Positions 1-64,000 of a stretch of 64,000 nucleotides of DNA are shown here, one piece after another. Within the stretch, counting starts at the first letter, position 1. Each line of letters starts with the position of its first letter. The stretch is taken from NCBI GenBank assembly GCA_000388065.2, contig KB932209.1; one strand, given 5' to 3'. The DNA comes from Fonticula alba ATCC 38817 (Eukaryota > Protista > Nucleariida). The position numbers and the translations under genes are program-made. The notes beneath the pieces were generated by a model. The model ran no database searches, was not told where the DNA came from, and saw only the letters and a list, made by a program, of their open reading frames with translations.

Positions 1-70
1 CGGCTGACGGCGGGGTGGAGCTCCCCTCCGAGATGGCGGGATCGCCGGGCTGCGGCGGGGTTTCGGCCAT
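1..70 (-). CDS. Possible 5' end of a gene running off the left edge (MAETPPQPGDPAISEGSSTPPSA...)
   Basis: On the minus strand, gccATGG at 70 follows a pyrimidine-rich leader and stays open to the window edge. It would be head-to-head with TAM41. No homology recognised. Confidence 0.25.
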   Translation of the reverse strand, partial: MAETPPQPGDPAISEGSSTPPSA

Positions 71-263
71 GGCTTGGCGGGAGAATGTGGCCCTCTGGAG
101 AAGGGCGCCAACAAAGGGGCGAGAAAGACGAGCAGCCGGGGGCGAGGGCGGGCAGAAGAGGGGAGAGGCAAGACGGAAGACCCCCAGCAAGCGGGCCATT
201 GGCCGTGCAGAAGAGTGGTGGAGGCCGGCGGGTGGCGGGGGAGGAGGTGGAGGCACGTGGAAC

Positions 264-323
264 GTGTGTGTCCGTGTGTGTCCGTGTGTGTCCGTGTGTG
301 TCTGTGTGTGTCCGTGTGTGTCC
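264..323. repeat. 10-bp tandem repeat (GTGTGTGTCC) x6
   Basis: Directly visible; one unit has TCT instead of TCC. Confidence 0.9.
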
Positions 324-913
324 GGGTGCCGGGAATAACACCGGATGCGAGCGGTAGATCAGCCGGTCCGGGTGCCCGAGTCTCCTGGTGCGGGGAACAG
401 GCGGCGCGAGAGGATGGAGGAGGCAAGGGGGGTTGTGGTGACCGGGAAAAAATGTCGCGCCGATCGCCGGCCCTGTTTTTGATGGCCGCCCAGATGGGTG
501 GCCCCCGCCCTCGGGCCTCTCCTCGCAGGGCCGGCGTCGCGCGAGGCACGCCCCCCTCGGCGCACCACCGGCCCCGCACGCCCAGAGAAGTCATCTTCCT
601 CGATCTACGGCCACGGCCGGGAATGCCTCCTCACGCATGGCATCCCAAGTGCCGACGGACGGACGGTGTTGTGGACTCGCCATCGGGGCGGCGGGGCTGC
701 TTCTCCCACGGGAGCAGAGACCCCTGTGCTTTTGTCTCGGCCCTGCCCCCCGCCCCCCGCCCCCCGCCCCCCCCTCCGACCGCCGCGAGCCAGCCGGTAT
801 TAATCGGCTGGCGGCGGGATCGGCCGGGCCCGGTCGGCCCCATGACGGCAGCCCGTCTCGCTCCTTGCCTCCCCCACCCCTCTCTGCCTTCCCTTCCTCG
901 GCTACCTGCAACA

Positions 914-2978
914 ATGGGCCTCCTCCTGCTCGGCCACCGGCGCCTAGTGCCGGTCCTTCGGCCTGTGGCTCCTCGTGGGGTGGCTTTCTTTTCCTCCCGG
1001 GCCCCGCCGACCGATGTTCCCCCTGCTGCGGGCGCCGCGGCTGCGGTGCCGCCAGCCGACCCTCCCAAAGCTCCTCCATCCGCCGGCCCCGCGGCTGTCG
1101 CCCCGCCCGAGGCTGATGCCCCCAGTCCCCGGATGTCACTCTGGGCGCGCCTGACTGGGGGCCGGCCGGGGCCTGGCTCTGTCGCCCCCGGTCCCGGGTC
1201 CTCGGAGGGCAGTGCCCACATCGGCAGCCTGCTTCCCCGCTTGGGAGAGCTGCTATTCCATGACGCCGCGCACCGGGAGCACACCATCCAGGAGCCGGTT
1301 TACCCGACGCTGACTCCCCTCCGGCCGGAGTATCTGGAGACCCTGCCACCGGTCTTCTTTGACACGCTCCGCCCCTCGCCAGGGCCCGGGCTGCCGGAGC
1401 ACCTCCGGCGCCATCACAAGCTGCTGTCGGACTTCGTGTCCGAGCACTTCGCGCATGTGGAAATCCGCAACGCCATTGGCTATGGATCCGGGGCACTGCC
1501 GCAAAATGCGCAGGCCGACTTCGGCCAGGTAATGGCCCCATTGCAGCCCCCGCACCGCTTGACCCGTTCCTCATTGCCTCAAAAAAAAAGAAGAAGAAAA
1601 AGACCCCCCCCCCACCGCCCCTGAAGCCCCTCGCCCATTCTCACGGCTCTGCTCCTCCCTCCCTCCCTCCCCCTCTCCCTGCTCCCGCCTCGCCCTCCTC
1701 CTCCTCCTCCTCCTCCTCCTGGACTCTGTTGACTGTCGATGCCAGGGAAAGATGCTGGATTTCATCTTTGTCGTCGACCGCCCGGAGGAGTTCCACCGGC
1801 GGAATATGGAACGCTATCCGGACCACTATCCGGCATACGCGCGCCTCCTCGGGGCTCGAATGGCCACTCGCATCCAGGCCCTCGGTGGGGGGATCTATTA
1901 TAACTCCCAGGTGACCCTCCAGGAGCAGCCAGTCAAGTATGGGGTCATCTCGACCGAGGCCTACATCGGGGATTTGCTCCGGTGGGACTCCTTCTACACG
2001 GCGGCACGACTGCAAAAGCCGACCATGGAGTTGGCTCTGCGCGGGCGGCCGACCCCGGCGGCCGTCGGGCCGGTCCTCGGCAAGCCGGCATACCGGCCCC
2101 CCGGCTCGGCTCCCGGGCCTGCTCGCATGGCCGGGGCCTTGGGCTGGGAATCGGACCCGATGAACTACTTCTTCCTGGAAAGCGCCATCTGGAACACCAA
2201 CCGGCCGGTGGTGGCCTCGCCGAGCGCGCAGGATACCGCCATCGGAGCCATGATCCGGCTGCTGAACCGGGCCCTGCACCGGCCGGCCGCCAGCCAGTCC
2301 CTTCTCGGGGTCCCCTCGTCGGATCTCGATGCATATGCCGATGGGGTCCTGCAGGCGGCCCAGCGGCAGAACCTTCGCCATGCGGTGGCCTATGCGCGGC
2401 TGCTGCTCGGGCCGGAGTTCACCCTGCGCGAGCTCTTCCTCACCATCACCCGGCTGTCGTACTACGGCGATGTCCGGACCCTGGTCGGGGCCGAAGACCC
2501 GCGCAAGGTGGCCAACATTGTGGACAACCAGTTTCCCCTGTTTGCGGCGCTCTATGCCCCGGTGCTGGGCGAGCTCCTGGACTATGGGTCGGGGCTGGAC
2601 CGGCCGGCCGGGGAGTCCTTCGCCGACTTCCTGGCCCGACCGGAGGCCCTTCTCCGCCAGCCGGTCAGCCGGGTGAGTTTGAATCAGCTTTTCACGGCCG
2701 GGCTGCCGCCGGCGATGGCCGTGCGCGTGGTCATCCGCGACCTGCATCGCACGGATTTCCTCCATGTCATGCGCTCCTGGACGCATCTGGTCGAGGGTCC
2801 TCGGGCCCTTTTCGGTGCCAGTCCATATGCCGGGCGTTTGTTGGTCTTGCGCACGGCCTCCCAATCGAATCTCCGGTCGAGCGTGGCCCAAACACTGAAG
2901 GGGCTCTGGACGGCGGGGCCCTTGCGGGCCGCCATCTATGCCCGGGCCAAGCTTCAGAAGGGTCGTGCCAAGCCGTGA
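914..2978 (+). CDS. TAM41: Mitochondrial phosphatidate cytidylyltransferase Tam41/Mmp37; join(914..1528,1746..2978), ~615 aa
   Basis: Presequence-like N-terminus MGLLLLGHRRLVPVLRPVAPRGVAFFSS. Family motifs AIGYGSGALPQ, MLDFIFVVD, GGGIYYN, VKYGVIS, DLLRWDSFYTAARLQKP, NLRHAVAYARLLL, SYYGDVR, KVANIV and QTLKGLWTAGPLRAAIYARAKLQK. A phase-0 intron GTAATG(1529)..CAG(1745) joins the two supplied ORFs in frame. Confidence 0.93.
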
Positions 2979-3460
2979 CCGATGCTCCGTCAATGCGACC
3001 GGACCCGGACACTTTTGGCTGTGTGTCGTCGCCCTGTGATCCTCGGCGGGGTCTTTTTTTTTCCCTCCCCCCGCCTCTTTGCCCCTCCTCCCTCCTCTTC
3101 CCCCCAGCTTGTGCCCGCCGTGGCCGCCACCCAAGTGAACNNNNNNNNNNNNNNNNNNNNNNNNNNNNNNNNNNNNNNNNNNNNNNNNNNNNNNNNNNNN
3201 NNNNNNNNNNNNNNNNNNNNNNNNNNNNNNNNNNNNNNNNNNNNNNNNNNNNNNNCCCCCCCCCCTGCGACGGTGAATTATACATCCAACGACCACTCTC
3301 GCCCTCTTTGTGTGCGTATGTGCATGTATGTGTATGATGCCCAATGGTAAAATGTAGGGGCGGGACCAAGAGGGAGGGGAGGGTGTATTATGCTTCTCTT
3401 TTGTCGGGCCCGCTGGCGCGTGCCCAGGCACGCGCCAGCCCCAAGTGGGAAGGGGCCTTC

Positions 3461-6400
3461 TCAACGGCTACCAAGGCCCGAGCGCTCGCGACGGACCAGG
3501 ACCTCGATGTTGTCTACCTGACCGGAGCCATCCCGGCCGAGGCCCTCGCCCGAGCGCCAGCCCATGCGCTCCAACATTTGCCGGCCGACATTGGTGGCGT
3601 CGATGGGCGGGGCATCGGCACCAACCGCCATCCCAGGCAGGGGGGTCTGGTACTTGCCCAGCCGCGGGCCGGCAGTCCCCGCGGGAGAGCCAATGTCCCG
3701 GCTTGGACGAACCCCAGTCCCGGCCGGGGTCATCAGTGAGGACACATCGCTCAGACGCTCGCTGGACCAGAACTGCCGCCACAGGGCCGCCGGTTGTGTC
3801 GGCAGGGAGCCCTTTTGGCGCTTGGGCTGGGCCGGGGACAGCTGAAGGGCGGCCACCGACATTGGCAGGGTCTGCTGAAGGGCCTGCTGCTTTTGCTCCT
3901 GGCGCATTTGTCGCTTTAGCTCCCGACGAGAGGGGACCGGCTGTGGTGCCACCTCGCTCGGAGGCAAAGCCCCAAGGGGAACCAGTGAACTGGCCGTCGG
4001 AGTCCGGCCCCAGACCGCCGGGGCCGCCTCGTTGGCCGACATGCCGGGGGTGGTATCGTGGAAGAACTCGAATGGCTCCAACTCGCAATCCGGATCTGCC
4101 GGCGGGGGACTTGGGGATCCCATGCGGAAGGTGAAGACCTCCTCCTCAGCAGGGGCACTGTCCGCCGGGGCGTCGACATCTGATTGGCGGGGCTCCGAGC
4201 CGGGCTCTTGGCCTTCTTCCGGGGGCACCGGAGACCCGGACCAGGACCCTGCCTGTGGCTGGTCCACCTCCATCGGCGCCGAGGGGGAGGGATCGACCGA
4301 CCAAGTACCGGAGCCATCGTCAGACTCGGCCCCGGATTCGGACCGGGCATCCGGGCGGCCGACTGGCTCATCATCCAGGAAGATGGAATCGTCCCCGAAA
4401 AGCGGATCATTCATGGTCCCGGAAAGCACCGCCGGCCGGGAGAAGGACACAAAGCCGGATTCCAGCCGTGGGTGATTCCGAGACTTGCGGCCATTCGGAC
4501 CGGCGTTCAGGGCAGGCACCTTGGCCAGCTTCCGCCGGAGGATGCTCCCCACGGCGCTGTCAAACTGGGACATCAGCCCAAGCAGACGCCCGCCACGGGC
4601 CCCGATCGGCCGGCCGGCCTCGGTGAGGTCGGCCGACGCCGCGCGTGACCGCCGGCTCCGGTACACAGACAGGTGCTTGTAGTTGCCCTTGCCGGCCACC
4701 TTGTGCGTGAGCCCCAGGTGACTGAGGATGTCCTTGACAGAGCTCCGGAGCTCCGGGGCCAGCAAGACCGCCGGAAGGGCGATGCTGAGGGCCGAGCGCG
4801 TGCGGCGGCAACGAGCGAGGGGGGGGGGGCGAGGCAGAGGGGAAGAAAGACAGCCGTCAGAGGGGGGGAGGGGGGCAGCGAGGCAGAAGGGAGGAGCAGG
4901 TGGCCCGGAGATGGCGGGAGCGAGACAGAGAAGCAGGCGAAAGTGGCCGACCGGGAGGCAGGAATCACCCCACCCCCGACACAACAACCAGCAGCATCAG
5001 CAAACATACTTCTCACAATGTGGCGAGGCCGTGAACTGGTCCAGCCACGACACCAGCGGCGCAGCCGTGCCGCCCATCTGTCCGGCGAACAGGCGCTGCC
5101 AACAGATCAGCAGTGATAGATCATTGACCGAGCCATCGGATGAGGAGGCCGGCCGCAGGACATCGACCGCCACCCCGAGGCTGGCCAGCAAACTCCGGTG
5201 TAGCATGCCCTGGGCCTTGAGCTGAAGCGACCGGAATTCCGCCCGCTCATGGGGCGTCAGCTGGCCGAAGTCCACCCCGGCCCCGTGGCCCTCCGAGGCG
5301 TTGGCCGAAAGCTCGCGGGCCATGGCCTGTGCATCGGCCGCCGGGAGCGGGAGACCGATGGGCAAGTGCGCCGACAGGACTGCCAGCTGGGCAATGGCGT
5401 CGTGGCGGTGACGCGCCGCCGCCCGCCGCCCGGATGAGGGCGTCATGGGCGCCATTGGGGGTGTCGATGCCGGCGGAGGCAGCTCCATGGACGCGGCGCT
5501 GGTCGCAGCACGACGAGCCTCGCGAGCCATCTGGGCCTCAGTGGGAGCCTGGCTGGGGGCGTTTGCCGGTGCGTCGACAGGTGCCACCTCCACGCCGGCA
5601 TCATCATCATCATCATCATCACCATCATCATCATTGTCGTGGTCGTGGTCGTGATCGTCATCGTCATCGTCGGAGGAGGATGAGGAATCGGACAAGTTGC
5701 CGGCCGGAGTGAACCCCCGGACGCCAAGATCACGGCCCCGGTGGCCGGCAGGGCCACCGCTGCCCGGAGGGTCGCCTTCGTCTCCACCGGGGGCCGGCTC
5801 GGACGTCGCTCTGACCAGGGTCAGGGGCGGTCCCAGGGCGGCCACCGACAGCCCGGCCACCGTGGCCGGGACCTGCGAGAAGCCGGAGTCCAGGGCCAGG
5901 CGCAGGATCTCGGAGAAGACGGCATCCTGCAGGACCGCATGGGCGCGGATTTGCCCGGCGCCCTTCGGCTCGAAGACCCGGTCCCCGGTCGGCAGAGTGC
6001 CCACCCGGTAGCCCATGAGCCGAAGGTGGGACTTGCTGGGGGGGGCCAAAAGTTGGCCCTCATGCACTCGACCCACAAAGGCCTCCATGGTGTAGTCCAA
6101 GCCCAAGCCCTCGAGGGCTGCCTGGATCGAGGGCTGCGCCCATGCCAGGTGCCGGAGGACGTGCGCCAGCAGGATGCGGAGGACTTGCTGGTAGACCTGC
6201 CCGGTCAAAGAGGGCGACCGTGACCGGGCGGCAGCCTGGCCCTTGGTTCCGGAAGACAGGCGCATCCGGGCCACGGACACGAAAAGCGGGTGGTTATTGA
6301 CCGCCCGATCGAGGAAGGCACGTGCAGACCGGGCGTTCGGCGCGTCGAGCCGCGAATCGCCCACATACCCCCGCAAGGAGGGCAGGTTCTTGCGCTTACC

Positions 6401-7599
6401 ATTCGAGGCGGGGGAAGCGTCACCCCCGGCGGGGAAGGATCCAAGAGTCAACTTGAGATCCACCAGCAGGGCCAGGTGGAGGAAGGGGTCACGCTGGCAT
6501 GCCGCATGCACGACGCCAGACCCGGCAAGGTGGGGGATCGCCTTCGGGGCGGGGACATCGGCGCCCGGGCGGAAGTCCGTCAAGAACAGGTCCCGGATGT
6601 CCGAGGCTGGCGGCCGGTCGAAGGCCCACGGGACCGGGATCCTCGGGGCTCGGCGTCGAGACCCCCGGGCCTTGCCATGGTGATCGATCGGCGCCGATGC
6701 GCGGGGCCTCTGCCCGAAGGACTGCAGATGCTGGGCCAGGCACATGTCGAGGGGGTTCTCCGGCTGGAGGGCCTCCTCCATGCTGTCATAGTCGTCCTGG
6801 TCGTCGGAATAGTCGTCCATGCTGTCGTCATCGCTCTCGAGGCCCGGGGCATTGGCGTCCCCCCGGTGGCTGTGATCGGCAGCGCCATCATCATCCTCAG
6901 CATCAGCGTCCTCGGAGGCGTCCGAGTCGCTGCTGGACATGAGAGCATCGATGAGCTTGCTGTAGGCCGCGTCTGACAGGGGGTCGCCCTCATGGGCCAA
7001 GGCGAACAGGGGATCCTCGGCGGCATCCTCCGGGCCCGCGTCATCGGTGCTGCCATCACTCGAGTCGGACAACTCCTCGGAAGACCCCTTCAGCGCGGAC
7101 AGCAGGGACCAGTTGGTCAGGGGCAGGTCATCGCCGCCGAGGGTCATCTCATCCTCGGACGAAGAGGAGTCAGCCTGGGCCCGTGGCACCGGGGCCGGTG
7201 CTGAAAATCCATCGCCGCCACATCCGCAGAGGGGCCATCCATGTCAGGGCCGGGAGAAGTGCGCAAACAAAGAGAGGGAGAGAAGGGGAGAAGGAGCGGA
7301 TGCAGAGGCATGGCCCAAGGTGCCGGAGTCGTACTATCATGCCGGATGATGGTCGCCCCTTCCAGGAGCGACGCTGGTGGGCGGAAGTCCAGATGCTTGC
7401 TCTTGTAGCGCGGCCGGGAAGACAGCAGCTTCGAGTATTTACGTCGGGTGGCGGGTTGAGTAGCACTCTGGACGGGACTCGGGTCGGGATGGGGGGCAGG
7501 CAAGTTTGCCTTGGCCTGCTGGTCCTGGCGGTCTTGAAAGGACTTCAGGGCATTCTGGCGGCGGCGTGGCTTCTTCATCGAAGACACGGTATCGGTCAT
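3461..7599 (-). CDS. Acidic protein with degenerate R3H and C-terminal G-patch domain (Sqs1/Pfa1-like RNA-helicase cofactor); complement(join(3461..4784,5010..7200,7335..7599)), ~1259 aa
   Basis: The G-patch TNVGRQMLERMGWRSGEGLGRDGSGQVDNIEVLVRRERSGLG sits at the extreme C-terminus. R3H-like segment LAPELRSSVKDILSHLGLTHKVAGKGNYKHLSVYRS. Two introns (7334..7201 GTACGA..TTTCAG, phase 1; 5009..4785 GTATGT..CTCAG, phase 2) join three ORFs with consistent phase, 3780 nt in total. The Sqs1 assignment is by domain order only. Confidence 0.78.
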
Positions 7600-10311
7600 C
7601 GCAGACGGGGGAAAGGGGGCAACAGAAACAGGAGGCAATCGAAAGAGAGATGGAGAAGGGGGAGGGAGCCACAGAAAAGAAGGGGAGGGGGGGGGCGGAT
7701 GGTGGATGCAGGGCGAGGCCGGTAACCTTCGGGGAGGTGCGACATAATTGGCCTCCTCTCCCCGCACCGGCGGGGAGTCGTGCCAGTCTGCCCTGCCGCC
7801 CCCTCCGTGTCCTCCTGGCCCCATTGCTCTCCCCCCTTCCGCCCTGAATGTGCCGTTTTCTCTGCTCGCCAGTCGGAGAAAGATCGCGCCTCCCCCCCCC
7901 CCCCCGCCCGACCGACGCAATCGATCACCTCGAAGCCGCCACGCCGCTGGGTGGCGTCGATATTGCGTCGGCACCAGTGGCGGCGTTCTCTTGACCCGCC
8001 CCTCTTCGGACGGAGCGGCAGGACGGGAGGGGCCTGGCCTGCTTCCTTCCCGCCCCCCGAGCCCCATGGATCTCGGCTCCCATCGGCATTGGAGTCAGGT
8101 GACAAGAGGGAGCCAGCATGTGGGCCCCCTTTCAGGCCGATGGACGCGCTGCATCTAATTCCGCCGCAGGGCCAGCCTCCCGGCCGGAAACGCAAGGTGG
8201 CGGACACGCCATAAAATCACCGACACTCGTCCGCCCTCGCGCCCGTCCCGGCCCCCCCTGAGGCTGCCGGCCTGGACGCGCGAGGACCCGCCTGATATGA
8301 GCACGTGCTCTACTGCCGACGCTTCGGTACTGCCTAGCCCGGGAGCGCCGCGCACGCCCATGCCTTGGCGGGTGGTGCCCTGCCTCGTCTCGATCTTCAA
8401 TGCATTTCCGGCAAATGTGCGCGCCCCTTTGTTTTTCCCGTGCCGCCCCCGGCCGGCGCGGATACGCCGCAAGCCGATCAAAAGTAGAGGGATCTCACGG
8501 GCGGGTCTTGTGCCGCCCTTGTCGGGATTGTACGAGAGAGAGAGAGAGAGAGAGATATGCCGGAAATCCAGACCATAACCATAACCGTCGGCCGAGGCAG
8601 AGGGCGCGGTCCAGCCACGGAATCCGTGGTCGCCAAGTACAGCGCGGGCGAGTTAGGTAACTCGACCCAGGGAGGAACAGGCGGGCAAGCAGGCACCCTT
8701 GAACGAGGAAAAGGGATGCCAAGGGGGGGACCGTGGAAGTGGGGCTCCGGCTATCCTATCGCCGGAGCCCCGACAGCTGCCCTCTTGTCCCTGGCCACAG
8801 GCCAGGAACAGGGACCTGGGAAGCGGGTTGGCGCGTCGGCATGCTTGCCTCCTCCTCCTCCTCGTCCTACTCCTCGCCGCTCCGACATGGTCCGGGCGTG
8901 AGAGGGGCCCGATCGATGGCCGGGGCCCACTCCCGGTGGGAATGCTATTGTTGTTATTCCTGATGATCTGGACACGTGCCCCTTTAACCCAAAGGCCCCT
9001 CCCTGAAGGCAAGAGGATATGCCTCAAGCCTCGACGAGTGTCTCCGGCCATTGGTGATTAAGGTCCTTGCAAATAAAAAAGGCCAAAAATCCGGAACTTG
9101 GGAATACATTCGAGGGCATGCGCGAGGGCCGACGCTTTTCGCGGAGCCAACTTTGTCGCCTTCGCCGGCTATCGGAGCCTGCCTTATGGAAACCAGAGCA
9201 TCCACCCTCCCCCCCCTCCCTTGGCGGACGGTGGCCGTTCTCCGCGCATGGGTCAGACTGCCTGGGGGTGCCCCGCCCGAGCGAGAAGCGGTGGGCCTGT
9301 TGTCGCGCCCGGGCCTTTGTTGATATCCCCTCCTGCCCTGGTGTGATGGCTTGGGAGCTGGATCCTCTTTCAGCGCCCCTCCTGGGATGGGGGACGATGT
9401 TGCATGTGCCAATGCCGATGGTGGTGCCGGTGCCGGTGCCGGTGCCGATGCCGTGCCCGGCCCGGCCCGGCCCCGGGAGAGATACCATCACCCGGGCTCA
9501 AGTGAGAGGGGGGGAGGGTGCCTTCCCCTCTTGAGTATCCTCAAGAGGCAAGGACGAATGCCTCTCGAATAGCCTGGTCGTTCCTTGGGCATACTTCGGC
9601 CCTGGGAGAGTGGTCGGGCCGGCTTCGGATGGACGCGTGTGTTATTGCCCGAGGGTTGCCTTCGTCCGACCTCCGGCGTGCCGGGGTGTTATGATTTCCC
9701 CAGCTAGTTCCGGTTGTGCTCCGATAAATTGGCCGTCACATTCTCCCGGCGTCTGTGTGGGGCCTCCCCCGCCTGGGACATGTCGCATCTCCGGGGGAGC
9801 GCTTCGTACATGGCTGTACCGTCGCCCTGCCCCCCCCCCACGTGGGGGAAACCGAACACTAGTGTCCCACCTATTCATCGGCCACCGCTCAACAGTCGCG
9901 ATGTCCCCCCCCCCCCCCCGGTCGGTTTGCGCGAGCATGGAATCGGCGCCGGGGCACCTGCCGGGTGAGGGCCTCTTTCGGTCTCTGAGTGTGTTCAAGC
10001 AGCACCAAGTCTGGACAGCCAATCGACCTGGACTTCGGCCCGCATGCTGGGCGGGAAATTCCCGCTCGAAACGCCGGATCGACCGGCGCGCCGCCGCACC
10101 CTCCGACGCCCCCTCCGGCATGGATCACGGCCCTGAGGGCTCCTCCAGCATCGGGGTATCGCCGGGTACCGGAGGGCCTGACAAGCGAAAGCGTGCCCGG
10201 GTGTGCCGGGCGCCCTGGCGCCTGACCTGACACAAGGGAGCTTGGTGGCCGGGTCTCCTCGGTCCCCTCGGATGAGTCAGCGGAAACCGATCGATCAGAG
10301 CCCGGGGAGAT

Positions 10312-10345
<34 letters not shown>

Positions 10346-10763
10346 NNNNNNNNNNNNNNNNNNNNNNNNNNNNNNNNNNNNNNNNNNNNNNNNNNNNNNN
10401 NNNNNNNNNNNNNNNCCCCCTACCACGGCCCCTTTCAGACTCCCTCCGGCGAATAGGCCACCCTTGGCACAGGTAGAGCGACCCAGGGCCGGCGGCGTCT
10501 CTCGGGCGGGCTGCCATCTTTCCCGCTGGCCCCTCCCCCCCGGCGTCGTCGTGTGCACAGACGTCACCAGGACCGGACACCTCACACCTTCCTGCGGGAG
10601 GACGAAAAGGCGGGCCCCCGTGAGGCTGGCAAGCCGATGGACCCTGGTCAGTAATGTCCTGCCCTCGTCCCTCGTCCCTCGTCCCTCGTCCCTCTCCTCC
10701 TCCAGCGCTCCCCTCCTGACCCCGCTGCCCGAGCCTTCGCCCCTTGTCTTTCCTCGCCGAATC

Positions 10764-13700
10764 ATGGGCACGCAGCCTGTTGTAGCATGGCGCCGAGGCC
10801 GGGCACCTTCGGGGCACCGCTGCTCCCTGCTGCTGGCGCGCCTGGCTCTGGCTGTGTTGCTGGGATCCCTACTCGGCATCGCGCATGGGGAGGATGCATA
10901 CTTGCATGCGGCATCGTACCCCGTTATGCCGTACAGCCGACCACTGGTCTACTCGGTGCCAGCCAGCCACCCCTCCACCGCCAGCGAGCACAGCAGTACG
11001 AAGTACATCCAAACCCGGATCCAGTCGGATACATTGAGCAGCCTGGCCGAGATTCGTTGGGGAGCCTTTTTCGGCAGTTCCCCATATGGCCTCCATGGCT
11101 CGTTCCCTGGTGCAACGGTTCCCGAAAACTTCATGTACCTGACCAGGGATCTGGCCACCAGCCCGCTCGTCGTGTGGCACAGCCGGAGCATGGTGGGCTT
11201 CTTCGACTCGAGCATCGCCCATCCACTTCCAGACGGGAACACCGAGCTCCTTGCCGGGTTGGCCTTCGGACAATCCCAGGCCGACTTGCTCGGCCTCACC
11301 GGCACCCCGGGCCAAGTTCGAACCATCTTCCTGGCCAGCATGGATGCCGACGACCTGGAAATATCGGAGGTCAGCCTGCCTCCCGTGGGGCCGGGGCCCA
11401 GCGTGGCCGCGGCCGGGGTCGGTCGGTCCTTCTATCTGGCCCATGACGACCACGTCATGTACCTGTCCGTGGACAATCCGGACGCCTCTGTCTCCGTGAA
11501 TATCGGAAGTCCAGTGAACGCTTTGCAGATCGCGGCCACGCGCCTTTTCCCCCCCACTAGCGGGTGTTCGGATTTCGCGGACATACTTCTGCTCCTGGAT
11601 GACCAGGTGATGGTATTCTCCTGCTTCCATGGCCAGTCCGCCGGAAGGGCATCCAGTGCTTGGCCCGTGGGGGCGCCCTCGGCCGGGGCGCGGCTCTTGG
11701 TCGCACCGGTGGCCGCCATGCATGACAGCACCACGCCCTTCTACTTGGTCCTGCCCGGGGCTGCTTCCTCCCGAGATCGTCTATGGATGGCGGTTGCCGA
11801 TGGGGAGGATCTCTCCTGGCGGCGAGTGGTCCTACCACCGAGCATTTCGGACCTCGGTGACCTGCAGCTGGTTCGCTTGCGAACCACCGACACCGGGCCC
11901 GGTCGGTGGACGCTGCTGTCCAAGAACACCGCCCTCTTCGGATCGCAGGACTTCGCTTGCGAAAGCGATGACAGTGTCCAGTGTGACGGGCCTAGCTCGT
12001 CCTCCGGGTCGGTGACAGGATGGGCCTGTGTCGCTGGCCGTGCCAGGTCTGCCTCCGTGTCGCCTGGTCGTCTCTGCGCCGGATGCGCGGACGGCTGGTA
12101 CCTCAGTCGGCAAGCTGGTATGCGTGGTTGTCCCTTCTTCGGTGGCCCGACCTGGCCGCCGGTCGCCGGTATCCTGATGTGCCCGCAGCGATGACTGACC
12201 CCGTGCATGCCCTGTGCTCCCCCCCCCCCCCGGTGGCCGGATTGCCTCGCCTGCCAGATGAAGTGCCCTTCTCCCAGCCGAGCCATGCTTGTACCCAGTG
12301 CCCCTTCGCCAATTGTCGGACCTGTGTGCCCAACGACTGTTATGTGTGCAACCAGGGCTTCCTGCTGGAAAGGAGCGGCTCAAATGGCTCCACCATCTGT
12401 GTGGCCACCTGCTCGGCCGGGTACACGCAAGTGGCCGACACCTGCCAGCCGGTTGGGCAATCGCCGCCGGCCCTGGCACCATCCACGGCGGAGCTAGAGA
12501 TCCTGCCCAGCTTGAATCCGACGGACCGAGTCACCTGCGCCAAGCAAACGTGGCTAGCGATTGATGAGACCTCCGGGCGGCTGAAAGTCCCCGCTCCCGG
12601 TCTTGCGACCACCGGCAGTGGTATGCTCCTCTTCACGAAGGAGAAGAAGATCTACTTCATGTTGGCCGAGGACATTGGCCAGGAATTGAAGCCCTCCCTG
12701 CGCGAGGTGGACGGCTTGGAGTCCGTCCCCTCGGCCGACGTGGTGGACTTCGCCGAGGCCGGGCCCTTTGTCCACAACAACCGGCTGCTGTATTTGCTGG
12801 TCTTCTGCCTGGACAATCGGGACACCTATAGCAGTTGGCTGTCATGCGAGGGGCCGGACAGCTGCATTGCCACTGCCACCAGCCCGGTCAAGGCTAATAT
12901 CGCGGGCTGCCTCGGCGCCGAGCGCCTCGATGGAGAGCTTATTCTTTTACGGCGTAATAACTGGCTTCTGACGCTGATCAGTCCCATTCCATCTACTCAA
13001 TCAGTGGGGTTTGTGCTCCTCAGTGGCAGCACGGGCATGGTCAGCTTGCCGGGGCCCGTGTTGCCGGGGCTTTCGGTCCCGACTTTGGACAGGTGGCTGT
13101 TCTCGGCTAGCAGCGATGGCCATGCCATGGCCGCTCGACGTGAGCTCATCCTCGCGGCCGACTCGCGAAGGCAGATGCTCGCGGGGCAGTTCCTTTCCGG
13201 CTCGTCGGACGCCGATGGGGCATTCGTCCCGGTGGCCATGCATCGCAATGCATACACCATGGAGGAGGTGGTCTTTTGCAAGTTGCTCGGCACCGAGTGG
13301 GTGGTCCTGCATCCCCCGGGGAATATGCTGCCCGCTGGCCGGTCTTTGGACCTGCCCACCCGGCGGCTGGTCCTCGGGGTCCTGCCCAAGATGTTGGAAA
13401 TCCCCCCGAGTCAACATGTGAATGTCCTCTTCCAGGGGATTCTCCTGCCAGATGCCGGGACCGAGTATCCAAGCGCGCTGATCCTGCTGACGGGCACCTT
13501 CCTCGGGGTGTCGCTGTACCATTGCCCACAGGGGGAGTTCCGGACGTGTAACCTCCAGCCGGCGGTCTTTATGCCGCTGCCGGAAAGCCTGCGAGTTCTG
13601 ACCCAGAGTCGAACCTGGACGTCGGTGATCGTCCGGTCTCCCGGCACCTCGGGCTCCATGCCCGAGATGCCTCTCCTGCAGGGGTACAACTTGCGGTTCT

Positions 13701-16700
13701 TGTCCTCCTCGCCGACCGTCGGGGCGGTGGTCTTTTCCCTGGTGCTGGCCTGTCCCGAGGGGACTTGGCCCAATGCCGAGGACCATGTGTGTCAAGCCTG
13801 CGCGGCTGACTGTGCCACTTGCGTCTCCGCCGTCGGGTGTGCCACTTGTCGCACGGACTCCTATCTGGGCGCCGACCAGTCCTGCCACGCATGTCATATT
13901 TCCTGTGCTCGATGTGAAGATGCCGGCAGTTGTGTCGCATGTCGGCCGGGGCTGGTGTTCCTCGGGACCGATGTGCAGGTGCCGTCCCTGTGCGGGGGGG
14001 CCTGCCTGCCGGGCCAGTACATCGGTGCTGGCCGGTGCGCCGAGTGCGACGCCAGCTGCGAGCTGTGTGCCGGGAGCGCGGCCGCCTGCCAGGTGTGCGC
14101 CGATGGCTTCCGCTGGGCCAGCCGGCCGGCGCCCGGGGCCACCGGGACATGCGTGCCCTGCGCGTCGGGCTGTGCCTCCTGCACGGCAGACAAATGCCTG
14201 GCCTGCGAGGCGGGCCTCTTCCTGGCATCGGACGGGACATGTGTGAGCACGTGCCCGGCCGGGGCCTGGCCCAATGGGGAGTCCTGCCAGCCGTGCGACA
14301 TCTCGTGTGCCACCTGCACCGGCGGCGGCGGGGCCGACCAGTGCACCGGCTGTGGGGTGGGCTTGGACTTCGTCGAGAGCGCCCCCGGCGTCGGGGCATG
14401 TGTTTCCGGCTGCGACGAAGGCCAGTACCGGGACCCGGACGGGCTGACTTGCCTGCCGTGCGACGCGGCCTGTGCCNNNNNNNNNNCCCCCGGCGTCGGG
14501 GCATGTGTTTCCGGCTGCGACGAAGGCCAGTACCGGGACCCGGACGGGCTGACTTGCCTGCCGTGCGACGCGGCCTGTGCCGCTTGCAATGGTCCCTCGG
14601 ACCAGGATTGCTGGCAGTGCCGGAATGGGATACTTCAGGATGGCGACTGTGTGCAGTCCTGTGCCGGGTCGCATGTGGCCCTGGCCGGGAGGTGTGTATC
14701 TTGCCATGCGTCGTGTGCCGAGTGCTCCGGCGTGCGGAGCACCGAGTGCCTGCCGGCCTGCCCGGGCGACTTGCTCCCACTACCGGCTGGGCAGTCGCCG
14801 ATGCGCTGTGTGCCTGCCTGTCCGGTGGGCTACGGTGCCCTGTCCGGTGGATGCACCGCCTGTGCGGCCCACTGCGCCGCCTGCCCCGAAGCATCGAGCG
14901 CCTGTGCCCAGTGCGAGCGTGGGTGGCTCCTGGCCGGGTCGCAGTGCGTGGCTTCCTGTCCGGGGGACACCTTCCTCCTGGGTAGCATTTGTGCCCCGTG
15001 TCATGGAAGCTGTGGCACTTGCTCCGGGCCGGATGACAACCACTGTGTCACCTGCCCCGTGGGCACCTTCCTGCAGATGGACAACCGCTGCCAGGGGTCC
15101 TGCGCCGAGGGGACATTCCGAAGTGGCGACACATGCCTGCCCTGCAGCGAGGCATGTGCCTCGTGCTCCGACGCCGGGTCCGACAAGTGCACTGGCTGCG
15201 CGGCGGGCCGTGTGCTGCACCAGGGCACCTGCTTGCCGACCTGCCCGACGGGGTTCTTCAAGCAAGACGGCGCGTGCCACGCATGTGACGAGTCCTGCGC
15301 GGCCTGCATCAGCAGTGCCATTTGCACGGCCTGCAAGGGCCAGGATATGCTCCAGCCCGGGGGGACATGTGGCCCGGGCTGCCCGGGTGGGTGGGTTTCT
15401 TGCGCCTCCCGAGGCCAGTGCCTGGCTTGCAGGGAAAATTGCACCGAGTGCCTTTCATTCGGTGATGAGTGCCAAGTACTGTGCATGGCATGTGACCCGG
15501 GCTTTTTCCTCTCTTCCGGGGATTGCCACGAGGCCTGTCCGGCGGGGGAGTTTGCGGCCGCAGGGTCGGCCGTGTGCCAGTCCTGCGGCAACACCTGTGA
15601 GACCTGCTCCGGCTCGGGGGACTTCTGCACCGGCTGCCATTCGGGCCTTCTCCTGCCGCAAGAGGGTAAGTGTGTGCCTGCCTGTCCGGCTGCCTCGGCT
15701 CCGAGGGGCGGCGTGTGTGTCAGCTGCCTGGCCGGATGCGAGCAGTGCGACACGGCCCCAGGTCATCCTGGTGAGTGCACCCTCACCGGGGACGGGTCAC
15801 CGGTCTGCCCGGACATTGGCACTTGCGATCGCTGCATGGCGGGTCTCCTCCTGCTCAATGGGGGTGCCTGTGTGGAAGCCTGCCCGGCTGGGTACTTTGC
15901 CGACATGGACAGCCAGCTGGGCAGCTGTGTTCGCTGCCATGAAAGCTGCGCCGAGTCCTGCACCGGACCCGGGGTGGAAGGGTGCAAGTCTCCCGGGCGG
16001 TCGGGCAATTCGCGCATCGGCCTGGCCATCGGTCTGTCTGTGGGTCTGCTGCTGCTGCTGCTGCTGCTCATCCTTCTGGCGGCCTTGTGGCTGTTCTTTG
16101 CGCGCCGGCGAGGCACTCGGCCAATGAAGCCGGCCAACGGTGGCCTTCATGATGAGGATGCCACCATGATGAACACCCTGCTGGAGCTGGCCCTACCCGG
16201 GGCCATCCTGGTCAGTGTGGATGCGGACTTCGCGCCGGTGGCTGAGCAGCCCATGGGGGCCGGGGCCCAGGCCAGCGTCTTCGCCGCGCGGGCCATCGGT
16301 GCCGGGATTTCCGCTCGGCTAGGCTGCCCGGAGACGGTGGCCATCAAGCGCATGAAGGCCGACGCCATGAAGCCCACACATGTGGCCATGTTCCACAATG
16401 AGATCGCCCTCATGTGGTCCTTGCGCCAGCATGGGAACATCGTGCGCCTTTATGGATACAGCGAGGCGCCGCCGGCCATCGTCATGGAGCGCTTCGATAC
16501 GGACCTGCGCACGCTGCTCCTTTCGGCCGTGCCCCTGAGCCAGCTGGAGCTGCTGCACATTTGTCGCGAGTGGGCCACCGGGCTGGAGGCCATGCACGCG
16601 CACGGGGTGGCCCACTGCGACCTGAAGCCGGCCAATGTGTTCGTCAGCCAGGGCTCCTCGGCGGCTGGCTCTTGGCAGGTGGCTCTCGGGGATTTGGGCA

Positions 16701-17104
16701 CCTCTCGAAACCTGAGCACCGTCCGGTCTTCGGCCCTGCTGGACACCATGCCCCAGCTGAATGCCCTGTCTGTGAGGTACGCCTCGCCGGAGGTCATTGT
16801 GGCCATCAGGCGCAAGGCTCCCCTGGACCCGGAGCTTTTCTTCCCGGCCGACATCTACAGCGCGGCCATCATGCTGCATGAGTGCCTTTCACAGGCCACG
16901 CCTTGGCCGAGCTTGGGCCTCCAGGACATCATGCTGGCCGTGATTGGCGGGACTCGGCCCGAGGTGGCCGCCTTGACGGTGGATGCGGCGGATTTGGTGC
17001 AGGCGGCCTGGCAGGAGAACCCCTCTCGGCGACCCTCGGCGGCCGTCTTCCGCCAACGATGTGCGGCCCTGTTCGTGGTGGCCGGTGGCTTGGACACCTC
17101 TTGA
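10764..17104 (+). CDS. Receptor-like TKL-type kinase 1: signal peptide, modules A and B, furin-like Cys-rich repeats, TM, non-RD kinase; join(10764..12117,12258..17104), ~2030 aa after removing a 105-nt artefact
   Basis: Signal peptide LLLARLALAVLLGSLLGIAHG; many CxxCxxxCxxC repeats; TM IGLAIGLSVGLLLLLLLLILLAALWLFFA followed by RRR. Kinase motifs GAGAQASV, VAIK, NE, HCDLKPAN (16613), DLG (16691), YASPE, DIYSAA and RRPS. Phase-1 intron GTATGC(12118)..CAG(12257). Confidence 0.9.
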
Positions 17105-17874
17105 TCGGGTCTTCCCCCTGCCGCCAAGTGCACGTGTCTCCGGGTGGCGGAGACCGACGAGGCTGGCTGCCGCGATGGTTGTGGGCTGCCGCGATGGTTG
17201 TGGGCTGCCGCGAGCTTCGCGAGGCCTGATATGCTGTCGGGGCCCATGGCGGCGGCTTTCGTTGCCCTGCGCGCCGCGCCAGGAACTGCCCGCGATCGAG
17301 TCACAGTCATGGTACTCGGAGCGTGCTACGGCCCGGAGCATATCATCTAGCAGGTGCCCCTGTATCCGGTTCTACAGTGACCAAGAACCTCTTGCCGGGG
17401 GCGGCGGCCCAGTGCCGAGGGTGGTCCTTTTTTTTTGGGTTTCTCGCCTTCGGGCCAGCAGTTGGCGCCCCCCCTCCCCCCCCCCCCACTGGGGAGCATG
17501 GGCTTCCGGGGCCATACACTGACCTGGGCCTGCCCCGAATGGTGCTGCTATTTTTGCCTCCTTGCCTTCGTGATGTCCAAGGAAAATAGACAATCCGACC
17601 ACAAGGTGTGCTCCGACGTGGACCCTCGACAGTGCTGGAGCATGCGTCCCCGGCGGCTCATGTATGAAGGCATCTCTTAGGCCCGAGACCATGCGCGGCG
17701 CCCGGGCGATGGTGTTGTGCCCGGCGGCGAGATCTCTCCCTCCAAATGGTCCTCGTGTCCTAGGCGCGTGTTTTGGGTGCCCCTGCCAAGTGCGGCGGGC
17801 CAGATGCCCCCGAGGATTTGCCTGGCCTCCCGGCCTGGAAATTTCACACGTGGGCTGGGCGCCGACCGGCTCCG

Positions 17875-17876
<2 letters not shown>

Positions 17877-17920
<44 letters not shown>
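17877..17920. repeat. (TC)n microsatellite
   Basis: About 22 perfect units. Confidence 0.9.
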
Positions 17921-17922
<2 letters not shown>

Positions 17923-19261
17923 ATGGCCATGAATCACCCTCCCCGTCCCCCCGCCCCGGCCCTCTGCCCGGCGGCGGCCAGCTATGTGGAACTCAGGCAT
18001 ATGTAGGTCTCCAGTAAACGTCGAAGCATGGGCGGAGCTGCGGCAGCAAGCCCACAGGCTTGCGCTAGCGAGTGGCCTCTGGGAGTAGCCGAGCGAGGCA
18101 TGCACAAAAGGGTCACTGCCCTCGCCCGATGGGGACGAGGCTCAGGTGGCCCTGAATCCGGAGGGACGCCCGGGCTTGCAGGGGAAGCGCGAGCAGTATC
18201 GCGGGGGAAGGGCAGGGGGGAGGATTGAGGACGATCGACCGGGGGAGGGCCCATCGTGAGCTGTTGTGCATGTCCCTCCGGGGACCTGCTGGCTTTTAAA
18301 TATCCTTCGGCCGGCACCGGCCCATCCTTCCTGGCAACCGGGCAGGAGGCTGCGCACGGCGAGCCGTGGCGACGGACCCGGGGGCGGGTGGACAGGCAAG
18401 GGAACAAGAGGGCGGGGGCATTTGTGACTCCGAAGCGAATGGACCGGCAATGCCGGCTCCCTGGGCCCGGGCAATGTCAAGAGAGTTAGGGGGTCCGGCT
18501 AGGGCATGGCCTTCGGGTCCCGAAGTGCGCGATGAATGGCTGATGTGATTCCTTTCGGTCCTGACGCAATTGATCGAAGCCTGTGTGAAAGGGGGCCGGG
18601 CGGACAACATGCGCCCGGTCAGGTCCGGGGCCCGGGCCGCAATAAAAAGGCCCCCGCGTCCGGGGCGCCCGGGGTCCAGGCGGCCAGGCGGGCTAGCACG
18701 GCCACGAGTCATGGTCGTGTTTCAGTCCGGGCCCCGTCCCATCGCTTGCCCTGGATGCTCGTCAGGCCCGCGGCGCCCGCACAGGGGTGCTTGGTTGTGG
18801 CCAAAAGGGCGAAGCCGGTGGCAAGGGCATCATGTGCCTTTGTCCACCCTCTCAGGGGCTCCATTCTTTAGCACGGGGGCTGGGCTGTTCGTGATTCAGC
18901 CTCGAATGGTGCCACTATTCATTCCAACAACAGCAAGACCCATCACCCTGACGCTGGAAGTTGTTATTACTACGCTGCACCTTCAGGGGCACCGGTCAGG
19001 CAGACGATTGTGATACATGGGTACCCCGACCCCGAGGCTGGGCTGGAGAAGCCCGAGGTCTGCGGTCTGCCCTGGCGTGAAAAATGCGTCCGAGAAGAGC
19101 AAAAAATATTACCACCGCTGGCCGCCCCCATGTGGTCCGGCAAGTGGATGGAGCCTCTGGGCGTCGGAGCCAGATCATCCATCGGCTAGCTCCGATCTCG
19201 AAGCTGCCAACTAACTGGCAGGCCCCCCCTGTCTGCCTGCGCCGTTTTGTGTGTGTGTATG

Positions 19262-19263
<2 letters not shown>

Positions 19264-19302
<39 letters not shown>
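19264..19302. repeat. (GT)n microsatellite upstream of kinase 2
   Basis: Directly visible. Confidence 0.9.
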
Positions 19303-19306
<4 letters not shown>

Positions 19307-19881
19307 TTCATGTGCACGTTTGATGAGGATGTGTGGCCTTGGCCGTGGAGGGAGGGCGGCACCGGTTGCTTGTCCTGGCAGCCTAACTGCCAAGGTCCTG
19401 TGAGCCCCCTGCCCCCTGTGGTCGGACCGGTGTGCCAAGTCCCCGGTTGGTTCTTGTGCGCGATTGGGGTCCGTGAAGGTGGGTGCGTTTCGCCGAGCAA
19501 TCAACACGCCCTCTTGGATCCGCCCGCAGGCCCCCCGCGGTCTCATCACCTGGCGGGGCTTCTTTCCATCCCTACCCCGTGGCGGTGTGCCCCTCCTCCC
19601 GCCTCTATCTCGCGGTCTCTGCGGGGGAACGCGCAATCCCGGCGACAGAGGGCATATATGCTGAAAACCCGAAGCCACCAATGCCCCGTTGCCCTGGAGG
19701 CAGGAAGACCGCGATTTAGCGTGGACCGGAACAATAGCAACCACTTGGGCCCTGTGCTTGGCGCCTCTTCCAAAGGGTCTCCCATACTCCATTCCTTTTG
19801 CCCCCTCTTTCCTCTCTCTCTCCCTCTCTTCCCCCCCCCCCCCCCCCCAAGTGACATTGCTTCGGCCAAGCCGCCGAGTTG

Positions 19882-22800
19882 ATGGCTTCGCCGATGACCG
19901 GTGGCCGGGCCCTGCGCCGGCCTCCGATTGGGCCAGCCCCCTGCCCGAGACCCTTAATGCTCTTCCCGCTGGTGTTGCTCCTGCTCCTGGTGGCCACCAC
20001 ATCGCGAGGCGAGACGATCCTCCTGCGCGAGGCCCGGTACCCTTTCACGCAGGGGTTCCTGCCGGATTCCTTTTCCACTGGGCCCGGGTCTCCCTCCATG
20101 GGTCACCGTCGGGTGGGCACCACCAAAATCACCACCATGACGCAGGAGAACTTTCAAAGCAGCGTCAACGAGTTCCGCTGGGGGGCTTTCTTCCTGGATT
20201 CGACGCGGACCGCGATCCGCGAGGGGCCCGGCGACCCGAGTGCCGCGTCCCTCTTGATCCTCCCTCAGGGCAACAATTTGTTGCCCCTCATGGTGGAGAC
20301 CACCCCGAGCACAGTCAAGTTCTTCACCTCGGCCGTCGCGCATCCCTTCCCCAGCCCGATGACCGACATCCTGACCGGCACGGCCTTGCCCAATGGCGAT
20401 GTCCTTCTCCTGGGGCTGGTCGGGCCTTCGGATCAGGGGCGATCGATTTTCTTGGCCAAACTCACGGCAGCTGGTCTGGTGGACTTGGGTGCCAATATTG
20501 GCGATGTGATGGGCCCGGCCTTGGGCGCTCCTGGAGGCGGCTCCTCCCTCTACATGGCCCATGGGTCGCAAATTCGCTATATGCACCTGGACGGGGCGGA
20601 TAGCGTGTCGTCCTATCAGCAGGAATTCCCCGCCAATGTCCTGGGCATGGTCACCACACGAGTCGTCTCCACCGACAGCCTGTGTCCCTTCCGAGCCGAT
20701 GTGGTGCTCCTGCTGGACAATGGCAAGATCCTCCTGGAGCCCTGCTTTGGCGGTGTGCCGTACATGGAGCCGATCGTGGGAGACATGCCCATCGCGGCGG
20801 ATCCGTCGAACGTTCAGCTTCTGGCGGCGCCGGCCGCCGCCGTGGCCAATGGCGTCACGCCCTTCTACCTGGTGATTGCCAATGCATCGACTTCCTCGGA
20901 TAGGCTTTGGCAGTCCCATGTGCAACAGGGAGCCCTGACGTGGAATCGGGTGATGTTGCCGTTGTCCATTCTCAAGCTGGAAAAGTTGTCCTTGGCTCGG
21001 TTGTACAGCGGCCCCGACGCCGAGCCCGGGATATGGACTCTGGTGCATGGCTCGAGGGTGCTCTACATGTCGGAGGACTTCGGGTGCCACACCGACAGCA
21101 CCATCATCTGCCCGAGCAGCACGGGCTACAATAGCCACTCGAAAGGCTGGGCATGTGCCCCGGGCCATGTCGGCTCGCCATACATGGCCGACGGGCTTCT
21201 GTGTGGCGGGGGGGCGGATGGCTTTTTCCTGGACCGACCGGCCGGTATGTCCTCCCCCCTGGCCGGGGTTCTTGTCTTGGTCCTGCCTTGTGTGCTTCCT
21301 TGTTGATTGACCTGGCTTCCTCCTGCTCCCTCATGTCCTTTCACTGCCGACCCAGATGAGGCGCCCTTCTCTCGGCCGGGCCACCAATGCAAGCGCTGTC
21401 CCCAGGCGAATTGCCTATCCTGCAATGCGGAGGGGTGTCTCCTGTGTCATTTCAACTTCCACCCACAGATCCCCAGCGCCGCAGGTGGTGCCACCACCTG
21501 TGTGTCCAGCTGCTCGCCTGGGTTTAGCCTGGTGGCCGGGGTCTGTCGGCCCAGCAGCCCCCCCCTGCCGAACATCCATTGGGCCCTGCCGGCTCCCTTC
21601 GCCTTTCTTGGACTGGATCCCGGCGACCGGATCACGGCCCTGGGGGAGAGCTGGCTGTCGGTGGACACGCACACCGGGCAGCCGGTCATCCCGGCCGTCG
21701 ATGACGTCCGTGGCCCCGGGCCGCGGGTGCTGCTGTTCACGGAGCAGCGCAGGACCTATATCATGGCCGCGAGCGACGTCGGCCAGCCCGGGCAGCCGAC
21801 CTTTCGGCCGGTTTCCCTGCTGGACCCACATCCGGCCGCGCCGACGATTGGCTTTGCCGAGCTCGGCCCCTTTGTGTTCGGTGGATCGGTCGTGTACATG
21901 GTGGCTTTGTGTGGGGCATCTGGCGCGTCGCAGATCGTGTCGCTGAAGTGTTCGGGCCCGGTTGCCCCGTGCGTGCCCTCCAGTCGGGCATCTCAAAGTG
22001 TCCCAGGCGGGGGGTACTCCCAGGCGCGGCGTTTGAGCTCCACAAGCGCCATCATGCCCATCGGCCACGATGAGATGACTGTCATCCGGGTCGATCCGCC
22101 GGCCGAGGAGGCCCGGTTCTTGCTTCTGCCGGCCACCGGGGCCGTCAGCCTGCCGGCCAAAGTGGAGGCCGGTACTCGAGCCCGACCTGACTTCGGGGAC
22201 TGGCTCGTGTGGACCACCCAGCTGACAAAGGCCACGGCCGTGCCGTTGTCCCTCCTGAACAATGACCCGCGCATGAATGCGCTGGCTGGGCTCTTCATGT
22301 CGAGCTTGCCGAACACCGGCAACTCATATATGCCGGTGACCATTCCCCGCGGCCGGGGGTCCGGTTTGGTGGAGTTGGTCTTTGTCCAGGTGGCCGGTAC
22401 TGAGTGGCACATTATCCGGTCCCCGGGGGACATGTTGCCGTCTGGCCGGTCGGTGGATTTGGCATCTCAGCGCCATGCGCTCGGGTCCTTCCCGAGGGAC
22501 CTGCCTCCCAACAACCAGGGCATCTTGAATATCGTCCTTCAGGGCGTGGAGCTCACGTCCGGCAGCTCCACCTATCCCAGTGCCTTGCTGCTGATAACGC
22601 GCACCTTTGTCGGGGTGTCGTTGTTGCACTGTCCCGGCGGTGCTACCGGGTCGTGTGTCCTGCTGCCGGCCACCTTCGCGGTCCTTCCGCCGGAGTACAG
22701 CCCCCCGCAGGGGACACGAACTTGGCTGCAGGCCGTGGTGAAGCCGGGCGCCGGCCTGGCCAGCCAGGACTCGGGCGCCCTGCCCGCGGGTATTGTGCTG

Positions 22801-25382
22801 GACTTGCTGACTTTCAGCATGGAAACCGGGCCGGTGTCTTTGTCCTTGGCATTGCTGTGCCCGCCTGGCACGGCAGGCAGCGGGTGTGGTGCCTGCCACG
22901 AGACATGCACCGAGTGCGATCGTCCGGCCGACTCCGGAGCCTGCTCTGCCTGCCAACCGGGAATGGCCCTCTTCAACGGGATGTGTCTCAGCCAGTGCCC
23001 GGCCGGGACCTGGACGGATGTCAACACATGCCGAGCCTGCCCGGTCCTCTGTGACAGCTGCCAGTCCGGCGACTCGTGCACAGGCTGCGTGGCCCAGCAT
23101 TTCCTGGCCCCTGGCGGGCTTTGCACGGCATGCCATGGGTCATGCGCCGAGTGTGAGGACGCCTCCAGCTGCCTGTCCTGCCAGCCGGGGCTGGTATTCC
23201 TCGGGGCCGATGTGCAGGTGCCGTCCCTGTGCGGGGGGGCCTGCCTGCCGGGCCAGTANNNNNNNNNNNNNNNNNNNNNNNNNNNNNNNNNNNNNNNNNN
23301 NNNNNNNNNNNNNNNNNNNNNNNNNNNNNNNNNNNNNNNNNNNNNNNNNNNNNNNNNNNNNNNNNNNNNNNNNNNNNNNNNNNNNNNNNNNNNNNNNNNN
23401 NNNNNNNNNNNNNNNNNNNNNNNNNNNNNNNNNNNNNNNNNNNNNNNNNNNNNNNNNNNNNNNNNNNNNNNNNNNNNNNNNNNNNNNNNNNNNNNNNNNN
23501 NNNNNNNNNNNNNNNNNNNNNNNNNNNNNNNNNNNNNNNNNNNNNNNNNNNNNNNNNNNNNNNNNNNNNNNNNNNNNNNNNNNNNNNNNNNNNNNNNNNN
23601 NNNNNNNNNNNNNNNNNNNNNNNNNNNNNNNNNNNNNNNNNNNNNNNNNNNNNNNNNNNNNNNNNNNNNNNNNNNNNNNNNNNNNNNNNNNNNNNNNNNN
23701 NNNNNNNNNNNNNNNNNNNNNNNNNNNNNNNNNNNNNNNNNNNNNNNNNNNNNNNNNNNNNNNNNNNNNNNNNNNNNNNNNNNNNNNNNNNNNNNNNNNN
23801 NNNNNNNNNNNNNGAGCTGCTGGCCCTGCCGACCGGGGCGTCTCCCACGCGGTGTGTGCCGGCCTGCCCGGCGGGCTACCACACCACGGCGTCGGGGTGC
23901 TCGCCGTGTGGGTCCCATTGTGCCAGCTGCCCGGCCTCGGAGGCGTCCTGTGCTCAGTGCGAGCGCGGGTGGCTGCTGGCCAGCCCGGAGTGTGTGTCCT
24001 CCTGCCCGGGCGGCAGTCTGACGCTGGGGAATGTGTGCATCACCTGCCATGGCACCTGCGCCAGCTGCTTTGGCCATGGGCCGAGCCAATGCCTGAGCTG
24101 CAGACCCGGGGCCCCGTTGCTGGTCGATGGTGCCTGCCTCGACGCCTGCCCGGTCGGCACCTTCCAGCAGGGCCAGGCATGCCTGCCGTGCAGCGACGCA
24201 TGTGCCTCCTGCGTGGAGCCGGGGCCGAGCGAGTGCAGCACCTGCCCCGGGAACCGGGTCCTCCTGTCTGGGTCTTGCATTGCCGGCTGTGCGGATGGCT
24301 TCTTCGTCGAAGGGGGCATTTGTCTCGAGTGCCACGCGGCCTGTGCCATGTGCGCCGATGGCAGGACCTGTACAAGATGCAAGGGGTCGGCCTTGGTCGG
24401 TCCCACGGGGGCCTGCGTGTCGACCTGCCCGGTTGGCTGGCGTGCATGCCCGGACTCGGGCCAATGCCTGGCATGCCCGGCCCACTGCGTGGAATGCATG
24501 TCGGCCGATGGGGCCTGCACGGGCGTCTGTACGTCGTGCGAGGAGGGCTTTGTCCTGGCCTCCGGCCAATGCCGGGAGCAGTGTCCGATCGGGGAGTTCC
24601 TGCGGCCGGGGGCCGACACCTGCCAGCCCTGCGACGCTCCCTGCCACACGTGCATCGGAGTGGCCAACCGCTGCACGAGCTGCGCTTCGGGGCTCCTGCG
24701 CCCGGAGGAGGGAACCTGCGTGTCGGCTTGCCCGGCCGCCGAAGCCCCGGTGGAGGGCGCGTGCCTCAAGTGCTTTGCCGGGTGTGACCAGTGCGAGGCC
24801 GGTGTCGGCCAGCCCGGCTGTCGGTCGCTTGGCGGTCATTTGGCCGACTGCCCGGAGATCATCTCCTGCAAGGCATGCAGTCCGGGGCTGCTGCTGCTCG
24901 GGGGGAACACCTGCGTCGATGGCTGCCCGACTGGTCACTATGCCGATGTGGAAGGCTGGCCGCATGGGTGTGTGCCCTGTCACCCGAGCTGCGCCGGCTC
25001 CTGTGCCGGGGCCGGTGTTGATGGTTGCGTGTCGCCCTCCGGGCCGGGGTCCTCGCGCGTCGGCCTGGCTGTCGGCCTTGCATTGGGGCTGCTCCTGTTG
25101 TTGATCCTCCTCATCTTGGTGGTGCTGTGTCTCATCCGCCGGCGCCGCCAGAGGGGCGGTGCCCTGGGCAAGGCCCCTCACGATGAGGATGCCACCATGC
25201 TGAACACCATCGTGGAGCTGGCCCTGCCCGGGGCCATCCTGGTCGGTGTCGACACGGACTTCCGGCCGCTGGATGAGCAGCTGGGCACCGGGACCCAGGC
25301 ATCGGTCTATGCGGCGCAGGCGGTGGGCACGGGGATCATGGCGCGCCTGGGCTGTCCGGATGTCGTGGCCGTGAAGAGGATG
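19882..25382 (+). CDS. Receptor-like kinase 2 (paralog); join(19882..21244,21356..>25382); internal gap 23259..23813; most of the kinase domain lies in gap 25383..26253
   Basis: Signal peptide LMLFPLVLLLLLVATTSRG; EFRWGAFF module; phase-1 intron GTATGT(21245)..CAG(21355); furin-like repeats; TM VGLAVGLALGLLLLLILLILVVLCLI then RRRRQR; DEDATMLNTIVELALPG; GTGTQASV...VAVKRM, then Ns. Confidence 0.85.
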
Positions 25383-26867
25383 NNNNNNNNNNNNNNNNNN
25401 NNNNNNNNNNNNNNNNNNNNNNNNNNNNNNNNNNNNNNNNNNNNNNNNNNNNNNNNNNNNNNNNNNNNNNNNNNNNNNNNNNNNNNNNNNNNNNNNNNNN
25501 NNNNNNNNNNNNNNNNNNNNNNNNNNNNNNNNNNNNNNNNNNNNNNNNNNNNNNNNNNNNNNNNNNNNNNNNNNNNNNNNNNNNNNNNNNNNNNNNNNNN
25601 NNNNNNNNNNNNNNNNNNNNNNNNNNNNNNNNNNNNNNNNNNNNNNNNNNNNNNNNNNNNNNNNNNNNNNNNNNNNNNNNNNNNNNNNNNNNNNNNNNNN
25701 NNNNNNNNNNNNNNNNNNNNNNNNNNNNNNNNNNNNNNNNNNNNNNNNNNNNNNNNNNNNNNNNNNNNNNNNNNNNNNNNNNNNNNNNNNNNNNNNNNNN
25801 NNNNNNNNNNNNNNNNNNNNNNNNNNNNNNNNNNNNNNNNNNNNNNNNNNNNNNNNNNNNNNNNNNNNNNNNNNNNNNNNNNNNNNNNNNNNNNNNNNNN
25901 NNNNNNNNNNNNNNNNNNNNNNNNNNNNNNNNNNNNNNNNNNNNNNNNNNNNNNNNNNNNNNNNNNNNNNNNNNNNNNNNNNNNNNNNNNNNNNNNNNNN
26001 NNNNNNNNNNNNNNNNNNNNNNNNNNNNNNNNNNNNNNNNNNNNNNNNNNNNNNNNNNNNNNNNNNNNNNNNNNNNNNNNNNNNNNNNNNNNNNNNNNNN
26101 NNNNNNNNNNNNNNNNNNNNNNNNNNNNNNNNNNNNNNNNNNNNNNNNNNNNNNNNNNNNNNNNNNNNNNNNNNNNNNNNNNNNNNNNNNNNNNNNNNNN
26201 NNNNNNNNNNNNNNNNNNNNNNNNNNNNNNNNNNNNNNNNNNNNNNNNNNNNNGAAAAAACATTCAGGGGGTCCAATGCCGACCTGCCCCACCTCCTTCA
26301 CCCGCCCTCCCCTGTTCCACCTGGCCGGTCGGCACTCATAGAAAGTGGGCGAGCGGTGCCGACGCACACCCTGGACAATACCTCCACGCTGGGTTCTTGT
26401 GGAACCTCCCCCCCCCTCCTCCCCTAAGCCCACGCCCGGGCCTGTTGTCCACTCTGGGCTATGTGCCCACGTGCGGTATGTCCGTGTGTTTGTGTGCACC
26501 TGGAGATGCGACCTGAATAATGGGCATCGTACGAGCGAGCGGGGCTCGCCCAGGAATTCGCTGACATCCCCCGGCCTCGGTTTACGTGCCCCCGCCCCCT
26601 GGTGGCCTGACCCAATTGCGGACCTCGAGTTACCCTCCCCGACGGCCCCAAAGGTAGGGCCGAGACTCGGACCGACAAATAGAGTAAACAGAAGGGGCGC
26701 CAGTGTGAATGCATCTGGCGTGTGCTTGGCTACTCCTCTCAGCCTTAGTGCTGATCCCCCTGCCCCCTCCTCCTCGCCTCCCTCGCTTCCCTCGCTTCCC
26801 TCGCCTCCTTTTGCTCCAGGATTTGTGCCACCCGTCCGACTGCGCATGGAATAGGCGCGGGGCTAGA

Positions 26868-29800
26868 ATGGCCATCTCGCGCGCCTCCCGGTGCCCATGG
26901 CCCGGTCCCCTTCTTCGGCACTGTCCGCTGCGGATGCTGCCGCTGCTGGTGGGGGTCCTGCTGTCGGTGTTGCTTTCTGCGCGTGGGGAGGGGACCTTCC
27001 TCCAAAGGGCCAAGCATCCCGTTTTGTCGACTGAATGGCCTGCATTCTCTTCGACCCATCCCCAGGCAGCCTCTATGATGTGGATTCTCCAGGACGATAT
27101 GGTCTTCCTGGGCTATCAGCAGGCCGACATGCTGAGCGACATCCCGGAAGTCCGGTGGGGGACCTTTTTCAGGTTGCCCAGTCAAAAGTTTTCCGTCGGT
27201 GCCCCGGGCCAGATACAAAGCCCGAGTTACATGCTTCTGCCGGTGGAGGGGGATCCGCTTCCGGAGTTAGTCTGGCACAATTCATCCATCGTGTCGTTGT
27301 TTACCTCGTCTCACCAGTTTTCCCTGCCGGCTCCGGGCATCGAGCTTCTTGCTGGATTTGCTCTTGAAGCCGGCAGAGTGGTTCTTCTGGGCCAGACAAA
27401 GGCCATTGACACGTTCCGTCGGCTCTACACAGTCATTTTGGGACCGACCGGCCATACTGCCGACGAATTCCTGCCCGAAATGATGTGGACCGACCACCTT
27501 GTCACCGTCGGCTGGATGTGGTCCTTCTACGTGGCCCACCAAAGGGATATACTGCATCTGTTCTATGATGGTGGGCTGCGACTTGAAGTGCATCGTCTCG
27601 AGCTGCCTGCCGATGCTCTGGACCTGGTGGCCACGCGACTTGTTTCTCCGGCGGAAAGCTGTCCAGGCTGGTCGGATCTGGTTGTCCTGACGGCCGAGGG
27701 CACCCTCGAGGTCTTCCTCTGCCTCGGTCCGGAATCCCCCCGGAGCATCGTGTCAGAACGGCTGCCAAGCGGCACACATTTGGCCGGGGCCCGGTTGCTG
27801 GCCCCACGGGCAGATGCTCTGGCCCTTGATCCAGGGCCCCTGTACCTGATCGCGCCGCACTCGCTGCAGCAGGCTGACCGTCTGTGGAAGCTCCTCATCA
27901 AAGACCAAATACTCAGTTGGCAGCGGCTCATTTTGCCGGATGCCGGCTTGCGCGATATGGGGTCGGGGTTTCCGGAGTTGCTGCGGTTGCGTGTGGTGGC
28001 TGATCATCCCCCTATTTGGACCTTGGTCCTGAATCGGCATGTGCTATTTGAGGCCGAGCATTTCGCTTGCGCCAGCGACGATACCATCGATTGTGGCTCT
28101 TCCGCGTCAGGCTCCTCGGCTGACGGCTGGTCATGCGTCGGTAGCCGTGCTGGGTCCCCCTTTGTCGCCAGTGAGCAGCTGTGTCCCGGGTGTGCGAATG
28201 GGTACTTCCTGGATCGTCAGAGTGGTGCGCCTGCCTGTGCTGGCTGTCTCTTGCCATCATCTCCCGGCCCTTGCTCCTGCTTGGCTCGCTTGGTCATCAT
28301 GATGACTCGGCCATTGTCCCGTTGACTGACAATATCAATGGCTCCGGCCCTCTTGCCTGGCCTGGTGCCCTTTGCCCTTGACATTTTGCCCCCCCCCCCC
28401 CCCCCCCCTCCCGCCCCCCTCAGGTGGTGGGACCTCCCCTTCTGGGAGCCAAGCGTGCATCCCGTGCCACCAGGCCAACTGTGACACCTGTTTCAAGAGC
28501 AACTGCCTGGTGTGCGCCCCTGGCTTCCTGCTGGAAGCCCGACCCGACGATGGCACGACGGTCTGTGTGGCCACCTGCTCGGCGGGCCTCGTCGGGATGG
28601 AGGGAAGCTGTCGGCCGGTGGATTCCCTGCAGCTCGCTGGCAGGGTGGGTGCATGGGAGATGGATCTGGCTCCCGGGGAAGTGATCACTGCCCTCGCGAG
28701 CACCCGGCTCCTGGTCGACGACTCGTCAGGTCAGTTGATTTTGCCGGCAGCCGGATCGGCTTCCGGCCTGCTGGCTTTTAGCACGTCGGCCAAGGCCCTC
28801 TTTTGGATGGCCAATCAGCCGGGTTTCTCGATCGCCGCTCCGGCCCGGCGTGTGCTGTCTTTTACGCCGCCACTCATGCATGAGATTGTCCACTTGGCCG
28901 AGGTGGGCCCCTTCTCGATGGGCAGCCAGCGATCGCACCTGCTGGTCATGTGCGACAAGAACCAGGAAGTCTTCCTCGGTTGGCTGGTCTGCTCCATGGC
29001 CGAGAGCTGCACGCCGGGGCCGGTTGCCTCGCTGCTGTCGCCGGGGCTGGCGGATTGCGTGGGGGTTCGGCAAATCAGCGTCGATGTCATTCTGATCGAC
29101 CGGGCCGATGGGCAGCTGACATTCCTCCAGGCGCAACCGGCCACCCGGACCCATGTCCTGTGGGCCACATCCGGAGCGGGTGCTGTGGTCCTGTCTGCTC
29201 GGGGCACCAGCCGCGCGGATCGGGCCCCGGAAGACTGGCTGGTGTGGGGCAGCCTGCATGGGAAGGTCACTGCCAGCCCGATTGCCCTTGCCTTGGAGGG
29301 CAGTGCGTCCGACTCGCGGCTGGCGGTGCGGGATGAGGGTTTCCTGGCCGGCAGCTCATCGAATGATGCCGGGCTCATGCCGGTGTTGCTCCCACGACCG
29401 GGCAGCATCCCGGAATTGGTCTTCTCCCAGGTGTTTGGCGTGGATTGGATAGTCCGGCACACGCCGGGAGACCTGTTGCCGGCTGGGCGATCCACACAAC
29501 TGCCCTTTTTCCAGGAACATCTCGGGACCCTGCCAGAGGAAATCAGCCCAGCGGCCGCCATCGGGCCGAGCATTCTCCTCCAGGGCCTGGCCCTCGAGGG
29601 AGGGGATCCCCACTTTCCGAGCATCCTACTCATGCTGACCCGTACTTTCATCGGGGCATCTGTGCTGCATTGCCCTGGCGGCGTATTCGGCCCGTGTGCT
29701 CTGCAGCCGGCATCCTTCATTGTGCTGCCTGTCTCGCGGCAGATCCCGGAAAGTAGTCCCTTTTGGTCGCCGGCCATTGAGCAACTGCCCGCCGCTCGGT

Positions 29801-32800
29801 CGGCTGGGGGTTCCATGCATTCGGCCAGCACGTCCCAGTTGCCGGAGGTGTTGCTCTTTGCGCCGGACACCGGGGCCATGGTCCTGTCGCTGAGTGCAAG
29901 CTGTCCGGCCGGGCAATTTGGCATCCCTTGCCAGAATTGAGATCAGAGTTGCGCCACTTGCAGCGGGCCCGGGCCCGAAGCGTGTACTTTTTGTCATGAG
30001 GACAAGTGGCTTTTAAATGGCAGGTGCCTTGACGATTGTACCGATGGCACGTGGCCTTACCACGGAAATGGCGTGTGCCTGTCCTGCCAGTCGTTCTGTA
30101 CTACATGCACCACGGCGTCCACCTGCACAGGCTGCGTGGCCCGGCATTTCCTGGCCCCTGGCGGGCATTGCACGGCATGCCATGGGTCATGCGCCGAGTG
30201 TGAGGACGCTTCCAGCTGCCTGTCCTGCCAGCCGGGGCTGGTATTCCTCGGGGCCGATGTGCAGGTGCCGTCCCTGTGCGGGGGGGCCTGCCTGCCGGGC
30301 CAGTANNNNNNNNNNNNNNNNNNNNNNNNNNNNNNNNNNNNNNNNNNNNNNNNNNNNNNNNNNNNNNNNNNNNNNNNNNNNNNNNNNNNNNNNNNNNNNN
30401 NNNNNNNNNNNNNNNNNNNNNNNNNNNNNNNNNNNNNNNNNNNNNNNNNNNNNNNNNNNNNNNNNNNNNNNNNNNNNNNNNNNNNNNNNNNNNNNNNNNN
30501 NNNNNNNNNNNNNNNNNNNNNNNNNNNNNNNNNNNNNNNNNNNNNNNNNNNNNNNNNNNNNNNNNNNNNNNNNNNNNNNNNNNNNNNNNNNNNNNNNNNN
30601 NNNNNNNNNNNNNNNNNNNNNNNNNNNNNNNNNNNNNNNNNNNNNNNNNNNNNNNNNNNNNNNNNNNNNNNNNNNNNNNNNNNNNNNNNNNNNNNNNNNN
30701 NNNNNNNNNNNNNNNNNNNNNNNNNNNNNNNNNNNNNNNNNNNNNNNNNNNNNNNNNNNNNNNNNNNNNNNNNNNNNNNNNNNNNNNNNNNNNNNNNNNN
30801 NNNNNNNNNNNNNNNNNNNNNNNNNNNNNNNNNNNNNNNNNNNNNNNNNNNNNNNNNNNNNNNNNNNNNNNNNNNNNNNNNNNNNNNNNNNNNNNNNNNN
30901 NNNNNNNNNNNNNNNNNNNNNNNNNNNNNNNNNNNNNNNNNNNNNNNNNNNNNNNNNNNNNNNNNNNNNNNNNNNNNNNNNNNNNNNNNNNNNNNNNNNN
31001 NNNNNNNNNNNNNNNNNNNNNNNNNCCACCTGCCACGGGACGTGTGCCACATGCTACGGCCCGGGGGACAACAACTGCCTCTCCTGCGGCTCGAGCGCCC
31101 CGGTTCTGGTTGATGGCCGCTGTGTGACGGCGTGCCCCCTGGACACCTACCAGAGTGGGGGCACCTGCTATGCCTGCAGCCCGACATGTGCCTCCTGCTC
31201 GGGGCCCGGCCTCTCCGCGTGCACCGCGTGCTCGGGCGACCGGGCCCTGCTTGGGGGCGAGTGCCTGCTGGATTGCCCGGATGGGTACTTCGCCGAGGCC
31301 GACCATTGCGCCCTGTGCCATGGATCCTGCGCCACGTGCAGCAGCCGGGACGTCTGCACCTCGTGCAAGGGCCAGGATATGCTCCAACCGGATGGGCTGT
31401 GTGCCGCTGGCTGCCCGGAAGGGTGGGGTGCCTGCCCGGCCACGAACAAGTGCACGGCTTGTCCGGCGCAATGTGCGCAGTGCGAGCCCTCCGGTCCGTC
31501 GTGCGACATGGTCTGCACCAAGTGCAAGGCCACCTTCTTCCTGTCCTCCGGCGCCTGCCATGGGTCCTGCCCGGCCGGGGAGTTTGCGGCCCCGGGGTCG
31601 GGCATTTGTCAGGCCTGTGACAGCGCCTGCCGGAGCTGCTTCGGGTCGGCAAGCTTCTGCACCGGCTGCGATGGGGGGCTCCTCCATCTGGACGAGGGGG
31701 TCTGTGTGTCGGCCTGCCCGAGTGCCTCGGCGCCGGTGGGCGGGGTATGCCTCCACTGCCTTGACAAGTGCGAGCAGTGCGAGCCGGCCGCCGACCAGCC
31801 CCAGTGTGCGATCCGGGCCGATGGGGCGCTCGAATGCCCGGAAATTGCCACCTGCAGTGCATGCGTCTCCGGGCACCTCCTGCTCGGGGGGGCCGCCTGT
31901 GTGGAGGTGTGCCCGGCCGGCTACTTCGCCGATCTTGACGGCCAGCCGGCCGTCTGTGCTCCCTGCCACGCGAGCTGCACCGACTCCTGTCTGGGGCCGG
32001 GGGAAGATGAGTGCACGTATCCCCGCAGGAACAGCAAGTTTGTCCTGGGCCTGGCCGTGGGTCTGTCGGTGGGGCTGCTGCTGCTGCTGATCTTGCTGAT
32101 CCTGGTGGTGCTGTTCCTCATCCGCCGGCGCCGCCAGAGGGGCGGTGCCCTCGGCAAGACCCCTCATGATGAGGATGCCACCATGCTGAACACCATCGTG
32201 GAGCTGGCCCTGCCCGGGGCCATCTTGGTGAATGTGGATCTTGATTTCCGGCCGATGGACAAGACCCTCGGTGCAGGGACCCAAGCGAGTGTGTATGTTG
32301 CGCAGACAGTCGGCTCCGACATGGTGGCCCGGCTGGGCTGCCCGGATATTGTGGCCATCAAGAAGATGAAGTCTCAAGACACGAAGCCCCTGCATGTGGC
32401 CATGTTCCAGAATGAGGTGGCCCTGATGTGGCTGCTCCGGGAGCATGGGAACATCGTGCGCCTCTTCGGGTACAGCCAGTCGCCGCCGGCCATTGTGATG
32501 GAGCGCTATGACACGGACCTGGCCACGCTGCTGCATTCGGCGGTGGAGCTGTCGGCCGTTCAGCTGCTGGACATCTGCCAGCAGTGGGCCTCCGGGCTGG
32601 AGGCCATGCATGCCAATGGGGTGGCCCATTGCGACCTGAAGCCGGGCAATGTCTTTGCCAGCCAGCGCCCGGACGGGGGCTGGCGCGTGGCCCTCGGGGA
32701 TTTGGGGACCAGCAAAAATCTGAGTGCCGACCGGTCGTCGGCCCTCATCCTGACCATGCCCAAGCTGAATGCCCTGAGCGCCCGGTACGCGGCGCCGGAG

Positions 32801-33115
32801 CTGCTGGCGGCCGTCCGTCGAGGCACTGCGCTCGAGCAGCACCTCCTCTTCCCGGCAGACATCTATGCTGCGGCCATTTTGCTGAATGAGTGTCTGTCGC
32901 GGACCATCCCCTGGGATGGGCTGAGCCTGCAGCAGATCTCGGATGCGGTGCAGGTGGGCGATCGTCCGCCAGTTGGCGGAGATCCTCCAGCTGGCTTGAT
33001 GGACTTGGTGCATGCTGCCTGGCAGCCCGATCCCGAGCGTCGTCCTGCGGCGGCGATCTTCCGCCAGCAATGCTCGGCTTTCTTTGTGGCGGCCGATGGT
33101 CTGTCCCAAGGCTGA
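26868..33115 (+). CDS. Receptor-like kinase 3 (paralog); join(26868..28224,28424..33115) with an in-frame TGA at 29938..29940 and gap 30306..31025; possible pseudogene or recoded gene
   Basis: Signal peptide MLPLLVGVLLSVLLSARG; EVRWGTFF; phase-1 intron GTGCGC(28225)..CAG(28423). The frame continues past the TGA as DQSCATCSGPGPEAC. TM plus a complete kinase with GAGTQASV, VAIK, HCDLKPGN (32627), DLG and YAAPE. Confidence 0.82.
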
Positions 33116-36100
33116 TGCCAGCGTGTGCGGCGCTGCCAGGCGGCGGAGCAGGCCGGTGCGGGGGTGGACCGCATGCAGCACCGGCCCCCCCTCCGGGGAG
33201 GGGCAGGTCACCTATCACCAGCTGCCCTGTGGATGTATCGGTGTCGATGTCCTGCCACGGCCCAGGGGAGCCATGCTGCCATGGAGGTCACGACAGCGGA
33301 AATGCCACGCCCCAGGCTTGTGTCCCAAGCCGGAGTGACCCCATGCTGCCGGGTGGCCAGGCTGCCGCGGAGAATAGACTCCTTTCGCAAGCAAAGCCCC
33401 GAAACTGGTGGTGGCGGTGACAGTCCACCTCGGCGGCAAAGTGGCTTCTGCTCCAGAGCCTTCGCTATGCATGCGCCGGGATCAGAGGAGGCCAGGTGGA
33501 TGGGGGAGGGGGGACGGGGCGGGGCGGAAAGAGGGCATCCTGTCAGACACCCGCCAATCGGGCTGGATGTTCGCCACCAACGGGGAGGGCCCTGGTGCTT
33601 CTTCTTCCGGCGGCTGGGGGGGGGGACGAGGGGGGCCTATTTTCGGCATGAATATACTTATGCCATTAGAAATAGCCTTCAAAAAGGGGATTTTGTCAGG
33701 TCCTGCGTTGTCAATTTTACCCGAGTAGGGCTAATGCGGGGTCGAACATTTTTGGGAACATGTTCCAGGTGCGAAAGACGAGCGCGGGGCGGGGTGTGCC
33801 CGCCGCATGGCTACGAGATGTAATGTCCCGGGCCGAGGGGGGCAAATCGAGCATCCTCGCCCCTGTGTCCTGGTGCGTGCGGATTTTTGGTATGCTGCTT
33901 TTCGCCGGGTCCGGTTGGCCCCGGCGTGCTCTGCCCTCTTCCCCCCCCCCCCCCCCCCCCCCCCGTCGCTCGCTCACTCAGTTCCTGGGAGTTTGAGCTC
34001 CGGTCCCGGGGCCCCAAGAGACCCCAGGGGGAGGATGCACACATGTCGGAGGCTTTGCCTCACCTTCTCGCCCGATCCCTCGCCTGTCCCCCTGTCTCGG
34101 GCTGTTTCGCGCCTTCCGGCCTTTTTTTCCACCGCCGGTGGCGAGCACCGCGGTGCCGAGGATCGGTGTGCGGTGCCACCATGTCAGGTCGGGCAGCGCC
34201 GGCCGGCGCACTACCGGCCCCTACCTCGGGGTTGTGTCGGAGCCGGCCCTTTGGCTGGTGTGCAGCTCCGGGCCCGGGATCCCGTCCTGCGCATTGCTCC
34301 AAGGGCTCCGCCTTCGATTGCCATGCTGTCTGCCTTCTCCAGCGGCCAGGGACGTGTATCTGTGCCGGCGAAAGGCCGGGGCGGGGCCCTGGTACAGGGG
34401 GGGCCTCAGGCCGCGACCCGGGATCACCCGGCTGGCATGTCCCTGGTGGCTCATCCCTGCGGAGCATGGCGCACGCGCGGCAATTCATGCGCCTACATCG
34501 GCAATCCCGGTGCCGGGGGGCCTCATGTCCTTGGTACTTCCCCATCGCTGGGGGGACATCGCCCACAGGCACCGCGAGCACTGGGGGAGCTCTTGACCGG
34601 CGGCTCGAGGCGGACTCCGCCCCCGGCGGGGGATCGAGGCCTTGGCTGGATATCGCTGCGTCGGCCGACGCCAAGCCCATTTTCGGGCCTCATCGGCGGG
34701 GGGGCACCACGCGCGTGGCCCGGGTACGTGGCCACCTTCACACCGACGGGTCTCGGGGCATGGTGTGCCGGGCTGGCTCCTGGCGGACCGGGTTCCGGGA
34801 CTGGCTGTGCATGAGGATGTGACATGCTTGTGTTTGGGCGCTCCGGCGGGCAGTCGCGTCGCCAATGTGGTCCAGGCAGGAGGGCGTGTGCTCCTGTCCC
34901 TGATCACCATGGTGGTTCTGCTCGGACCCCGGGAATGCCCAATGGCGGGCAGCAGTGCGAGCCGTCGGGGGGGGGGGGGGGAGGGACAGGCAAGCCGTGC
35001 TGCCGGTGTGCGATTCAGTTCCGACATCATAGCGGCCGTCGTCGACATGGTGACGCCGCTGCCGGGCATAATGCAGCCGACCAAGATCCGCCCCCTGCCT
35101 GTGCCTGGCGTTGTCCGGGACAGCCACAGGCCGCCCTTGTGGCTGGCCTCGCCCCGGTCGGTGGATCCCTGCAGCCGTTGGTGGAGACTCCGCATCCGAG
35201 CAAGCGGACTGGGGTGCTGGCCAGTCCCCCCGCCAGGGACCCTCACTCGCCTGGCAGGCCTGCCTCGGGCCGGGCGCCGCACGAAGGCGCCGCTTCTTTC
35301 TGGGGTCTGGCAATTCGCTTGGACACGCGGCAGGCGGTTCTTCCACTGCTTGGCGTGTCCCCCCCCCCCCGGCCGCGAAGCCGACCATGGTCGTGTGAGC
35401 GATAGCCTCCTGTCGGCCGACGAGCGCCCCCTCCGGGGGCCGCGTGCCCCGGGCCGAGCCACGTCCTCGGATACGCCCACTGGCGGCCCTTGACCTGGAC
35501 GGCACGACTGGGGCCGACCTCAATGGCTGGAAGGGTGCCCAAGCTCCTTCCCCTCCCTCGCGGTGGCCACTCGCTTTGGGCACCTTCCGGCGGGGCCCTC
35601 CCCCCGTGGGCCTGCACCGGACTCCCCTTGCATATCTGTGGCGCCCGGCACTGTCTGGCCGGCCGGCCGGCCGGCCTGCTGCCGGTGTTGCCGCGCTCGG
35701 TCGATTCATCCATCCGGGCTTTCCGCCGTGCGCGGCTTTGGCCACCGAGTGGTCCCTCCTCGCCCGGCCGGCCAGCCGCCGATTTGGGGGCTTCGCTCAG
35801 GGCCTCTTTCGCCGGGCATTGCGGCCCCCATGGCACATGGCCGCCATGTGCTGTGCCGATGCACGGGCCCGGGGCCGACTTCACAGCGATACACGGTGTT
35901 GTATGTGCAACCAGGGCTCCCGGCCGATTCGGTGGGGCCGCGGGTGGCGGGCCATCCGCGCGGTGGCCAGCCGGTCGGCTTGCCGTTGCCCGGGCAGACC
36001 CACGGTATTTGCCCATCCCCGGGATGTCACCCGGCCTTGCGACTTGTTGTCATGGGCGAGAGCCGGCTGGCGCCGACACCGACGCCTCAGCACCTGGCCG

Positions 36101-38079
36101 CCCCTTGGCCCGAGGCCGGCGCCGAGCCTCGGGACGCGCATCCCTCCGGTGCCCATCCATTCGTGGGCCCTGCCCAAAGACGGCCATGCGCCAGCTGCAG
36201 GAAGCTGCCACTCGGAAGGGGTCCAGCGGAGTCCGGACCCTGAGTGAGCATTATGCTGGTTGCCGCGATGGTGGTTTTTTTTTTTCACCAAAGTCGACGC
36301 CCGAGACAGCCTCATGGTAAGCAGCCTCATCGGCGGGCGAGGCATGGCCATCTTGATTGGGTCGCGGTGGAGGGCACCATGCCCGGCATTCAGGCCTGGG
36401 CGGTCCGCCAGCCTCCACTTACCCGCGCATGCGGCATGCCTTCAGCGGTGGCCGGGTGGCGTCGCGACACCAGGGTATCAGCCCGGCAACGCAACCGGCA
36501 TATTCTCCTCGCACGGTGCCCCGTGCGCCTGTGCCCGGCTTGGAGGGCATGTGGTTCGGCTTTGTGGCCGGCAGTGGCCATGGGGGCTGTTTCGTCGCAG
36601 GTTGCACGCGGCTGCCAGCCGGACCGGGGCCTTGGGAATCAATTGCCCTGGATCCTGTCCGCCCGACAGGGCGACCGCCGGTCCGCATTGTCCCTGCTGT
36701 CTGGGATGCCGCGCCTGCTGATGTTGGTGGAGGGGGGCGGGAGTCCTTCCGGTGGATCCTGTGCGAATGTGCGGGCTTCCTTTTTTTTTCCCTCTTCATT
36801 TCGGTCTTCCTCGCGTAGTGAGTCGTCCCTCGCCGCTGGAGATGGTCCCGACGCGGGTCCTGGCCGCGAATCGGCCAGGGCGTCGGCCGGCAAGGGAATA
36901 TCCCACCGGAAGGCTGGCCGGTCCGGCGAGCTATCCGGCCAGCAGCGCACTTGCGGCATGGTTCCCCCTCCCGTCCCGTGGCGGCTTTCCCCCGAGACCC
37001 CACCGGCGGGCCCTTTCCGAGGGGGAGCCCAGCCGGCCGGGAGTTCCCTCCGTTCCGGGCTGACTCGGGTGCCGGTGCTCAAGACCAGTTCCCGTGGGTT
37101 GGCCTGCCTGGCCGGGAACTGGGGGTCCGGACCATGTCCCCCTCCTGCCCTGCCGGCGGTCCTTTGGGGTGGCGAGGCGAGGCGCTCTGTCTTTTGCGGG
37201 TCGGCCCGCTGGGCCGCTGGCGGTCCGTGGGGCTGTGGGTAGTCAGCAGCACCGGCGACCGCCGGCAGCCGAGCAGCCTCTCCATACCCGCTCGTATTGC
37301 GGACCCATGGGTGGTATGTCAGGTGGCTGGGTTTCTCCCCGGGCTGGCAGTCGGCGCCCGGGGTCCTTGGGCCTGTGTATACATGCATGTGTGTGTGTAT
37401 CGCGTGTGCGACGCGGCATGTGCCCCTTTCACTGGTTTGAAGCCCGGTCGGCCGGGTGCACAGCTTGGCTTTCGAAAGCCCGGCAGCATAGCTGAGCCGA
37501 AGTCGATCGGTGGATCAGGGGTATGGGCGGATGTGGGCCAGCGGGACAGGTGGCCCGGTGTCGAGGGCAGTCCCTCGGGCATGCCCCGCACGACCGGCGC
37601 CTTTGGGCACCGGATGGCTGGCGATGGCTCCCGCATGTGGTGTGTCCATTTGTATCCCGCTTGTGGCCATTCCCCGGGATGCGCCATGTGTCGGCCGGAG
37701 ATCGGTGATGGCCGCGATCGGCGAGCAGGCGTCTTCCCCGTGCGAGTGGCCCTGCTTGACCGGGGAGGAGGGGCCTGTCGGCGATGCTCGGCGCGCCAAG
37801 GGCCATGCCCGCGGCAGGCCGCTCGCCGAAAGTGCCGCCTCCGGCCGGGTGTCCGGCCGCCGCCTCGGTGAACATGCCCGGGGCCTGGGGGCACCTGCAA
37901 TCCGTGCTACTGGAGGTGAGTCCCTTGAAAGGGGCCTCACCACGACCTGTGGATGGGTCGACGCTTCGGCCACTTTGCTCTTGCTGGCGGGGCTTGCCCC
38001 ATTGTTTGGGGTTTTTTTTTCTTCCTCCCGGGGTCGGTGGCCATGTCGGCTGACATGCGCCCTGCACCGGGGTCCGTGG

Positions 38080-38720
38080 GGGCTGGGAGACATGCTCCAA
38101 ATGAGGAAAAGGAGGGCCGTTCTCCGAGCCGGCGGGCTTGTGGCCGCTGCTCCGCCGCCCTTATGGCTGGCATTGGTGCTGGAAAAGACCCATGCGCGTG
38201 GACTGTCCCGGGTCCGGTGTGCGGTGGAGGCAATCCGAGCCGCTGTCCGGCGTCATCCGCCCGGAGTGCGGCCGGGGAGGTGGAGCAATCTCTCGTCGGT
38301 CGGTGGCCTGCCGGAGTCCGGCGAGCGGCCCCCAGCGACCTGGGCCCATCGCGGGGCCTGAGCACCGGCCGGGCGTCGGCCCTGGGACACTCGCTGCCCG
38401 AGGCCAATGTCATGAGGGTGCGCCGCGCCGGAGATCGTGGCCGCCTTCCAGCATGGTGTTCCCCCGGGGCGGGGGCATTCCCTGTCCGCGGGCATTGACA
38501 ACGCCACGGCGATGCCGCAGGAGCGCCCGACCCGCGCGGCTGTGTGGCCCGGCAAGGGCATCAAGCGGAGCCGGACTGGACGCAGACAGGTGAGCCGGCG
38601 CCCCGGCTGCTCCCGGTGCAGGGTCTTGCCCGCGGGCGGGCTTGCCGGAGGATGCCGGCCGGCGGCCGTCGGGTGCTGTGTCTCGGCAGGGGATGTGTCG
38701 CACTAGGCCGGGGGCTGCCC
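38080..38720 (+). pseudogene. Decayed remnant of a fifth receptor-kinase domain
   Basis: Frame-shifted homology to the neighbouring kinases, in correct order: catgctccaaatgag ~ MFQNE; ALVLEKTHARGL ~ ATGLEAMHAHGV; ctgagcaccggccgggcgtcggccctgggacactcgctgcccgag ~ kinase 4 gagcgccgaccggtcgtcggccctggtgcacacgctgcccgag; gccgccttccagcatggtgttccc ~ ggcgccttccagcgtggtgtcccc; acccgcgcggctgtgtggccc ~ acccgcgcggccgtgtggcct; PEDAGRRPSGAVSRQGMC ~ QDDPARRPSAAALRQRC. HCDLKP and DLG are not recognisable. Confidence 0.8.
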
Positions 38721-38980
38721 GAGGTCCAGCCTTACGGCTTCGCCAAATGTGCCGACCATCAGCCCGGTTGCTTGGGCGGCCCGGCGCCACCAGGCAGCAG
38801 GGCCCGTCGGGGTACCTTGTGGCTGTCGATGTCGCGACCGGGAGATCGGCCCCGGGGTGGATGCCTGACGTCCGGACCTGGCCGAGTGCACATCCTCGGC
38901 CGGCCATGGTGGCGACGCCTGCGCCCGTCGGTGGCAGGGCGAGGGGGCCGGAGAGTGTAGGCACTCGGACCGGGCGGCAC

Positions 38981-38989
<9 letters not shown>

Positions 38990-39026
<37 letters not shown>
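38990..39026. repeat. (GA)n microsatellite
   Basis: Directly visible. Confidence 0.9.
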
Positions 39027-39029
<3 letters not shown>

Positions 39030-40019
39030 GGTCACCACGACCCCGGTGAGGATGCGGGTCCCCGCTCGGAGGCAGAGAGCATGCCACCCCCCTGCCCCCG
39101 CGCCCAACACCACACCCGTGGAGGACGGTCGGGCGTCCGGCTGCGCTGAACGCCCGGCCCCCGAAGCACACCCTGATATCTCGGCGCCCGCGAATGCCCG
39201 CCATCCGGCATGCTCCCCCCCCCCCCCCCCCCCCCCCCNNNNNNNNNNCCCCCCCCCCCCCCCCTCGCCCCCATATTGCCCCTCCTCCCCCCGTCGCCTG
39301 GGCTGGTGTTCGGACGCTGCGTGCCCCCGGATCGCGGGCCCTCAGGGCCGCATTTCTCCCCTTGCTACCCCTGTGTGTTGCGGGAGGACGTTTCAAACTC
39401 CTGGGAAGGATGTTCCCCCTCCGGACCCCCAGCAAGCCACCGGGCGCAGGCCACGCCGGGACCTCCTGCGTTGGACCCTGCACCACTCCACCCGGGGGCG
39501 CCCGATCTTGGCGCATGGCCCGACGCCGTGTTTTCCGGCCACAGAGGCCCGGCCCCGGGGCGTGCGACCGTGTTGCGAGCCGAAACAGCCCGACCCGGCC
39601 GAAGCGTTGGCATGTCGCTATGTGCCGAAAGGGTCTGGCCTCTCTCTCCGGGCACCACGCCGGCCCCGGCTCTCAGGGGGGGCGGATGGCGGAGTTGAAA
39701 AATACCTTGCACCGGGCGGCCACGGAGCGGGCTCGCTGGAACCAACATCCGCAGGCGACCCCGGCCCGAGGGGTGTCGTGGCGGGGGCCCGGCGCAGGCA
39801 GGCAGGCGGGGCCCGGACCTAAGGCGGGGAAAAGGCCGCCCCCTCCCGGCGCAGATGGCTGTCCACAGGCCAAATGCAATTCCCCTCCCTGCCCTAGTGG
39901 CCTGCACACTTTGTCCCCTCTCCCCCCCCCCCCCCCCCTCGCCGCTCTTGCCCGGGCTCGGCCCCACGCCCGCCCTTGCTTCTGCCTTGCCCCTCCAGCC
40001 ACCGGGGCCCGGGAAGGTT

Positions 40020-43000
40020 ATGGCACCCCTGCGGCCATCCTGGCGGCGCCGGTCGCCGGCCATCCTGGTGGCCCTCTCATGGCTTGTCCTTCTTTTTGCC
40101 GGGCCCGCACGGGCCCAGGACCTGGTGCTGTATTCGGCCCCGCATCCGGCCCTGTCGACTGACAAGGTGCCCGTGCTTGTGCCCTTTGTGGGAGTACCAT
40201 CCTCGGCCAGTGTCTTCGGCGTGGACAATGCCTTCCACTTCCACGAGCAGAATCTCCCCGTGAACAACAGCCCCGAAATCCGGTGGGGATCCTTCTTCGC
40301 GGCGGTGCGGTTCTACATGAACCGGGGGCGAAGCACCGACATCTCGGGCTCCCGGGTGATGCTCATCCACCAATCGAGCGGGTCGATTCCGATGGCCGTC
40401 GAGCACAGCCGGAGCATGGTCGCAATGTACACCTCGAGTGTGGAGCACTCGCTGCCGGGGCCGCAGACCGAGTTGCTGGCCGGCGTTGTGTCCAGCTCCA
40501 ACAGCGCGGATGTCCTCGGTTTGACTGGCTCGGGGAGCACCGATCGCTCGGTCTTCCTGGGCACGCTCAGCCACTCGTCGCTGACCCCCCTGTCGCATGA
40601 TGTCCCCTCGATCGACGGGCCGGCAATGGCGGTGCCCGGCGTCGGCCGGTCCTTCTACTTGGCCTGGCTCAGGCACCTTTTGCACATCAGCCACCAGGGG
40701 TCTGGCTATTCCACAGGCCCGACCCTGAACTTCAGTGGTGCCGTCGTGCAGATGGCCGCCACCCGGGTGAAATCCCCGGCCAGTACGTGCTCCGATGCGG
40801 CGGATGTGGTTCTCATCCAGGACAATCGTGTCCTGTCGGTGTTGGTCTGTCACGGCGTCGCCCCCACCGAGAGTCTGGTGGAGATGTTGCTGCCGAGTGG
40901 GTTGCCTCTGGCAGGAGTTCGAATTCTGGCGGCGCCAGCCTCCACCATGAACCAGGGGGTGTCTCCTTTCTATTTGGTCTTTCCCCAAGCGCCGGATCCG
41001 CGGGATCGCCTCTGGGAGATCACCATCCCGGTGGAGGACCTTGTCTGGCGCCGGGTCCTGCTGCCTCCGAGAGTGGTCCAAGTGGCTGACATGCAGCTTG
41101 GGCGCTTTGCTTTGCACTCGGCCCCGGCCCCATGGCGCCTGATGGACCGGACCAACACCGTGCTCCTGGAGCCGGGCGATATGGGCTGCCAGCTTGATGA
41201 AAGCATTGTGTGCGACACGGCGGACCAGGTGACCGGCGCGCCGGGCGGGTGGCTTTGTGCCCCGGGCCAGGTCGAGTCGCCGTATGTCTCGTCGAGGCAC
41301 CTGTGTGCCGGGTGCGCCGATGGCCGGTTCCTGAAACGGTCGCGCAGTATGTCCACCCCGAGGGTCACATCCATTCACCATGTGCCTGACGTATGCGCCC
41401 TTGGCCATGGGGGGCGGGGGNNNNNNNNNNNNNNNNNNNNNNNNNGGGGGGGGGGGGCGGGGCGGGGGTCTTTTCTCTGGGCGCTCCTCTTCTTACTCCT
41501 CCGGGTCATTTGTTTCCCTGCTCCTCCGGGCCATTTGTCGCCTCCTGCCCGTCCGTCAGGCGAATTGCCCTTCTCCCTTTCGAGCCACCTCTGCCAGGTC
41601 TGTGCGCAGGGCGGATGCCGGACATGCGACGAGCACCACTGCCTCGTGTGCCAGGAGGGCCTCCTGCCCGAGCCGAGTGGCCCCGGGGGGGACACCGTCT
41701 GCGTGTCCAGCTGCTCGGCGGGATTTGTCCCGGCCGCCGGGGTATGCCGGCCAGATGCTTCGCCACCGCTGCCGGCCTCCCTGCGTATTGTGGGGCCGGA
41801 AAAGATGCCGGGCTTGGCCAGCGGCGACTCGATCACCGCCATCGGGGAGACCTGGCTCCTGTTGAGCGACCAGGATCCCCGGCCAGTCATTCCGGCCACC
41901 AACACCGGCCCGGCCATCGGGGCCCTGATCTTCACCGAGCAGCAGAAGGTTTACTTCATGCCGACAGGCCAAATTGGCAACCCGATGAAGCCGCCGCTGA
42001 AGGAGGTGAACCTGCTGGCGCAGCCCCTCTCCAGCCCGGTGATCGCGTCGGCCGAGCTGGGTCCCTTTTTGAGCGAGGGCAAATGGCTGTATGTGGTGGT
42101 CATGAGCGATCGTTCCGGCAGCGTGTCCCAGGCTTGGCTGTCGTGCACCGGCGCGCAGGGCCCCTGCAAGGCCGACAGCCCGGCCGTGGCACAGTCCTAC
42201 GTGCAGAGCCCTTGCTTTGCCCTGCGGCGCCTTGGCGTGGACAGCATCGTGCTGTATACCATGTCCGATGGAGTGTACCTGCTCCGGGCGAATGCCAGCT
42301 CCAAGAGCCTGGCCCGGTCGCGGATCGACGCGCGCGAGGTGCTCCGGCTGCCGGCGTCCTCGGCAGCCGGAGCTCGAAGCGAGCTGGCCGACTGGTTCCT
42401 GTGGTCGGACCTCACCGGGGGGGCCACTGCCAGCCCGGTGGTGTTTGTGAATTCGGGCGATTCGCGCAGCCAGTCCTTGCTCCGGCGCTTCTTGCCGGGG
42501 GCCAATGTCCCCGGGGTCCCCCATGTGCCGGTGCTCCTGGCACGAGGGCGCGATGACCTGGCGCCGGAGCTGGTCTTCTCGCAGACCACCGGCGCCGATT
42601 GGACGGTCCTCCGAGTGCCGGGGGACATGCTGCCGGGGGGGCGCTCCGTGGATGTGCCCTTCAGTCGCCATGTGTTGGGCCGGCTGCCGGAGGCCCTGGG
42701 GCCCGACAGTGGCTCGACCCCGGCGGTTCACTTCCAGGGGGTGGCCCTGCCGGCCGGCGGGGTCCGGTACCCGAGCGCGTTGCTGCTGCTGGCGCGCACT
42801 TTCGTCGGGGTGTCGATGCTGCACTGTCCGGATGGGGGGGCTGGCGTGTGTGTTTTGCAGCCGGCCACCTTTGTCTCTTTGCTGGGGGAGGATCGCATTC
42901 CGACGGACGCGGCCATTTGGAGTCCGGCCATGGCCCTGGATGCCAGTGGATTGCTGGGCCCCGACCAGCTGCTGTACATGATGGCCTTCAATCCCAGCAC

Positions 43001-46000
43001 CGGGCCCAGGTCCATCCTGCTGAGGGTCAGCTGCCCGGAGGGGACGTACGGGCTCTACTGTGATCCCTGTGATGATGCGTGCCTCACATGCCGGGGCCCG
43101 GGGCCGGGGGACTGTAAAACATGCCGCCATCGGCTGCCCTCCGAGCCGGAGGTGTGCCGGGCGGCCTGCCCGGCCGGGCTGTATCCCGACCATGAGGGCA
43201 TGTGCATTTGCCATTCCAGCTGCAATGCCTGCCCCCCCGACAGCTTTGGCAATTACCTTTGCATCGAGTGTGTCACTGGCCATGTTCCGGATGTGAATGC
43301 CGGCGAGCCGGGCCGGTGCTTCGCGTGCGATGCATCCTGTGGCGAGTGCTCGCGGCCTGGCGATCCGAAAGCCTGCACCTCATGCCCACCCACCCGGTGG
43401 CTACTGGATGGGGCTTGCTATGAGCAGTGTCCCGAGGGGACGCGGCTCGATGTCGGGAATAATGTCTGCCAGCCATGCGGGCTCAATTGCCTTCTCTGCA
43501 GCATGGAGGGTGTTTGCGATGCATGCGTCGAGCGGCACTTCGCCGCTGGCGATGGGTCCTGCGCGGTGTGTGACGGATCCTGCGTCGACTGCACGGATGG
43601 CATTTCCTGCACGGCATGCCGGCCGGGGCTGGTGTTCCTCGGGACCGATGCGCAAGTGCCATCGCTTTGCGGGAGTTCCTGCCTGCCGGGCCAGTTCGTC
43701 GGTGCTGGCCGGTGCGCCGAGTGCGACGCCAGCTGCGAGTTGTGTGCCGGGAGCGCGGCCGCCTGCCAGGTGTGCGCCGATGGCTTCCGCTGGGCCGGCC
43801 GGCCGGCGGCCGGGGCCACCGGGACATGCGTGCCCTGCGCGTCGGGCTGTGCCTCCTGCACGGCAGACAAATGCCTGACCTGCGAGGCGGGCCTGTTCCT
43901 GGCATCGGACGGGACGTGTGTGAGCACGTGCCCGGCCGGGGCCTGGCCCAATGGGGAGTCCTGCCAGCCGTGCGACATCTCGTGTGCCACCTGCACCGGC
44001 GGCGGCGGGGCCGACCAGTGCACCGGCTGCGAGGAGGGCTTGGACTTCGTCGAGAGCGCCCCCGGCGTCGGGGCATGTGTTTCCGGCTGCGACGAAGGCC
44101 AGTACCGGGACCCGGACGCCCGCACCTGCCTGCCGTGCGACGCGGCCTGTGCCACATGCAACGGTCCGACCGACAAGGACTGCTGGCGCTGCCGAAAGGC
44201 GATCTTGCAAGATGGCGACTGCGTGCAGGCGTGTGCTGCCTCGTATGTGGCCGTGGCTGGGCGCTGCCTGCCGTGCCATGCTTCGTGCGCGCAATGCATG
44301 GGGGTCCGGTCGACGGAGTGTGTGCCGGCCTGCCCGAGCGAGCTGCTGGCCCTGCCGACCGGGGCGTCTCCCACGCGGTGTGTGCCGGCCTGCCCGGCGG
44401 GCTACCACACCACGGCGTCGGGGTGCTCGCCGTGCGGGTCCCATTGTGCCAGCTGCCCGGCCTCGGCGGCGTCCTGTGCCCAGTGCGAGCGCGGGTGGCT
44501 GCTGGCCAGCCCGGAGTGTGTGTCCTCCTGCCCGGGCGGCAGTCTGCCGCTGGGGAATGTGTGCGCCACCTGCCACGGGACGTGTGCCACATGCTACGGC
44601 CCGGGGGACAACAACTGCCTCTCCTGCAGCCCCGATGCTCCCTTCATGGTGGGCGGGCGGTGCCATGCCGCCTGCCCGGCCGGCACGCACGAGGTGCTGG
44701 GCGCCTGCCTGCCCTGCCACTCGACATGTGCGGCGTGCGAGGAATCCGGCGATGACCGGTGCACCGCGTGCTCGGGCGACCGGGCCCTGCTTGGGGGCGA
44801 GTGCCTGCTTGGCTGCCCTGCCGGGTTTTTTGCCGAGAACAACGTGTGCACCCAGTGCGGGCCCTCGTGCGCCACGTGTGACCGCCCGGGCAGCTGCACG
44901 GGCTGCGCCCCGGGTCGGCTACTCCAGCCGGATGGGCTGTGCGCCGTCGGCTGCCCGGCCGGGTGGACGGAGTGTGCCGCCTCGGCCGGGTGTGTCCAGT
45001 GCCCGGACCACTGCCGTGCGTGCCTCTCGCAGGGGCCCCCCTGCGAGGCCACCTGTACGGCCTGCGAGGCGGGGTATGTCCTGTCCTCGGGGCAGTGTGC
45101 CACGAGCTGCCCGGCCGGGGCCTTCCTCTCGCGGGAGTCGGGCACCTGCCAGCAGTGTGCGAGCGCCTGTCGGACTTGTGTCGAATCGGCGGACCGCTGC
45201 ACTGGCTGCGCCATGGGGGTGCTCCTGCCGGGGGAGGGCACCTGCGTGTCGGCCTGCCCGGGCGCCTCGGCGCCGGTGGATGGGGCGTGTCTCGGCTGCC
45301 CGGCCGGATGCGAGCAGTGTCGCGCGGGCCCGGGCCAGCCCGGATGCGAGCTCCAGCAGGATGGGCAGCTTGCCTGTCCCGAGGCCACTTCCTGCTCGCG
45401 CTGCATGGCGGGGCTGCTCCTGCAGGGGGACACCTGTGTGGCAGCATGTCGGAAGGACCATTACGCGGATGTGGCGGCCAATCCGCCGGCCTGCCTGCCC
45501 TGTCACAGTGGGTGTGTGAGCGGCTGCACCGGGCCGGAGCCGGCCGACTGCGACCAGCTCCCCCGGCCCACGGCGTCGCGTGTGGGCCTGGCCGTGGGTC
45601 TGTCGGTGGGGCTGCTGCTGCTGCTGGTCCTGCTGATCCTGGCGGTACTGTGCCTTGTGCGCCGGCACAACCGGCGGGCCATGCTGGCCAAGGACCTCGC
45701 CGCCCATGACGCGGATGCCACCATGCTGAACACCATCGTGGAGCTGGCCCTGCCCGGGGCCATTCTGGTGAGTGTGGACCTGGACTTCCGGCCGGTCAAT
45801 GAGCAGCTCGGTGCCGGGACCCAGGCATCGGTCTATGCGGCGCAGGCGGTGGGCACGGGGATCATGGCGCGCCTGGGCTGTCCGGATGTCGTGGCCGTGA
45901 AGAGGATGNNNNNNNNNNNNNNNNNNNNNNNNNNNNNNNNNNNNNNNNNNNNNNNNNNNNNNNNNNNNNNNNNNNNNNNNNNNNNNNNNNNNNNNNNNNN

Positions 46001-46968
46001 NNNNNNNNNNNNNNNNNNNNNNNNNNNNNNNNNNNNNNNNNNNNNNNNNNNNNNNNNNNNNNNNNNNNNNNNNNNNNNNNNNNNNNNNNNNNNNNNNNNN
46101 NNNNNNNNNNNNNNNNNNNNNNNNNNNNNNNNNNNNNNNNNNNNNNNNNNNNNNNNNNNNNNNNNNNNNNNNNNNNNNNNNNNNNNNNNNNNNNNNNNNN
46201 NNNNNNNNNNNNNNNNNNNNNNNNNNNNNNNNNNNNNNNNNNNNNNNNNNNNNNNNNNNNNNNNNNNNNNNNNNNNNNNNNNNNNNNNNNNNNNNNNNNN
46301 NNNNNNNNNNNNNNNNNNNNNNNNNNNNNNNNNNNNNNNNNNNNNNNNNNNNNNNNNNNNNNNNNNNNNNNNNNNNNNNNNNNNNNNNNNNNNNNNNNNN
46401 NNNNNNNNNNNNNNNNNNNNNNNNNNNNNNNNNNNNNNNNNNNNNNNNNNNNNNNNNNNNNNNNNNNNNNNNNNNNNNNNNNNNNNNNNNNNNNNNNNNN
46501 NNNNNNNNNNNNNNNNNNNNNNNNNNNNNNNNNNNNNNNNNNNNNNNNNNNNNGAGCGCCGACCGGTCGTCGGCCCTGGTGCACACGCTGCCCGAGCTGA
46601 ATGCCATGACGGTGCGGTACGCGGCGCCCGAGGTGATCGGCGCCTTCCAGCGTGGTGTCCCCCTGGAGCCGGAGCTCCTCTTCGCGGGGGACATTTACAG
46701 CGCGGCGGTCATGCTCAACGAGTGCCTGACCCGCGCGGCCGTGTGGCCTGGGAAGGATCTCCAGGGCATCGTGGCGGCTGTGATGGCCGGCGGGCGACCG
46801 GACATGTCGGCCCTTCCGGCTGCCGGGCCTTTTGCCGCGGCCGGAGACCTTATCCAGGCAGCTTGGCAGGATGACCCGGCGCGCCGGCCCTCGGCGGCGG
46901 CCTTGCGCCAACGGTGTGCCGGGCTGTTTGTGGCCGCCGGAGGTTTGGGCAGCGACTCGGGGCCGTGA
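40020..46968 (+). CDS. Receptor-like kinase 4 (paralog); join(40020..41346,41560..46968) with gap 45909..46553 in the kinase
   Basis: Signal peptide MAPLRPSWRRRSPAILVALSWLVLLFAGPARA; PEIRWGSFF; phase-1 intron GTATGT(41347)..CAG(41559); long furin-like stalk; TM VGLAVGLSVGLLLLLVLLILAVLCLV; GAGTQASV, VAVKRM. After the gap it reads SADRSSALVHTLPELNAMTVRYAAPE...DIYSAA...RRPS to the stop at 46968. Confidence 0.88.
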
Positions 46969-47174
46969 CATGCGCGCTCCGGTTTTGGTGTGCGAAAGCA
47001 ACCACCCCGTGCTTGAGCCTCTCTCTCTCTCTCTCTCATATACACCTTGTGCTAAAGTTTCCCCGTGTCGCCACTTTTTTACTGTGTGTGTGTCTGCGCT
47101 CCCAGGCGCGCTGGCTTGGAAGGCGGGCCGGGGGCCGGCAAAAAGGAGCGGGACGCGGGACGAAAAATAGTGAT

Positions 47175-47247
47175 AGCCCACTGTGGGGCTCGAACCCACG
47201 ACCCTGGGATTAAGAGTCCCATGCTCTACCAACTGAGCTAAACAGGC
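47175..47247 (-). tRNA. tRNA-Lys-CTT: tRNA-Lys, anticodon CTT, intronless; Pol III T5 terminator at 47167..47163
   Basis: Reverse complement GCCTGTTTAGCTCAGTTGGTAGAGCATGGGACTCTTAATCCCAGGGTCGTGGGTTCGAGCCCCACAGTGGGCT folds as a 73-nt cloverleaf with perfect D, anticodon and T stems. Confidence 0.95.
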
Positions 47248-48384
47248 TTTCGATCCATGCCATTTGCAGGTGCAATTTATACTTTCGCAGAATTTGTATT
47301 CCCCCCCCGAGGCATGGCTGTTCCATTGCAAGCCCCACGGGCCATGCTCCGGGCGGTGGACGAGAACGAAGAAAGTGTCCCGTCGCCGCTGGGTGGCCTC
47401 TCGAACCAGGATCGCCTCCTGGCCGCCACGCCGGCCCAGGGCCATTCCTCGCTGGGGATGTGCCCTGCCCGGTCGCCCGGTGGCAAGAGCCCGCGCACCG
47501 AGGACGGTCCTCTGTCGGTTTCGATGGTACCGAAGGGGATGGACCATGCCCCCCTTCGCTCTCGGTCCATGTGTCCTCGCCCCCGCCGGCCTGGCACGCT
47601 TCCGCGTGGCCTGAGGTCTCTCATGCGACCTCTCGGCCACCTACCGATCGGGGGAACGGGAATGCACATATATACATCTGTCGCACTGGGCTCCCCCCCC
47701 CCCCCCCCCCCCCCCTCCACTCCCTGGCTCAACCTTTGCAGCTCTTTCTGGCTTCGAGAGGGCATGGCTCCCCCCACGAGGGCTGCATGTATTTTGGGCG
47801 CCAGATCCGAAAGGGATGGCATGCCATCCTCGGGGACCCGGCCCAGGGAGCGGCTTTGGGTGTCCCCGGAGGCGCTGCATCTCGAGAGGGTGACTAGGCG
47901 CGGCAAAGGCAGCCACACAAGGACCAGGGAGGCTGGCGAGGGGTGTCGGGGCGGGCGAGTACATCGGGACCTACGTCGGGCCGCTCCGGAGGGGGGGCGA
48001 ATGACAGCGAGAGGGCCGCCGGAAGGTGCCGTCCCCCAAAGGGAGGCGGACTTCCCCTCACAGGGTTGCGATGCTGGGAGACGGCCGACACAGGAGGCCC
48101 TTTAATGATGGTGTCCAGGGCAGTGGTGAAAGGCGGGTGGGCAGGGAGGGCCCGAGGTAAAGGGCCAAGGCAACGAGACGGGGATGGGCGCCGACATGCG
48201 GGCCTGTTCCGGCCGGCGGATCGTCTGGGAAAAGGGCCATCCCCGAATCGGGATATCGCGCCGAGAGGCCTTCTGACCCCGGCGACAGTGAGGGAGGCGG
48301 GCGGCGCGAAGCCCTGGCAGATGGTGGGGGTGAGGATGAAGGTAAAGGGTGGTTTGAATACCAAAACTCGTGTGCAAACCCCAT

Positions 48385-48458
48385 GGCCGCGTAGCTCAAT
48401 TGGATAGAGCACCTGACTACGGATCAGGAGGTTGTGTGTTCGAGCCGCATCGTGGTCA
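48385..48458 (+). tRNA. tRNA-Arg-ACG: tRNA-Arg, anticodon ACG, intronless; Pol III T6 terminator at 48461..48466
   Basis: GGCCGCGTAGCTCAATTGGATAGAGCACCTGACTACGGATCAGGAGGTTGTGTGTTCGAGCCGCATCGTGGTCA forms a cloverleaf with anticodon stem CCTGA/TCAGG and a TTCGA T-loop. Confidence 0.95.
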
Positions 48459-50389
48459 ACTTTTTTGTGTGCAGAGGGGCGGCCGAGAGGAAAAGGGAGG
48501 CAGCAAGGGAATATAACAAGCCCGCGAAAGAGAGAGGAGAGGGGGCGAGGGGCTGCGCGCCGCGGGCCGCTTCTTTCTCTCTCCCGGGGGAGGGCGTTTG
48601 AGGCAATGTTGGGGGCATAAAATATATATTGTTCCCAATATATTAAAGGCTCTTTTGACAGTGGCAAATGATAGATCGTCGTGTCTCCGGCAGCAGAACA
48701 CCGCCATCAGAATGGTTCTCTCCCAGAGAGGCATCCCGGCCTGCCTGTGGCGTTTGCCGGGCCGGGCACGAAGAGCTGGGCCCGCTCCATGTTCTGGGGA
48801 CGCTTCTCTGTCCGGGCGCCTGGGAGCGGGCGGCGACGAAAATGCATGCGGCCCAGTGCCGGGGACATTGCCGGGGACATTGCCGGGGTGTGTTCCCTTT
48901 CCCGGGGCCCGGGAATCGAGAGGGAGCGCCGCCAGGAGGGCGGGGCGGCTGCCGGGGATAAAGACCCCAGGCGAGGACGGATCAGGCTGTGAGCCCGTGC
49001 GAAGGAGGGGGGTGTGTGACTGACGACCGGGTCCCAGGCGCGCCTTTCGCACAAGGCGGCATGGCCCCCGCCCGAGTATGCGGGCTAGTCAGCGGCCAAA
49101 GCACCTTGACTGTGGGCCGAGCCTGCGTGCGCGAGGGGCGCCCAAAGGGCCAGCCGGAAGGCCCAGCAAGCGGGTGTTGTCCGTGGGACCTGGGGCGCGG
49201 GCATGCACAAGACGCCTGGTCCCGGGTGGGCCCCTGACGCGGAGTCGCAGGCGGGGCAACCCGGTCGCGGGCCCGAAGCGTGGTTGGAAATGCGGAGAGG
49301 GGGCCGCGGCGGGATCGCAGCTTCCGGCCCATGCACCAGCTGTGCCGTGATCCGGGGCAAGTCTCCCGGGCGTCTGGCCGACCATGTCATCTCAGGGGAC
49401 CCTGTCGCTGGCCGAGGCGAGGGGCGATCGGCCGGCCCGGTGAGGCTTCCACTGACGGATATGACGCCCCGGTGGGAGAAGGCACTGTCAGCCGGGCCCC
49501 TTTTCCCGGAGTGCGTGTTGGATCTCAAGTGGCCTCTGTGGCCCACAGTGATGGCCTTGCTGTGCGCCCGGCAGCATGGGCTCTCGGCTGGAAAGATGAA
49601 GTGAAAAGCACGCCCACGCCCACCCATGCGCATAGGCCGGCGTAGACGCATTCACCTCCCGGGCTTGCCCGGCATCGTGTCAGGCCGGACTTCGGCCCGA
49701 GCTTCGGGGACTCTGGGACGGCCGCCGGGGCTGCCCATAACCGCCATGACGGCCGGCCGAACATCCTTAGATCCGTGTTCTCCGGGAGATCGTGCAGACG
49801 CACACGGAGGCACGACCTGCCCGACGGGTATGTCTTTGCCCGGGTCTGTGTCAAGGTCACACATGGGCCCGAGGGGCCTTACCATGTGGGCAGCCCCAGA
49901 TCTCGGGAGACGCAGGACGCGGGGGGGGGGGGGGCTGTCGCGCCCGGTCGCCCTCATGGGGCTCGGCGGTCTTGGAGCAGGCTCCTCGCGAGCCGTCCAT
50001 CCTGCCCGGTGACTGGGCTGCCGGCAGGCCCTCCCACGGCCGGTGTCCCGCCCTCCTGCTTTGCTGCCATATGGTGGCTGGCTAACGCGTTGCGGCAATA
50101 TTAATTGTGTATTCGACGACGGGCTCATTCATGGCCACACAAAGGTACCTACTGGCCGGGGGACCGGGTGGCGCCCCGGCCGGCGGCAGCCCATCCCTCG
50201 CGGAAGGGAGGCCGCGGGCGGCGGGAAGCTGCGGTAGGGGGGCGCTCGCAGGACACATTTCCTTCGCCGGCCGGTCCTCCCCCCCCCCCCCCCCCCCTGT
50301 ATGCATCCCGACCGGAATCGACATTGAGGCGCGGCCACTTGCCCAGCCTCGATGCCCGGGCAGGAGCATTTCGCCGGGGGGGGGCCTGC

Positions 50390-52633
50390 TCATTCCGCCT
50401 CGCAGGAGAGGCCATCCGAGCTGAGGGCGTAGCCCGCGGCACAGGACACGCAGTGGAGCGCACGCTCGGCCGGGTCGTGCGGGCTCTTGACAAAGCAGCT
50501 GAGGCAGTGCTCCGGGCAGGGCACGGCGAAGCGATCCTTCTGCGTCTGGTAGAAGAGCCCCCAGCCGGGCCGGGTAAGGGCGTCGGCGGTGCACCGGGCG
50601 GTCGGGACCACGTCGAAGGACTCGGCCGGGAGCTCCTTGACGCGAGGCACATTGTTGGGGCTGGCGGTGCACTGGAGGCAGCCGACGCCGAGGCCATTGG
50701 CGCAGGTGCCGCAGCCGCCGCCGCAAGGGAGGCACTGCTTGGAGTGCTTGTAGTAGCCCTCCGGGCAGGTGGTGAAGCACTCGCTGTCGCCAAAGAGCGC
50801 GTGGCCGAACTTGCAGGCAGTGCAATTGGTGGCGGTGGTGCATGTGGCGCAGCCCGAGTCGAGGCAGGGCTGGCACCGGCCGCCCGACAGGAAGTACCCC
50901 TCCGGGCACTCGGCGGCGCAGAATTGGCGAGCCCCCTTTTCGCGCGGTACCACCAAGTACATGCCGGGATGGCAGTGGGTGCAGTTGTTGGTGTACAGGT
51001 CGCAGGCCCGGCAGTTGGGGTTGCATGGGCGGCAGCCCTGCTGCGAGCCGGGCAAATCAAAGTCCCAAACGGAACCGCTCCCACAGGGGGTGTAGCACTC
51101 GTCGGCGCCCATGATGTAGGAGGGGTAGCAGGCGTAGCAGTAGAACTTGCTGGTGCACAGGGCACAGCCACTGTCGCAGGTGGGGCAGAAGCCCTTCCGG
51201 CCGAAGTGACCGCCGGGGCAGATCCCGCGGCAGACATTCTCATGGAGGTAGTCCCCGGACCAGCAGGTGAGACACAGCCCCGGGTCCTCGGAGGCACAGT
51301 GGGTGCAGTCCTGGACGGTGCATTTGGCACAGCTGCCAGTGAGCGAGTCTTTGGCGGTGCCGGCCGGGCAGGCATGGCCGCAAGACCCATCCGGGTGGGC
51401 GAAGAAGCCCCGCAGGCAGGAGAGGCACTTGGTGGGATCGGTCGGGTCGCATTGGCGGCAATTGGCCGGGCAGGCGAGGCAGACCCCGGTGCCGTTGTCG
51501 ACGGTGGTGGCCGGGCATTGGCGCTCGGCGTCCGGATCGCCATTGGCCCCGTAGCCGCGGATGCACGCGCCCACATGGACCGCCGGGCCGTGGGAGAAGG
51601 TCTTGGAGCTGTGGGCCAGGAGGAAGCGTCCGGCCGGGCAGCTGGTGCAGTCCTTGGGCCCGGGGCCGGCGCACTGGTCACACGCGTCGTGGCATTGGAA
51701 GCACACGCCGGGCCGGCTGCACTTGAGCAGGTGCGCGTGCTCCGGCCGGCCGGCGGTGTCGCTGGTGGAGGGGTCGGCATTGGCCATGGGCCAGTCGGCG
51801 CAGTGGAAGCCCTCCGGCACCAGGCGCTTGGGGATGCAGTGCGCGCCGCAGGCGATGTGGTCGGCCGCCGGGCAGGTGCCGACGCAGCGGCGGTTGGCAT
51901 CGAGCCAATGGCCCGGCTCGCACTGGGCGCAATCCTCATTCAGGTGGGGGTGGGCCAGGACCTGGCAGCCGGGCACCGGCTGGGGCTCGGCCCGGCAGAG
52001 GCCCTCGCCGGCGGCCTGGAACCGACACACGGCGCACTGCTGGTGATTGCCGGGGACCACATTCCAACAATGGTCCGGGCCGATTTGCACGAGGCTGGCG
52101 CCGGACACGGCCAGGTCCGGGAGCTCGTTGTCCAGGTAGGCATACCCGTCGACCAGGCGGTAGGCGCTGCTGTATTGCAGGCAGGTGACGTCGCCATCCT
52201 CGTACTTGGCGCGGATGCACCGGCGCAATTGCGGCACACAGTAGTCCGGGAGCTGGGACNNNNNNNNNNNNNNNNNNNNNNNNNNNNNNNNNNNNNNNNN
52301 NNNNNNNNNNNNNNNNNNNNNNNNNNNNNNNNNNNNNNNNNNNNNNNNNNNNNNNNNNNNNNNNNNNNNNNNNNNNNNNNNNNNNNNNNNNNNNNNNNNN
52401 NNNNNNNNNNNNNNNNNNNNNNNNNNNNNNNNNNNNNNNNNNNNNNNNNNNNNNNNNNNNNNNNNNNNNNNNNNNNNNNNNNNNNNNNNNNNNNNNNNNN
52501 NNNNNNNNNNNNNNNNNNNNNNNNNNNNNNNNNNNNNNNNNNNNNNNNNNNNNNNNNNNNNNNNNNNNNNNNNNNNNNNNNNNNNNNNNNNNNNNNNNNN
52601 NNNNNNNNNNNNNNNGAAAGAGCGCCGGGGGCA

Positions 52634-52664
<31 letters not shown>

Positions 52665-52890
52665 GCCCATAAGGAGGGTCCCTCTGGCCGAGGCTCGGCG
52701 CGGGGCGTGACGCGTGCGCGGCCGGCCGTCGGCGGGTGGGCACCCCGGGGGCCGGCAACGTACCGGGACCATTGCAGTGGACGCTGGGGATGCGCTGCTC
52801 GGCGCGGGCAAGGGCCAGGGCGGTGGCCAGGAAAAGCAGGAGGGCCGTGCGAGCACGCCATCCTGCGTGACCAGGAGCCCGGGGGAACAT
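50390..52890 (-). CDS. Secreted furin-like Cys-rich repeat protein with no TM or kinase; exon 1 52890..52764, then an intron running into gap 52260..52615, last exon <52259..50390
   Basis: Signal peptide MFPRAPGHAGWRARTALLLFLATALALARA and donor GTACGT at 52763. After the gap about 620 codons of CxxCxxxCxxC modules (e.g. CFQCHDACDQCAGPGPKDCTSCPAGRF) end CEAE-stop with no hydrophobic tail. Confidence 0.8.
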
Positions 52891-53095
52891 CGGTGCGCTG
52901 CTTGGTCTGGCGCCTGCTGCACGCGGTGTCGATGTGTCTCGGGGGCGTGGGGTGGATGGGGGTGTGCGGGTGGACTGGAAGGGGTGTTTCGTGGATGGGG
53001 GCCTTCTCGTCGACGGAGCTAGGACCGGGGAGGCAGACTGGAGGTCGAGAAGGGTGACGCAACTGCTTGGCACAGGATCGCTAGCACCGGCGGTC

Positions 53096-53103
53096 CTTTT
53101 ATA
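53096..53103 (-). promoter_or_regulatory. Candidate TATA box (TATAAAAG) for the secreted Cys-rich gene
   Basis: A canonical TATAAAAG on the minus strand, ~210 nt upstream of the ATG at 52890, in otherwise very GC-rich DNA. Confidence 0.5.
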
Positions 53104-56100
53104 CCCTCCCCGCGCCGGGATCCCTCCCTGGCTGGGGGTCGAGCAATAACGATATCTCCCAAAGGCAGTTCGAGGGGCCGCTTCCTCGGAGTGCAAGTCC
53201 CTGCGATGCCAATGACATCCACACCGGCAGCCGGAGTGGTGGGCCGGCCCGGCGCGTGGCCCGGCCCGATTGCAGCCCTGCCCGATGGGGGACCGGGGAC
53301 CGGAGTCCTGCCCGTGCCGGTCATCCCCGCGAGTCGGGGGCGTCCCCGGGTGCCCCGGAGGGCGCGAGGCAGCCCGGATCCCGGGCCCCGAGCCAAGGGC
53401 CCATCGGCCGGGGCCATCCGGGACGGCTGGTCGGCCCAGCGCCGCCCGGCCGGGTCCATGTGTCCGGGGGAGGCCCCGACACCGAGGGGTCCGGATCTAA
53501 TTGGCACACCCGGCGGCCCTGGGTGCGATGGTTGTTGGTGGACCGGGTGTGATTGGGATCGAGGGGGGATATTAAGTCCAGGCTCGAGCCCGGCAGTCGC
53601 CCTCCGGCTGCCGGGCCTCGGGGAGCACCCTGCCCACCGGGGCCGGGCTGCCGCGTGCCTCGGCCCCGGTGCCGCCGGCAGGACGCCCGCCCGGTGGCGT
53701 GGGCTTCCCTCGCCCATTCGCCTCCGGACTGGCGAGGGGGCAGGCCCGTTCCGCGCATGCCCCCCTCTCCCCCCCCCTCTCTCCCCCCCCCCCCCTCCCT
53801 CTCTCTCTCTCTCTCTCTCGCTTTCTCTCCTTCNNNNNNNNNNNNNNNNNNNNNNNNNNNNNNNNNNNNNNATGAGCACAGCGCTGTCCTCACGGATCTA
53901 TCACCCCCCCCCCGGCATCGCACGCGGCGTGAGCCGGGTGGCCCCGAGGAGCATGGAGACAGGGGCGCGTCACCAGGCGCGAGCCGGGTCTTTCGCCAGG
54001 CGGACCCAAGTGAGCACGCCCTCCGCGCCCCCGGACGGGAAGGGCTATTGGCCCCCTGATCCGGCCTCCTGGTGGCCCCCTCCTTGGGCTCCCGCGGCAC
54101 GGTCTCCGAGGGGGGAGGAGGCGTTGCGCATACCCCACGATCGCACCCCTGGATGTGGGTGCCCGCCCCAAGGCACAGGAATCACGGCCAGCCAACCGGG
54201 TGCAACATACACACACACACATACATACACACACACATACGCATGCAGGGCCCAGGAGCAACCGGCCGACAGAAAATGCGCTCGCGTGGCCGGCCCGGGC
54301 CCGGCGTCCTTAGTTTGGTCCTCCCTCGGAGGAGGGCAGACACTCACTCGGGACGCGCTGCCAGAGCGCGCGTGCCACAGGTGACAGTCGGCCCGGGGGC
54401 CTCCGGCCTCCGGCCCCGGGCGGGGGGGGGGGGGGGGGGCAGCCCGGCACGGGGGTCGTGGGGGAGGACATATTAGCCGGCGTTCTTCACCATCAGANNN
54501 NNNNNNNCGTGGGGGAGGACATATTAGCCGGCGTTCTTCACCATCAGATCGACATAGCCCAAATGCTGGCAGCTGTGGGGTTGATGCGCCATCTGCCAGC
54601 GGGGTGTCAGGCTCACGGGCACGCGCCGGCCTGGCCGCGATGCTTTAATTGCGTGTCATACGAGCCCCCTTCTCGCAGGCGGGCGTGTGGTGCGGCCCGG
54701 TCTCCCCCGTTGGTCCTCTCTCTGTCTTGGCCTCTCGCTGCTGCTTCTTCTTTTTTTTTTTTTTCCGCCCCCGGTGCTTGAGCCCGCCGGCGCCGTGCCC
54801 TTGGGCATGTATATGTCTGCCAAGCTTGACAGGGATATGCTGCCCGGTGGCCGGGCCCTCGGCACCCGGGATGTGTATCGAGTGGGTGTCGTGTCTCTGT
54901 GAACCGGGGGCGCTTGGCGATGCACGCCTCTGGGCCGGGAGCCCCGGCCGGGCGCCTGGCCGAGGAGCGGGCACGTCGGACGAAGCCGCGTTCCCCTCTA
55001 TTCCAGAGTGCTGTCTTTTTATTTTAGATTGGACAACGCGCCCTCCCCGCCGGGGTGTGGGCTCCGAAGCTGCGCCCGGTGGTCATGCCTTTCCCGGACT
55101 GCCTCAGTCATGGGGCTCATGGCCGGGTGGGGCTCGCATCGCTGCATACCGTGACGGCCCAAGCGCCCCGGTGCCCCGGGCTGCCAAGCGTTCTTGGCCT
55201 CTGCGGCGGCATCCACGGCAGCGGTGCTGGGAGGCCCATACGCGCAAGGCACAGGGGCTCGTGCGCAGGTGTCGGGCCCGAGCGGGGGGGGGGGGGGCGT
55301 CCATTTTGGGGGGCCCGAGAGCCGGCCCGGAGGCCGGCAGCAGAGCACCCCTCCCCCCGACACACGGGGCGTGCCTCTCCTGAAGCACGTGGGTGGCCGC
55401 GCGTGCCGGCGGGTAGTTGGTCCGGCGAGGAAACCCCTTCGGCTATGGCGGGGATCGAGCGGGACACCGGCCCGGCCGCTCCGGCCCCTCGGTCTGGAGC
55501 GAGTGCCTGTGCTTGCTTCCGGACACCGGAGACACGAATCTCCGCCTTCGAAGAGGGCCACACGGGCGCCATGTCACGGAGGCGAGCTCGGGGCCCGGCA
55601 GCACCTCCGGCCGCATGCCCGGAGCAGGGCACTCGCCAAAGGGGAACAGTGCAGGGGGCGACCGCCGCTCCGGGAGACACCGCCTCCACACGGGGGGCGG
55701 ACGGGACACCAGGCGGAATGCATGCCCGGGGGCGCCATGTGCCCAAACACAGGAGGCGTCTCCGCCGGGTGCGGCACACTCATCCCGGGGGCAGACGGGC
55801 AGCAGAGACACCCGGCAAAGGGGACCCAGTGGGAGGGCGGGCGGGGGCTGACGTTCGGGGGCCCGGGGTGCCGGCCGGCCGGCCGGCCGGCCGCGGCTCC
55901 CTCCCGCCTTGGCGGGCCGGCTGTTGTCGGGCCCCGGTAGCCCCGCGCCCGAAGCCGCGCCCCATGATGTGGCATGTTTGGGCGCGGGGATATTTGTGCG
56001 TTGGGAGTGCCGGGGTCCGTGGGAACGCAAAGCCGGAGGGGCTAGGCCTTTGGCCGGAGTGCCCTCGGGGGGGTGGGGGGGGGGGCCTATTTGCCGGGCC

Positions 56101-56196
56101 GGCCCGGGGCCGGAGACGGGGCCGGCGCGGATGCATGCCTTGATTTTCCCCTCGCCCCTGCACATCCCGCGATCCCACTCCGCCCCCACAACTACC

Positions 56197-59100
56197 ATGG
56201 ATTGCCGCAGCACGGCCCCCCAATCGATGGCCGTGTCTCTCCGGGCCCCGCGAGCCCTCCGCCTGGCGGGGCGGGAGCTGCGCCTGCTGCCGGGTCCCGA
56301 TCGCCCCGACGAGCAGGGCTGGCCGGCGCAGTTGCTCCTGGCTCCGGGGGATTTCGCCGAACTGGCGGCCGGGTCCGAAGAGCCGGTCTTCGTGGCAGCC
56401 GGGAGCCACACCCTTTGGGCTCGGTATGGGCCACTGTGCCGGGGAGCGGTTTGGGGGGCTGGGTTTCCTCATCACCGCTCCGCTCTCTCTCTCTCTCTGT
56501 CTCCTTCCCTTTTTTGGGGTGGCCATCTAACACATTTGCTGCCGGACACAGGCCGGATTCCCTGGTGTCAGACGGCTGCCTTTTGGTTGGTCTGGCAGCC
56601 GAGTCTATTGATGTCCCGGCGACGGGCGGCGCGCCGGAGGCAAGACGCCTCGAGCCGGGCGACGTGCAGGTTGTCTACCTGGCCGTGTCGGCCGCTCGGC
56701 CGGTGGAGCTGCCCTACACGCTGCTGGTGGATGCGCTCCGGGAGCGGCCCCTGCCCGGGCGCTTGCACGTGGACCAGGTGCGCGATGGGGTCGGCACGAC
56801 GCTCTTCCGATCTGAGCCGGGCGACGTGCAGGTTGTCTACCTGGCCGTGTCGGCCGCTCGGCCGGTGGAGCTGCCCTACACGCTGCTGGTGGATGCGCTC
56901 CGGGAGCGGCCCCTGCCCGGGCGCTTGCACGTGGACCAGGTGCGCGATGGGGTCGGCCCCGGAACGTGACGTCGAGAAGGGCCGGGCAATGCAAGTGGTC
57001 TCTGACAGGCATGGGCAAGATCCTCGGCCTTGCGGTCGATGGAGTGGAGCTGGAGCTGCGTGTGGCCGAGCTTCAGGCGGAAAGCGGCACGCGCGTTGCC
57101 TTTGGGCTGGTCAGTGCATCGACCCGGGTGCTGGCCACCGCCGGGCCGGGGGTGGAGCTGCCCGGGGCGCCGGTAGATCGGAAGAGCACACGTGTCTCTG
57201 ACAGGCATGGGCAAGATCCTCGGCCTTGCGGTCGATGGAGTGGAGCTGGAGCTGCGTGTGGCCGAGCTTCAGGCGGAAAGCGGCACGCGCGTTGCCTTTG
57301 GGCTGGTCAGTGCATCGACCCGGGTGCTGGCCACCGCCGGGCCGGGGGTGGAGCTGCCCGGGGCGCCGGTGGTGGTGGCCCTCGCCGGGCCGGGCCGGGC
57401 CCCGGGGCAGCACTTTGTCCTGAGTGCCATGCACTTGTCGCCGGGCGAGCTGGACGTGCTTTTTGCCCCGGCCGGCGGGGCGTTGGCGCGAGCCCTCGGC
57501 ACCCGGCCTCCCGGCGGCCGGGCGTACGCCCGGTGTGGCCGGCGGGTGTTTGAGATTCGGTAGCGTCGTCTGTTGGATGTGTCCCGGTGCGGGGTGGCAT
57601 GCCTGTGGCTGACCGTACATCCGCCCCATGCGCGCCTGTGTATCCCCCCCGGGGGCCTCCCAAGCGTGTGCCCTCGCCCGGCGGTGGTCGGGGTCGATGT
57701 CCGGGCCAGCGAGAAGTTGCTGCGGTCGCTGGGGCCGCGATTGGACGGGCGCCCGGTGCCATTGGCCCTGTGTGACCCGCCGCCGGGGGTGGCGGTGGCC
57801 TGGCTCGAGACCGCCATGGACATCGCCCGGGTGGACCGGGCCCATGCGATCGCCCAATTGACCGGGGCCCCGCTGCGTGTGGGAGAGGTGCGTTCTGGGC
57901 GGGGGCGGGGGGGGGTCCCTCGCCGGGCGAGGGTGAGAGCGCGGCGCACGTGGCCATGGGGGGCTTTTTTTCCCGGCTAACATGCCCAGCAGGCGGTGCA
58001 TTTGACGAGTCCGCCCTTGGCGGCGCGCGTGGTCGGGCTCATGGATCGCGGGTTCACCATGCTCTCCAGCGGGCAAGCCGGGGTCTTCGACGCGAGCACG
58101 GTGCTGGCGGTGGAGTCGGCTCGCGGCAGGGCCGCCGGCCATCCCCACCGACTGGCGGTGGTGTCGGTCGGGCCGAGCATGGTCCTGCTGGACCTGGTGC
58201 CGGCGAGCTGGCTCGAGCACCGGGGGACGCTGCTGCTGTCGGAGGCGGCGCTGGCCCGACTGACGGGGGCTTCGGATGGGCAGGCCGTGCGGCTTGCAAG
58301 CCAGGGGGCCCTTTTCGATGTGCAGTGCGTGGAGCCCGTTCGCCATTGCCGCGCCGCATGCCTCCTTCTTCTGACCGCGAGTCGGGGTGCAGGGCCGGCG
58401 GCCGGATCGGCGCCTATGAGCTGGGCATGCACCCGGGGGACCTGGAGGCGCTGGCCGTGGGCCTGAGGCCTGTGGTCTTCTCCCGGGCCCCGGTGGTGCC
58501 GGTGGCCGAGAGTGTCGAGGTGTCCTTCGGTCCGGGCCCGGGGGGCCGGGCTCTGCCGTCGGTCGATCAGCTAACGCGGGACTTCCTGGCCGCACATGGC
58601 CGGGCCACCATGCGCGTGGATCGGGTGCGTCCTGTGGCCAGGGTGCGCCGGGAGGGCTGGGATGTTGGCAGCTGGATTGACTCGGTGTGCCGGGTGTAGG
58701 GTCTTGCCTTCCGGTCGCGGGAGGGCCCGGTGGTGGCCACGGTGCGGGCCGTTGCCTGGCCCGGGTCGGCGGGTGTCCATCGGCCGCTGGGCCTGCTGGG
58801 CGAGGGGACGAGCCTGCGCGTGGGCTGCCGGTCGCCGGGGCCCGATGGTCCCGCCGGCCCGGGGGCGGGCCGCCACGGCTGGGAGCCGTGGTTTTTGGTC
58901 GACTTCCCGTCAACCGCCGTGGGCGTGGGCCCGGGCGATGCGCCGATGTGCCTGGAGGTCCGGGCCACTTGTGGGCGCCCGGCTGGGAGTGCCGGCATCT
59001 GCCCGGCGACCTTCGGGCGGATGTGCGACCGGCTGCCGGGGAGCCGGGAGCTTTTCCTCCACTGGCATGGCCGGTTGCTGGTTTTGATGTGCGTCCATGG

Positions 59101-61193
59101 GTGCCCTGGCTCGGGGACACGGCCTGCGACCGGCTGCTGACTGTGCATTAGCCCGGATGCCGGGCTGTCCGGCGGGGAGATCGCGCTTGGCCGGGTGGAC
59201 ATCGAGCGGCACTTTGCCGGGCAGGCGCTCGTCAGGGCCATGGCCAGCAGGTCGGCCGCGCGCCCGTCGCAAGTTGATGTGCACCTCTCGCCAGGGCCCC
59301 GGCCATTGGAGTGTGTGCACCACGCGGACGCGGTCCGGGAGTTCCTCCGGCTGTTGGATTATTCCGTGATCTCGGTGGGCCAGGTATGCACGGGGGCGGC
59401 GTGGGCCGATTTCATCGGCTCCCCCCCCCCCCCCCCTGGACCGAGTTGCCGTCGGCTTTCCTCGGACCTGCATGGGATGCTGACTGTCTACCCCCCCCTC
59501 CGCGCTGCAGGAGATCGATCTGCCGGCCGGGGGCACAACCGTGCGCGCGCGGGTGGTCCGGCTGATGGACACCCAACTGCGGGCCTTGGAGTCCGGCTTC
59601 CTGTCCATGGACCACACGCCGGCCTTTGTGCATGTAAGCACGCCGCAGGGGGAGCCCTACGTGCTGCGTCCCCCGCGGTCGGTACTACTGCAGGTGCCGC
59701 GACTGGAGCTGGGGGTCCGCTTCCCGGTGGCCGAGAGGCCCGAGTATCTAACGGTGGAGGAGGATGACTTGCTGGTCTCGGAAAGGACTCTTCGCTCGCT
59801 GGAGGCCCATTTCCTGGAGCCGGAGCCGACCATCCTGCTCGGTGACAGGGTTCGAGTGGTGTGCGTTCCTCTTTGCGACAGCACGCGGTGAGGGGAGGGG
59901 CTCCGCCATTGTCTGGCTTTGTGTGTGTATTATTGTGTTTTATATATGCACTTGTGTTTTATGTCTGTACTTGTGCCTGCACTCGTGCCTGCATATGTGC
60001 CCGCACTCGTGCCCGCACTCGTGCCCGCACTTGCGCCCGCACTTGTGCGTGTCTGTGGACCAGACTCTGACGTGTGTATCGTGACTTCGGGGGCGCCCAT
60101 GCAGCGGATATGCTGGCGGCGGGCTCCGGCGCAATGAGGCACTGCCGGGCACGGGGCTGCTCCGGTATGCCGAGGATGTCTACCACCTGCCATATACCGA
60201 GCCACCGGAGCTCCTGGCCCTCACCTGTCGGGTCGAGTGGATCGGGGATCGTCCGCCCCCGCGGCTGCGGGGGATTGGGCAATTGGAGCGCCTGCTGCTG
60301 GAGGCCATCCCTTTGGTTCCTTCCTTGTGTTGGGTGCTTTTGCTTTTCGTGGGGGCTGTTGGCCGCGGTTGGTTGCAAACCCTGGCTTCCCCCCCCCCCC
60401 CCCCCGCCCCGCCCCCCTGCAGAGCTACTCCCTGGCGGGGAGCTGGCCGGAGCTGGTGTTCACACCGAGCAGGCTGACGAATGGCGAGCGCGCGTCCGTC
60501 GAGGCCGGGGCCGTGGTGCCGGGGCTGACGCGGATCTCCTTCGACATGGAGGCCGGCGGCCGGCTGGCCCTGGCGGAGGCCGACCCGCTGGCGGTGACCC
60601 TTCACTGCGGGCGGCGGCGGCTGCTGCTGCTGAGTGTCCACCTGGCGCCGGGCGTGCCGCCGCTATACCCGGGGCTGCACCTGCCGCGGGAGGTCTTCCA
60701 ATCGGTGGCCGAGTCGGCCGATGAGGGGCAGCCTGGGGGCTGTTTGTTCTTCCTGTGCCAGGGCCGGACGTTTGTCGCGCGGCTGGCCGACACGCACGAC
60801 CTGCCCGGGGTGGTGCGGCTGAGCGCGGGCTTTGGGCACTTCCTGCGGGGTGCGCCGGAGCCGCCGCCGCCGCGGGTGCGCCTGCGCACGCCGGTGTGGC
60901 TGAGCGCGGTGCATGTGCGCGTGGTGCCAGCCCGTGCGTCCAGTGGCCCGGTGGCTGTGGATCTAGCCCCGCGGGATTTGGTGGCCGGCCTGAGCGTGGC
61001 CTTCGCCGACATGAGCATGGCTCTGTTTGAGCGGCGCCCCTTCCGGGAGGTGGTCCTCGTGCCGGAGGTCCTCCTGGACGCCGAGCACCAGGAGGTGGCG
61101 TGCGGGCTCCTTCGCCGGGGACACACCCAGGTGCGGCTCTATGTGCGGGATGTGGACCTGCGACCGGGCAAGTGCCCGCTGAGAATTGAGTAG
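56197..61193 (+). CDS. ~11-exon, ~1200-aa protein of about six tandem NSF/CDC48-N-like modules with no AAA domain. Exons approx 56197-56423, 56552-56939, ~56996-57559, 57665-57887, 57993-58324, 58393-58624, 58700-59088, 59152-59383, 59511-59887, 60105-~60333, 60423-61193 (exons 2 and 3 contain artefactual duplications)
   Basis: Phase-consistent GT-AG introns: 56424..56551, 57560..57664, 57888..57992, 58325..58392, 58625..58699, 59089..59151, 59384..59510 and 59888..60104, several with CTAAC/CTGAC branch points. The exon 2/3 junction and the donor near 60315-60333 are uncertain. The domain call is by motif resemblance only. Confidence 0.68.
56796..56813. other. Illumina adapter fragment (ACGACGCTCTTCCGATCT) between two copies of a 144-nt duplication (56652..56795 / 56814..56957)
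   Basis: Exact match to the 3' end of the Illumina read-1 primer/adapter, sitting at the duplication junction. Confidence 0.95.
57175..57193. other. Illumina TruSeq adapter fragment (AGATCGGAAGAGCACACGT) between two copies of a 177-nt duplication (56998..57174 / 57194..57370)
   Basis: Exact match to the start of the TruSeq adapter, sitting at the duplication junction. Confidence 0.95.
59981..60048. repeat. Degenerate 12-bp minisatellite (GTGCCCGCACTC-like, ~5-6 units) inside an intron
   Basis: Directly visible within predicted intron 59888..60104. Confidence 0.8.
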
Positions 61194-61609
61194 GCGTCCG
61201 CGCATCGGCATGTCAATGGATGATGTTCTGTTTGTGTGCGCATGGGTGTGAGTGGGGGGGGGGCGGGAGCGGGGGAAGGGAGAGAAGGTGAGGGGGTTGC
61301 TCCAGTCCCTTTCCTTGCAGGAGGCATGCAAAGAAGGCTTCTCAAGCGTGTGTGTGTGTGTGTGTGCGCTCAATTGTGGCCGGTTATGGGGGGAGGCGAG
61401 ATGTGGAGGGCTTGCCTTTCGATGGTGCTGGCTGTGTGTGGTGGATCCGGGGCTGGGAGAGGGATGGCGCGAGCCCGGCTACGGTGGCAGGCTGTCGGCG
61501 GGGTGCGATGGCCCTCGTTCTGCCCGTGCTCGAATGCTTCCTGGCAGGCCGGAAGGCGTTCTTCGATGGGGGAGACACGGCCCCGAAGAGGGTGTTAGGG
61601 GGGGGGGGT

Positions 61610-61833
61610 GGCTATTCTTGGAGGGGATTTTTCCTTCGGCAAGTGGCCAGACGAGGAGATCGTCTCGAAGTCCGGCAGCCCGGTCCCGGCCCACTGGCGG
61701 CCGAGCTCGAAGGGTACCCGGGGCTATTCTTGGAGGGGATTTTTCCTTCGGCAAGTGGCCAGACGAGGAGATCGTCTCGAAGTCCGGCAGCCCGGTCCCG
61801 GCCCACTGGCGGCCGAGCTCGAAGGGTACCCGG
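61610..61833. repeat. Perfect 112-bp tandem duplication (61610..61721 / 61722..61833)
   Basis: Two adjacent identical copies starting GGCTATTCTTGGAGGGG; real or artefactual status unknown. Confidence 0.85.
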
Positions 61834-62094
61834 TAGGAGGGGGTACATCAAGAGCCGATGGTGCTCTGCTCGGCCATGTCCCCCCAAAGACGGAGGGCTG
61901 TGGGCAGGAGGGGCCAGTGTCAAAGGTCCTCGGCACGCAGATCACCAGGCCGTGCGAGTGGAGGCCCTCCAGCTCGGCCGAAGCCGGGGTCCCCATCCGA
62001 CGGGGCTTTTGTTCCTATCAGAATTCACATGTCCTTTCACGTGTGTATGTGTGTGTCTTCGTGAGGGTGCCCTTGCAGGCATCTGCGCGCCCGT

Positions 62095-62244
62095 CGGAGC
62101 CGGCGGGGAGGCGGAGGCGGCCGGGGAAAGGCCAGAAAGTGTCCATGCCCAAAGCCCGGGAGCTTATCCCGGAGCCGGCGGGGAGGCGGAGGCGGCCGGG
62201 GAAAGGCCAGAAAGTGTCCATGCCCAAAGCCCGGGAGCTTATCC
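62095..62244. repeat. Perfect 75-bp tandem duplication (62095..62169 / 62170..62244)
   Basis: Two adjacent identical copies starting CGGAGCCGGCGGGGAGG. Confidence 0.85.
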
Positions 62245-63885
62245 TCCCCAGCATGGTCCCCGATGGTCTCGGGCTTCTCCCTGCTTGCCCGCCGATGCCC
62301 GAAACCGATCTATGCACCAAGCGAGAGAGAGAGAGAGAGTGAACAATAGCGCCGGCTCCGGCTGGGGGTTCCGATCGGCGCCGGCAAGAGACAGAGCCCG
62401 TGCGCCAGGCGACTCACGGCCACGACCGGGGAAAGCCCGGAGGGGGGACTGCCGGGCGTCGGCACACCGGGAGCAATCCCAAGCCATGCCGACGCCGGTG
62501 CTCGGCCGCATGCCCAGGCGGCCAGGGGGGTGCTGTGCGGGGACATGCAGTCGAGCTCTCGAGGGCGGGCGCCACGCTGGCCGCCACGAGGCGCTGGGCG
62601 AACAGCCGGGCCTTTACTCCGGGTGACATGGATCCCTCGGGGCGCAACTAGCAACATCACACGGGGGATAGCCGCGAGGGGGCGGGGGGGGGGGGGGGGC
62701 GCGGTCGGCATCGCCCCAATACGACGCGATCGGGGCGGGAGAGAGGGCTCCCGAGCCGCTGTCCGGGCAGAGAGCCTCCCCCAAGGGGGTGTCCCTGGCC
62801 ACCACCCGCCGGGCAGCATGGATACTTCGGGGCGGCTTGGGGCCACGTTTCTTGGCTCTGCCCCTCGCATGTGGAAGCAGGCATCCCGACCGCGGCTCGG
62901 CCCGGCCGGACGACGGGGGCTGGATGTCTGGTCCCGGCGCCGGGATGGAGGCGGCATCACGGCCGGGCAGGTGTGGCCTCTGCTGACGCCCCAGGCTCAG
63001 TGTCGGCAGCCGCCACCGCCCCTTCCTTCTGGCCGGCACGCGGCGATTCTCCGCGACTCCATTAAATTGGGGGACCTCCCTCCGGCCGTGGGCAGCCGGG
63101 GCGTCGGCACCGAGGATGCAACTTCGGCCCCCCCCCCCGCTCCCCGGGTAAACCATCAGAAAATGGTGCATTTATATGCTCCACCGAGCGCGAGAGAGTG
63201 CCCTGGGCGCGCCTTGCGGTCCGGCGATCGAGAGGATGCCATTCGGCCGTGATCCGGGGGGGGGGGGGGCAGGACGGGGCCGGCGGCTTTGGGGCGCCTT
63301 CGCCGCTTGTCACCCCACCGAGGCGACACAGCTCCGGGCCGGGTCCATGAAGGGGGTCGGAGTCCACCCCGGTCCCTGGCTAGCTGGACGGCGGGGGGGA
63401 CGGGGCACGGGGGGCGGCGGAAATGCCGCTAGGTGGGGGGAGCAATAAATGGTGACTCTTTCGAAGCGTCTCATAATCCCAAATGTGGCCGGGCCAGGGG
63501 GAGGAGGGGGGACACTCGCTTCCCCAGAGGCGATGAGTCGACATGAGCCGGACCGGCCCAGCTGCGTGCGTATGTGTGCGTGTGTGCGTGTGTGAAGGTG
63601 AGTGGACTGGCTCCGGCTGGGCGGCGGCCGGGTTACCCAGGCGGCCGGGTTCCCCCGGGCGTGGATCTCCCCGTGTAGGGGCAATAAGCGTCTCCGGGAA
63701 TGTCATGGGCTCCTTTGGAGCCTACCAATATGCTAGCTGATTTCCGAGCTTGAGAGCTGCCCAGCGAGCCGGAGGACCGGCTATTCGTCGCTTCTGCGCG
63801 CGCCCGGCCCTGATGAGCGAGCGCCCTGTGCCAACATGACAACGAGCTAATTGGCTGGCCGGCCGGAGCCAGTCCACCCACCTTC

Positions 63886-63896
63886 TCACACACACA

Positions 63897-63946
<50 letters not shown>
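63886..63946. repeat. (CA)n microsatellite
   Basis: Directly visible, with one interruption. Confidence 0.9.
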
Positions 63947-63953
<7 letters not shown>

Positions 63954-64000
63954 TACGCACGCAGCGCCGGAGCCCAGGCCCTCCGGACTCCGGGTGCAAT

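What the first reader, a model, noticed from the sequence alone, without database searches (positions are those of the whole stretch)
10764..46968. Head-to-tail array of four giant receptor kinases plus a pseudogene: candidate recognition (self/non-self or prey/pathogen) locus
Seen: four co-oriented paralogs share one architecture (signal peptide, module A, one Cys module, module B, furin-like stalk, TM, kinase) and one intron position. Their N-terminal modules are strongly diverged while the TM, juxtamembrane and kinase regions are conserved. One copy has an internal stop and a fifth is decayed. Knowledge: tandem arrays with variable ectodomains, constant signalling domains and birth-and-death turnover typify plant RLK immune clusters and allorecognition loci such as Dictyostelium tgr. 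Inference: an uncharacterised recognition-receptor system in a protist.
Basis: partly seen in the sequence, partly recalled or inferred. Interest (0 to 1): 0.78.

Follow-up and report, generated by a model that had tools for sequence, protein, structure and literature searches.

The report
Fonticula double-propeller receptor kinase array
This stretch of the slime-mould-like amoeba Fonticula alba holds four neighbouring genes, plus one broken relic, for huge surface receptors from a family seen only in this species; their outer sensor heads differ greatly, and what they sense is untested.

Summary
Four co-oriented genes (about 10764-17104, 19882-26253, 26868-33115 and 40020-46968) share one build. 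It runs signal peptide, 7-bladed propeller A, a small Cys module split by one phase-1 intron, an unrelated propeller B, a furin-like stalk of about 720 residues, one TM helix, and a TKL-type non-RD kinase.

- **Divergence:** the heads are 29-36% identical and the TM/kinase part 60-79%.
- **Stops:** the TGA at 21304 lies in copy 2's intron. The real in-frame stop is the TGA at 29938 in copy 3, at a Cys position.
- **The "fifth copy":** it is only a relic of about 1.1 kb (37617-38725).
- **Gaps:** every coding gap abuts a tract 91-100% identical between two copies, so gene conversion probably broke the assembly. A seventh gap (45909-46553), not listed in the finding, removes part of copy 4's kinase. 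Most of copy 2's kinase is also unread.
- **Family range:** an exhaustive profile search with propeller B found about 47 proteins, and every one I traced except a spurious bacterial hit is from F. alba.
- **Age:** the copies are old. dS is saturated, ω is below 1, and they are not each other's nearest kin.

A recognition role stays untested. The scan has already found this family on other DNA (s1-065467, s1-065459, s1-065524).

The parts
10764..12117 (+). Copy 1 exon 1: signal peptide (10764-10889), propeller A (10890-11957) and the first half of the Cys module
   Evidence: The AF2 model has pLDDT 73.5 and 28 strands, i.e. 7 blades. VIA Z is 16.6 against WD40-type propellers.
12118..12257 (+). 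Copy 1 phase-1 intron (GTATGC...CAG)
   Evidence: The annotated protein P0001 uses the same junction.
12258..17104 (+). Copy 1 exon 2: rest of the Cys module, propeller B (12473-13756), furin-like stalk (13757-16015), TM (16016-16102), kinase (16253-17044, catalytic loop HCDLKPAN at 16613-16636) and stop at 17102-17104. About 2,031 aa once the artefactual 105-nt duplication is removed.
   Evidence: Pfam Pkinase scores 101.8 bits against a cut-off of 31.7; Furin-like_2 and VSP also match.
14477..14486 (.). 10-N gap between identical 95-nt flanks (14382-14476 equals 14487-14581). This is an unmerged contig overlap, not missing sequence.
   Evidence: Copy 4 has this 95-nt stretch only once.
19882..25382 (+). 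Copy 2: exon 1 19882-21244, intron 21245-21355 (contains the TGA at 21304), exon 2 21356-23258, then a gap, then 23814-25382 (lower stalk, TM 25059-25136, Gly loop, VAVK). The rest of the kinase lies in gap 25383-26253.
26868..33115 (+). Copy 3: exon 1 26868-28224, intron 28225-28423 (GTGCGC donor), exon 2 28424-30305 with an in-frame TGA at 29938-29940, gap 30306-31025, then 31026-33115 (stalk, TM 32039-32122, complete kinase with HCDLKPGN at 32627-32650).
   Evidence: GenBank model P0048 ends at this TGA.
37617..38725 (+). Relic of a fifth copy: a stalk-block fragment (37617-37907, 60% nt identity to copy 4) and a frameshifted kinase C-lobe (38285-38725, 66% nt identity to copy 4).
   Evidence: No module A or B remnant and no Pfam hit anywhere in 33.1-39.7 kb.
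40020..46968 (+). Copy 4: exon 1 40020-41346, intron 41347-41559 (holds the 25-N gap), exon 2 41560-45908 (propeller B 41775-43037, TM 45582-45659, VAVK), gap 45909-46553, then kinase C-lobe 46554-46965 and the stop.
   Evidence: P0051 (H696_05294) is 100% identical to copy 4's module A, stalk block and kinase C-lobe.
13937..14476 (+). Conversion tract: 95% nt identity to copy 4 (43614-44153), against a background of 55-67%.
   Evidence: Similar tracts occur elsewhere: copies 2 and 3 are 98-99% identical at 23077-23258 / 30124-30305, copies 2 and 4 are 98% after 23814 and 100% over the last 30 codons before 25383 / 45909, and copies 3 and 4 are 91% after 31026.

Best explanation
The locus holds four tandem, co-oriented members, plus one relic, of a large gene family seen only in Fonticula alba. 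The family encodes giant type-I transmembrane receptor Ser/Thr kinases.

Build. Each protein of about 2,000-2,150 aa carries two 7-bladed beta-propellers that are unrelated in sequence. A small Cys module joins them. They sit on a rod of about 15 furin-like CxxC repeats, followed by one TM helix and a TKL-type kinase that is mostly non-RD (HCD). All catalytic residues are present where the sequence is readable.

Likely mechanism (inferred, not shown). The propeller heads bind extracellular ligands. Binding changes the pairing or clustering of receptors, and this activates the cytoplasmic kinase.

History. The heads are old, strongly diverged lineages, so each copy probably has its own ligand. 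Short tracts in the upper stalk and the kinase N-lobe are kept near-identical between copies by gene conversion. That also explains why the assembly breaks at exactly those places.
For: - Architecture and intron.
- Organism and annotation: (P0001, F. alba, 100% identity).
- Propeller folds: AF2 pLDDT 73.5 and 76.5; Foldseek; VIA Z 16.6 and 18.9 over about 300 residues.
- A and B unrelated in sequence: hhalign aligns only the Cys modules.
- Kinase: Pfam; nearest solved structures are B-Raf and Raf-1 at E 1e-15; motifs intact in copies 1 and 3.
- Family size: 47 F. alba proteins of 886-2819 aa share the kinase at 49-68% identity (one at 41%), with 10 more among shorter models. Local profiles find module A in at least 25 and module B in at least 20 of them.
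- Family range: the profile of module B hit 49 of 1.84 billion representatives. All 20 newly traced ids are F. alba except one spurious bacterial repeat protein.
- Shared intron: a paralog on another scaffold has the same phase-1 intron.
- Conversion tracts next to every coding gap.
- Gene models elsewhere in the genome end at the same two tracts.
Against: - No ligand, expression or phosphorylation data exist.
- The kinases of copies 2 and 4 are largely unread.
- Copy 3 has an in-frame TGA, so at least one member may be dead or may make only a truncated ectodomain.
- The structure models rest on shallow alignments of 7 sequences.
- TKL placement rests on the nearest solved structures and on GenBank names, not on a kinome-wide tree.
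- Absence from the closest relatives (Parvularia, Nuclearia) holds only if their proteomes are in the searched library. I could not verify that.
Confidence: 0.8

Rival explanations
1. This is a recognition locus under diversifying selection. The variable propeller heads would tell self from non-self during aggregation, or would discriminate bacterial prey or pathogens. The array would turn over by birth and death.
For: - Large single-species family in tandem arrays.
- Heads far more diverged than the kinase.
- A stop-bearing copy and a relic.
- Gene-conversion tracts.
- 35 of 50 family kinases are non-RD. From my own knowledge (Dardick and Ronald 2006), that trait is associated with pattern-recognition receptors.
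- F. alba aggregates, and its collective invasion responds to the state of its bacterial food (PMC9097593).
Against: - Domain-wide dN/dS is below 1 (0.41-0.78) with saturated dS.
- There are no young duplicates. The array members are 29-36% identical in the heads and are interleaved with genes from other scaffolds.
- Strands and loops of the propellers differ little in conservation: 0.28 against 0.22, and 0.31 against 0.26.
- No polymorphism or expression data exist, and only one wild isolate is known.
Confidence: 0.2
2. These are adhesion and contact-signalling receptors. The propeller heads would bind partners on neighbouring Fonticula cells or on the matrix. They would stand in for the cadherins and integrins that the genome lacks, and would signal contact during collective invasion and fruiting.
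For: - Toret et al. 2022 report actin-rich cell-cell contacts but no obvious cadherins, integrins or Dictyostelium-type adhesion molecules.
- Extracellular 7-bladed propellers (integrin alpha, LGI1 EPTP) are among the structural matches of module B.
- A long rigid stalk suits reach between cells.
Against: - The structural matches are a flat list of generic propellers, and no family stands out.
- There is no FG-GAP or any other Pfam match.
- About 50 highly diverged heads are more than adhesion needs.
Confidence: 0.15
3. The array is partly an assembly artefact or a pseudogene graveyard. Copy number, the pairing of gene halves and the intactness of genes would then be wrong, and the conserved tracts would be collapsed repeats or chimeric joins rather than biology.
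For: - Seven gaps lie in 36 kb, and five of them are in coding sequence.
- Gap flanks are in different frames.
- One gap has duplicated flanks.
- GenBank fuses copy 2 with the 5' part of copy 3.
- There is an in-frame TGA in copy 3.
Against: - There are four distinct 5' halves and four distinct 3' halves, each 50-60% identical to the others in the lower stalk, so four genes is self-consistent.
- Copy 1 is complete, with an open frame of about 2,031 codons.
- At least 816 codons downstream of copy 3's TGA remain open, with kinase motifs intact.
Confidence: 0.15

Closest known systems
Other Fonticula alba 'TKL protein kinase' gene models
   Same: Same propeller A, Cys module, propeller B, furin-like stalk, TM and kinase. 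Same phase-1 intron. Same conserved stalk block.
   Different: Nothing categorical. These four are simply further members, 30-43% identical in the heads to their nearest relatives.
EGFR / insulin-receptor ectodomain plan (L1, furin-like CR1, L2, CR2, TM, kinase)
   Same: The order is ligand-binding head, Cys-rich module, second head, Cys-rich stalk, single TM, kinase. Furin-like repeats are detected by Pfam.
   Different: The heads are 7-bladed propellers, not L-domain beta-helices, and there is no Recep_L_domain hit. The stalk is about 15 repeats long. The kinase is TKL-like Ser/Thr, and F. alba has no tyrosine kinases (PMC4342544).
Plant RLK/Pelle receptor kinases in tandem immune clusters
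   Same: A large lineage-specific expansion in tandem arrays, with variable ectodomains, more conserved kinases, many non-RD kinases, kinase-less relatives and pseudogenes.
   Different: No LRR, LysM or lectin ectodomains. The nearest solved kinases are RAF, not IRAK or RLK. The expansion is independent, in the sister lineage of fungi. There are no young duplicates here.
Dictyostelium tgrB1/tgrC1 allorecognition genes
   Same: Surface proteins of an aggregating amoeba, in a multigene family.
   Different: From my own knowledge, tgr proteins have IPT/TIG (Ig-like) ectodomains and no kinase, work as a polymorphic ligand-receptor pair, and are highly polymorphic. Here there is no TIG hit, the genes lie head to tail, a kinase is present, and polymorphism is unknown.
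Sema-PSI receptors (plexins, Met) and integrin alpha / LGI1 EPTP propellers
   Same: An extracellular 7-bladed propeller followed by a small Cys-rich module.
   Different: No sequence match. The structural matches are no better than to any WD40-type propeller.
Giardia variant-specific surface proteins (Pfam VSP)
   Same: CxxC-rich repeats. The Pfam VSP match is 38.3 bits against a cut-off of 31.4 in copy 1.
   Different: The match covers only short CxxC stretches of the stalk. There is no VSP-type short conserved tail; the protein carries a kinase instead.

Membership tests
Eukaryotic receptor protein kinase (type-I membrane protein with a Pkinase domain) | Pkinase domain above Pfam's gathering score | tested here: met
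   Copy 1 scores 101.8 bits against a cut-off of 31.7. Copy 3 has a complete kinase that is 64% identical to copy 1's.
Eukaryotic receptor protein kinase (type-I membrane protein with a Pkinase domain) | Catalytic residues present (Gly loop, VAIK Lys, HxD Asp, DxG Asp, APE) | tested here: met
   Copies 1 and 3 have all of them. Copies 2 and 4 show only the Gly loop and VAVK before their gaps.
Eukaryotic receptor protein kinase (type-I membrane protein with a Pkinase domain) | N-terminal signal peptide and a single TM helix between ectodomain and kinase | tested here: met
   Read from the sequence in all four copies. No dedicated predictor was run.
TKL kinase group | The kinase groups with TKL families in a kinome-wide classification | tested here: inconclusive
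   The nearest solved structures are B-Raf and Raf-1 at E 1e-15, and GenBank names the relatives 'TKL protein kinase'. No kinome tree was built.
Fonticula double-propeller receptor kinase family | Propellers A and B match the family profiles | tested here: met
   E 1e-123 to 1e-161 for all four copies.
Fonticula double-propeller receptor kinase family | Phase-1 intron inside the Cys module, at the same position | tested here: met
   All four copies and paralog P0002 on scaffold KB932222.1.
Plant RLK/Pelle family | Kinase within the RLK/Pelle/IRAK clade, with an LRR, LysM, lectin or similar ectodomain | tested here: not met
   No such ectodomain is found by Pfam, and the top solved matches are RAF only. 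The clade test itself was not run.
EGFR / insulin receptor family | Receptor L domains flanking a furin-like region, and a tyrosine kinase | tested here: not met
   No Recep_L_domain hit, and the heads are propellers. The kinase matches Pfam's Pkinase model better than its Tyr/Ser-Thr model. F. alba has no tyrosine kinases according to PMC4342544.
Dictyostelium tgr allorecognition system | IPT/TIG ectodomains, a paired polymorphic ligand and receptor, and high polymorphism between strains | tested here: not met
   No TIG hit, and the genes lie head to tail. Polymorphism cannot be tested, as only one isolate exists.
Locus under diversifying selection | dN/dS above 1 in the ligand-binding part, or positively selected surface sites | tested here: inconclusive
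   NG86 dN/dS is 0.41-0.78 in the heads with dS of 1.0-1.8, which is saturated. Site models were not run.
Selenoprotein reading of the TGA in copy 3 | SECIS element in the 3' UTR | tested here: not met
   Rfam finds no SECIS in the window at gathering score, or in 33100-34600 at E up to 1.

The most novel reading that the evidence does not exclude
The double-propeller receptor kinases would be Fonticula's own receptor repertoire, invented independently. It would sense bacteria or neighbouring cells and control the switch from solitary feeding to collective invasion and aggregation. That would be one more independent origin of a large receptor-kinase family tied to multicellular behaviour, this time in the sister lineage of fungi. 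Its ligand-binding domains would have no relatives elsewhere, and gene conversion would keep the signalling parts uniform while the heads stay distinct.
Probability: 0.2. Interest if true: 0.8.

Novelty: new variant of a known kind. Interest (0 to 1): 0.45.

Why it matters
From my own knowledge, fungi have few or no receptor kinases of this single-pass type, while animals, plants, brown algae and oomycetes each expanded their own. Here a protist on the fungal side, which forms aggregates and feeding collectives, has built about 50 or more giant receptor kinases. Their two propeller heads have no detectable relatives in 1.84 billion proteins.

If these receptors sense prey or neighbours, they offer a fresh and independent case for asking how receptor-kinase repertoires arise alongside multicellular behaviour.

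This window adds two things to what the scan already noted on other DNA. First, the array members are old lineages, patched by short gene-conversion tracts. Second, those tracts explain the assembly gaps and the broken GenBank gene models.

Tried and rejected
- **Reads.** I have no read evidence on expression, on splicing, or on whether the TGA at 29938 is real.
- **Selenocysteine at that TGA.** No SECIS element was found.
- **A and B as duplicates of one propeller.** hhalign aligns only the Cys modules.
- **A named family for A or B.** Pfam finds nothing even at E up to 1. ESM Atlas feature scores stay below 0.9, with a PLL-like lectin propeller at 0.83 as a weak lead only. The Atlas shape search and both PDB searches give flat lists of generic propellers.
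- **A full decayed fifth gene in 33.1-39.7 kb.** There are no propeller remnants and no Pfam hits, and the translations look non-coding. Only the relic at 37617-38725 is left.
- **Array-wide homogenised kinase.** The kinases of copies 1 and 3 are no closer to each other (64%) than to kinases on other scaffolds (64-69%). Homogenisation is local, not array-wide.
- **dN/dS between these paralogs as a test of selection.** dS is saturated, so the ratios are only indicative.
- **Literature.** Six searches were sent and five ran. I found no paper describing this family.
- I did not search or fold the joined exon 1 plus exon 2 protein. Each exon was handled separately, by reference.
Full report
**Organism and setting.** The window is GC-rich (64-72% outside the gaps). 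The long ORF at 11996-17101 is 100% identical to a GenBank protein named 'serine/threonine protein kinase [Fonticula alba]' (P0001). The genome is therefore Fonticula alba, assembly GCA_000388065.2. Upstream lie ordinary genes: Tam41 at 1563-2975 and a G-patch protein at 3464-4996 on the minus strand.

**The observation.**
- tblastn with copy 1 finds three more co-oriented copies and one short kinase remnant.
- Each copy starts with an ATG followed by a hydrophobic signal-like segment.
- Each has a phase-1 intron at the same homologous position inside a small Cys module. The introns are 12118-12257, 21245-21355, 28225-28423 and 41347-41559.
- GenBank's model of copy 1 uses the same junction but starts at a later Met, and so lacks the signal peptide.
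- A paralog on another scaffold (P0002, KB932222.1) has the same intron, so this gene structure is shared beyond this array.
- Profiles of modules A and B match all four copies (E 1e-123 to 1e-161) and nothing else in the window.
- All four copies have a TM helix, a Gly loop and VAIK/VAVK.

**Gaps, tested first.**
- *14477-86:* the 95 nt on each side are identical, and copy 4 has that stretch only once. This is an unmerged contig overlap, and the frame holds either way.
- *41421-45:* lies in copy 4's intron, in a G run.
- *39239-48:* lies in a non-coding poly-C run.
- *23259-23813 and 30306-31025:* these remove about 215 and 292 codons compared with copy 1. The flanks are in different frames, so the N lengths are only estimates.
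- *25383-26253:* removes copy 2's kinase after VAVK.
- *45909-46553:* a gap the program's note did not list. It removes about 120 codons of copy 4's kinase.

Every coding gap abuts a tract that is near-identical between two copies.
- Copies 2 and 3 are 98-99% identical just before their stalk gaps.
- Copies 2 and 4 are 98% identical after 23814, and 100% identical over the last 30 codons before both kinase gaps.
- Copies 3 and 4 are 91% identical after 31026.
- Copies 1 and 4 are 95% identical over 540 nt, ending at 14476.
- Gene models of the family elsewhere in the genome also end at these two tracts, the stalk block and the VAIK region.

I read this as local gene conversion that the assembler could not resolve. 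There are four distinct 5' halves and four distinct 3' halves, so a count of four genes is consistent. Which half goes with which in copies 2 and 3 rests on the scaffold alone.

**Stops and the 'fifth copy'.**
- The TGA at 21304 is intronic.
- Copy 3 has a real in-frame TGA at 29938-29940, at a Cys position of a CxxC repeat. GenBank's H696_05292 (P0048) fuses copy 2 with the 5' part of copy 3 and ends at that TGA.
- Downstream of the TGA at least 816 codons stay open, and the kinase motifs are intact. The stop is therefore young, a sequencing error, or it yields an ectodomain-only product. No SECIS element supports selenocysteine.
- The spacer at 33.1-39.7 kb has no Pfam hit and no propeller remnant. 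It holds only a stalk-block fragment (37617-37907) and a frameshifted kinase C-lobe (38285-38725).

**What the protein is.**
- Modules A and B have no Pfam family.
- AF2 models, built on alignments of seven paralogs, reach pLDDT 73.5 and 76.5 and pTM 0.74 and 0.76. Each has 28 strands, which is seven four-stranded blades.
- The structure searches give flat lists of WD40-type propellers, LGI1 EPTP and integrin alpha. Foldseek E values are 1e-6 to 1e-7, and VIA Z is 16.6 and 18.9 over about 300 residues. No family stands out.
- A and B are not detectably related to each other.
- The stalk of copy 1 is 718 residues with 16% Cys and 42 CxxC motifs, about 15 furin-like units.
- The kinase is nearest to RAF kinases among solved structures (E 1e-15). 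It has HCD (non-RD), DLG and APE. Of 50 family kinases, 31 are HCD, 4 HGD and 15 HRD.
- Suga et al. found no tyrosine kinases in Fonticula (PMC4342544).

**Family and range.**
- Kinase searches found 47 F. alba proteins of 886-2819 aa at 49-68% identity (one at 41%), and 10 more shorter ones. No other organism appeared above the thresholds, apart from one unrelated metagenomic protein at 29% identity.
- An exhaustive profile search with module B gave 49 hits among 1.84 billion representatives. All 20 new ids that I traced are F. alba, except a bacterial repeat protein matched by 13 short stretches, which I take as spurious.
- I could not confirm that the proteomes of the nearest relatives are in that library.

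**Evolution.**
- Amino-acid identity is 29-36% in A, 32-36% in B, 49-58% in the lower stalk, 61-79% in TM plus juxtamembrane, and 60-64% in the kinase.
- NG86 dN/dS is 0.41-0.78 in the heads and 0.28-0.36 in the kinase. Head dS is 1.0-1.8, which is saturated. TM plus juxtamembrane dS is only 0.23-0.62, which fits more recent exchange in the 3' half.
- In a module B tree of 58 rows, the four copies fall inside one clade of 24 (98% SH-aLRT) but are not each other's nearest kin. Copy 2 groups with genes on two other scaffolds at 99%.
- Kinase identities within the array equal those to other scaffolds.
- The array is therefore old, not a recent burst.

**Function.** Shown here: the architecture, the intact catalytic motifs, the family size and restriction to F. 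alba, and the conversion tracts. Inferred: ligand binding by the propellers and activation of the kinase through receptor pairing. The recognition reading and the adhesion reading both remain open.
- Toret et al. report that F. alba lacks obvious cadherins and integrins.
- They also report that its collective behaviour depends on the state of its bacterial food.
- They report that the organism was isolated from the wild only once (PMC9097593).

**Limits.** By rule, I searched and folded exons separately and left out the joined spliced protein. I found no paper describing this family. The scan has already reported the same family on other DNA (s1-065467, s1-065459, s1-065524 and others). My results were obtained independently here and agree with those notes.

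Noticed in passing
window 50393-53080 (minus strand): A convergent ORF encodes a furin-like/VSP-type Cys-repeat protein (Pfam Furin-like_2 at E 1.9e-8). It has no propeller A or B and no kinase, and gap 52260-52615 interrupts it. It is a different kind of Cys-repeat protein sitting next to the array.
   Followed up: partly
window 47175-47247 (-) and 48385-48458 (+): Two tRNA genes lie just downstream of copy 4 (Rfam, 66 and 58 bits).
   Followed up: no
window 56998-57174 and 57194-57370: A 177-nt stretch is repeated at 100% identity with an offset of 196 nt. It lies inside the gene that another note describes as six NSF-type N-domains. It could be a real repeat or an assembly duplication like the one at 14477.
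   Followed up: no
window 10764-10925, 19882-33115 and 40020-46968, against the GenBank models: The GenBank models are imperfect here. H696_0529x (P0001) starts at a downstream Met and so lacks the signal peptide. H696_05292 (P0048) fuses copy 2 with the 5' part of copy 3. P0086 (674 aa) probably holds copy 3's 3' half as a separate 'gene', though I did not map it. H696_05294 (P0051) matches copy 4.
   Followed up: partly
family members outside the window (P0049, P0052, P0053, P0056, P0062, P0091): Many family gene models end at the same two places, the conserved stalk block (RPGLVFL...) or the kinase VAIK region. This suggests the assembly collapses at these near-identical tracts across the whole genome.
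   Followed up: partly
family members outside the window (P0057, P0064, P0075/P0083): Some members have a TM helix and only a short cytoplasmic tail. They are kinase-less relatives, comparable to plant receptor-like proteins, unless gaps have truncated them.
   Followed up: no
window 28390-28410, 39220-39265 and 41405-41460: Long homopolymer runs occur in introns and spacers: about 20 or more C in copy 3's intron, poly-C at the 39239 gap, and poly-G at the 41421 gap. Two of them coincide with assembly gaps.
   Followed up: no
L001 8210-8273 (P0002 gene on KB932222.1): The annotated model skips about 30 codons around a G run by calling a second 'intron'. This may instead be a homopolymer frameshift in the assembly.
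   Followed up: no

What the first reader, a model, noticed from the sequence alone, without database searches (positions are those of the whole stretch)
29938..29940. In-frame TGA exactly at a conserved Cys of receptor 3, at the head/stalk boundary
Seen: ...CPAGQFGIPCQN-TGA-DQSCATCSGPGPEACTFC aligns to gene 4 CPEGTYGLYCDP-C-DDACLTCRGPGPGDCKTC. The frame stays open through the stalk, and the TM and complete kinase show no other visible lesion (one N-gap aside). No phase-compatible strong intron removes it. A true stop would give a clean ~957-aa secreted protein of signal peptide plus modules A and B. Options (inference): a single-base assembly error (TGC/TGT to TGA), a recent null or soluble-decoy allele, readthrough giving both soluble and membrane forms, or Sec insertion. 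I could not recognise a SECIS by eye, and the TGA-G context is not the known leaky TGA-CTA.
Basis: partly seen in the sequence, partly recalled or inferred. Interest (0 to 1): 0.8.

Follow-up and report, generated by a model that had tools for sequence, protein, structure and literature searches.

The report
False stop codon from assembly error
The stop codon that seems to cut a Fonticula alba receptor kinase gene in two is in the draft reference sequence, but not in the RNA contig of the same organism label nor in independent DNA, which both read TGC (cysteine); the gene is most likely intact and the finding ordinary.

Summary
TGA at 29938-29940 lies in frame in the third of four tandem receptor-kinase paralogues. 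It aligns to a Cys in paralogues 2 and 4 and in 28 of the 29 family members whose local alignment reaches that column.

The stop is not supported by sequencing data. In one search, an RNA-run contig with the assembly's organism label (X6) covers 29521-29998. Its only difference from the window is 29940 A>C. An independent 2025 DNA data set (X5) covers 29439-30153 and also reads C. Both give TGC, Cys.

X6 is collinear across the codon, so no intron removes it. X6 contigs also cover the stalk, transmembrane segment, kinase and about 280 nt of 3' UTR. The listed strain differences downstream of the codon are 6 synonymous to 3 conservative replacements. No SECIS-like RNA was found.

The organism is Fonticula alba. 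The public model H696_05292 ends exactly at this TGA and is a chimera of gene 2 and the gene 3 ectodomain.

Verdict: a single-base error in a gap-ridden draft assembly, or less likely a non-fixed allele. It is not recoding and not a pseudogene. The scan has noted similar in-frame TGAs elsewhere in this genome; they deserve the same read check.

The parts
29938..29940 (+). TGA in the reference; TGC (Cys) in the reads. The third base, 29940, is the disputed one.
   Evidence: sequence. table 3: 29940 A>C in X6 (depth 7.02 of 7.02, 59 nt from the contig end) and in X5 (6.7 of 6.7, 214 nt from the end); the column is Cys in paralogues and in 28 of 29 family members.
26868..28224 (+). Gene 3 exon 1: start codon, signal peptide and ectodomain module A
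   Evidence: ATG at 26868; hydrophobic MLPLLVGVLLSVLLSA segment; public model P0001 uses 27066-28229; the X6 contig leaves the genome at 28223, while the DNA contigs of X5 and X13 run on to 28289 and 28300.
28225..28423 (+). Intron (GT..AG, phase 1) with a long poly-C tract at 28388-28419 before the acceptor
   Evidence: sequence; the joined exons give a stop-free 957-aa frame. table 8, record 17 against records 1 and 9.
28424..29937 (+). Exon 2, first part: ectodomain module B (no Pfam match) up to the first furin-like repeat
   Evidence: 0 Pfam families. (homologous to the three paralogues and to 30 further proteins). records 18-20 (contigs from an RNA run).
29941..30305 (+). Cys-rich stalk after the disputed codon, open to the assembly gap
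   Evidence: weak GF_recep_IV and Furin-like_2 matches. records 20-21 (X6 contigs 29521-29998 and 29979-30283).
30306..31025 (.). Assembly gap (720 N) inside gene 3. It hides roughly 240-310 aa of stalk and explains the frame change from 0 to 1.
   Evidence: paralogues have 291-309 aa between the flanking parts. table 7: two X5 contigs run about 211 nt into the gap.
31026..32038 (+). Furin-like repeat stalk after the gap
   Evidence: PF15913, 39.3 bits against cut-off 28, 3 stretches. records 22-23.
32039..32122 (+). Transmembrane segment
   Evidence: 28 hydrophobic residues followed by RRRRQR.
32255..33055 (+). Complete protein kinase domain with a non-RD catalytic loop HCDLKPGN at 32627
   Evidence: PF00069, 101.8 bits, profile positions 5-255 of 263..
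33113..33115 (+). The real stop codon of gene 3 (TGA)
   Evidence: X6 contig 32668-33390 runs through it into the 3' UTR (record 24).

Best explanation
The A at 29940 is a single-base consensus error of the draft Fonticula alba assembly. The true codon is TGC, the family-invariant second Cys of the C-x-x-C pair that opens the furin-like stalk. Gene 3 is then an intact, transcribed, spliced receptor of about 2,000-2,100 aa: signal peptide, modules A and B, Cys-rich stalk, one transmembrane segment and a non-RD Ser/Thr-type kinase. The false stop, together with two assembly gaps, misled the public annotation. That model ends at this TGA and fuses gene 2 to the gene 3 ectodomain. Shown: the base in two data sets, collinear coverage of the site by a contig from an RNA run, coverage on both sides of it, and conservation of the Cys. 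Inferred: that the A is an error rather than a rare allele.
For: table 3: 29940 A>C in X6 (RNA-type run, same organism label as the best DNA holders X1-X4; depth 7.02 of 7.02; 59 nt from the contig end) and in X5 (2025 DNA, another label; 6.7 of 6.7; 214 nt from the end). table 8: the eight listed X6 contigs cover 3,243 nt and differ from the window at only this one base, so X6 is the reference strain. X5 and X13 differ at about 0.4%, so they are another strain. Three points indicate that X6 is spliced RNA. Its contig leaves the genome at 28223, at the predicted donor, whereas the DNA contigs run on to 28289 and 28300. Its listed contigs end at 33390, and its depth is zero from 33516 onward. 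X5 DNA is present again at 33592-33842. X6 record 20 crosses the codon without a gap, so no intron removes it. X6 contigs cover 31240-32075 and 32668-33390, downstream of the site. Cys at this column in paralogues 2 and 4 and in 28 of 29 family members; of the listed differences to X5 and X13 downstream of the codon, 6 are synonymous and 3 conservative; the window has 12 N gaps, and the codon lies 366 nt from a contig end in about 64% GC sequence; the public model ends at the TGA and is chimeric, which shows that assembly defects shape this locus.
Against: I could not lay the assembly's own DNA reads (X1-X4). How many source reads carry A is therefore unknown. X6 and X5 are Logan contigs, which drop rare variants, so an A allele at low or even moderate frequency would not show. 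X6 is labelled 'RNA?' (guessed), though its splicing and 3' end behaviour fit RNA. If a TGA allele were degraded by nonsense-mediated decay, RNA would be enriched for TGC. X13 has no contig over the site, and the raw-read RNA run X25 gave no reads on the gene.
Confidence: 0.72

Rival explanations
1. The A is real but not fixed. It is one allele, heterozygous or a subpopulation of the sequenced culture, of a gene whose main allele is TGC. The TGA allele would encode a 957-aa secreted ectodomain or simply be a null.
For: The reference assembler did call A. Contigs hide minor variants (tool note). NMD could deplete the TGA transcript from the RNA run.
Against: Only C is seen in the same-label RNA-run contig and in an independent strain. 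No second contig with A appears in either run. X6 shows no other difference from the reference over 3,243 nt, so there is no sign of a second haplotype at this locus (table 8).
Confidence: 0.2
2. A fixed recent nonsense mutation: gene 3 is a young pseudogene or a soluble-decoy gene in the sequenced strain.
For: The reference sequence and the public protein model end there.
Against: The contig from the RNA run with the same organism label, identical to the reference at every other laid base, reads TGC. The downstream part is covered by that run's contigs and shows 6 synonymous to 3 replacement differences between strains. The kinase domain is complete.
Confidence: 0.04
3. UGA is recoded, either by selenocysteine insertion or by programmed readthrough, giving both short and full-length products.
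For: The stop sits on a Cys column, as in Sec/Cys pairs. The frame stays open behind it.
Against: The only transcript contig over the site reads UGC, so no UGA is seen to recode. No SECIS family, nor any other plausible RNA family, matched in 29800-34600 even at E up to 10. The Cys is a structural C-x-x-C residue of a furin-like repeat, not a redox centre (inference from the Pfam families). TGA is the ordinary stop of genes 1 and 3.
Confidence: 0.01
4. RNA editing (A to C) restores the Cys codon in the transcript.
For: DNA reference A against RNA-run contig C for the same organism label.
Against: Independent DNA (X5) also has C. To my knowledge A-to-C is not a known editing type. No other RNA-DNA difference appears in 3,243 nt.
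Confidence: 0.01

Closest known systems
Single-base consensus errors in draft genome assemblies that create false premature stops and truncated or chimeric gene models
   Same: There is one substitution relative to the reads. It lies near a contig end in a GC-rich, gap-ridden scaffold. The annotated protein stops at it. The transcript-run contig and another strain carry the sense codon.
   Different: Nothing of note. The only open point is that the source reads were not inspected, so a rare real allele is not excluded.
Furin-like / growth-factor-receptor Cys-rich repeat receptors with a cytoplasmic kinase (EGFR and insulin-receptor type ectodomain repeats; CXXC-rich transmembrane kinases of Entamoeba; Giardia VSP-like repeats)
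   Same: The layout is a stalk of C-x-x-C-rich furin-like repeats (PF15913, PF14843, weak PF03302), one transmembrane segment and a cytoplasmic kinase.
   Different: The kinase has a Ser/Thr-type, non-RD loop (HCDLKPGN), not a tyrosine-kinase loop. The N-terminal modules A and B have no Pfam match. Only 31 relatives were found in 1.84 billion proteins, and the five whose names I saw are all from Fonticula alba.
Eukaryotic selenoprotein genes (UGA = Sec, with Cys homologues)
   Same: An in-frame TGA in the reference lies at a position that is Cys in homologues.
   Different: UGA is absent from the transcript contig, no SECIS was found, and the position is a structural disulfide-type residue.

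Membership tests
Assembly or sequencing base error | Independent reads of the same organism disagree with the reference base | tested here: met
   29940 is C in X6 (same organism label, otherwise identical to the reference) and in X5 (independent DNA).
Assembly or sequencing base error | The reads the assembly was built from do not support the reference base, or support it only weakly | not tested
Selenoprotein gene | UGA present in the mature mRNA | tested here: not met
   X6 contig 29521-29998 reads UGC.
Selenoprotein gene | SECIS element in the 3' UTR | tested here: not met
   the Rfam scan of 29800-34600 at E up to 10 gave only two chance-level lncRNA matches and no SECIS family.
Selenoprotein gene | Sec machinery (tRNA-Sec, EFSec, SPS, PSTK, SecS) in the genome | not testable with these tools
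   Only this window is held. It contains no tRNA-Sec. Two literature searches gave nothing relevant.
Programmed stop-codon readthrough | A stop codon in the mRNA, followed by a conserved open frame | tested here: not met
   The open frame is there, but the transcript contig shows no stop.
Young pseudogene or null allele | The lesion is present in the organism's DNA and RNA | tested here: not met
   the two data sets that cover the site both read TGC. A minor allele is not excluded.
Young pseudogene or null allele | Relaxed constraint or loss of expression downstream | tested here: inconclusive
   6 synonymous to 3 replacement differences downstream. The numbers are small and only the best-supported differences were listed; contigs from the RNA run cover the stalk, kinase and 3' UTR.
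Fonticula furin-repeat receptor Ser/Thr kinases (tandem array in this window) | Modules A and B, furin-like stalk, TM and kinase domain, collinear with the paralogues | tested here: met
   collinear with gene 1 (P0032) and gene 4 (P0002), at 33-34% identity in the ectodomain and 56-57% in stalk plus kinase. PF15913 at 39.3 bits and PF00069 at 101.8 bits, both above their cut-offs.

The most novel reading that the evidence does not exclude
The TGA is a genuine allele carried by part of the ATCC 38817 culture, or by one homologue. Fonticula would then make, beside the full receptor, a 957-aa secreted ectodomain (modules A and B) acting as a soluble decoy.
Probability: 0.12. Interest if true: 0.25.

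Novelty: not a real feature. Interest (0 to 1): 0.06.

Why it matters
It matters only as housekeeping. The public protein H696_05292 is a wrong model: a chimera of two genes that ends at a false stop. The stalk, transmembrane segment and kinase of receptor 3 belong to none of the protein models I retrieved. Kinome or receptor counts for Fonticula alba, a key outgroup for fungal and animal origins, inherit such errors. The result also sets a prior for the other in-frame TGA notes in this genome: check the reads before proposing recoding.

Tried and rejected
1. Metagenome evidence for the base. An exact pattern with N at 29940 found nothing in the JGI metagenome contigs. A protein-guided scan with the 121-aa piece found no relative.

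2. Partial proteins from read-level assemblies that would span the codon. Searches with the 121-aa piece and with the 200 aa before the TGA returned nothing. The length rule also keeps full-length relatives out of such searches.

3. A search with the public model's last 508 residues found only paralogues at 35% identity or less. No second assembly's orthologue is in that collection.

4. Intron hypothesis. Many in-phase GT..AG pairs span the TGA by chance. All of them would delete conserved residues, and the X6 contig is collinear across the site.

5. The joints table 5 within 31054-32783 have no GT..AG ends. They lie in the kinase and stalk repeats, so I read them as cross-laid paralogue contigs at the 90% likeness setting, not as splicing.

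6. The raw-read RNA run X25 gave only poly-C noise at 28388-28419. Its organism label is evidently not a Fonticula culture.

7. My first guess of the organism (Acanthamoeba) was wrong. Source names identify Fonticula alba.

8. Literature searches on Fonticula selenoproteins and receptor kinases gave nothing useful.

Full report
**What is in the window**

The codon at 29938-29940 is TGA, in frame 0. The frame is open from 28330 to 29937 and again from 29941 to an assembly gap of 720 N at 30306-31025. Behind the gap the same gene continues in frame 1 to a TGA at 33113-33115. The frame change across an N gap of estimated length carries no information.

tblastn of the three pieces against the window shows four collinear paralogues on the + strand:
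- gene 1, about 10926-17101
- gene 2, about 21382-25382, cut by a gap
- gene 3, 26868-33115
- gene 4, about 41517-46965

Gene 3 reads ...GIPCQN*DQSCATC..., against ...GLYCDPCDDACLTC... in gene 4 and ...GSGCGACHETCTEC... in gene 2. Gene 1 lacks this first repeat.

**How conserved the column is**

An exhaustive phmmer search with the 536 aa before the TGA found 31 relatives in 1.84 billion representative proteins. I aligned a 106-residue stretch, with X at the stop, to these proteins. Of the 29 whose local alignment reaches the column, 28 have Cys and one has a gap. The top hit, P0001, ends exactly at the residue before the TGA.

**Gene model**

- ATG at 26868, followed by a signal-peptide-like hydrophobic stretch.
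- Exon 1 runs to 28224.
- A GT..AG phase-1 intron spans 28225-28423, with a long poly-C tract before the acceptor.
- Exon 2 starts at 28424.

After the gap come furin-like repeats (PF15913, 39.3 bits), a transmembrane segment at 32039-32122, and a complete kinase domain at 32255-33055 (PF00069, 101.8 bits). The kinase has VAIK, HCDLKPGN, DLG and APE motifs. By comparison with genes 1 and 4, the gap hides about 240-310 aa. The full protein would be about 2,000-2,100 aa.

**The decisive test**

The stretch is held by several runs:
- four small 2012 DNA runs of organism A (X1-X4, probably the assembly's source)
- four 2012 RNA-type runs of organism A (X6, X8, X10, X11), which hold both the part before and the part after the codon
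- 2025 DNA runs under another label (X5, X7, X12, X13)
- soil and sediment metagenomes

I laid X6, X5, X13 and the raw RNA run X25 on 28000-33900. At 29940 the window has A. X6 reads C (depth 7.02 of 7.02, one contig covering 29521-29998, site 59 nt from its end). X5 reads C (6.7 of 6.7, contig 29439-30153, site 214 nt from its end). X13 has no contig there, and X25 has no reads on the gene.

The eight listed X6 contigs cover 3,243 nt and differ from the window at this single base, so X6 is the reference strain. X5 and X13 differ at about 0.4%, so they are a different strain of the same species.

X6 behaves as spliced RNA:
- Its contig leaves the genome at 28223, at the predicted donor, while the DNA contigs of X5 and X13 continue to 28289 and 28300.
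- Its listed contigs end at 33390 and its depth is zero from 33516 onward, whereas X5 DNA is present again at 33592-33842.

The X6 contig crosses the codon without a gap. No intron removes the codon, and the transcript reads UGC.

**Constraint downstream**

One search lists 12 other well-supported differences between the window and X5 or X13 in the coding sequence, outside the stretch where kinase paralogues cross-lay. Eight are synonymous and four are conservative replacements. Downstream of the codon the split is 6 to 3. The numbers are small and the table lists only the best-supported differences. Still, this is the pattern of a gene under purifying selection, not of a dead 3' half.

**Recoding**

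With UGC in the transcript contig there is nothing to recode. For completeness:
- An Rfam scan of 29800-34600 at E up to 10 found no SECIS family, only two chance-level lncRNA matches.
- The window has no tRNA-Sec.
- TGA is the ordinary stop of genes 1 and 3.

RNA editing is excluded as the general explanation because independent DNA also has C.

**Identity and annotation**

Source names identify the organism as Fonticula alba. P0001 is 'hypothetical protein H696_05292', 2452 aa. Mapping it back to the window gives:
- residues 1050-1562 on 23814-25352 (gene 2 stalk, TM and start of kinase)
- residues 1562-1949 on 27066-28229 (gene 3)
- residues 1947-2452 on 28420-29937 (gene 3)

The public model is therefore a chimera that jumps the N gap at 25383-26253 and ends at the false stop. 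Gene 1 is P0032 ('serine/threonine protein kinase', 1994 aa) and gene 4 is P0002.

**Interpretation**

The most likely account (about 0.72) is a consensus base error in a draft, GC-rich assembly with 12 N gaps in this window. The site is 366 nt from a contig end.

The main rival (about 0.2) is a real but non-fixed A allele in the sequenced culture.

A fixed nonsense mutation, Sec insertion or readthrough, and editing together get a few per cent.

**Relation to other notes of the scan**

Earlier notes report other in-frame TGAs in this genome: s1-065815 at the DFG-1 position of a receptor kinase, and s1-065374 at a zinc-finger Cys, which was followed up without reads. Other notes report genes broken by assembly defects (s1-065408, s1-065401). 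I did not test those. The present result suggests they should be checked against reads before any recoding is proposed.

**Verdict**

The biology behind it is most likely absent. The finding is an assembly artefact of low interest, apart from correcting the gene model.

Noticed in passing
window 19855-29940 (N gap 25383-26253): The public protein H696_05292 (P0001, 2452 aa) is a chimera. It joins the gene 2 stalk, TM and start of kinase (23814-25352) to the gene 3 ectodomain (27066-28229, 28420-29937) across an assembly gap, and it ends at the false TGA.
   Followed up: partly
window 30305-30306: Two X5 DNA contigs run about 211 nt into the 720-N gap. The first 30 letters continue the Cys-rich frame (...IGDGRCAEC). 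The gap could therefore be closed from public data (table 7).
   Followed up: no
window 28388-28419: A poly-C tract of about 30 nt lies just before the acceptor of the 28225-28423 intron. It attracts hundreds of unrelated reads and contigs, with depth up to about 2,200 in a 197-nt bin, and produces spurious 'goes back' joints in the read tables.
   Followed up: partly
window 13700-13800: Gene 1 lacks the first stalk repeat that holds the disputed Cys in genes 2-4. Module B runs straight into the next repeat.
   Followed up: no
window 13622-13717 (+), 47174-47248 (-), 48384-48460 (+): ARAGORN calls tRNA-Lys(CTT) and tRNA-Arg(ACG) between gene 4 and the next genes. It also calls a 96-nt 'tRNA-Trp' inside the coding sequence of gene 1, which is probably a false call.
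   Followed up: no
window 50702-51694 (-): A further furin-like Cys-rich stretch on the minus strand matches the gene 3 stalk at about 28% identity. It may be a fifth, oppositely oriented family member.
   Followed up: no
runs X5, X7, X12, X13, X9, X14: DNA about 99.6% identical to this Fonticula alba locus turns up in 2025 runs filed under another organism's label, and in soil and sediment metagenomes. Close relatives of the only cultured strain therefore exist in public data and could serve for population comparisons.
   Followed up: partly
other pieces of this genome (notes s1-065815, s1-065374): Other in-frame TGAs have been flagged as candidate recoding, one of them also at a Cys position (s1-065374). 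They may be the same kind of reference error as here, and none has been checked against reads.
   Followed up: no

What the first reader, a model, noticed from the sequence alone, without database searches (positions are those of the whole stretch)
56197..61193. Protein apparently built from six tandem NSF/p97-type N-domains with no ATPase
Seen: after splicing, a ~190-aa unit recurs six times. Each begins with a 'hLxPxxhxxL' type segment (LLLAPGDFAEL, MHLSPGELDVL, LLLSEAALARL, AGICPATFGRM, LLVSERTLRSL, LHLPREVFQSV). Each ends in G-h-h-x(3-4)-T-x-h (FGLVSASTRV ~57100, AGVFDASTVL 58077, LGLLGEGTSL 58787, SGFLSMDHT 59592, AGAVVPGLTRI 60504, CGLLRRGHTQV 61101). No Walker A or B motif is present. 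Knowledge (from memory): the NSF N-domain has ...EF...FSVGQQLVF...GLVVGNSQV, closely echoed by unit 4 REFLRLLDYSVISVGQEIDL...SGFLSMDHT. N-domains (double-psi barrel plus beta-clam) bind SNAPs or cofactors and are normally presented six at a time by a hexameric ATPase. Inference: one chain mimicking a hexamer's N-domain ring, acting as an adaptor, decoy or scaffold in membrane fusion or p97-type pathways. I know of no described protein like this.
Basis: partly seen in the sequence, partly recalled or inferred. Interest (0 to 1): 0.8.

Follow-up and report, generated by a model that had tools for sequence, protein, structure and literature searches.

The report
Chain of six NSF-type N-domains
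This gene of the amoeba Fonticula alba encodes a roughly 1,180-residue protein made only of six copies of the two-lobed partner-binding domain that normally fronts NSF/Cdc48-type motor proteins, with no motor attached; I found no description of this layout, and its job is unknown.

Summary
Once two Illumina-adapter duplications in the public assembly are removed, window 56197-61193 (+) is one spliced gene, H696_05299 of Fonticula alba, annotated as only 568 aa. It encodes about 1,178 aa with no Walker motifs.

- **Six repeats.** Units 1-5 each carry two introns at identical alignment columns and phases. Each unit's profile matches the other five at E 1.6e-5 to 4.6e-4, against 0.12-0.9 for 24 reversed or shuffled controls.
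- **Limits.** Pfam and sequence searches against PDB find nothing. Only units 6, 4 and 2 have structural support; the others rest on homology.
- **Family.** At least eight collinear six-unit paralogs, found only in Fonticula.
- **Function.** Adaptor, decoy or hexamer mimic remain untested.

The scan met two paralogs before (s1-065454, s1-065396). I class it as a new architecture of a known domain.

The parts
56197..61193 (+). Whole gene H696_05299, start codon to TAG stop. It has 11 exons once the two assembly duplications are removed and encodes about 1,178 aa.
   Evidence: The annotated 568-aa protein P0001 is contained exactly from residue 611.
56197..56423 (+). Exon 1 (N-lobe of unit 1). 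No RNA joint for intron 1 (56424-56551).
   Evidence: Canonical GT..AG. Conserved in two paralog loci by tblastn: L004 18127-18318 and L003 9598-9687.
56552..56939 (+). Exon 2, to be read as 56552-56651 plus 56814-56939. The stretch 56652-56813 is a duplicated copy plus adapter and is not real sequence.
   Evidence: RNA joint 56651->56814.
56796..56813 (.). Illumina adapter (ACGACGCTCTTCCGATCT) inside the assembly, between two identical 144-nt copies.
57175..57193 (.). Illumina adapter (AGATCGGAAGAGCACACGT) inside the assembly, between two identical 177-nt copies (56998-57174 = 57194-57370).
   Evidence: RNA joint 56997->57194.
57216..57559 (+). Exon 3 (end of unit 1, start of unit 2).
   Evidence: RNA joint 56939|57216, GT..AG.
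57665..57887 (+). Exon 4.
   Evidence: Donor and acceptor inferred for intron 57560-57664. RNA joint at 57887|57993.
57993..58324 (+). Exon 5.
   Evidence: RNA joints.
58393..58624 (+). Exon 6.
   Evidence: RNA joints.
58700..59088 (+). Exon 7.
   Evidence: RNA joints.
59152..59383 (+). Exon 8.
   Evidence: RNA joints in four runs.
59511..59860 (+). Exon 9. The donor GTGCGT at 59861 is the annotated one.
   Evidence: RNA joint at 59383|59511. The donor is the same type as in five other introns and puts the intron at the common alignment column.
60105..60315 (+). Exon 10. The 3' boundary is uncertain.
   Evidence: Annotation and collinearity with paralogs. No RNA joint. RNA and assembly disagree at 60313-60376.
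60423..61193 (+). Exon 11 (end of unit 5, all of unit 6, stop codon).
   Evidence: 100% match to P0001.
56197..57362 (+). Unit 1 (residues 1-200; coordinates include introns and the artefact copies).
57363..58145 (+). Unit 2 (residues 201-391).
58146..58885 (+). Unit 3 (residues 392-590).
   Evidence: Language-model features of the paralog's unit 3 point to CDC48_2/PEX-1N (a lead only).
58886..59675 (+). Unit 4 (residues 591-790).
59676..60584 (+). Unit 5 (residues 791-976), the most divergent unit.
   Evidence: and 77 (a lead only).
60585..61190 (+). Unit 6 (residues 977-1178), without introns. This is the unit modelled directly.
   Evidence: AF2 pLDDT 82.5, pTM 0.79. The NSF N-domain is the best match.

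Best explanation
Window 56197-61193 (+) is an intact, transcribed and spliced gene of Fonticula alba. Its roughly 1,178-aa product is a string of six homologous ~190-aa units joined by short Pro/Gly-rich linkers.

Each unit has the two-lobed N-domain fold of NSF/Sec18-type AAA ATPases: a double-psi beta-barrel followed by a beta-clam/alpha-beta roll. There is no ATPase, signal peptide or other recognisable domain.

The array arose by tandem duplication of a three-exon cassette. This happened before the gene multiplied into at least eight collinear paralogs, found only in Fonticula. Each position has kept its own identity since: same-position units are 30-48% identical between paralogs, while different units within a protein are 9-24% identical.

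Inferred, not shown: every characterised domain of this fold (NSF-N, p97-N, PEX1-N, the Ufd1 N-domain, the DEPDC5 N-terminal domain) is a non-catalytic protein-binding module. The most likely mode of action is therefore a cytosolic multivalent binding platform. Six differentiated N-domain sites on one flexible chain would bind several partners, or one repetitive partner, with avidity. Units 2 and 6 are the most conserved and may hold a common partner.
For: - **Gene model and transcription.** GT-AG joints on the + strand confirm six introns, and the adapter duplications are absent from RNA. The model contains the annotated protein exactly.
- **Repeat.** Ten introns fall two per unit in units 1-5. 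With the annotated exon-9 donor, they sit at alignment column 113 (phase 2) and column 215 (phase 0).
- **Profile comparison.** Leave-one-unit-out hhalign gives E 1.6e-5 to 4.6e-4 for all six units. Twenty-four reversed or shuffled controls give E 0.12-0.9. The best unit pairs reach E 1.5e-5 and 2.8e-5. Twenty-six units align in register.
- **Swiss-Prot.** All 30 best hits are NSF, Sec18, PEX1/6, Cdc48, VAT, DEPDC5 or Ufd1.
- **Language-model features.** Units 6, 5 and 3 all point to CDC48_N, CDC48_2, PEX-1N and UFD1 clusters.
- **No ATPase.** No Walker motifs, and no Pfam domain in any paralog.
- **Family.**. Per-unit conservation.
Against: - No sequence-profile method links the units to any N-domain family. 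Pfam finds nothing at E<=10, and hmmsearch against PDB finds nothing.
- Direct fold evidence exists for unit 6 of this protein and for the C-lobes of units 2 and 4 of a paralog. The N-lobes of units 1-5 were modelled below pLDDT 50 and rest on homology alone.
- The alignment used to model unit 6 mixes all six units, so that model is not independent of the repeat hypothesis.
- Introns 1, 3, 9 and 10 have no RNA joint.
- RNA over exons 10-11 is dominated by what looks like an antisense transcript.
- Nothing here bears on binding partners, location or function.
Confidence: 0.75

Rival explanations
1. NSF-crown mimic. The six N-domains on one chain imitate the six N-domains of an NSF hexamer. They bind alpha-SNAP/SNARE (20S-type) complexes without disassembling them, so the protein acts as a decoy, brake or tether in membrane fusion.
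Against: There is no sequence similarity to NSF-N, so conservation of the SNAP-binding basic residues could not be assessed. The six units are strongly differentiated by position, unlike the six identical N-domains of a hexamer. The full-length model says nothing about a ring (pTM 0.26). Eight or more diverged paralogs are hard to reconcile with one conserved SNAP partner.
Confidence: 0.1
2. Ubiquitin or UBX-type reader. The units work like the Ufd1 N-domain or p97-N. The chain would then be a multivalent receptor for polyubiquitin or ubiquitin-like domains, possibly feeding or competing with Cdc48.
Against: These matches are weaker than those to NSF and DEPDC5. No binding motif could be checked.
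Confidence: 0.1
3. Fast-evolving lineage-specific family tied to the neighbouring giant receptor kinases, for example as cytosolic adaptors of that signalling or recognition repertoire.
For: Giant furin-repeat receptor kinases lie within 10 kb of this gene and of two paralog loci. Both families are specific to Fonticula, lie in tandem arrays and have diverged.
Against: Such receptors are extremely common in this genome: 208 of 1,554 scan notes concern them. Adjacency is therefore expected by chance. Locus L003 has none within 10 kb.
Confidence: 0.07
4. The resemblance to N-domains is convergent or a modelling bias. The units would be an unrelated beta-rich repeat of unknown fold.
For: No sequence-profile link exists. 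TM-scores are about 0.5. The model comes from a shallow, mixed alignment. An earlier follow-up on a paralog could not show the fold (s1-065396).
Against: Four libraries and two aligners give the same family first. Both lobes match in the right order over the whole domain. The unit-4 C-lobe fits NSF at rmsd 1.9 Å over 97 residues. My unit-6 model superposes on the AlphaFold DB entry that Foldseek ranked first (568 aa, 96% identity, recognised as the window's own) at TM 0.91.
Confidence: 0.08

Closest known systems
N-terminal domain of NSF/Sec18 (PDB 1qcs, 1qdn, 1cr5)
   Different: NSF has one N-domain per chain, fused to the D1 and D2 ATPase rings, and six are brought together by hexamerisation. 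Here six diverged copies sit on one chain with no ATPase. Sequence identity is 9-14% with no profile-level similarity, and SNAP binding is untested.
DEPDC5/Iml1 N-terminal domain (GATOR1/SEA complex; PDB 7t3a, 9o5a)
   Different: DEPDC5 has a single copy at the N-terminus of a multidomain GAP-complex subunit. It is conserved across eukaryotes, is not repeated and is not lineage-specific.
Ufd1 N-domain (PDB 2yuj, 5b6c)
   Same: An ATPase-free protein carrying one N-domain-fold module that binds ubiquitin. It is the precedent for this fold working away from an ATPase chain.
Pex1/Pex6 tandem N1-N2 domains (PDB 1wlf, 8u0x, 8u0v)
   Different: Two copies rather than six, always followed by D1 and D2 ATPase domains.
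Other ATPase-free proteins with an N-domain fold in AlphaFold DB (fusions to cytochrome b5, a desaturase, CAP-Gly) and stand-alone giant-virus proteins carrying CDC48_N/CDC48_2
   Same: They show that the fold circulates as an independent module.
   Different: Each aligned through a single N-domain-sized stretch. Their full domain content was not examined.

Membership tests
NSF/Cdc48-type N-domain fold (double-psi barrel + beta-clam; Pfam CDC48_N/CDC48_2, PEX-1N, UFD1_N) | N-terminal lobe is a double-psi beta-barrel (two beta-beta-alpha-beta halves). | tested here: met
NSF/Cdc48-type N-domain fold (double-psi barrel + beta-clam; Pfam CDC48_N/CDC48_2, PEX-1N, UFD1_N) | C-terminal lobe is a beta-clam/alpha-beta roll directly following the barrel. 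| tested here: met
NSF/Cdc48-type N-domain fold (double-psi barrel + beta-clam; Pfam CDC48_N/CDC48_2, PEX-1N, UFD1_N) | Whole-domain structural match to solved N-domains, standing above unrelated folds. | tested here: met
NSF/Cdc48-type N-domain fold (double-psi barrel + beta-clam; Pfam CDC48_N/CDC48_2, PEX-1N, UFD1_N) | Sequence-profile match to the Pfam families or to solved N-domains. | tested here: not met
   No Pfam family at E<=10 for ten exon translations or six paralogs. Profiles of units 6 and 4 find no N-domain in PDB sequences. Language-model features point to these families at scores of 0.80-0.90, which are leads only.
NSF / p97 / PEX1 type II AAA ATPases (membership of the protein family, not just the fold) | N-domain followed by D1 and D2 AAA+ modules with Walker A and B motifs. 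| tested here: not met
   No Walker A or hhhhDE motif in the protein, and no in-frame one within 54000-64000. TAG stop at 61191-61193. All paralogs end at the same point and have no Pfam domain.
NSF / p97 / PEX1 type II AAA ATPases (membership of the protein family, not just the fold) | Binding of alpha-SNAP, UBX/VIM/SHP cofactors or ubiquitin through the N-domain. | not testable with these tools
   No residue-level structural alignment or complex prediction was available, and there are no experiments.
Internal tandem repeat of one ancestral unit | Units are homologous to each other beyond compositional bias. | tested here: met
   Leave-one-out hhalign gives E 1.6e-5 to 4.6e-4, against 0.12-0.9 in 24 controls. 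Intron positions and phases are identical in units 1-5. BLAST-level similarity is absent.
Pex1/Pex6-type tandem N-domains | Two N-domain modules (N1, N2) preceding AAA rings. | tested here: not met
   There are six modules and no AAA ring.

The most novel reading that the evidence does not exclude
A single polypeptide reproduces the six-N-domain crown of an NSF hexamer and engages SNAP-SNARE (or analogous AAA-adaptor) complexes without any motor. That would be a new class of endogenous, ATP-independent regulator or decoy of AAA-ATPase pathways, diversified into at least eight paralogs in an amoeba that evolved aggregative multicellularity independently.
Probability: 0.1. Interest if true: 0.85.

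Novelty: new variant of a known kind. Interest (0 to 1): 0.6.

Why it matters
N-domains are the substrate- and adaptor-recognition modules of NSF, p97/Cdc48 and Pex1/6. Their multivalency is normally produced by hexamerisation of the ATPase. A conserved, expressed family that hard-wires six differentiated N-domains into one motor-less chain would be a new way of using this ancient module.

- It offers a natural reagent for asking what N-domains can do without ATP hydrolysis: avidity, sequestration or scaffolding.
- It shows that Pfam-negative orphan families in under-studied protists can hide known folds in new architectures.
- It also flags adapter contamination and truncated or split gene models in the public Fonticula assembly.

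Tried and rejected
- **Self-BLAST** of the spliced protein found no internal hit at E<=10.
- **MAFFT of the six units alone** gave an out-of-register alignment. Adding the paralogs' units fixed it.
- **Pfam** on ten exon translations and six paralogs found nothing at E<=10.
- **hmmsearch** of unit-6 and unit-4 profiles against PDB sequences gave only chance hits.
- **Word-indexed homolog search** with the family alignment returned only the query itself.
- **Full-length AF2** of the paralog P0006 had mean pLDDT 45.8 and pTM 0.26. It is usable only for the better-modelled C-lobes and says nothing about how the units are arranged.
- **ESM Atlas structure search** for unit 5 relies on a poor Atlas model (pTM 0.30) and gave meaningless hits.
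- **Link to neighbouring receptor kinases.** I considered it and set it aside, because these receptors are ubiquitous in the genome.
- **My first donor for intron 9** (59888) was replaced by the annotated GTGCGT donor at 59861, which restores the intron periodicity.
- **Literature.** Five searches found no description of the genes or of a tandem N-domain chain.
Full report
**What the sequence is.** The window is very GC-rich eukaryotic DNA. A search of 1.84 billion representative proteins with the last exon returned a 100% match to the 568-aa hypothetical protein H696_05299 of Fonticula alba. It also returned five further Fonticula proteins and nothing from any other organism.

**Why the annotation is short.** The annotated protein covers only the last 2.7 units because the public assembly carries two Illumina adapter fragments, at 56796-56813 and 57175-57193. 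Each lies between two identical copies of 144 and 177 nt. One RNA contig skips exactly these stretches (joints 56651->56814 and 56997->57194), so they are assembly artefacts.

**Gene model.** With the duplicates removed, the ATG at 56197 opens an 11-exon gene ending at the TAG at 61191-61193.
- RNA contigs from four runs (two samples of one study) give GT-AG joints on the + strand for introns 56940-57215 (80 nt after de-duplication), 57888-57992, 58325-58392, 58625-58699, 59089-59151 and 59384-59510.
- Introns 1, 3, 9 and 10 are inferred from canonical sites, from the annotation and from paralog collinearity.
- The final model (1,178 aa, pI 6.8) contains the annotated protein exactly from residue 611.
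- Exon 1 has no RNA joint but is conserved in two paralog loci.
- There is no Walker A or Walker B-like motif in the protein, and none in frame anywhere in 54000-64000.

The units are too diverged for simple methods, though. Self-BLAST finds nothing, and MAFFT of the six units alone does not align them. Three independent lines establish the repeat.
- **Intron periodicity.** Units 1-5 each contain two introns. In an alignment of the units made from protein sequence alone, the first intron falls at column 113 in phase 2, and the second at column 215 in phase 0, in all five units. For unit 5 this holds with the annotated GTGCGT donor at 59861. Unit 6 has no introns. The exons between the two introns measure 211-232 nt.
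- **Profile comparison.** I cut the family alignment into units and compared each unit's profile with a profile of the other five. This gave E 1.6e-5 to 4.6e-4 (scores 29-38.5), aligned in register over 77-136 positions. Six reversed and eighteen column-shuffled controls gave E 0.12-0.9 (scores 8-16). The best single pairs are units 5-6 (E 1.5e-5) and units 2-4 (E 2.8e-5).
- **Joint alignment.** When 26 units from the paralogs are aligned together, all six positions fall in register.

**What fold are the units?** Sequence methods say nothing. No Pfam family is found at E<=10 for ten exon translations or six paralogs, and unit profiles find no N-domain among PDB sequences. Structure prediction does give an answer.
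- **Unit 6 model.** Unit 6 of the window's own protein, modelled with the 26-unit alignment, reached mean pLDDT 82.5 and pTM 0.79. After an N-terminal strand it has the beta-beta-alpha-beta twice pattern of a double-psi barrel, followed by beta-alpha-beta5.
- **Foldseek on PDB.** Thirty-four of the best 35 matches are NSF N-domains; the other is PEX1-N (1wlf). The best is E 3.6e-7, and 1qcs aligns over 203 columns at TM 0.47-0.48. DEPDC5 and Sec18 fill most of the rest of the top 50.
- **Swiss-Prot models.** All 30 best hits are NSF, Sec18, PEX1/6, Cdc48, VAT, SAV, DEPDC5/Iml1 or Ufd1.
- **AlphaFold DB.** The entry Foldseek ranked first (568 aa, 96% identity, recognised as the window's own) superposes on my model at TM 0.91.
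- **Language-model features.** Units 6, 5 and 3 all point to CDC48_N, CDC48_2, PEX-1N and UFD1 clusters at scores of 0.80-0.90. These are leads only.

**The family.**
- tblastn of the family against four fetched paralog loci shows further copies in tandem pairs: L002 14973-19750 next to H696_05766, L003 2789-7234 next to H696_04153, and L004 18127-23166 next to H696_06122.
- The copy in L004 is annotated as two fragments, one of them H696_06124.
- Together with H696_06118 and this gene, that makes at least eight genes, all collinear over the six units.
- Identity between paralogs at the same position is 48% for unit 2, 44% for unit 6, 38% for unit 4, 37% for unit 3, 34% for unit 1 and 30% for unit 5. 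Different units within a protein are 9-24% identical.
- So the six-unit array predates the gene duplications, and each position has been kept distinct.

**How it probably works.** No signal peptide, transmembrane segment or catalytic motif is evident, and every characterised domain of this fold is a non-catalytic binding module. I therefore read the protein as a cytosolic multivalent binding platform whose six differentiated sites give avidity or bring partners together. This is inference only. It is untested and sits uneasily with strong positional differentiation and eight diverged paralogs; I give it about 0.1. A ubiquitin/UBX-reader role modelled on Ufd1 also gets about 0.1. Giant furin-repeat receptor kinases flank this gene and two paralog loci, but they are so common in this genome (208 of 1,554 scan notes) that I treat the adjacency as chance.

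**Comparison and novelty.** ATPase-free proteins with one N-domain are known: Ufd1, DEPDC5/Iml1, and cytochrome b5 or desaturase fusions seen in AFDB. Tandem pairs of N-domains occur in Pex1/Pex6. Five literature searches, including the locus tags, found no description of a chain of six with no other domain. I class it as a new variant (architecture) of a known kind.

Noticed in passing
window 56796-56813 and 57175-57193 (with duplicated copies 56652-56795/56814-56957 and 56998-57174/57194-57370): Illumina adapter sequence is embedded in the public Fonticula alba assembly (GCA_000388065.2). Each adapter is flanked by an exact duplication. This breaks the reading frame and explains why H696_05299 is annotated as only 568 aa. 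An RNA contig skips both.
   Followed up: yes
window 59897-61227 and 61228-61415, minus strand: RNA word depth is about five times higher over 59897-61227 than over the rest of the gene, and the contigs there are unspliced across introns 9 and 10. The same contigs skip 61228-61415, whose ends are CT..GC on the + strand. On the minus strand that is a GC-AG intron (AAG|GCAAGC ... AAACAG|). Together this suggests a more abundant antisense transcript overlapping exons 10-11.
   Followed up: partly
window 60313-60376 and 59196: RNA contigs disagree with the assembly. In intron 10, next to a poly-C run, the window has T at many places where the RNA has C or G. At 59196 all four runs read G where the window has T. 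That changes Val to Gly, giving 'LGRGD', and Gly is also what paralogs H696_06122 and H696_06118 have there. The cause is probably assembly error or strain difference.
   Followed up: partly
window 61610-61833 and 62095-62244: Two perfect tandem duplications (2 x 112 nt and 2 x 75 nt) lie downstream of the gene. They may be further assembly artefacts of the same kind, but no adapter is present.
   Followed up: partly
L002 14973-19750; L003 2789-7234 and 9598-10498; L004 18127-23166: Paralogs lie in tandem pairs, and several public gene models are truncated or split. H696_06124 (409 aa) and the 481-aa gene before it are one six-unit gene. H696_04153 lacks its first exons. H696_06118 skips most of unit 3.
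   Followed up: partly
window 39855-46874 (+), 50390-53062 (-); L001 15934-24151 (-); L002 23689-24519 (+): Giant furin-repeat receptor kinases flank this gene and two paralog loci. They are so frequent in this genome that I treat the adjacency as probably chance, but I did not test it genome-wide.
   Followed up: partly
window 47175-47247 (-) and 48385-48458 (+): Two tRNA genes lie between the receptor-kinase genes (Rfam tRNA, 66 and 58 bits).
   Followed up: no
UniRef name of H696_06122 (P0002): UniRef labels this paralog 'Cleavage/polyadenylation specificity factor A subunit C-terminal domain-containing protein'. No Pfam family, CPSF_A included, is found at E<=10, so the name looks spurious.
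   Followed up: partly
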